NCBI RefSeq assembly: GCF_006345805.1
Contig: NW_021835539.1
Span: forward strand, 1 to 39,306
DNA from: Octopus sinensis
Lineage: Eukaryota
Direction: 5' to 3'
DNA length: 39,306 bases
The notes beneath the pieces are model-generated. The model was not told the origin of the DNA. It saw only the letters and a program-made list of their open reading frames with translations, and did not search any database. Below, one piece after another: positions 1-39,306 of this stretch. The first letter of the stretch is position 1; each line of letters begins with the position of its first letter. A program made the translations under genes and the position numbers.

Positions 1-3000
1 GAGTGAGAGAGAGGAAAGAAGGATAAAGAAAACGAGAGGAGAAAGAACAAAGAAGGAGAAAAAAAGCGAACGAGCGAGGGAAAAGAAAGAGAGAGAAGCA
101 GAGAACGAGAGAAATGAAAGTGTGACAGACAGAAGATGATAAAACGAAAACGAGAGGGAGAAAAGAAGAGAAAAAAGAGAACGAGCGAGAAAAGAAAGAG
201 AGAAAAGAAGCAGAAAAGAAAGAGAGAAATGAAAGATGACAGACAGGAAGAAGGATAAAAAGAAAACGAGAGGGAGGAAAGAAGGAGAAAAAAGCGAGGA
301 GAGGAGAGAGCGAGAAAAGAAAGAGAGAGAGAGAAAAGATACGAGAGTAAGAAAGAGAGATAGAATGAAAGAGGTGAGATGGAGGAAAAGGATCAAAAGG
401 AATAAAGGGAGAAGAAGGAGAAAAAAGCGAGAGAGAGAGAAGAGAAAAGAAGAGAGAGAAAGAAAGAAAAGAGAGGAAGAACGAGAGAGAAATGAAGATT
501 TGAGATAGAGGAAAGAAGGATATATAAAAATAAAACAAGAGGGAGAAAGAGGAGAAAAAAAGTGAGAGAGCGAGAAAGGAATGAGAGAGGAGGAAAGAAG
601 CGAGAGAGAAGAAAGAGAGAAATGAAATAGTGAGAGAGAAGGAAGATGAAAAAAGAAAACGAGAGGGAGGAAAGAAGAGAGAGAGAAAAGCGAGAATGAG
701 CGAGAAAAGAAAGAGAGAGAGAAAGAAACGAGAGAAAGAAGAGAGAATTGAAAGAGCGAGAGAGAGGACAAAGGATTGAAAGTAAATGAGAGGAAAAAAG
801 AGAGAAATGAAAGAGTGAGGGAGAGGAAGAAGGATAAATAGTAAACGAGAGGGAGAAAGAAGGAGAGAAAAGCGAACGAGCGAGAAAAGAAAGAGAGAGA
901 GGAAGAAAGAGAGAAATGAAAGAATGAGAGAGAGGAAGGAGAAAAAGAAAACGAGAGGGAGAAAGAAGGAGAAAGGATAGAGAGAGAAAAAGAAACGAGA
1001 GAAAGAAAGAGAGAAATGAAAGTGTGAGAGAGAGGAAGAAGGATGAAAAGAAGACGAGAGGGAGAAAGAAGGAGAACAAAGCGAGAGAGCGAGAAAAGAA
1101 AGAGAGAGAGAAAAAGAAATGAGAGGCAGAAAGAGAGAAATGAAAGAGTGAAAGAGAGGAAGAAGGATAAAAAGAAAACGAGAGGGAGGAAGAAGGAGAA
1201 AAAAGCGAGAGTGCAAGGAAAGAAAGAGAGATAGACAAAGAAATGAGAGGAAGAAAGAGCAGAAGAAAGGGAGTGAGAAAGAGAGAATGATAATGAAGAA
1301 ATGAGAGAGTAAGAGAGAACAGACAAAGAAAACGAGCGAAAGAGAGAAAAGAAAAAGATAGAGAGAGATAGAGAAAGGAAACAGAGGGAGAAAGAGGGAA
1401 AAGGAAAAGATAAAGAGAGATAGGGAGAAGGAAAACCAGAAAATAAAAAGAGAGAGAAAAGAAGCAAAGAGGGAGTGAGTGAGAAAGATAGAAAAAATTG
1501 AAAGGGGAGAGAGAGGAAGAGAGAAGATGGAAAATGAGAGAAGAAAAAGGTACTGAGAGAAATAAAGAGAGAAGAAAAGGGAGAGAGGAAGAGGAAGAAA
1601 GAGGAAAAACAAACACTGAAAGAGAGAGAATGAGAGAAAGAGAGGGATAAAAGAGACGAAAGGAAAGATAAAGAGAATGAGAGAAAAGAAAGAGGGGATA
1701 AGAGAGAAAAAAAAAGGGAGAAGGCAGAGAAGAGAGGAGAGAAAAGAAAAAGTAAGCCCTTAAGGGAGAGGAGAAAAGAAAAACGGGAAAGAAGAGGGAA
1801 AGGAAAGGACAAAGAGACTGAAAGAAAGAGAGAGGGAGAGAGGAAGAGAGAAAAGGAAATTGAGAGAGTGAGAGGAGAGAGAAGAGAAAAAATTGCCAGA
1901 GAAATGAGATAACAGAGAGAAAGAGGAAGAGAGGAAAGAAAGAGATAGGAGGAAGAGGTAAAAGAAAAGGGAGAGATAAAGAAGAGAGAATAGAAAAAGA
2001 GAGAGAAAAGTAAGCAGGAGAGAAAGGTAAAAGAGTGGGGGAGAGAGAAGAGAGAAGAGAAAAGAGGAGGGGGAGAAAGAAGGAGGGAAAAGGGGAAAAG
2101 AAGTGTGAGAGATAAGAATAGGAGAGGAAGAGAAAAAGAGAAAAGAGACAGAGAGGGAAAGAGGGGAATATAGGAGAGAAAAGAGAGTGGGAAATAGAGA
2201 GAGAGGGAAGAAAGATACAAAAGAGAGGGCGAGAGAGTAATAAAAGAAAAGAGAGAGAGAAAAAAGTTTAAGAAATGAGAGAGAAAGAGAGAACAAAGAG
2301 TGAAGAGAATAGAGGAGATGAAAGATAGAAATAAAATGAGAAGTGAGTGAGAGAAGAAGAAAGAGAGAGGAAAGGGAGAGAGAGAAGAAAAGAGGAAAAA
2401 GAGAAAAGGAGATCAAAGGAAAGAGAGACAGTAAAAGAGAAAGAGAAGTAAAGAAGAAAGGGCAAAGAGAAGCACAGAGGAGAAAAAAGAGAGAAAGAGA
2501 TAAAAGTAAAAGAGAGAAGAGAGATGAAAAGAAAAAGGTTGGGTGAAAGAGAGAAAAGGAGGAATAGTGAAGAGACAGAGAGAGAAAGAACGAAAAAAGG
2601 TAATAGAGAGAGAGAGAAAGAAAGAAAATGGAAAAAGAGAGAAAGAATGTAAGGAATAGAAAGAGAAAGAAATGAAAGAGAGAGAGAGATACGGAGAGAA
2701 AAGAGAGAAATTGAAAAATAGAGAAAGAGAAAGATAGAGAGAAAGAGAAAAGAAGAAAAAGAGAAAGAGGAAGGAAATGGAGAGAGAAAGAGAGAAAAGA
2801 AAATGGGAAAAGAGAAGAAAAGAAAGAGAGAGAGAGAGTAAAGAGACACGGAGAGAAAAGAGAAAGAAAGACAGAGAAGGAGAAGGGAAAGAGAGAGAAA
2901 GTGAGAAAAGAAAGAGAAGGAAAGAAATGAAAGAGGGAGATAGAGAGAGAAAGAAGTAGAGAAAGAGGAAAGAAAACGAGAAAGAGAATGAGAGACAAAG

Positions 3001-3345
3001 AGAGAAAAGAGAGAGAGAGTAAAAGAGATACGGAGGAGAGGAGAAAGAAAGAGAGAGAGAAAAAGGGAAAGAGGGAGTAGAGAGAAAGATGGAGAGAAAG
3101 AGGAAAGAAAACGAGAGAAAGAGAGTGAGAGACAAAGGAGAAAAGAGAGAGAGAGAGTAAATGAGACACGGAAGAGGAGAAAGAAAGAGAGAGAGAAGAA
3201 AAAGGGGAAAGAGAGAGAAAGTGAGGAAAGAAAGAAGTATAGGAATGAAAGAGGGAGATAGAGAGAGAAAGAAGGAGTGAGAGAAAGAAAGAGGAAAGAA
3301 AACGAGAAAGAGAGACAAAGAGAGAAAAGAGAGAGAGAGAGAGAG
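1..3345. repeat. Polypurine (A/G-rich) degenerate minisatellite / low-complexity tract, intronic
   Basis: Almost all A/G on the + strand. Motif aaaacgagagggag...aaaagcga...gagaaatgaaag recurs about every 105-125 bp in 1-1260. A second motif (gagagtaaagagacacggag / gaggaaagaaaacgagaaagag) recurs every ~140-190 bp in 2600-3345. Confidence 0.9.
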
Positions 3346-3394
3346 AGAAAATGGAATTTCTCTATTTCACATGTCCTCACTTTCTTCATTACAG

Positions 3395-3550
3395 ATTAAT
3401 AAACCTATTGAAGGATTGGGACGAACTCCTTTAATGATTGCCTCTGAAGTGGGCGCCGATAGAAGAATCATCGACATTTTGATAGACGCAGGAAGCCAAA
3501 TCGGAGCGAAAGACTATTGGTTGTACAGCTTTGCATTGGGCTGTGTTTGG
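3395..3550 (+). CDS. Exon A, ankyrin repeats: INKPIEGLGRTPLMIASEVGADRRIIDILIDAGSQIGAKDY-x-GCTALHWAVFG (frameshift near 3518)
   Basis: Acceptor ttcttcattacag ends 3394; donor gtaagt at 3551. Ankyrin motifs GRTPLMIA and GCTALHWA lie in different frames. The second frame ends in phase 2, matching the next exon. Confidence 0.88.
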
Positions 3551-3756
3551 GTAAGTTGAGAATCAAGTAAAATCTGCAGATGTGTTTTTGTTTGTAAATT
3601 TGTTGCAATTGCAGACACAGGTTCAATATCCAAACAGGCCAGAGTTGTGGGACAACATCACAACAGCAGACTAGCAAACAACAACAACAACAACAACAAG
3701 CTTCTCTTTAGTCATCGATCCAAGTCATTAGTCATTATTCAATCATAACAATCCCG

Positions 3757-4616
3757 ATGATGATGATGATAACGGCGATGATGATGACGATGACGGTATT
3801 GATGATGTCGACCATCATGATGATGTTGTTGATGATGTTGATGATAATGATGGAGGTGGTGATGATGATGATGTCGATCATGATGATGGTGTTGTTGATG
3901 TTGTTGATGATGGAGGCGATGATGGTGATGATGATGATGATGATGATGATGATTATATGATGTCGCTGATGATGTTGATTATGATTATAGTGGCGACGAA
4001 TGATGATGAAGACGATGGTGGTGGCAATGAGGGGGATGATGACGATGATGATGATGATTATGATTATACTGATGATAATGATAACGACGATGATGAGGAT
4101 AACAACAATGATGATTATGATGATGTTGATGATGATGATGATAATGATAATGATGATGATGATGATAACGACGACGATGATGATGATGATTATGATGATG
4201 ACGATGATAACCCGATGATGAAGCTGATGAAGTGATGGTGTTGATGATGATGATGATCATGATAACGACGATGATGAAGATGATGATGATGTGATGGGAT
4301 GATGATGATTATGATGATGTGACGATAATGATGATGATGACGACCATGATGATGATGATGATGATAACGACGATGATGAAGATGATGTAGATGTTGATAA
4401 TAATGATGATGATGATGATGGTGATGATAATGATGATGATGATGATAATGATGATGTTGATGATGATGATGACGACGATGATTATTATGATGATTATCGT
4501 GATGATGACGATGATGATGATGATGATGATTATGATGTTATTATTATGATGATGATGATGATAATGATTATGATGTGATGTGATGATGAGGTTGATCTTG
4601 CTGTTGATGATGGTGT

Positions 4617-4649
<33 letters not shown>

Positions 4650-5090
4650 CGATGATGATGGTGATGATGATGATGATGATGATGATAATGATGATGATGA
4701 TGATGATGATATTGATTATGATGATATTGGAGATGTTGAAGATGATAATGATGATGATGGTGTTGGCAATGAGGGTGATGATGATGAAGGCTTTGATGAT
4801 GATGATGATGATGATTTTGTCAATGATGGAGGTGGTGGCAATGATGATGATGGTAATGATGTTGATGAACATATTGATGATAATAGTGCAGGTGATGAAG
4901 ATGGTGATGATGATGATGGCGATGATGATGATGGCGATGATGGCGATGATGATGATGGCGATGATGATGATGATGATTTTGTCAATGATGGAGGTGGTGG
5001 CAATGATGATGATGGTAATGATGTTGATGAACACGATATTGATGATAATAGTGCAGGTGATAATGATGATGATGATGATGACGATAATGT
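3757..5090. repeat. Degenerate (GAT)n trinucleotide tract
   Basis: ~1.3 kb of GAT/GAC/AAT/GTT variants; source of the poly-M/D/I/H ORFs in the track. Confidence 0.95.
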
Positions 5091-5159
5091 TTCGTCTCAA
5101 AGCCAAAATATTTTCATATTTAATGTAAATTAGTCAATGTTTCTATCTTTTACTCTCAG

Positions 5160-5205
5160 TGGTCGACCTCATCCTGTGGAGATCTTACTATCTCGGGGCA
5201 GTGAG
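5160..5205 (+). CDS. Exon B (46 nt), ankyrin second helix: (G)GRPHPVEILLSRGSE
   Basis: Acceptor tttactctcag ends 5159; donor gtaagt at 5206. Phase 2 in, phase 0 out; completes the repeat TALHWAVFG-GRPHPVEILLSRGSE. Confidence 0.85.
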
Positions 5206-5559
5206 GTAAGTATCTTATTTATATCCTTTCGTATGTTCTACTGAAGACGAAAGAATCTATTATGAGATTAATTTCGAAATTGATTCAATATAGAAATAAC
5301 GAACTTTTTAAAAAACATTCTATCGTCCGGCTTTCCCCGATTTCAGTTCTTCGTGTTTTTTTTTCTGTAGCGAGTAAATAATATGTGGAAATTGACGATT
5401 TAAAAGTCTCTTATCAGCAAATTGTCATTGAAATACTTTTCTTTAGCCCTTATTTATAAGTTGTTTATAATTTAACAGTAAAGTTATTTTAATATGCTGC
5501 CACATTTTTTGATGGAATATTTTTCTGTAAAAAAAACTTCATCCTATATTAGTATGTAT

Positions 5560-5591
<32 letters not shown>

Positions 5592-5822
5592 GCAAAAACT
5601 GTCTGATGAACGGCAACGAGAAACTCAGAGTAACAGATTTTGTTGAATTTTCTGCTGCTTTAAATAAAGTATATATATATATATATATATTAGTATATTA
5701 TATATATATATAATATATATATATATATACATACATACATATATATATATATAAATATGTATGCACACGTATATATGAGTATGTACACACACCCACACAC
5801 ACACACACACACACACACATAC

Positions 5823-5857
<35 letters not shown>

Positions 5858-6090
5858 CTTCTTGAGCCCCCGTATTTTCCCCCATATCTTTCTGGTGTTT
5901 TCTACTTTTTAATGATAATCATTGATTTTCGATGACGATTATGTTGAGAAAACGGAAGCATTTGATTAGTTTCAAGCCAATCACAACTCCAGACATAATT
6001 GTTGATTAAGACATTGAAAGGGATGGGTTTTCAGAAAATTTCATTAAGAAATGTTTATATTAAAAAGCTTCATGAGGAACATACAACAAC

Positions 6091-6137
<47 letters not shown>

Positions 6138-6140
<3 letters not shown>

Positions 6141-6540
6141 CACAAGAATGGCTGTGTGGTAAGTCGCTTGCTTACAAACCACATGGTTCCGGGTTCAGTC
6201 CCACTTGGACAAGTGTCTTGTACTTTAGCCTCGGGCCGACCAAAGCCTTGTGAGTGGATTTGGTAGACGGAAACTGGAAGAAGCCCGTCCTATATATGTA
6301 TATATATAATATTTATATATATATATTGTTGTGTGTTGAGTGTGCGTGTTTGTTACTCACCGTCGCTTGACAACCGATGCTGGTGTGTTACGCCCCCGTA
6401 ACTTAGCGGTTCGGCAAAGAGATCGATAGAATAAGTACTAGACTTACAAAGAATAAGTCCTGGTCGCAATTTCCTCGACTAAATGTGGTGCGCCATCATG
6501 GCCACAGTCAAATGATGGAAACAAGCAAAAGAGTAAAAAA
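6138..6540 (+). mobile_element. tRNA-derived SINE with internal (TA)/(TG) microsatellite (octopus OK/OR-type)
   Basis: A-box-like TGGCTGTGTGG and B-box-like GGTTCAGTCCC; body ...gtgagtggatttggtagacggaaactg...; 3' part cgcttgacaaccgatgctggtgtg...gaaacaagcaaaagag. Homologous copies at 6619, 8944 and 15311. Confidence 0.85.
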
Positions 6541-6571
6541 GATCTACTTACACACACACACACACACACAC

Positions 6572-6609
<38 letters not shown>

Positions 6610-6618
6610 AGTGAGAGA

Positions 6619-7105
6619 GTCGCAGGTGTGGCTGTGTGGTAAGTAACTTGCTTACCAACCACATGGTTCCCGGTTAATTTTCACTGCATGGCAAAATGTA
6701 CAAGTGTCTTCTGCTACAGCCCGGGCTGAGCAAAACTTGTGAGTGGATTTGGTAGATGGAGACTGAAAGAAGCCCGTCGTAGTATATATATATATAAATA
6801 TGTATAAATCTATATATATGTGTGTGTGTGTTGTGTGTGTTACATATATATATATATGCATATGAGTTTGTGTATGTGTGTGTGTGTTATGTGTGTCTGT
6901 GTGTACGTGCTGTGTTGTGTGTCGTGGGTTTGTCCCCCAACATCGCTTGACAACCGATGCTGGTGTGTTTACGTCCCCGTAAACTAGCATTTCTGCAAAA
7001 GAAATGAATAAAATAAGTACTAGGCTTACTGGGGTCGATTTGCTCGACTAACGACAGTGCTCCAGCATGGCCACATTCACATGACTGAAACAAATGAAAG
7101 AATAA
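6619..7105 (+). mobile_element. Second copy of the same tRNA-derived SINE, in tandem
   Basis: Same head (tggctgtgtggtaagt..cttgcttaccaaccacatggttcc), internal microsatellite and 3' domain as 6138-6540. Confidence 0.85.
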
Positions 7106-7469
7106 ATTAAAAATGTAACTTTGAACACACACACACGCAAACACACACACATATATACACACACACATATATACACACACACACATTTTGCTGCTATATG
7201 TGTTATTTATTGAGTTATTCATCTATATGCGTGTGTTGTGTGTGTGTGTTGTATAAATATATTATATGCACATATGTATGTGTGTATACGCGTGTGTGTA
7301 TATACAATAGAAATCTCCATTACCTACTCCCCACCCCAATCATTCCACCTGTTTAATTAATTTCATTCCTTCTCTTCTCTTTTCTCTGAGTTTTTCTTTT
7401 ATCTTCACCACCCGACTCCCCTTTCCTTTCAGACACCATTTTTAATGTTTTTATTCTTTTCTTTATCAG

Positions 7470-7624
7470 GTTAATCCACGAGATGAAGATGGTCGCACAC
7501 CGCTGCACTGGGCCTGTAATTGGGGACACTTGCACACTGTCGGCATGTTGTTGGGTCACAATGGCATCGATGCCAATGTTGTGGACAACAATGGAGACAC
7601 ACCACTGCATGAGGCAGTTCGGGG
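7470..7624 (+). CDS. Exon C, ankyrin repeats: VNPRDEDGRTPLHWACNWGHLHTVGMLLGHNGIDANVVDNNGDTPLHEAVRG
   Basis: Acceptor ttttctttatcag ends 7469; donor gtaagt at 7625. 155 nt open frame (phase 0 in, 2 out) with two TPLH motifs. Confidence 0.93.
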
Positions 7625-8177
7625 GTAAGTCCCCATTGGATCTGGAATATCCAAATCTGCTTCTTTTATGTTTTCAATAATGTTTGTTTCTTTTTCATTC
7701 AGTCATTCATGTCATAATCCCACCATGGGGTCATTGTCTTTCTTCTCTCTTTCGCACTGTAATCTACTTTATTAATTAATCATCACCGTAATTGTTATTG
7801 TTGTTGCCTGACTGGACACTTTACTTCATCTCGTTCTCCATTACCTCAACGTCACAGGTTCAAATCCTCTCTCTTCCTCTTTCATCCCATCTAGCACTAC
7901 TTTCTCTCTCTCTCTCTCTCACTCTCTCTTTCTTCCTCCTCTCTCTCTTTGTAGTTTCCCTATTTACTCCGACCCTGGGCTAAATACAGAATCATCCCCT
8001 TACAGTATTTACATTTGTCTTTATGTTCCATGTTCAAATCCTACCAGAATATTTACTATCACTCTGCGGTCAATATAATCTGTACCAGTAATACCCAGGG
8101 GTTCCTTTAATAAACTGTCTTCCTCTTTCTCCAGTTCTTGTTTCTTATTACTTTTGAAGAATAAAATTGTGTTATTT

Positions 8178-8305
8178 TATTTACGACTCTTTACGTTCAG
8201 AGTTCAAATCCTGCCAAGGTCAACTTCTCCTTCCATCTTTGCAAGGTTGATAAAATACAATACCAGTCATGTACTGGGGTTCATATGATTACCTGTAGCC
8301 CTTCT
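8178..8305 (+). mobile_element. Degenerate fragment of a second SINE family (same as 28922-29110)
   Basis: tttacgttcagagttcaaatcctgccaaggtcaact...gataaaatacaataccag...tactggggt resembles the reverse complement of 28990-29105. Confidence 0.55.
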
Positions 8306-8595
8306 TTCCTTCCTAAATTTCATGTTTATATAAGTTGTCAGAATTCTTAGCAGTATTTTTCCTGTCTTTACATTTCTGGGTTTACTCATGTGTGTATATA
8401 TCATTGTTCTACTGTGTAGAGTGTGTATTGAATAAATATATATGTGTGTGTGAGTATGTGTGTAATAATTGCTGTAATTAAGTTATTGTCACCTAATTAC
8501 ATTTGTTTTCTTTAATGACCTAATAACTATTATCTCAAGCTGTGTGATGTTTGTTTTTTTTTTCATGTTTTTCTTTCCACATCCATTACTTTCAG

Positions 8596-8632
8596 GCGAA
8601 AATATAAAGTGGTGTGTGCGATGCTGAAGCAG
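8596..8632 (+). CDS. Exon D (37 nt): (G)RKYKVVCAMLKQ
   Basis: Acceptor ccattactttcag ends 8595; donor gttagt at 8633. Phase 2 in, 0 out; supplies the second helix after TPLHEAVRG. Confidence 0.8.
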
Positions 8633-8943
8633 GTTAGTTAATAAATACATATTATATACACTCTCCAGTATTATATTGATCTGTATAATATAAATATTAT
8701 CAAGGTACCAGTGAAATAATAGCGATAGATTTAATCACATGTACTACAAAACCCTTGTGCTTGTGGAGGAATTGTATATTGATCATGTTGATGTTGATAT
8801 TAGCGGTGTTGACAGTCCAACTGACCACCATCACTGATAATAATATCTTTAATGGTCAAATGAAACTACGTCATTACGAGATGAACCAAAATATAACAGA
8901 CATCATGTGTATATATGTATATACATATATATATATATATATT

Positions 8944-9210
8944 AATTGTTTCAGGCATTTGACTGCGGTCATGCTGGGGCATCACCTTGTATTTTAGTCA
9001 AATGTATCGATCCAGTCCTTTCTTTTATTTAAGCCTATCACTTATCCTCTCAGCCTCTTACCGAACCGCTACACCACACACACACACAAATGCAAACACT
9101 AACTCACACACACACACATACATAGGCACACAATAGACACACACCTGTTATGAAGCTTCTTTCAGTTTTTCATTTCCCAAATCGCCTATAAAATTTGTTC
9201 AGCCCTAGGT
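8944..9210 (-). mobile_element. Degenerate, partial copy of the OK/OR-type SINE
   Basis: tgtttcaggcatttgactgcggtcatgctgg...cttctttcagtttt matches the minus-strand copy at 15311-15752. Confidence 0.6.
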
Positions 9211-9348
9211 AAGGGTAGAATAGAATATACTTGCCTGAGTTTCCCTGCAGAGGGATTCAACGTGGAAGAGTGTATGGCTGGGAAAAATGTTCCTTACACT
9301 ACACCATGTATATAGGATGTGTGTGTCTATCTATTCTTTCTTTTTCTA

Positions 9349-9349
<1 letters not shown>

Positions 9350-9379
<30 letters not shown>

Positions 9380-9655
9380 TTATCTATCTATCTATCTATC
9401 TATCTACTATCTATCTATCTATCTATCTATCTGTCTGTCTGTCTCTCTATCTCTCACTCTGTTTGTCTATCTATCTATCTCTCTCTCATCTATCTATCTG
9501 TCTACTATCTATCTATCTATCTATCTGTCTGTGTGTCTGTCTCTCTATCTCTCTCTCTGCCTATCTATCTATCTATCTATCTACCTATCTATCTATCTAT
9601 CTATCTATCATCTATCTATCTATCTATCTGTCTGTCTGTCTCTTATCTCTCTCTG

Positions 9656-9720
<65 letters not shown>

Positions 9721-9868
9721 TATTATCTATCTATCTGTCTGTCTGTCTGTCTCTCTATGTCTCTCTCTGTCTATCTATCTATCTTTCTATCTATCATTAT
9801 CTATCTATCTATCTATCTATCTATCATCTATCTATCATCTATCTACTATATTATATATATATATATAT

Positions 9869-9907
<39 letters not shown>

Positions 9908-9935
9908 CTATATATTATATATGTATATATACAGA
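9350..9935. repeat. Compound (CT)n/(TATC)n/(TGTC)n/(TA)n microsatellite
   Basis: Direct inspection; explains the YLSI-repeat ORFs at 9231-10061. Confidence 0.95.
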
Positions 9936-10796
9936 TCATCATCATCATCATACTTGCTTGGCCCGATAGATTATATTGAGGCAAATTTCCTGCAGCTGGA
10001 TGCTCCCCTATCGCCAACCTTCTCCTCTTCTTTCAAGGAAACAACATTTGCCAAGAACTAGACATGTTCCCGCAGAATGTTGGAAATAAGAGACCCTGCT
10101 TATATGACAGTGGCACTCATTTACAACTATACACAGATGTCAAGACAAAGAGACACTCACACACACACAAGCGTATACGCACTCACATATAAGATGAATA
10201 CTCATATATATATATATATACATACAACACAATGAAGTCTGTGTGTGTCTGTGCGTATATATATGTATGGATATATACATACATACACATATATATATAT
10301 GCAGATATATATATATATGTGTGTGTGTGGTGTGTGTGTGTCTATGCATTGGGATATGTATATATTATACGCACACACACACCACAATATATATATACAT
10401 ATAAAGTAAGAAATTATAAGATGAATATATTTCTTCACCAGTTACATCGTTTCACAGAAATTTTTGTGTATGATAAATTCTTTACATGTCTGCATTAGTG
10501 TATAGGTTATAAATCATACAGTGCCATCGTACAATTTACAAAGTAAAACAGGTATAAATGACAAGCACCTCAGTTCATAGAGTATCATGTTTACATCCAT
10601 TCTTCAATGCAATATACATATACAAGAACAGAATTTTATTTTCAAAATATTAATGTATGGAAGACAATAATTTACAAAACAGTTTTTTATAGAAGAGAGA
10701 AGGTGATTTAGTAAGATATCAAAAAGGAAGCAGTAAATATACATACATGCATATACATTATATATAACATATATATATATATATACTTATATATGA

Positions 10797-11323
10797 ATGT
10801 ATATAAAAAATTGGGGTGGTTTATGGGATTACCTGGGTTTCCCATCAATAAAGGGTTAGCTTTGTACCGTATCGAACCCCAAAACCTGTTGGCCTAAGAC
10901 CTCTTCAAAATATGGAAGGAAAAAGCTTGGATTTACGTTTTCTGCAAACGATCCTTTTCAGCTCCCTGGCAAGAGATTATCCCAGTGACCATGTGGTTTC
11001 TATTAAATACCTCACCATTGAAGCGTTTCTACATATTCACTGAAACAACGGGTCTCCCATAAATATTGAAAGAATTTGACCTCGGATACTCCAGCAATAA
11101 CATCCCCACGTCATCCAACGAACTATACACCCGTATGCAGCTGGAAAAGCTATTGGACGGGATTAGGCGTATGAGGTGAACGGCTTTTCCACCCTCCATA
11201 TTTGGAAGAGGTCTTAGGCCAACAGGTTTTGGGGTCTAATGATACGCCTGAAGCTAAATCCTTTTTGGACCGGAAACCAAGGGTAATCCGGAAACCGGCC
11301 TTCCCCAGTTTTAAAATATACAT
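10797..11323. mobile_element. MITE-like element with ~125 bp imperfect terminal inverted repeats
   Basis: 10877-10919 and the reverse complement of 11192-11234 match at 41/43 positions. Similarity extends outward to ATGTATAT..AAAATTGGGG / CCCCAGTTTTAAAATATACAT. No convincing transposase ORF inside. Confidence 0.75.
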
Positions 11324-11484
11324 GCTCTGCATCTTAGAGTGTGCTTCTTCTCCGAATTTATCTTTTCTACAATCAAAACATATATATACATAGATATGTC
11401 ATTATTCAGTTTATTTCAAGATACTTTATTTTCACTTTATGTCAACATCCGCTGCACAGCTAAACTATGCACAGTTTCTCTATG

Positions 11485-11563
11485 TATGTATGTTATGTAT
11501 GTATGTATGTATGTATGTATGTATGTATGTATGTATGTATGTATGTATGTATGTATGTATGTA

Positions 11564-11620
<57 letters not shown>
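11485..11620. repeat. (TATG)n-(TG)n microsatellite
   Basis: Direct inspection. Confidence 0.95.
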
Positions 11621-12114
11621 TTGCACGCACACACTCACACACGTTGTGATATAATTTTCACTTAGTCTACCTCAGGAATTTCACGGTTTTTTGAGTTTTA
11701 TTACAAATGGGGGATTGGGAAATGGAGTATTGACCCATTTTGCATCGGACACTTGTGGGTTGGATACTGTATAATTGGATGTGTTGCATCCTCCAGTGCA
11801 GATGCATCTCTTCTGGTGTCTTGTTTTACAGAAGAAACCTTACTAAATATTCTCGGTTTCGCTTGGCATGATGTTGCCAGGAGGTTGTTGGCTATAATGC
11901 TATAATCCAAGAACCTACTGACAACAACGACATACCAAGCGACACCGAGAACTTTCCCACCTGCAAGGAATCGATGCAACACGGGTCAAACCAATGGTTG
12001 TGATGGATAAATTTTCTCGTGAACTTCATTTTACATATTCCTCATTCAACATATATATTTATATATCCAACAGTAATGTATATAAATCTCTCCCTCTCTC
12101 TCTCTCTTCTCACT

Positions 12115-12169
<55 letters not shown>

Positions 12170-12601
12170 TTGACTGTGTCTCTGTGTATGTGTGTGTGCA
12201 CACGCATTAATTCATGGTGGTGGACACTAACCACCTCAACAGTTTTATGAACCTCTTATTAATTATAGCAACATCAAAAGTATACTTTAGAAATTTTGAT
12301 TCTTCTTTACTAGTCTTGATCTGTTAATCATGTGTTCACTCGTGTTCAGCTCCCCTAAAGCTTACTATAGTTAGGAAGAAAGGTAGATTAAGCTGAAACA
12401 ATCTATTTAGGACATCTTTATCCTGTCTAGAACACATTCTCATAGCAACATCTAGAGGATCTTACGAAGGTGATTTTACGGGCAAACATCAAATGTACAT
12501 GATCAGTTTGATCAAGTATACAGTAGAAGACAATAATGACACATTGATATCCATCCTGATTTTCATGTAAATTTTCATTTTCTATTTTTACTTCCACAAA
12601 G

Positions 12602-12810
12602 GGTTCAGTTCAGTTCGACATTCAAAACAAAAGGAAACGGACACCATTGCTTGAAGCCGTTTCCCAGGGTCACCTCGGAATGACACACAAGCTTATAGCC
12701 CTGGGTGCAAACATAAATGCTGTTGATGGTGAAGGTAACAGCTGTTTGCACCTGGCCGTGGAAAGAGAAGTGTTTGTTCCGAGGATGCACCCTTGGATTT
12801 ACTAAACGAA
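12602..12810 (+). CDS. Exon E, ankyrin repeats: GSVQFDIQNKRKRTPLLEAVSQGHLGMTHKLIALGANINAVDGEGNSCLHLAVEREVF-x-SEDAPLDLLNE (1-nt frameshift at 12776-12777)
   Basis: Acceptor cttccacaaag ends 12601; donor gtaagt at 12811. 209 nt. Adding 1 nt gives 70 codons, avoids TAA at 12803-12805 and gives the phase-0 exit required by the next exon. Confidence 0.87.
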
Positions 12811-13445
12811 GTAAGTTTTTAAATTGTTGTGTGTATATATATATTATATATATATATTGGTGTGTGTGTGTTCGTGTGTCTCTGTGTGTGTGTGTGAATT
12901 TGTGTATTTTGAGTCTTTGTGTGAGTGTGAGAAAGAGACAGACAAGCAGACAAACTTGGTTGTCATGTATCAATTCTCCCCTATCAACCCCATCCTCCAT
13001 TACCATTCCGTGATCCAGTCTCCCTTGTGACCCGAGTGATATTATGTAACAAACAATATTCCATCTCCTTTCACTCTCGAAGATGTCGTCTCACCACGGT
13101 CACGAGGTGACCCATCTCGGTTGTTGGCCCATATAAACACAGCCATCACAATGTGACGGGAGAAGTGGCCTATTTAAAAGAGGAGATATTATTCTCAATT
13201 AACAATGATGCAGGATAGAAGAGATGTCTGAGCTTTATAGTGCTGGTGCCATGGTAAATACATCCAGTCCATTCTATGAAGAATTCTGAGTGAAACTGCT
13301 CTCTATCCTACTTCTTGTACACGACATGAATCCACTGACTTCTTGTGGACATGTCATAACAATGTTCAATGTTAAAACACTAGAGAATGAATACAATAAA
13401 GCATGGTCCTTAGTGAGTTTTCCAGTATTTAAGTTCTGTACTTAG

Positions 13446-13484
<39 letters not shown>

Positions 13485-14424
13485 CACACTCACACACACA
13501 CAAACGCACACACTCACACAGACAAACACACAGAAGTAATGATTTTGAGTTTGAGTATATATCTTGTAAAATGCTGTTTAAAGCCCGTTTACTGTATTCG
13601 GCTATCCGATGTCATCAACAGTATGGACTTCAATACTACTGGACTTTTTGCTGTCATCTCATAAATGAAGCAGTTTTTTATAATTCTTATATTTTTCAAA
13701 ATTAAGATAAACAAAGTACTTTTTTCTGTTAATCTAAAACATATTCTCCTTCATTTTCTACAATGCCCTTCTGGTAGACTTGCAAGTCACTTCTTCCAAA
13801 ATTCACTTGTCCGTGATTAAAAATACTCCTCCATTACTCTTCTGACTTGACACTAATTCCTGCTTCCTTTACTTTACCGTCATCATTCAAAGATGCTTCT
13901 TGCTTAATTATGGAAACATTATTGATATGTTGGTTATGTCTGTGTGGTATTGACTTTGTTATGTTATAGGTGTTTTTGTTTCTGATATAACTTATGTTCT
14001 TTCTTCTCATGTTGTGTTATATTTATATATACAATACTCTTCTTATGGCCACATGCTCCTTTATCAAGCCAATTATATAGGTTGGTTCTTGTTGGTTTGT
14101 TCTTCCTATATTTGACTTTTCTATTGAATATATTGACAAGTAAATATTTACTCATTAATAAGCTTGATGTTAATCAATACAGTTTGTCCTGCTCAATGTA
14201 ATGACAATATATTTAGAGAGTGTCTCAGTGTTGAAAATAAAGTAAAAACATGAAAATGGGAAATGGACTCAATTAAAGAATATGTAGGAACTCAATACTT
14301 TGTAATTGCTTTAATTGGTGGATAAACAACCTATGAGTAAATTTAGATAAACTTTGTGTAATTAGGGGCATTTGTTTTAATATTTGTGTAATATTGTCAT
14401 CATTTTATATTTCATCATTTGTAG

Positions 14425-14597
14425 TGCTGCACTTCCCTTAACCTGAAAATAGAAGAAAGGCTCTCTGGTATAGTGGTTGCGAGATATCTCGCCAGCCAGG
14501 GAGCGGACTTTCACCATAAAACAACAAAATAACACACCATTGGACCTCATTAAGGACCCAAATTTGAGAAAAAATTAGAAGCATTTTTACCACCACA
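14425..14597 (+). CDS. Exon F, terminal ankyrin/cap: CCTSLNLKIEERLSGIVVARYLASQGADFHHK(NNKN)NTPLDLIKDPNLRKKLEAFLPP(Q); three apparent single-A deletions
   Basis: Acceptor catcatttgtag ends 14424; donor gtaagt at 14598. YLASQGAD...TPLDL matches the Mind bomb last-repeat pattern (FLAANGAD...SPLDL). Phase 0 in, 2 out. Confidence 0.85.
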
Positions 14598-15310
14598 GTA
14601 AGTATTTCCTGGCAATGGAACAGATAAACCAGTACATTTTCTATTTTGTATATAATCATATTTATATGTTTATTTCGTTTTAATTCTACCCATACATTAT
14701 ACTGTCGCTAGTGTTTTTGTCAAAGGCCACACAATAAACAATATGCAGTTCTCAGGAGATCAAAGAAAGAAAATGATTTTGATTACATTCACATGATTCG
14801 TAGTGTTGCCAGTTATACTTCACTGTTCACCCCCAACCTACCCCTCTTCGTTCCCTATTTTAAAGATTTGTGATCAATAGGAAAATATAGATCTAAATAA
14901 TGAAGTGAATGAATTCCATTTTGAGACTGTTACTTAGAAATAAGTGGAATTTATCTGTCTACCAACATCTTTTTCTCACTCTTCTAAGTCCGAATCAGTC
15001 AATATTAAGAATGATTTCATAGAAAAATAACCTACAAACACACACCAACAGTGTATATATTATATTTCTGCAAATACTGATGGAATATTGCCACATATCT
15101 TCATAGAAAAAAAAAACTGTCAGGAAACGTAAATAATTCAAGTAACACATATACCATTACTAGGTGTTTTAGTCGCCTTTGACTCCCGTATTTTATAAGA
15201 TTTGGCAATTTCTTTGCCATACATCTCTCTGTATTAGCTACTCAAGAAGCAGACACATTTGCCCCTCGGTGAATATACAAAACTTTCTTTGTCTGTTGAA
15301 ATTCAAATAT

Positions 15311-15520
15311 TACTCTTGTACTTGTTTCAGTCATTTGACTGCGGCCATGCTGGAGCACTGCCTTTAGTCGAAAGATTCGACCCCAGAACTTATTCTTTGT
15401 AAGCCTAGTACTTATTTGCCGCAACGCTAGATTACGGGAATATAAACACACCAACATCGGTTGTGAAGCGATGATGGAGGGACAAACACAGACAAACAAA
15501 TATACACACAAACACACACA

Positions 15521-15591
<71 letters not shown>

Positions 15592-15752
15592 ACGGGCTTC
15601 TTTCAGTTTCCCTCTACCAAATCCACTCAAAAAGCATTGGTCAGTCCGAAGCTATAGTAGAAGTCACTTGCCCAAAGTGCCACGCAGTGGGATTGAACCC
15701 AGAACCATGTGGTTGGTAATCAAGCTACTTACCACACATCTACTCCTGCGCC
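15311..15752 (-). mobile_element. Full-length-looking OK/OR-type SINE on the minus strand
   Basis: Reverse complement begins ggcgcaggagtagatgtgtggtaagtagcttg...ggttctgggttcaatcccactgcgtggcactttgggcaagtg; internal (TA)/(TG) tract; same 3' domain as 6138. Confidence 0.85.
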
Positions 15753-15867
15753 TATTGTTCAGAGATATTGATTTTTGGACTGTACAAATATTGATCTGTT
15801 TTCTTCAATTGACAAGCTTCAGAATATTTTATTTGCTTTTACAAATGAGTTTATGTCAATGTTATTA

Positions 15868-15902
<35 letters not shown>

Positions 15903-16020
15903 ATGATGATGATGATGATAACAACAACAACAACAACAACAACAACAAAAATAATAATATAATAACAATAATAATATAATAATAATAATAATAAATAATA
16001 ATAATATTGATATGATAATA

Positions 16021-16570
16021 ATGCCCTGATGCAGTACCAGGCAGTGGCTCTCATGGCTTCTGATCTTAACTGATGGGAAGTGTTATCATGTACATTGTTT
16101 TGTCTTGGTATAAAAGATGGCCTACAGCAAATATTCTGCTCAATACCACAGATTTATTGTCAGTTGTTTGACCTAACCAGTTGAGCATGTCCCTTAGTGG
16201 CTGACGATATGTGCATCTCTGATCACGAGCAGAAGTAGTGGGGGAGCATCATAGCCATGTGTTGAGAGGGATTCTTGGGGGTTTGAATAATTCACCTCTG
16301 GAAACAAGGGTGGTTCTTTCAATATCTTAAACAACCCTTATTCAGGGACCTTTTGAGCGGGATGGGCTACTCAACCTGAAGAAAATTCTAACTGGGCCCC
16401 ACCTGCAAGATCATGTGCTGTTTATCTTGATATGAGATCACGTGTCGCGCACATATGGTTGTGATGCATGTGCCTGGTACCCTTATCAGACGGGTAGTCA
16501 TGATGGGTATGTTGGGCTTCGTATATTTTACCCCAGTGTCACTTTGATGGCATGAACTGCTCTCTCACTC
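16021..16570 (+). mobile_element. ~550 bp repeat ending in an (AAT)n tail (SINE or LINE-3'-end-like), copy 1
   Basis: Runs atgccctgatgcagtaccagg...ctgctctctcactc then (AAT)n; near-identical tandem copy follows. Confidence 0.7.
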
Positions 16571-16603
<33 letters not shown>

Positions 16604-16605
<2 letters not shown>

Positions 16606-17161
16606 TGCCCTGATGCAGTACCAGGTTGTGGCTCTCATGGCTTCTGATCTTAAGTGATTGGAAGTGTTATCATGTACATTGTTTTGTCTTGGTATAAAAG
16701 ATGGGCTACAGCAAATATTCGGCTCAATACCACAGATTTGCTTGTCAGTTGTTTGACCTTAACCAGTTGAGCATGTCCCTTAGGTGGTGACAAAATGTGC
16801 ATCTCTGATCACGAGCAGAAGTAGTGGGGGAGCATCAAAGCCATGTGTTGAGAGGGACTTTTTGGGGTTTGGACAATTCACCTCTGGAAACATGGGTGTT
16901 TCGTTCAACATCCTTAAACAATCCTTATTCAGGGACCTTTTGAGCGGGATGGGCTAATCGGCCAGAAGAAAATTCTAGCTGGGCCTCACCTGCAAGGTCA
17001 TGCGCTGTTTATCTTGATATGAGATCACCATGTCGCGCACATATGTTTGTGATGCATGTGTCTGGTGTACCCTTATCAGACGGGTAGTCATGATGGGTAT
17101 ACTGGGCTTCGCATATTTATACCCCAGTGTTATTTTTATGGTATGCTCTGCTCTCTCACTC
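16604..17161 (+). mobile_element. Same ~550 bp (AAT)n-tailed repeat, copy 2
   Basis: Colinear with 16021-16570 from atgccctgatgcag to ctctctcactc; followed by (AAT)n then (AAG)n to ~17298. Confidence 0.7.
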
Positions 17162-17183
17162 AATAATAATAACAATAATAATA

Positions 17184-17271
<88 letters not shown>

Positions 17272-17299
17272 AAGAAGAAGAAGAAAAAGAAGAAGAAGT

Positions 17300-17765
17300 C
17301 TACAGAGCGCAGCTGATATTATTGGAAAGGGGCAAAATAAGGGAGAGAAAACTAGAACTACATGCACGATACATATAATAAAGCCTCCCAAAATCATGGT
17401 GGAAAATATCTCATCAGCATTGCCCAAATGATGTTGGCATCAGCTTTAAGATATACCCAAGGCCTGGGCCCCGCATTATCTGCCCACAACATAAATCAAA
17501 CTCGCATCACATAACAACAATACGGCAAAATTATTTCACCTCAAGTGGACCCACTCCATTTAGCATACATTAAAGCAGAAAAAGACCCCCATAAAGTTCA
17601 AGAAGTATTTGGAAAAATCCTTCAAGAAACCCCGGATAAAACTCCAACACCAGGATATGTCCCCGTAAACAGCAACTCTCTCCTCGAGTGGGTCATGTTG
17701 TCCGCATCCTGATTCGCCCGGTAGTGGGATTACGTTAAACATGACCTGCGCTAATACTGGCCGAA
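17300..17765 (+). mobile_element. Degenerate 3' fragment of a CR1/L2-group LINE ORF2
   Basis: Frameshifted translation ...TTIRQNYFTSSGP...IKFKKYLEK..LQETPDKTPTPGY resembles the FKxxLDxxLxxxPDxP C-terminal motif of this LINE group. Confidence 0.55.
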
Positions 17766-17781
17766 ACCTATGCATATACAT

Positions 17782-17842
<61 letters not shown>

Positions 17843-18574
17843 AGATATATCATCATCATCATCATCATCGTTTAACATCCGTTTTCCGTGGTAGCACGGG
17901 TTGCACGAAAATATACATAAGTAATATTTGTAGGCACGCCAACATGAGTATCTGTTCGAATGGACTCTACTGCGAATGTTTAACCCCAAGAGAACAACTC
18001 CTGTAAGTAATTAACGACGCAGAGGTGCATCCGATTAATTGCGAGCAGGGGATCGAACCCCTACCATCTTATAGCAACAGGACCAGCAGACCAGGTCTGG
18101 TTTCGGGCTATTCCTTCCACTGCTCAGTACTGGACACCTCATCTGCTAATCTGTGGAGACGGGATGTATATAATAAAGTGTATATAATAAAGTATGTGCA
18201 TATAAAGAAACCTGTGTAGATATATTTGTTCAGAAGAATTGAGTTCGATGTTAGAAGTGAAATATATTTCTGGAAGATATGTAGTTCACTGTGTGTCAAC
18301 CAATTTCTATGATGTATCAGGGTCAAGACAAACATTTATCAATGTATGTATGCATGTGTATGTATGTATGTATGTGTGTTTGTGAGCATGCCATTTAACT
18401 ACACACAATTCTGTATGTATGTAATTGTTTAAAGAAGAATTTCTGATATACTCTTGCTTGTCACTGGAGTGTCTCATAATATTCCCTACTCCAAACATGT
18501 ACATGATGTAATATTTCTAATATTTCTTATAAATGAATGTTATTGGTTTGATATGTTTCTATTTTGTTCCACAG

Positions 18575-18714
18575 GTGTTTGTGGTGCAAAAATAAAACGG
18601 CCACAATAAAATTTCTTCCATGCGGGCATTTTGTCACATGTGAAACATGTTCGAAAATCTCACTTAAACGATGTCTGAAGTGCGGGAAACCTGTAACGAG
18701 CAGAACTGGAGATG
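18575..18714 (+). CDS. Exon G, C3HC4 RING finger: (Q)CLWCKNKTATIKFLPCGHFVTCETCSKISLKRCLKCGKPVTSRTGD
   Basis: Acceptor ttttgttccacag ends 18574; donor gtaaga at 18715. All 8 ligands present in MIB/IAP-type spacing (CxxC..PCGH...CxxC..CxxC). Phase 2 in, 1 out. Confidence 0.93.
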
Positions 18715-18803
18715 GTAAGAAAATCTTTGCTGATCTGTCTGTTTGTCCTGCTTGTCCCATTGCCCTTATTGTGTAGAATAATATACTTCATGTTGTTATG
18801 TAG

Positions 18804-18950
18804 ACAGAGGTCTGCCATAATCTGGCAGATTTATGATAAAAGGTGTTCCTAGTGTCTGTTCTCTGTAATAGTATATCTCTCACACTACATCCACCAAACA
18901 TTGACCTTATCCAAGTAGGAAACATGTCACACTTCAAGAAGGTTGTAGTC
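18804..18950 (+). pseudogene. Cassette A: degenerate RING-like pseudo-exon (DRGLP*)
   Basis: Intact acceptor gttatgtag at 18803; aligns at DNA level with 20188 and 22147; TAA at 18818-18820. Confidence 0.5.
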
Positions 18951-19794
18951 TGCAACGTAAAGATAATGGACGATTCTGCAAGATAATTAGTGAGTAACTG
19001 AAGTATCAATAAATCTCCATCAACACTATAATTAATTATGAGTTATTAGAAGATAATTAAATACAACAGTACTTACAAGGACATCAGTGTCATCTTTGGT
19101 AAAGTATTAAATTTAGTAGAATATTTTAAAGGAGTAAAATTATATGTCACTAGTTTGAGAGACTTTAACACACAATTCCATGTTGTTATGTTTGTAATTG
19201 GAGGGTATTAAGGCTAATAGAGACAGTTTTGTTTGTCAAGCAACCAGATCATGAAACCTTCAAATATATCCTGAATGAGATGACATTCTGGTGAACTGTG
19301 AAGTTAAAATTAGGGATTATCAGCAACAATGTTTAACAAAGAGATTAAGAGTATGTTTCTCCTTCTTGAAGTGGTTGTGACATGTGTTTGTTGTTATATC
19401 TTTGATGAATAAATATGTTGACACTGGAATTAAACAGGTTGTTAGTGAAGATCAGGGTTTTGAGAATACATTTAGGGTCATAGATATAAGCAAGGAACCA
19501 AAACCTACAGATTAACTGTTATTATGTGATATAATTACAGCATTGTTAGATTATGTAGGATATCTTAACAGAAAGAGGAAATTTACAAAGATCAACTAGA
19601 GTTCGTTTTGGAGCTAAATATTGGCTATTACATGGGTCCACTGTTGAAAGTATAAAAATATTGACCAAAAGCATTATGATCGCTGGTTGGCCATTGATGA
19701 TATGAATGTCTCTCAATAATAAAATATAGATTATTAATAAATATAAAGAACTTGTCCTATAAATAAATATAAAACTTGGAAATACATATTTCAG

Positions 19795-19845
19795 AGAGTC
19801 CAAAGTTTGAAGAGAAGGGAGTGCAGACTGTGGCAGAGACAGTTG
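19795..19845 (+). pseudogene. Cassette A: shortened (51 nt) copy of the first death-domain exon, (E)SPKFEEKGVQTVAETV, donor mutated to AT
   Basis: Acceptor catatttcag; EEK and VA align with exon H (KKLEEKDLLKVAR). Followed by atgagt..aaaataa where exon H has gtgagt..aaaataa. Flanking intron DNA is homologous. Confidence 0.65.
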
Positions 19846-20187
19846 ATGAGTTTAAAATAAGAGATCTTAATTAATTTCTATAGATTTTACATTCACCTCA
19901 GCTATTTTGCGTATTAGAATGGTGGAGAACAAATCCCATTTCTAATTTCCATTTGAAAGGTTAGCTCTAAAGTAATTGTATTAAAAATATGAAATTTCAT
20001 AAAGTCATGGTTAACGTGTTTGGTAAATGGATAAATTAAAAGCCACAATAGAGTTAATATTGTCTTCTGGAAGAGGGAACTATAATTTTTTTTTAGGTGT
20101 TAACTCGTGAGTTAATAAGATAGTTGTTTGTTTTTCTACTAAGATTTTTCGTAAGTTTTCTGATAGGTTATTCTTGTTGTTATGTCG

Positions 20188-20235
20188 CCAGATGTCTGTC
20201 GTAATATGTTGTATTTTCTGAGGTTGTGTACCCTG
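20188..20235 (+). pseudogene. Cassette B: truncated RING-like pseudo-exon (RCLS*), acceptor AG changed to CG
   Basis: gttgttatgtcg|CCAGATGTCTGTCGTAAT aligns with gttgttgtttag|GCAGATGTCTCTCATAAT at 22147. Confidence 0.5.
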
Positions 20236-21199
20236 AATGTCTCTGGCTAGAATACATTTTGTAGTTGCAAATTAGAAAATTATAATTAAATATTAACTCT
20301 GCATAAGAATATTCATCATGAACTTCATTTTATTAAATGTTAAATTAAATATTGAACCGTGAACATCTGTTTATATTTAAACAAATTATTAGTGTTTATA
20401 CAAAATATAGAAACAGAAATTGAATATGACTTGAACACACAAATCCCTGTTTGTAACTATATATAATATAAACTTATTACATTGTTTGAACAACATTTAC
20501 CATCCATATAGTCATTCTTGTTCTCATTCTTGTTAGATTTTAGATGAAATTAATGCTAAAAGAGGCGCAGTTTTCTGAGTGTTTCACCCTTTGGTCTTGA
20601 TTGTTGCGTTCAAATTTTGTCATAGCATCATCATGTACCCTTACCTTACATTTTATATCTTGTTAGGGATCATGTTGGGGAAGTGTGTATGCAATTTGGC
20701 TTGTGGAGATATTTTTAGGGGCAGATAGTGTTGCGGAGTGGAGGGTATACACATAAAGGACATGTCTTTATGGGCTCAGTTTTACTTAATTAGAGAGGAA
20801 TGTTGATTAGTGAATTCTAGAGATGGGAGGACAGTGCCATGCCATAGGTTTGGCACAGTTATAAGAAAAGAAAGACAAAGCTAAGAGAAAACTGTTATCA
20901 AGTGTTAATTAAATGAGATAATTGCAACATTGTTAGAATATTTAATGTGTTTTTAGAGAGAGAGATAGATATAGAGAGAGAGGGTGGATTTAGAAATGTT
21001 AGTCTGTTTTATTGTGGACATATTGGGCTACATGAGACCACTGTAGAAAGTACAGATATATTGACCAAAACCATAATGGTCAACAGTTGACCAGTAACGA
21101 CAGAAATTGAATGTCTCACAATAACAAGATAGAGTTTAATAAAAATAAAGATGAAGAAATTTTATTTTTAAATGCAAAACTTGTAAATGTTTATTTCAG

Positions 21200-21271
21200 C
21201 GTCTCCAAAGTTTGCAGACAAGGGAGTGCAAATAGATTTACAATTATTAGAGCCTATATCCGAGCAAAGTG
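21200..21271 (+). pseudogene. Cassette B: 72-nt open-frame exon-like copy, (A)SPKFADKGVQIDLQLLEPISEQS, non-canonical donor (TTGAGT)
   Basis: Acceptor ttatttcag; same length and 1-1 phase as exon H; shares CCAAAGTTTG.AGA.AAGGGAGTGCA with 19795. Confidence 0.6.
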
Positions 21272-22146
21272 TTGAGTATAAAATAAGAGTTCCCAATTGA
21301 TTTCTATAAGATTTAATTTACCTGGGTATATTGTGTTTGAAAGAATAACTGAAAATAGGATCCACTCCTATTTTCAAGTTGAAAGATTAGCTGTATAATA
21401 ATTCTGTTAAAGATATCGATATTACTGAAAGTTTATGAAATATCGCTCCAAGTTAGCACGGTCGGTAATAGTGTTGAAAATAGAGGACACAATAGAGTTC
21501 ATTCTGTCATTTGATCACGAAATTAATAATGCTGTTTAACCCTTAAGTTTCAAACTTTTATTTATACTTTTTGGCTTTGCCTGGTGTCTCAGGAGTTACA
21601 ATAATACATAGTATTTAAAGTTTCTTCATATGTGAAATATTTTGGAAATTATGATAATTGTTTCGATAAGTCCCAAATGGGGATCGCTGAGAAAAAGCAT
21701 ATTTATCTCTTTCTATTCAATTGCAATAATAAAGATTTTAGTTTTTCTGAAACTAGAGTATCAAATGCGAATGTGTATGAAATATCAATGAATGATATAG
21801 AAGGGAAATGCAAGAAAAGACAAAAGAACTTTTCAAAACAGTCAATATTTTTGTAGTTCAAAAATTGCGATTTATGATATAAATGTCCTCTAGAATTAGC
21901 CAGAGTTAATAATGACAAAATTTAATTACTAAATATTGTTAAACACACCTCTACAAATGCAATGTAAGCAAGCAATTCACTTAAAATACAACGAACAACC
22001 GGCAGTGAAACTATTTTTATCAGATCCTCAAATGGGGCTCATGGCAGGCCATGGGTTAAGTGTAAGCAGGAGAATTAGGATTTTGTTTGTTTTTCATTCT
22101 TACTGTTTATGGATAGGCAGTTATTGTTATTGTTGTTGTTGTTTAG

Positions 22147-22310
22147 GCAGATGTCTCTCATAATCTCGCAGAGTTACAATGAAATTGGTTCCAAGTGTGA
22201 ACATACTTTTTTCACTGAAAGTAAATCTAGCATTACATGCACTAAACGTTGTCTTTGTCCAAGAAGAAGACTTTGGTTTCCTGCTGGGACAACCATTGTC
22301 TCACTCTCTT
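22147..22310 (+). pseudogene. Cassette C: degenerate RING-like pseudo-exon, GRCLS*SRRVTMKLVP/CEHTFFTESKSSITCTKRCLC
   Basis: Acceptor gttgtttag. After one frameshift it resembles exon G (CL.C...K.LP-C-x-H...KRCL), but it has TAA at 22161-22163 and lacks two Cys. Confidence 0.55.
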
Positions 22311-22619
22311 CAGGATAAATATTTGCTGCAAGATACAATACAATAAATGACATCGTCCTCATCATTTATCATCTGATTTCCATCCTCCTATCAATTGGAT
22401 GGATGGATGGCCACTATCCAAGTCAGTTCTTATTCAGAATTACTACCCACCGTCATTGGTTGAGGAACACATCTCACTACAATATTCCGACTTTTCCATG
22501 GTGGTATGTCTTTCCAAACACCAACCACATTCTACAGGGTCCTGGGTACATTTTATTGTACCAAAAACCCTAGAAAGATTGTTTGGTCTTCAAGAATATT
22601 AAACTTCCCTTTCTAACTT

Positions 22620-23935
22620 ATGCTAAGAAATATCAGACACATTGGCAGAAGAAAGGAGAGGAAACAAATTAGAGAAGAGATCCTTAAGAACCCTTATGAG
22701 GTTACTAGGAAACCGTTTGCAGATACTAAATATGGTTGGGGAAAATATACTGAAAATGGACTGGATGGCCATGTACAGGAGTCCTACAGTGACCCAAAGT
22801 GAGATCAACCATTCCTACTCGTGGACAGTTTGAAATGACCATCGAAAGCAGTAATCATATATTTCAGCTTGGTTGATTTCAGCAAGAGGAAAGAGCGCCC
22901 CAGAAGGTGTTTGTATACCATATAAAGACAAAGTGTACAAGTTTTGTACGCAACTATGTTATAAGCTAGAGTGTTATAGCATAAAAATGAACTGTTGATG
23001 CGTGTCGCAAGACAGAAGAGTTTAATTAACAAAAGAAGCTAAAGTAAAATTTATTGGTCAATTCAGACCAGTTTCAATCCTGACTGTAGATGACAAGATT
23101 TACATGGATTTACTTGCTAAGGGATCAGCTACATATCTACAAAATCATGTCTATAGGACGGGAAATGTCCAGAAGGCTGACATCTCCGGAATTCGTGGAT
23201 ATGTGGAACAAACATTTTCAATCTGGGATGCACACAAGACAGACAGGAGAGTAAAAAGGAGTTGAATGTTGTATGGTTTGATCTGGCTAATGCTTATGGT
23301 TCTGTACCACTCGGTAGATAGCTCCAATCAGTTGTTGATGAAAGCAATGGACTTCTTTTATATACTGGAAGAAAAGATTATCTGATGAAGAGCTGCTATA
23401 ACAATTTCAAAATGCAGTTCATGGCAGAAAATTTCACAACAGAGTGGGATCGTCTTGAATTTGAAATACCTGTAGGTTGAAAAATATCCGCCATTTGAGT
23501 TTGTTATGGAGAAGCTACTTAGATCAGCAGATTGATCAGAAGAAATGGCTTGAGTGAAATCACATGAGAAGGCATTAATTGATGATATAACAATAATAAG
23601 AGATTAAAATGACATACAAATCGTTCTGGATAGACTGGATGGACTTATTACTTGGTAGAGAGTGTGGTTTAAAGCTAATAAGTAATGCAGTCTGTCAGTT
23701 GTCAAAGGTCATCAGAAGAAGTTCAAAATAGCAGGTGAAACCATGTCAAAGGTTGAAAAGAAACCTATAAAATGTTTAGGACAATGGTACACTACCTCAT
23801 TGTCCAATAAGAGTAGAGGCATTGAGATCATGGCAGAAAGAGAGGGTGGGTTATAAGCAATAGATAAGTGAGGACCTCTCGGAAAATACGAGATTTGCTG
23901 CGTCCAGTTTGATCTATATCTCCGTCTTGCGTATA
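22620..23935 (+). mobile_element. Degenerate non-LTR retrotransposon RT, HERO/R2-superfamily-like
   Basis: Broken frames give RRKERKQIREEILKNPY, GQFRPVSILTVDDKI, VQKADISG..GYVEQT, LNVVWFDLANAYGSVP, ALIDDIT and KPIKCLGQWY, with many stops. Confidence 0.75.
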
Positions 23936-24129
23936 TATTCTTGAGCATCCGTTCTTGTGTACCATTTCAGATATCTTTGCCGCCATAACGTGTGGATAAT
24001 TAGTTATATGAAGTTAATGAGGTTTGTGCAAATGTAGACTGTAGCGTGTAAAATCTAGCATGCAATAATTTCAACACTTCTTATTAATAACTGCACTTTT
24101 TGATTCCACGTAAATTGACAACTGAATGT

Positions 24130-25268
24130 TCAAAGAAAACTTGTAATGTGACTAGTAGCGACCTCTTTTGAAAATGAACAAAATATGGCTTCGTGCAGAA
24201 AAAGGGTTTATTCCCCAAGGGCGATCATGCTGACACGGTTGCTATATTAGGTGATGACACTCCAACTTTATCAACTGTACAAAAGTGGACAGTGTAATTT
24301 AGGAGGCGAACTGAGAGTATTGAAAAGGACCCAATGTCTGGACGTCCTGCTACTTTCACCACCGAGGAAAACATTTAACATTTTTACCGCATGGTGATGG
24401 ATGACGGGTGATTGACTATAAATCAAATAGCCAATGGTATTAGCATTTTCGGTGACAGATTTGAGAATATTCTGCACTTGGCATGAGAATGGTTTCTGTT
24501 TGGTGGGTGCCACCGCTTCTGAGACCTGATCAAAAGCACACTAGGCTGATCATATTATTCTAAAATCCGACATTGCTTGAAGCAGACTCAGCTGAATTCC
24601 TTGAACCTTTCTTAAGCCACGATGAGTGTTGGATTAAACACTTTGAGCCTCAGACAAAAAGATAATCCATGCAGTAGAAACACACGTCTTTACCTGTTCC
24701 AAGGAAGGCCGACATCGTTTCATCTGCATGGAAGGGGATAGTCTCAGGTTTTTGTGATGCAAAAGGCATTGTGTTTATTGACTATTTTCAGAAGGGCTCA
24801 ACCATCGATGGAGGGTATTATACCATCTTACTGAAGCAGTTACAAAAGACTATCGAGACCAAATGCTCCGGGAAACTAATGCAAAGGGTTTCGTATCATC
24901 AAGACAATGACCCAGCACATACGTCATTGCCTTCAATGGCTGTTGATCATGGCCCTGGTTTTGAACTAGTTGATCACCTTACTTCTTCCCCCGATTTACC
25001 CCCTTCTAACTATTGTTTGTCCATCAACTTTCAAAATTACTCGGTTGGGAATCGTCGTCGCAGTGACGATGTCATCATATCTGCTGTTGCTGACCTTTTT
25101 TGAGCAACAGGATGAAAGCTTGTTCACGAATGGGATTCAAGAACTGAAATACCAACGGAAGGGTTGCGTGAACCTCAAGGGGGAGGTGTTGAAAAAAAAC
25201 CCTCAATTGCTCACATTCGTTGAGAGTATCTTTGTCAGACTATGAACTTTTCAGCCGACCATCATATG
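24130..25268 (+). mobile_element. Degenerate mariner (DD34D-type) transposon
   Basis: Motifs SGRP, WVPPLL, HDECW, HQDNDPAH and SPDLPPSNY. Right TIR-like end gactatgaacttttcagccgaccatcata at ~25238-25266. Multiple stops and frameshifts. Confidence 0.88.
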
Positions 25269-25487
25269 TAGGATGCCTTAATAAATAAAAGCGATTTAGG
25301 AAGATTAGCTGGATATTAAGCTATTGTATGGTACCGTTGTAAAACGTTTGAAAATGTTGGGCAAAACAGTTGCGGTCCCCATTTGGCCATTGATGATACG
25401 AATATCTTACGATAATAAAATATCGATTATTAATTAAGATTAAGGAATTTTACTAGAAAATGTAAAACATGGAAGAATTTATTTCAG

Positions 25488-25559
25488 ATACGAAAAAACT
25501 GGAGGAGAAGGATCTCCTGAAAGTGGCACGGCAATTGGGAAGCAAATGGTGGCAAGTGG
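25488..25559 (+). CDS. Exon H, death domain N-terminal part: (D)TKKLEEKDLLKVARQLGSKWWQV(G)
   Basis: Acceptor ttatttcag ends 25487; donor gtgagt at 25560. 72 nt, phase 1-1. The L..VA..LG..W..(G) pattern is typical of death-domain helices 1-2. Confidence 0.85.
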
Positions 25560-26099
25560 GTGAGTAGAAAATAATAATATCTAATTGATTTCTGTAAATG
25601 TTAGTTTTACTTAAAGCTTTTGTATGTCAGATTGACTGAGAACAGGTTCCATTCCTAATTTCCATTTGAAATGTTATATGTAAAATAATTCTATTAAATA
25701 TATTAATGTAATTTAATGAAAATGGGGTAAAATGGATAATTAATAATACACAATAGAATCGATTTTGTCTTTGGCAAGATGTGGACTAAAACAGGTTGTT
25801 CTTTAAGGGTAAACAGATGAGCTAATGACAATGTTTTTGTTTGTCTTACATTTTTACTAAGTTTACTGCTTGGTATTTGTAAGGAAGGGAAATTAATATC
25901 CAGAATAAGTCTTGTTTATTCCACCGTAAGAATTTGAGGCAGGTTCTTCTTAGGATCATTGTGTAAACAGCAGATAATTTCAGCTCATATAACAAATATT
26001 TGACGTCTTAATCACATGGCATATGTCTGTAGATGTTTTAACGAAAGACTAACTATAGAAAACTGATTAATCATATCATATTCTCTCTAGCCAAGAAGA

Positions 26100-27000
26100 T
26101 AGAATTTTTCTAAGAGAATTTAACAGAGAATGAATAGTCACAAGTCAAGCCAAACTGGAGGTGACCTCTCTCACTGAAACTGATATAATTATAACAGAAC
26201 AGACTCAGGAGAATTGATGGAATCTAGAGTTCATTGAGAATTGGTGAGAAGAATTATTTGGACAAGACTCAATTTGGATTGAATTTGACTCAGAATTATC
26301 GACTCTTGAAATATAACTGATCATTCGATTTTCAGTATCGTTTTGGGAATTTTGCAAGGTGATAGACTGCAAAGAGAGGCATTACTTCCATGAACTTTTG
26401 AATATCAGATTTGGGCATATTGAGGAGGCGGTTGATTCAATATATTCAACCTCATTCACTAAAGGATCATATTGGGACTGAACACAGCATTTCAAAAAAC
26501 AGGGCCTGGGTTACTCAACCAAGTTGGAATTGATGTCCCATCTATAGATTGTCCGGAATAATTGGACATTCTTCGATGGGTGGGGGTACATTAGATGCTG
26601 TACAAAACAGGAAACAGATTGAGTGAGGTCCATGTTTCACGTTTAATTTTTGGAGCGGCAAGCAAGTTCCATAGCTTTCCAAAGAAAACAATTGTATCTT
26701 TCACACTGTCCATTTATGGTGGGATCATACGCGCATGTCTTACTAGAGGCAACAATTTCAATAGGAAGCCATTTTTTACAAATCGTCTGACATGATGCAG
26801 CAGCCTGTATTTAAATACACATCGCTGGAATACAGAATATTGATAGTATACAACAAAGATGGTTGTTGAAATACTAATGTCTGTACATGGACGAACAACA
26901 GGACGTCTTCTAGAATATTCATCTACCACAGTAAAAATATATTCATTATGAGCAGCAGATGAAAGCAAACCAATAAAATGTCAATTAACTCACTGAAATG
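26100..27000 (-). mobile_element. Degenerate Ty3/Gypsy integrase fragment
   Basis: Minus-strand YIFTVVDEYSR, NGQCERYN and SIPTWLSNPGPVFLK..QYDPLVNEVE match Gypsy integrase core and C-terminus; frames are broken; no LTRs seen. Confidence 0.72.
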
Positions 27001-27599
27001 ATCGTGATGCTTATCCTGTCAAACTATATTTCTTTGAAAATGTCGATGAAGATGTCTTCGTTCGTCAGGATCTACTTTATCAATATAAAAGCCTCAAAGA
27101 TGAATTCGTCAGTTCTAAGCCACCATTATCTGTATATGGACTGTCAACACTATTACACCTTCTAAATTATTTAATAATTTATCAGTTGTTTAGTCAGGTA
27201 TCTGCCTTCATCTGGAAGACTTCAGATTGTTCCAAGTGTGACGTTTCTGTCTTTTACTTGGAAGCGTAAGACTGCATCATTAAATGTGTCCTTTTTCAGA
27301 TGTCACTACTTATCTTGAGTGACATATCGTGGCCTCTCCACCTCCCAGTGTTCATCTAGTTGAGGATCACACTTCACTCACCGGTAGATATTCGTGAGTC
27401 TTCTTTCCTGCGAACTAAAACTCTTCGTATGTTTACATTAAGAACTTTCCATAATCAGCTTCTCTCTAAATTGATGGCCTTGATCCAGTGAAATAAATTA
27501 TTATTATTATGCGTCATCCAGACAGAATACTTCTTCTATAATATGTGAGATGTACCTGACAGTATTATATTAATAATCCAAAGAAGGTAAGGCATCGCA

Positions 27600-27895
27600 C
27601 AAGACTATTTAAGCATTGGTCATGTTAAACTGCTACTTCTCTGCATTGAGTGGTCACAACTCCAGTATTACTGAGATGTGATGAGAATGTCAGAGGAAAG
27701 ATTCCTCAAACTGTGCCAACAGAGATAGACCCCAGGGTTAGACCAGTAATGAGATGGTCGGATTATAGTCATCGACTTTGCCGTTTATGCTTGGGAAGCC
27801 AACCAAAAAGTCTAATGACAATTGCTTCTGATAGGACTTTATGGAGGAAGTACTTGAGGGAATATCGTCAGGACCCCGCCAGGAATATTGAGCTG
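27600..27895 (+). mobile_element. RTE-clade (Rex3-like) LINE 3' fragment
   Basis: ORF 27650-27904 contains RP..RWSDY..RL..LG.....IASDRTLWR, resembling the RTE ORF C-terminus GRPRTRWRDY...VAxDRxVW. Confidence 0.55.
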
Positions 27896-28258
27896 AGAAA
27901 ATGAATGAGGAGATCAAATGGTTCGTTGGTGGTTTATGTTGATTCTTTAGGCTCTGATACACGTTTGCCTTTACAAACACTTCTCCTGCAATTTATTCAC
28001 CATAAATATTCTCAAGTGTAATTTTCGTTCGATCTTTGAAATTTGTTTCTCCGTCTTCAGCCTTTATTTCAACTTCTCTTATTTTTGTCAACATCCTTAG
28101 AAATAGAAAACAAAGTCTTATATTTTTCCTTTTTCTTAACTATTTCTTTAAGTCTCATATGCAGTTTCTTTGTTATATTTATAACAACCTACAGTACACG
28201 TCTTTCATATAATTGTTAATTTTTTGGCAATTATTTCTTATTCTTATATCTTTTGCAG

Positions 28259-28464
28259 GTATTTTCTTGGACATTAAAACTTCCGAGCTGGACATTATCA
28301 AGCGTGACAATAGTAATGACATTGTAGAACAGAGCTATCAGATGATGTACAAATGGTTCACAAGTTGTGAACCAAAGAAACGTACAGCTGAAACAATAAA
28401 TGCAGCTCTTGAAGAAGCTGAATGTTATAATGCCCTTCAATGTCTATCGTTGGACAAAAACTGA
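28259..28464 (+). CDS. Exon I (terminal), death domain C-terminal part: (G)IFLDIKTSELDIIKRDNSNDIVEQSYQMMYKWFTSCEPKKRTAETINAALEEAECYNALQCLSLDKN*
   Basis: Acceptor tatcttttgcag ends 28258, phase 1. LG/LD...ELD.I...N..D..EQ.YQM..KW....T...L..AL pattern of death domains; stop TGA at 28462-28464. Confidence 0.88.
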
Positions 28465-28723
28465 ATCTCTGTGTAGTTGCTGATCTTATTAAGTCCAAGG
28501 TCTACCTTCGCCAACAGATACCCATCATCAAATGCCTTCCATCCAGGACCATCCTATCTTTATCCAAATTATTGACAAGCCATAAGCACATTATCCAATG
28601 TGTCCTTGTTTAAGGTGATAAATTGCGAATCAAAGAGGATTCAGCTACTAATTGTAGCACGTCTATAGACCACAGAAAAACTCCCTGAATGATTTGGATT
28701 TCTTGCTAAAGATTGAGGTTTGA

Positions 28724-28729
28724 AATAAA
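28724..28729 (+). promoter_or_regulatory. Candidate polyadenylation signal AATAAA
   Basis: AATAAA hexamer about 260 nt after the stop codon; weak evidence in AT-rich DNA. Confidence 0.3.
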
Positions 28730-28921
28730 GATAAACTTTGAAATGTCCATTTGTTGTTGTTGCTGTTGTTGTAAATCTAATCACCTCCCTAAACACTCCC
28801 ATTGTTATAAGAACAGTTTTAATATCCTCTGGTATATTGACAGTTACTTGCCTTCATTTATAGCTGAGAGTAGAATGTCTGGTACAGAAATATTAATGTC
28901 CTTCCTCTGTGTGTATCATAT

Positions 28922-29110
28922 AGCGATATATTTCTTTATTGCCCACAAGGGGCTAAACATAGAGGGGATAAACAAGAACAGGCAAAAGGAGTAAGTCTAT
29001 TACATCGACCCCAGTGCGAAACTGGTACTTTATTTATCGACCCCTAAAGGATGACAGGCAAAGTCGACCTCGGCGGAATTTGAACTCAGAATGTAACGAC
29101 AGACGAAATG
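28922..29110 (-). mobile_element. tRNA-derived SINE (second family), head cut by the adjacent LINE
   Basis: Reverse complement has B-box-like GAGTTCAAATTCCGCCGAGGTCGAC followed by catcctttaggggtcgataaataaagtaccag. Confidence 0.75.
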
Positions 29111-29111
29111 T

Positions 29112-30845
29112 TTAGTTAGTTAGTTAGTTAGATAATTTTTTGGCTCAAAAAGCAAAAAATCAAGGCCATGTAGGGGGACATGGAGTTATGTACAGGGTGG
29201 TGTTCATGTAAAGAGTTCAGGCCACTTGAGGTCAAGGGAGACTTTGAACCGAGCGGTCGTCGGCATCTTCACCATCTCGTCTGGCAGCTTATTCCACGGA
29301 TCCGCAACACGGACGGAGAAAGACCCTCTCCTTCGATTGAGATGAAATCGTCGCAGATGGAGCTTTTCGGAATGACCCCGCAGCCGACGCTCTGGAGCAG
29401 GAGTGAAGAACTGCTCTTTCGAGAGGTTACACTTTCCGCTTATGATGTTGTGGGCGAGAATGAGATCACCACGGCGGCGGCGTTTTTCTAGAGAATAAAG
29501 GTCGAGCGTCTTCAGCCTTTCTTCATAGGACAAACTTTTGAGACCATGAATCATGCGGGTAGCCAGCTTCTGGACTCTTTCGAGATGCTGAATGTCTTTG
29601 AAGAGATAAGGAGAAGAGGCTTGAATCCCGTACTCCAATATGGGTCTCACCAGCGGAACATAGAGTGGTAGGAATATGGCTGCTGTGAGCATTCCGAATG
29701 ACCGTCGAATCAAGAACAGAATTTCTTGTGCTTTGTTGGCAGCATGGACGCACTGGGCCGAAGGAGAAAAGGAGGATTCCACCAAGATACCCAGGTCCTT
29801 TACCTGATCGTTCCTCTCCAGCAGTAGACGGCCCGGCTCGAAATCAATTTGAGTTGCAGGAGGAGAGCCAACAGACAGATGACAGCACTTTGACACGTTC
29901 AGACACAGGTCCCATTCGTTAGACCACCTCCAAATTTGGTGGAGGCATCGACCTCTACTCTATCACCGCGAGGAGCAACCAATTTGACATCGTCGGCAAA
30001 TAGAAAGGGTGTGTTGCGTGAGGTCGTCGGGCAAGTCATTTATGAAGACTAAGAACAATAAGGTAAAGCACTGAACCTTCAGGCACGCCACAACTCGCCT
30101 ACGTCTGACCGCGACGTCGCGACCGACCACATTAACTTCGACTTGGAAGGAGCGATCTGAGAGGAAGGCACCAACCCATCGTACAATGTCCGGATGGAAA
30201 CTATATGCTTGAAGCTTGACAAGTAATAGGCGGTGGTTTACCGAGTCAAAAGCTTTGGCAAAGTCCAATAAAACGATGTCAACAGCATCACTATCATCGA
30301 GGATGCGCGTCACCAATTCTTCCATTACCAGTAAGTTGGTCAAGCATGATCTCTCGGGACGAAGCCGTGTTGGGAATCAGAGATAGAGGCTGTGTGTTTT
30401 GGAGGTGGAGCATCATACTTTTCTTAAGGATGGTTTCGAACATCTTGCTGATTATTGATGTAAGGGAAACCGGTCGGTAGTTAAGCGGGCTTCGCGGCTC
30501 CCTTTCTTCGAAATTGGGCAGATTATCGCTGTTCTCCAGTCCGCAGGTATAACACCCGTCGCCAATGACATATTGAATAGACGTGTTAAGGGCTCGCAGA
30601 TGACGGAGCCAACGCTTTGATACCTGTGTGTTTTATGCGTCAGGGCCTTGACCCTTGTTGACATCGAGGCCTTGAATAACACGTGTTGACTTCGTCCCGC
30701 GTGATGACAACTCGGAGCATTGGAGGACCGATCTATCAAAGGAGGGGGTTCACGACCATCATCTTGTTTGAAAATAGTTGAAAAAGCCTCGGCAAAGAAT
30801 TGACACTGTTGATAAGTGTCCTCAATTTATACGCCTTTTGAGTAT
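29112..30845 (-). mobile_element. 5'-truncated CR1-group LINE (RT domain plus C-terminus), (TAAC)n 3' tail
   Basis: NYRPVSLTS, LDFAKAFDSVNH, LFADDVK and HLERVQKLATRMI..LSYEERL..L.LYSLEKRRRRGDLI; intact 230-aa C-terminal ORF at 29204-29896; ttag repeats at 29112-29130. Confidence 0.92.
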
Positions 30846-31256
30846 CTGTGTATTATGTATGTGTGCATTTCAAAAAATCGATTTGCACGTTCGAGAATAC
30901 TTGATAGGGAGTCCAGCAGATTGGTCGAATATGTATGTGTGTATGTATGTATGTATGTATGTATGTATGTATGTATGTATGTATGTATGTATGTATGTAT
31001 GTATGTATTTATGTATGTATGCATGTATGTATGTATACATGTATGTATGTATTTACGTATGTATGTAATGTGTTTGAAAATAGTTGAAAAAGCCTCGGCA
31101 AAGAATTGACACTGTTGATAAGGGTCCTCAATCGATACGCCTTTTGAGTATGTATGTACGTATGTATGAATGTGTTTATGCATGTGTGTATATATGTTTG
31201 TATGTATATATGTATATATGAGGGTATGTGTGTACGTACTTATGTATGTGTGTACG

Positions 31257-31757
31257 TACGAGTGTGCGTCGAAAACTAATGTCATTTTGTTTAGGAAAGG
31301 TAGAATTACCAACACAGGAACATGTATCATACATCAAAATGAATCTTGGCCCCAGTGGATCACATCCCTACTCTTTAATATAGTTACCGTTTCTCTCAAA
31401 AGCAATGTTTCTTCTTCGAATGAGAGCATGTATTCCTGCCCTGTAACATTCTGTTGAATGTTCTTTGAGCCACATCTTCACCACAGTTCTTACTTCCTCG
31501 TCACTGGTATAATGTTTGCCTCTCAAACCCTCTTTTGTTGCGCCGAAGGGATTATAGTCTGAAGTGCAAAATCTGGTGAGTGTGGAGGTAATGAAGAAAT
31601 GGCTCAAAGAACACTCAACGGAATTTCACGGGCGGGGATACATGCAGTCATTCGAAGGTAGACCATTGCTTTTGAGAGAAACAGCAACTATGTTGTGGAT
31701 AAGGGATGTGATCCACTGAGGACCAGCTTCATTTTGATGTATGATACATGTTCATGG
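31257..31757. mobile_element. Mariner-derived palindromic element (two inverted copies of a mariner 3' end)
   Basis: TIR-like TACGAGTGTGCGTCGAAAACTAATG at 31257. Minus strand encodes ...DYNPFGATKEGLRGKHYTSDEEVRTVVKMWL. 31318-31482 is the reverse complement of ~31590-31753 (roughly 80% by eye). Confidence 0.75.
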
Positions 31758-32304
31758 ACGGCCGTCATCTCTCTCTGTCTGTCTGTCTGTATGTATGTAT
31801 GCATGTCTCCTTTGAGTGCTACTGGGAACATGTAACCCAGTACATCCTGCTTCATGATCGGGTCGTCGGCGACTAAACCGGCAACCCCACCAGGCTTGCT
31901 TGGTGATGAGAGTGTTGTTGGACACTCTGCTGGATGCAAAATAAGACTCGTGAAACGGCGCATGTAGTCCAGAACAGTCAATTTCTTTATTAACCATATA
32001 AGGTAAAGAAAATGGGGTGATGATGCAAGGAGAGACAAAACAAATATTGGGGTGAAGGGATAGAATGATCACCTGACGAACTTATGAAGATAGCAAATCC
32101 AACGGAGGCCTCAAGCGACATTTTAAGACCTACAAACTGCAGAATTTATCTGCAGGTCTTGGTTGCCCAAATTGGAGGATCGATCTATGTGGGTGTCTTT
32201 TCAGAATATTCTTTCTTTTGAAAAGCCACATCAGGCACCATAATGGTGCTAAGGTGTCGGTAAGGAGTTGTTCAAACTTTGTATAAGGAGTAGACAACCA
32301 CCAT

Positions 32305-32810
32305 GTATGTATGTATGCATGTATGTATGTAAATATGTTTGTATGTATGTATTTATTTATTTATGCATGTATGCATAATTGAATGTATATATGAATGTAT
32401 ATGTATAATTAATGTATTTATGATGATGTAAGAATGTGTGTACGTATGAATCTATGTACCTACAGACATACATAAGTGCATACGTACATATACATGTACA
32501 TAAAACATACATACGCACATACATATACATGTATATATATGTACACAGATATCTATATACATACACGCAGACATATATATACGCATACATGCATACATAA
32601 GTACATTCACACGTACATACATACACACATGTATGTATGTTTGTATGTATGTAATGTGTGTGTGTATGTTTGTATGTGTGTATGTATGTCCGTATGTATG
32701 TATGTGAGTATGTCTGTATGTATCTATATATGTTTTTATATATGTAAGTATGTATATATGTATGTATGTATGTATGTATGAGTGTCTATGCATATAGGTG
32801 TGTTTGTGTG
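32305..32810. repeat. Degenerate (TATG)/(TACA)/(TG) microsatellite field
   Basis: Direct inspection. Confidence 0.9.
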
Positions 32811-32814
32811 TTTT

Positions 32815-33450
32815 TGAAAAATCGATTTGCGAGTTAAAGAACATTTGAAATGGAGTCCAGCAGATTGGACGAATGTGTTGTGGTCGGACGAATCAAAGTC
32901 CATCTTGTTCGGTAGTGATGGCAGGAAGTATGTAAGAAGGCGTATAGGCGAAGAATTCCATGCAAAATGCGTTCAACCTTCAATTAGGCACTCTGGAGGA
33001 AGTGTGATGATGTAAGGGTGTATGTCTGGAAAAGACGTCAGTTCTATAATTCGAATGGATAGTAAGTCCTATCTAGAAATATTGAATAATACTATGCTTC
33101 CATACGCCCGAAAGCATTTGGACTTTCCAGCATGACAACCACCCGAATGTCACCTGGTACCTACTCAGAAATTACATTATACCTAAGAGATTTCGGTTGA
33201 TATAGTGACTAACGCCGTCGCCCGAGCTGAAACCCATCGAAAATCCTTGAGAATGGTTGGGTAGAGCTGTGAAAAGTATTAAGACAAAGAATAAGTAGAA
33301 TTTTTTAAAAGCATTATTAGCCAAATGTGGGAAAAATCTGCGCAACATTGATAAATGTTCTGAACATTTGTATGTTTCGCAGATGCAAAGCTCAATTATG
33401 TAATTTTGGGTTCCCAAAATACTGACTCTGTGATTTTATTGCTTTTTAGG
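32815..33450 (+). mobile_element. Degenerate Tc1-like (DD34E) transposase fragment
   Basis: VLWSDES; FQHDN (D at 33134); SPELKPIEN (E at 33239, exactly 35 codons after the D); C-terminal GFPKY*. Confidence 0.88.
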
Positions 33451-33924
33451 GATTTCAGAATGAAGTTTAAGAGCAAAAGAACAACAACAAAATATGAAAT
33501 GTTACACGTTGTCCTTAAGTTAAATGGTACTCTAAATTATGATAATTAAGATTTCTTTTTAATCTAAAATTAACATATTGATGTTACGCTGTAAAGCTGT
33601 ATACCCTATTAAAGGTCGTAAGAGTTTCTTTATTTAGATATACAAATTAATTCACAAGTTACAAGTTGAATATATATATATATATATAAATGAAATTTGA
33701 ACATTAGTAAATTAGGGTTCTTAAGTTCGATGACGCCACTGCAATTGTTTGGAAAATGTGGATTTAGTGTCAAAAAGGAAAGAAGGATGTAAAAAGAGAA
33801 CAAAGGGACACTGTTCTTCAGCTGTATATAGATGGGAGATTACTAAACAAGTATTGAGCAACGAAAAACACTTTAGTTGTGGAGTGGTTTAATTAGCGGA
33901 AGGCGTAGAGATTCTCAAACACAT

Positions 33925-36173
33925 TTGTGCATGTGTGTATGTACTTATGTGTGTATATATGTATATGCGTGAGTATGAATGTATGTATGTGTGCAGCGTG
34001 AATATGTGTACGTAAGTGTGTATGTATGTGTGTGTGTATGCATGTATATATGTGTATGCATGTAAGTGTGTGTATGTGTATTTAAGTAAGTGTGTATGTG
34101 TGTATTTTTGAGTGTTCTTATATATATGTGTGTGTATGTATCTGTGTAATTATGTATGTGCGTATGTGTATAAATGTGCGTATTTATTTGTATGTGTATG
34201 TAAGTATATGTGTATGTATATATGTGTACATGCGTGTATGTGTGCTGCATGTATGCTATGTGTGTAAGTTCACAAGTTTGTCTGTCTGCATACATGTGTA
34301 CGCATAAATACATACACACACATACATATATATACACATACACATGTATATATACATACATAAATATTCATACATACATGCTTAAATATCTACAAAGATA
34401 CAAAAACGCATACATACATCCACACATAATATATACGAATGTGGATATGTATGTATATATTTTTTTATATATGAATGTATGCGTGTATGTTTGTGTGTAT
34501 GTGCGTGTGTATGTGGTGTTTGTACGTATGTGATTAAGTATGGAAATATGTATGTGTGTGTATGTGTGTATGTATGTATTTACGTATGTGTATTTGTACG
34601 TCTGTATGAATGTATGTGTGTGTATGTGCGAATGTGGGTGTATGTAAGTATGTGTGTAATTCTGTATGTGTGTGTGTATATCAGTATGCATGTGTGTATG
34701 AATGTATGCGTGTAACTGTGTATGTTTGTGTGTATGTGTGTATGTATGTGTGTATGTGTGTAAGTATGTGTGTACGTATGTGACTATATATGTGTGTATG
34801 TATGCATGTATGTTGGTATATATGTAAGTGCTTATATATGTATGTGAGTATGTACGGATTTGTATATGTCTGTATGTGTGTATATATGTGTGCATGTATA
34901 TATGTATGTATGTGTGTATGCACGTAATTATATATGCATGTATATGTGTATATATGTGTCTATGTGTGTCCATGTATATATGTTTGTGTGCATAGAGGTA
35001 TGTATGTATGTAGGTGTGTATAATGTTTGTGTTTGTCTATGTGTGTTAAACTCATACATACACATATACATACCTATATACAATCATACGCAGATACACA
35101 TATACATTCATACATTCATTCATGCACACATACACACATACATTGATATCCAAACACACACCTACATGCACACATGTGTGTAAGTGGATATATATGTATG
35201 TGTGCAAGCATGTGTGTATGTATGCATGTATATATGTGCGTATGTTTTCGTGTGTGTTTTTAAAAAGCTATGCATGTATGTATGTGCTTATTTCGTATGC
35301 ATGTTTGTGCGTATGAGTGTATGCGTATATTAGTGTATGTATGCATGTTATATATATGTGTGTATGTATATACCTATATATGGATGTGTATGAATATATA
35401 TGTGTATGTATGTCTTCATGTATATATGTATGTATGTCTGTATAATGTGTGCATGTGTATATGTATGTATGTCTGTATTATGTGTGCATGTATATATGTA
35501 TGTATGTGTGTATGCATGTATTTATATAAGCATGTGTATGTGTATATATGTGTATGTGTGTGTATTTGTTGTGCCTTTGTTAGGGCACTCCTTCTAGGAG
35601 AAGTTAACTCAGGTAACTGGGATAACTCCGACATAAAACCTGCGGCTCAGTGGTTACCGATGATGTTCACTTGTTCTTCTTCTTTTCGGATTATGGCTGC
35701 TGTCGCTTAGTGAGTGGGATTGACTCAGTGCACAGCCTTTCCTTACATTAAAAAACTTCTTGCACAGGCATTGCACGATAACAACATTTATTAAGCTTTT
35801 GCGCAATGGCCATACTCGATAACGAGGGGGCAGCCACCATGTATGTATGTGCGTATGCTCGTGGGTATATATGAATGTTTGTATATACATGCACACATGC
35901 ATAGATACACGCATACATTTATACATACGTACACATACATATGTACGTAAACAAATACACACATACACACATGTATATATGTATGTATGTGTGTATGTAT
36001 GCACGTATGTATGTATGCATGTGTGTGTATATATATGTATGTATACATGAATGAAGGTGTGAATGTGTGTTAATGTGTATATATGTGTGCATGAATTTGT
36101 GCATGTATGGAGGTATGCTTGCATGTATGTATGCATTCATCTATGTCTGTATGAATCTATGACTGTATCTATG

Positions 36174-36229
<56 letters not shown>

Positions 36230-36395
36230 CATGTATGTATCTACGTATGTGTACGTGTATCTGTTTAAGTATGTATTCTTGTATGTATGAATGTATGTGT
36301 ATTTGAATAAATGTATGTACGTATGTATGTATGTATGTATGTATGTATGTATCTGTTTGTGTGTATGTGTGTATGTATGTGAGTATCTGTACAAA
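33925..36395. repeat. Long degenerate (TG)/(TA)/(TATG) low-complexity field with a ~260 bp unclassified island at ~35575-35830
   Basis: Direct inspection; source of the many YV/CM/HT ORFs. Confidence 0.9.
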
Positions 36396-36469
36396 GCTGT
36401 AAGAAGCAATTCTGAATGCCCAAAATACTGACCGTGCGATTTTATTGCTTTTTGTTGATCAGATATGCT

Positions 36470-37725
36470 TTGACAGTGGAGATGTGTGTGCAGTAGGTGT
36501 TCGACATAAACCCACCGGTCAGCAATACTCGGGCACTGGACTAGGGTGTGCAGAACAGTTTCACCTTTCTGGGCGCACCTCACGTGGGCCCGGCTGACGG
36601 CATTTCCGTGCCTATAAATTTTATCGCAAACAGTCAGCGCCCCTCGGTAGCACTGTCAGGCAAGGGATTTCTTGAAGTTATCCATAGGCTCAGGCCCGAA
36701 AGTGCTGCGAAACAGATCGGTTAGTTGATCTTCATCGACACCCAGAGTTTCCCTGAGGACGTCGTCGCACTTTCCCTTCACTAGCACTCTTTAGAAATTT
36801 AGAGTGGAAGTATTACCGACCGTATTGCCCGCCTGGTGGAGGACTGTGAGTGCTTGACGGCACTCAAGGTGCCAAGCGCCCTTCTTCGGACTACGCCCAG
36901 TCCAGGATTGCCGCTCAGTCAAAAAGACGAGCTGTGGAAAAGTGCCTCTTACAAACGGTGATCACACCTGCTCACCGTCAAGGAAAGGCTGGAGATGGCG
37001 CAACCTCAGCGCACGTCTGCGCATCAGTAACCAGGGCATGCCCACTCCTCCACTCAGCAGCTATTGACAACAGATAGAGCGCCTGACCAGTGGAATGCGC
37101 ATCTTCCACAGAAAACGGAAGAGTAAGCGCACAAGCTTGGTCAACCAGGAAACGGGACAAGGGACGACAGTGAAGCGGTAGGAGATGATGGGTGCCATGT
37201 ACGCGTTCGTCACCTCCGCCCAATCTTTCAGGTACAGCTTCCTCTTGGTCTATTTCTGGGTGAGATTGGCTACCCTTCTCGTCACTTCGTCCCAGTTCTT
37301 CTCCACTTGGACGTCCGGTCCAAACCAGACTCCGAGCAACTGTTGGGACCGTCTGTCCAGCGCAGCATGACGCTGTTGGACCGCATGGCTTGCCTCTCCA
37401 TGTGCCGAGCTGCAAGTCCACTGACTTTTCCGGTTCATTTTTGCTCCTGTTTTCGCTTCATATTCCTGTAGTGTTTCGACTGTCAGGTCTATATGCCTGT
37501 GGCTCGACACTATGACGGTGACATCATCAGCGTAAGCAGATACATTTCTCTCAGATACTAGATCACGCGAGACACCCATCAACGCCCCCAGCTTCCGCAG
37601 TAAATGGTTCAATAGTCAGTACATACAGAAGGGAGGAGATAGAGATAGATAGAGAGAGAGAGAGAGAGAGAGCACCCTTGAGGGACGGAACGCACGATGC
37701 GGAATGGCTCAGACAGGTTTGTAAC
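36470..37725 (-). mobile_element. Degenerate L1-clade (Tx1-like) LINE ORF2: RT core to C-terminal Cys/His knuckle
   Basis: LSEPFRIVRSVPQGC...LLYVLTIEP, VSAYADDVTVIV, LLGVWFG and RCAQKGETVLHTLVQC, with stops and frameshifts. Confidence 0.85.
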
Positions 37726-38520
37726 GTATGCATGCATGTATATATGTATGTGTGTATGTATATATATATATGCTCGCATATATATATATATACATACTTA
37801 TATATGTATGTGTGTTTCTACGCGTGTATGTACGTACGTATGCATGCATGTATGTGCGTGTACTGATGTATGTAGTTATGTAAGTATGTACGTGTGTATA
37901 TATGTACATATTCCATGCGCGTATGTATATAGGTATAGTTGCATACTTGCATGTAGGTGCCTATGTATGTATGCACGTATGTATGCATCTACGTACATAT
38001 GTATGTGTGTATGTATGTAAGTATGCACGTATGTACATGTATATGTGTGTACGTATGTATGTATATATACATGATTGTGTTTATGCATGCATGTTTATAC
38101 GTATGGTTTTATGTACGTGCCTATGTAGGTGCGTACGTATGTCTGTGTGTATATATTTATGTATTTATGCATCTGTGTATGTACTTATGTGTGTATATAA
38201 GTATATGAGTGTGTATGAATGTATGTATGTGTGCAGCATGAATATGTGTACGTAAGTGTGTATGTATGTGTGTGTGTATGCATGTATGTATGTATGAATG
38301 TATGTAGGTATGAATGCAAGCTTATATGTATGTACGTATATATGTTCGTATACATGTGTGTACATATGTGTGTGTGTATGTGTATATGTACGCATGCACA
38401 TTTGTATGTATATGTATGTCTGTGTGTATGTATATGTGCATATATGTGTGTGTACATATATGTACGTATATGTACATGTATTTTTGTTTGTATGAGTGTA
38501 TGTATGTATATATGTGTATG
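37726..38520. repeat. Degenerate (TATG)/(TG)/(TA) microsatellite field
   Basis: Direct inspection. Confidence 0.9.
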
Positions 38521-39306
38521 TTAGTTAGTTAATTTGGCTCAAAAGCAAATAGCAAGGCCATGTAGGGGGACATGGAGTTATGTTCAGGGTGGTGTTCATG
38601 TAAAGAGTTCAGGCCACTTGAAGTCAAGGTAGGCTTTGAACAAATCGGTCGTCGGCATCTTCACCATCTCGTCTGGCAGCTTGTTCCACGGATCCGCAAC
38701 CCGGACGGAGAAAGCTCCTCTCCTTCGATTGAGATGAAATCGTCGCAGGTAGAGCTTTTCGGAATGACCCCGCAGCCGACGCTCTGGAGCAGGAGTGAAG
38801 AACTGCTCTTTCGAGAGGTTACACTTTCCGCTAATGATGTTGTGGGCGAGAATGAGATCACCACGGCGGCGGCGTTTTTCAAGAGAATAAAGGTCGAGCG
38901 TCCTCAGCCTTTCTTCGTAGGACAAATTTTTGAGACCATCAATCATGTGGGTAGCCAGCTTCTGGACTCTTTCGAGATGCTGAATGTCTTTGAAGAGATA
39001 AGGAGAAGAGGCTTGAATCCCGTACTCCAATATGTGTCTCACCAGCGGAACATAGAGTGGTAGGAATATGGCTGCTGTGAGCATTCCGAATGACCGTCGA
39101 ATCAAGAACAGAATTCCGCGTGCTTTGTTGGCAGCACGGACGCACTGGGCCGAAGGCGAAATGGAGGAATCCACCAAGATACCCAGGTCCTTTACCTGAT
39201 CGGTCCTCTCCAGAAGTAGACGGCCCAGCTCGAAATCAATTTGAGTTGCAGGAGGAGAGCCAACAGGCAGATGACAGCACTTTGACACGTTCAGACACAG
39301 GTCCCA
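38521..39306 (-). mobile_element. Second copy of the CR1-group LINE 3' end (runs off the window)
   Basis: The 230-aa ORF at 38596-39288 differs from 29204-29896 at about 20 residues; same 3' UTR and ttagttagtt tail. Confidence 0.92.

What the first reader, a model, noticed from the sequence alone, without database searches (positions are those of the whole stretch)
3395..28464. Ankyrin-RING-death domain gene: a Mind bomb-like E3 module fused to a death domain
Seen: nine phase-compatible exons, mostly missed by the ORF track, encode ~6 ankyrin repeats, a complete C3HC4 RING and a terminal death-domain-like fold. Known: MIB1/MIB2 have ANK followed by 2-3 RINGs and no death domain; death domains mediate homotypic TNFR/TLR/apoptosis signalling, and MIB2 ubiquitylates RIPK1. 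Inference: this is a lineage-specific E3 ligase in which a death domain replaces the distal RINGs and could recruit it directly to death-domain adaptors, a candidate cephalopod innate-immune or cell-death regulator family. I cannot confirm novelty without a search.
Basis: partly seen in the sequence, partly recalled or inferred. Interest (0 to 1): 0.78.

Follow-up and report, generated by a model that had tools for sequence, protein, structure and literature searches.

The report
Broken octopus ankyrin-RING-death domain gene
The window holds one copy, disabled as sequenced, of a large gene family found so far only in octopuses, whose intact members join ankyrin repeats, one Mind-bomb-type RING finger and a death domain and are probably ubiquitin ligases that dock onto death-domain signalling complexes.

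Summary
The domains are real. Nine GT-AG exons on the + strand (3371-28464) encode six ankyrin repeats plus a cap, a complete C3HC4 RING (Pfam zf-C3HC4_3, 40 bits) and a death domain (Pfam Death, 33.6 bits). The predicted death-domain structure has pLDDT above 90, and the top 35 Foldseek matches are all death domains.

The exons are not cleanly phase-compatible. Compared with a close O. sinensis paralogue, exons 1, 5 and 6 carry five small deletions (6 nt in all). Read literally, the ORF stops after 74 codons. Two optional linker exons also have mutated splice donors. This copy is most likely a young pseudogene; uncorrected assembly indels are the alternative.

The architecture is not unique to this locus. 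Of 103 related predicted proteins from Octopus sinensis, O. vulgaris and O. bimaculoides ("MIB2-like"), 41 have a canonical RING plus a near-full death domain and 17 more have the death domain. A profile search of 1.84 billion proteins found RING plus death domain only in Octopus. The ankyrin-to-RING part is collinear with Mind bomb, but the Mind bomb N-terminal domains and distal RINGs are absent.

I found no paper describing the family. E3 activity and an immune role are inferred, not shown.

The parts
3371..3550 (+). Exon 1: ATG start, ANK repeat 1 and the first half of repeat 2. Two nucleotides are missing between 3517 and 3519 (frame 2 to frame 3).
   Evidence: tblastn to P0003/P0019 gives 82-86% identity from residue 1. 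The frame switch is seen.
5160..5205 (+). Exon 2: second helix of ANK repeat 2 (RPHPVEILLSRGSE). This is the short exon form, as in P0019.
   Evidence: tblastn; AG/GTAAGT borders. L001 has the long form with one extra ANK repeat.
7470..7624 (+). Exon 3: ANK repeat 3 and the start of repeat 4. Intact.
   Evidence: 87% identity to P0009; no indel against L001.
8596..8632 (+). Exon 4: RKYKVVCAMLKQ, a helix of ANK repeat 4. Intact.
   Evidence: tblastn to P0003/P0019; borders.
12602..12810 (+). Exon 5: ANK repeat 5 and the start of repeat 6. One A is missing between 12776 and 12777 (TTTG[A]TTCC), which leads to a stop at 12803.
   Evidence: DNA alignment to L001, 96% identity with one gap; frames.
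14425..14597 (+). Exon 6: end of ANK repeat 6 and the Mind-bomb-like capping repeat (GADFHHKN..NTPLDLIKDPNLRKKLEAF). There are three 1-nt deletions in the A-runs 14518-14521, 14526-14529 and 14569-14574.
   Evidence: DNA alignment to L001, 98% identity with three gaps; in-frame stops in the literal reading.
18575..18714 (+). Exon 7: complete C3HC4 RING (CLWC...CGH...C..C...CLKC). Intact.
   Evidence: Pfam zf-C3HC4_3 at 40 bits. Seven Cys ligands are invariant in the family alignment. 92-95% identity to P0007/P0042.
19795..19845 (+). Linker cassette exon A (SPKFEEKGVQTVAETV) with a dead donor: ATGAGT instead of GTAAGT.
   Evidence: tblastn to P0002/P0047; alignment with the live exon of L002.
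21200..21271 (+). Linker cassette exon B (SPKFADKGVQIDLQLLEPISEQS) with a dead donor: TTGAGT instead of GTGAGT.
   Evidence: tblastn to P0009/P0044; alignment with L002.
25488..25559 (+). Exon 8: first helix of the death domain (TKKLEEKDLLKVARQLGSKWWQVG). Intact.
   Evidence: 72% identity to P0002. An intact paralogue, L002, has the same split of the death domain.
28259..28464 (+). Exon 9: the rest of the death domain, with stop codon TGA at 28462-28464. Intact.
   Evidence: 91% identity to P0002; Pfam Death on exons 8+9; AF2 and Foldseek.
13581..13661 (+). Alternative terminal exon inside intron 5. In paralogues it gives ANK-only isoforms.
   Evidence: 96% identity over 27 aa to the C-terminus of P0059.

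Best explanation
The locus is one member of an Octopus-restricted, many-copy gene family. Its proteins consist of six ankyrin repeats plus a cap, a single RING-HC finger, a variable linker built from optional cassette exons, and a C-terminal death domain.

The ANK-to-RING part descends from the ANK-RING1 segment of a Mind bomb-type E3 ligase. The death domain is of the RIPK1/ankyrin/PIDD type.

This copy is disabled as sequenced. Five small deletions in exons 1, 5 and 6 stop the ORF after 74 codons, and both linker cassette exons have lost the G of their splice donor. It is most likely a recently decayed pseudogene in a birth-and-death family whose exons are exchanged between paralogues.

For intact members I infer the following mechanism; none of it is shown. 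The death domain docks or polymerises on death-domain assemblies. This brings the RINGs together and activates E2~ubiquitin transfer. The ankyrin stack selects the substrate or partner.
For: Shown:
- Domains are confirmed by Pfam. The PDB profile search finds RIPK1 DD at 3e-10, then ankyrin and PIDD DDs, and cIAP/XIAP RINGs. The death-domain fold is confirmed.
- 103 Octopus relatives were found, the best at 54% full-length identity. 41 have a canonical RING plus a full death domain and 17 more have the death domain.
- RING plus death domain was found only in Octopus among the 150 best of 1762 hits in 1.84e9 representatives. All 23 family-type representatives looked up were Octopus.
- The alignment with a genuine Mind bomb is collinear.
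- The intact paralogue L002 has the same RING / cassette / DD1 / DD2 exon layout.
- The deletions are seen against L001 and the literal ORF is 74 aa.
- The dead donors are substitutions, not indels.
- Two 95%-identical TE copies in the same window show no indel across a 693-nt ORF, which argues against a uniformly indel-ridden assembly.
- O. vulgaris models P0042 and P0102 contain frame-shifted stretches, so decayed copies appear to exist in another assembly too.
- Different exons have different nearest paralogues.
Against: - Three of the five deletions lie in A-runs within 60 nt of an exon that is otherwise 98% identical to L001.
- In the block 10467-15874 the window lacks 24 single bases against 5 lacking in L001. 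This pattern is typical of long-read consensus errors.
- After repair there is no nonsense substitution in 407 codons.
- No reads or RNA-seq could be consulted.
- E3 activity is untested. The RING corresponds by position to Mind bomb RING1 and is internal rather than C-terminal, and one subfamily replaces the His ligand with Asp.
- No death-domain partner is known.
Confidence: 0.6

Rival explanations
1. The gene is intact in the animal, and the five deletions are uncorrected consensus errors of a long-read assembly in a multi-copy region where short-read polishing fails. The locus would then encode a working 407-aa ANK-RING-DD protein.
For: - All five lesions are deletions.
- Three are in A5-A7 homopolymers in one exon.
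- In the same block, single-base gaps are 24 in the window against 5 in L001, and 5 of 26 long homopolymers are shortened in the window.
- All splice sites of the nine exons are canonical, and the repaired ORF has no stop.
Against: - The 2-nt loss in exon 1 and the A lost from TTTGATTCC in exon 5 are not homopolymer events.
- The other aligned blocks show no excess of deletions and no shortened homopolymers.
- Two TE ORFs of 693 nt in the window are indel-free relative to each other.
- Both cassette exons carry substitutions at donor +1.
- No annotated protein corresponds to this locus, although more than 100 paralogues are annotated.
Confidence: 0.3
2. Family members are not ligases. They would be death-domain adaptors or decoys in which the RING is only a structural zinc module, and ANK-only, RING-less and helix-1-less isoforms would act as dominant negatives.
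For: - By position the RING matches Mind bomb RING1.
- One subfamily has CGD instead of CGH.
- Many annotated isoforms lack the RING or part of the death domain.
- An alternative terminal exon gives ANK-only products.
Against: - Seven Cys ligands are invariant, and the hydrophobic residue in the first C-x-x-C is kept across 17 diverse members.
- Pfam zf-C3HC4_3 scores above the cut-off in most members.
- The nearest solved RINGs are the active cIAP and XIAP RINGs.
Confidence: 0.2
3. The ANK exons and the RING/death-domain exons belong to different transcription units, for example neighbouring partial copies, so no single ANK-RING-DD transcript ever existed here.
For: - No transcript data are available for this locus.
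- Different exons have different nearest paralogues.
- The introns are long and full of transposon remnants.
Against: - Exon order, strand and junction phases are the same as in full-length paralogue models (P0001, P0002, P0019, P0026) and in the intact locus L002.
- There is only one copy of each exon type in 39 kb.
Confidence: 0.05

Closest known systems
Mind bomb E3 ligases (MIB1/MIB2)
   Same: - The ankyrin stack ends in the same capping repeat (GAD..KN....PLDL..D.NL) and is followed directly by a zf-C3HC4_3 RING.
- The alignment with a Mind bomb protein carrying the Pfam Mind bomb SH3 repeat is collinear.
- The best RING-only hits outside the family are MIB proteins.
   Different: - There is no MIB/HERC2, ZZ or SH3-repeat N-terminus.
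- There are about 6 rather than about 9 ankyrin repeats.
- There is one RING instead of two or three.
- A death domain stands in place of the coiled coil and the distal RINGs.
IAP ligases with a death-fold domain: vertebrate cIAP1/2 (BIR-UBA-CARD-RING) and oyster BIR-DD-RING IAPs (PMC8917759)
   Same: - The RING is of the same subtype. cIAP1/2 and XIAP are the nearest solved RINGs.
- A death-fold domain and a RING sit in one chain.
- The oyster IAP family is also expanded in a lineage-specific way in molluscs.
   Different: - There are no BIR domains; ankyrin repeats take their place.
- The domain order is RING then death domain, not death-fold then C-terminal RING.
- The domain is a true death domain rather than a CARD.
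Death domains of RIPK1, ankyrin-B/G and PIDD1
   Same: These give the best sequence matches (3e-10 to 4e-8) and the best fold matches (TM 0.7-0.84 normalised by target length).
   Different: The host proteins are a kinase, ZU5-UPA cytoskeletal adaptors and an LRR-ZU5 protein. None carries a RING.
Automatically annotated Octopus paralogues, e.g. O. sinensis 'E3 ubiquitin-protein ligase MIB2-like isoform X3' (P0002) and the 'MIB1-like' gene on CM016885.1 (P0026/L002)
   Same: - The architecture and exon layout are the same.
- The death-domain exon is 91% identical to P0002.
   Different: Those models have open reading frames. The window's copy has five deletions and dead cassette donors.

Membership tests
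Mind bomb (MIB1/MIB2) E3 ligases | N-terminal MIB/HERC2-ZZ-MIB/HERC2 module and SH3-type REP repeats | tested here: not met
   Pfam finds only Ank, zf-C3HC4_3 and Death in the repaired protein and in six full-length paralogues. The Mind bomb control P0204 does hit SH3_15. The ORF starts at the ATG in ANK repeat 1.
Mind bomb (MIB1/MIB2) E3 ligases | Ankyrin region followed directly by RING1 | tested here: met
   Collinear BLASTP alignment with P0204 through the last ANK into RING1, E 7e-29.
Mind bomb (MIB1/MIB2) E3 ligases | Two or three C-terminal RINGs | tested here: not met
   All 41 proteins with a canonical RING plus a death domain have exactly one RING motif. The window has one RING exon.
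Death domain (Pfam PF00531) | Profile match above the curated cut-off | tested here: met
   33.6 bits against a cut-off of 22.6 on exons 8+9; 29.2 bits on the whole protein.
Death domain (Pfam PF00531) | Death-domain helical bundle fold | tested here: met
   The AF2 model has pLDDT 88-97 over residues 50-130, and DSSP calls five helices there. The top 35 Foldseek PDB hits are all death domains, probability 0.98-1.00.
Death domain (Pfam PF00531) | Homotypic death-domain binding | not testable with these tools
   Needs pull-down or co-assembly experiments.
RING-HC (zf-C3HC4_3) E3 ligases | Eight zinc ligands with C3HC4 spacing | tested here: met
   The RING reads CLWC-x11-CGH-x3-C-x2-C-x7-C-x2-C. 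Pfam scores 40 bits against a cut-off of 27. The Cys ligands are invariant in the family alignment.
RING-HC (zf-C3HC4_3) E3 ligases | E2-dependent ubiquitin transfer | not testable with these tools
   Biochemical assay required.
Octopus ANK-RING-DD family | Same exon order and death domain split into the same two exons | tested here: met
   tblastn of paralogues onto the window; intact locus L002.
Octopus ANK-RING-DD family | Open reading frame through all exons (functional member) | tested here: not met
   Five deletions; the literal ORF is 74 aa. Whether the deletions are real could not be tested without reads.
IAP family | At least one BIR domain | tested here: not met
   No BIR hit in Pfam.
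Ankyrin / ANK-ZU5-UPA-DD proteins | ZU5-UPA module before the death domain | tested here: not met
   No ZU5 or UPA hit in Pfam. A RING and linker precede the death domain.

The most novel reading that the evidence does not exclude
Octopuses have built a private, combinatorially diversified repertoire of death-domain-targeted RING ligases. There are dozens of tandem ANK-RING-DD genes whose ANK, RING and death-domain exons are swapped between copies, and whose exons differ far more than the flanking introns. The repertoire would serve as a variable innate-immune or cell-death sensor and effector system, comparable in logic to TRIM or NLR expansions. The window would be one recently discarded copy.
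Probability: 0.25. Interest if true: 0.7.

Novelty: new variant of a known kind. Interest (0 to 1): 0.42.

Why it matters
Cephalopods have no adaptive immunity, and their innate repertoire is poorly charted. One survey notes that motile cephalopods have few or no expanded TRADD-N families, unlike bivalves or amphioxus (PMC8195603).

A family of dozens of genes that is apparently confined to Octopus would be a concrete candidate for lineage-specific regulation of MyD88-, RIPK1- or FADD-type complexes. It welds a Mind-bomb-type ANK-RING unit to a RIPK1-like death domain. It would also be a clean natural example of module shuffling in a tandem gene family.

For genome annotation, the family is currently mislabelled under a dozen unrelated names, including MIB1/2-like, ankyrin-3-like, PSMD10-like, EHMT1-like and PP6 ankyrin subunit-like.

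The single locus in this window adds little by itself, because it is probably dead.

Tried and rejected
- The candidate exon at 17545-17709 (+) has no Pfam hit and no paralogue match, so it is not part of the gene.
- I looked for the window's own protein in the 5.8-billion-protein collection. No hit exceeds 94% identity on any exon, so the locus is unannotated there.
- Genomic loci for P0042, P0002 and P0019 are not on record. L001 and L002 were used instead.
- I asked whether the exon 6 deletions could be compensatory, with the frame kept under selection. They are not, because stops arise in every intermediate frame.
- I asked whether positive selection explains why exons are more diverged than introns. 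dN/dS is about 0.47 and dS is also inflated (0.16 overall, 0.53 in the RING exon). Exon-sized conversion or shuffling therefore fits better.
- A PDB sequence search with the whole protein was swamped by generic ankyrin proteins and is not diagnostic.
- Seven literature searches found no description of the family. The one octopus 'MIB1' hit is the genuine Mind bomb orthologue.
- The species and assembly of the window could not be established. Its nearest relatives are O. sinensis and O. vulgaris sequences.


Full report
**What is in the sequence**

The window is eukaryotic DNA rich in transposon remnants and microsatellites. On the + strand, six-frame inspection and tblastn with related proteins define nine exons with canonical AG/GT borders: 3371-3550, 5160-5205, 7470-7624, 8596-8632, 12602-12810, 14425-14597, 18575-18714, 25488-25559 and 28259-28464. 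The gene starts at the ATG at 3371, not at 3395. Two full-length relatives, P0003 and P0019, begin with the same MSSLSSLQINKP.

Pfam finds three domain types in the exon peptides:
- Ank, 105 bits in 6 stretches.
- zf-C3HC4_3, 40 bits against a cut-off of 27.
- Death, 33.6 bits against a cut-off of 22.6.

By my reading of the repaired protein there are six ankyrin repeats plus a C-terminal capping half-repeat. The RING has all eight ligands (C-x2-C-x11-C-x-H-x3-C-x2-C-x7-C-x2-C).

An AlphaFold2 model of RING plus death domain, built with 17 family sequences, gives pLDDT 88-97 over residues 50-130. DSSP calls five helices in that stretch. The top 35 Foldseek matches in the PDB are all death domains, including ankyrin-G, TRADD, PIDD, FADD and RIPK1, with TM scores of 0.7-0.84 normalised by target length.

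The exons are phase-compatible only after repair. A 38.6-kb O. sinensis scaffold (L001, VCDQ01005699.1) is collinear with the window through introns, at 84-94% identity. Against it and against family proteins the window lacks:
- 2 nt in exon 1, between 3517 and 3519.
- One A in exon 5 (TTTG[A]TTCC, at 12776/12777).
- One A in each of three A-runs of exon 6 (14518-14521, 14526-14529, 14569-14574).

The literal spliced CDS is 1218 nt, and the ATG frame stops after 74 codons. With placeholders at the five sites it reads as a 407-aa ANK-RING-DD protein without any stop.

Two further exons encode the family's optional linker repeats (SPKF-E/A-DKGVQT...), at 19795-19845 and 21200-21271. Their splice donors are mutated at +1 (ATGAGT and TTGAGT). 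The intact paralogue L002 has GTAAGT and GTGAGT at the same positions.

**Pseudogene or assembly error?**

For error:
- All five lesions are deletions.
- Three sit in A5-A7 runs within 60 nt of an exon that is otherwise 98% identical to L001.
- In the block 10467-15874 the window lacks 24 single bases against 5 in L001, and 5 of 26 long homopolymers are shortened.

For real decay:
- The exon 1 and exon 5 lesions are not homopolymer events.
- The other aligned blocks show no excess of deletions.
- Two 95%-identical transposon copies in the window (29123-29914 and 38520-39306) have no indel across their 693-nt ORFs.
- The two dead cassette donors are substitutions.
- No annotated protein corresponds to this locus, although more than 100 paralogues are annotated.
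- O. vulgaris models contain stretches equal to out-of-frame translations of these exons (P0042: RETCNEQNWRW; P0102: TTMETHHCM). Frame-shifted copies therefore appear to exist in another assembly as well.

I put real decay at about 0.6 to 0.65 and assembly error at about 0.3. Only reads can settle it.

**The family**

A search of 5.8 billion proteins returned 103 Octopus sinensis, O. vulgaris and O. bimaculoides proteins before the first unrelated ankyrin protein. The best covers 99% of the query at 54% identity. They carry a dozen different automatic names, including MIB2-like, MIB1-like, ankyrin-3-like, PSMD10-like, EHMT1-like and PP6 ankyrin subunit-like. The breakdown is as follows:
- 41 have a canonical RING plus a near-full death domain.
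- 17 have the death domain with no canonical RING match. Most of these have a CGD variant RING in which Asp replaces the His ligand.
- 19 have a RING only.
- 26 have ankyrin repeats only. Many of these are isoforms or fragments.

The O. sinensis hits lie on about 40 scaffolds of different length, by my count from the tables. This points to dozens of loci.

The intact paralogue L002, on chromosome record CM016885.1, has the same 3' layout: RING exon, two cassette exons, and a death domain split at the same point (...WQQLG|RELRIK...). The join of the RING exon to the two death-domain exons is thus the family norm in annotated models. It could not be tested for this locus itself.

**Distribution**

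I searched a profile of RING plus death domain (alignment A1) against 1.84 billion cluster representatives with full HMMER. It gave 1762 hits, 134 of them at or below 1e-10. Among the 150 best, every protein with both a RING and a death domain is an Octopus protein, and all 23 family-type representatives I looked up are from that genus.

The next-best death-domain hits are multi-death-domain proteins of starfish, amphioxus, a coral and a cod. The next-best RING-only hits are Mind bomb proteins.

Two caveats apply. Only the top 150 are listed, so a very diverged RING-DD protein scoring below about 57 bits would be missed. I also do not know how well other cephalopods are represented in the library.

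**Relation to Mind bomb**

P0204 carries the Pfam Mind bomb SH3 repeat, ankyrin repeats and three zf-C3HC4_3 RINGs. It aligns collinearly with the repaired protein, from the ankyrin stack through the capping repeat (VARYLASQGADFHHKN..NTPLDLIKDPNL against IAKELLANGADLTIRNKKQKVPLDLCLDSNL) into RING1, at E 7e-29.

The family has no MIB/HERC2, ZZ or SH3-repeat domains and only one RING. It is therefore a derivative of the ANK-RING1 segment, not a Mind bomb family member. 'A death domain in place of the distal RINGs' is a fair description, but the N-terminal substrate-binding half of Mind bomb is missing as well.

Among solved structures, the family profile matches the RIPK1 death domain best (3.4e-10), then the ankyrin-B/G and PIDD death domains. 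Its RING matches cIAP1/2, CGRRF1 and XIAP.

**How it probably works (inference)**

Established behaviour of the parts suggests a mechanism for intact members. Death domains form homotypic helical assemblies, RING-HC domains of the IAP/Mind bomb type recruit E2~Ub and are activated by proximity or dimerisation, and ankyrin stacks bind partners. The most economical reading is a ligase that is recruited to, or polymerises on, a death-domain platform, with the ankyrin stack choosing the substrate.

The closest functional analogues are cIAP1/2 (CARD plus RING) and the oyster BIR-DD-RING IAPs (PMC8917759). Nothing here shows E3 activity, a partner or an immune role. An adaptor or decoy role is a live alternative, especially for the RING-variant and truncated isoforms.

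**An unexpected feature**

Between the window and L001, exons are much more diverged than their own flanking introns. Exons show 99/932 mismatches (10.6%) and the 200-nt flanks show 93/2420 (3.8%), Fisher p 9e-13. The contrast is extreme for three exons:

| Exon | Exon mismatch | Flank mismatch |
|---|---|---|
| Exon 1 | 14.1% | 1.5% |
| Exon 4 | 24.3% | 2.8% |
| Exon 7 (RING) | 23.6% | 6.5% |

Synonymous divergence is inflated too (dS 0.16 overall, 0.53 in the RING exon; dN/dS about 0.47). This is therefore not simply positive selection. It fits exon-sized conversion or shuffling, or homogenisation of introns alone.

Family-wide, RING identity and death-domain identity are almost uncorrelated (r 0.23 over 1081 pairs). 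There are 34 pairs with nearly identical RINGs and unrelated death domains, and 63 pairs with the converse. The window itself is a mosaic:
- Exons 1-2 are nearest P0019.
- Exons 3-6 are nearest the L001 type.
- The RING is nearest P0007/P0042.
- The death domain is nearest P0002/P0023.

Chimeric gene models across tandem copies could contribute to the family-wide pattern and need checking.

**Novelty and verdict**

Seven full-text searches found no paper describing an octopus ANK-RING-DD family. The proteins are nevertheless already in public databases as automatic predictions.

Lineage-specific expansions of death-domain and RING proteins are well known in marine invertebrates. I therefore rate this as a new variant of a known kind: a new arrangement of familiar domains, apparently private to Octopus.

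The locus in this window is a probably dead copy, which lowers its own value. The family-level lead, and the exon-versus-intron divergence pattern, are the parts worth following.

Noticed in passing
window 3371-18714 versus L001: Exons are about three times more diverged than their 200-nt flanking introns (10.6% against 3.8%, p 9e-13). Synonymous sites are affected too (RING exon dS 0.53). Across the family, RING and death-domain identities are nearly uncorrelated. This suggests exon-sized conversion or shuffling between paralogues.
   Followed up: partly
window 19795-19845 and 21200-21271: Two linker cassette exons have intact acceptors and reading frames, but the donor +1 G is mutated (ATGAGT, TTGAGT). 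An intact paralogue has GTAAGT and GTGAGT.
   Followed up: yes
window 13581-13661 (+): A stretch inside intron 5 is 96% identical over 27 aa to the C-terminus of an ANK-only O. sinensis model (P0059). It is probably an alternative terminal exon giving proteins without the RING and death domain.
   Followed up: no
window 1-3370: A purine-rich (AG/AAG-type) low-complexity tract of more than 3 kb lies directly upstream of the start codon, with GC skew about +0.8. Its last roughly 530 nt are conserved in the paralogue L001.
   Followed up: no
window 24678-25100 (+): A mariner-type DDE transposase remnant (Pfam Transposase_1, 29 bits) lies in the intron between the RING exon and the first death-domain exon.
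   Followed up: partly
window 29123-29914 and 38520-39306 (-), also 29963-30343 and 37250-37612 (-): Two 95%-identical copies of a retroelement tail each carry an open 230-aa ORF. Nearby fragments give sub-threshold RVT_1 hits (23 bits). A copy is also present in L001 at 89% identity.
   Followed up: partly
window 15984-16606 / 16571-17196: A tandem duplication of about 620 nt at 91% identity lies in the intron before the RING exon.
   Followed up: no
P0042 and P0102 (O. vulgaris models): These annotated proteins contain stretches identical to out-of-frame translations of the window's RING exon (RETCNEQNWRW) and exon 3 (TTMETHHCM). Those gene models appear to run through frame-shifted copies.
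   Followed up: partly
Family alignment (P0014, P0015, P0020, P0050, P0056, P0065 and others): One subfamily has Asp in place of the RING histidine ligand (PCGD instead of PCGH), with all cysteines kept.
   Followed up: no
L001 519-728: Exon 1 of the annotated paralogue is itself frame-shifted and has an in-frame stop. The RefSeq model (P0009) starts instead at a Met inside the long form of exon 2.
   Followed up: partly
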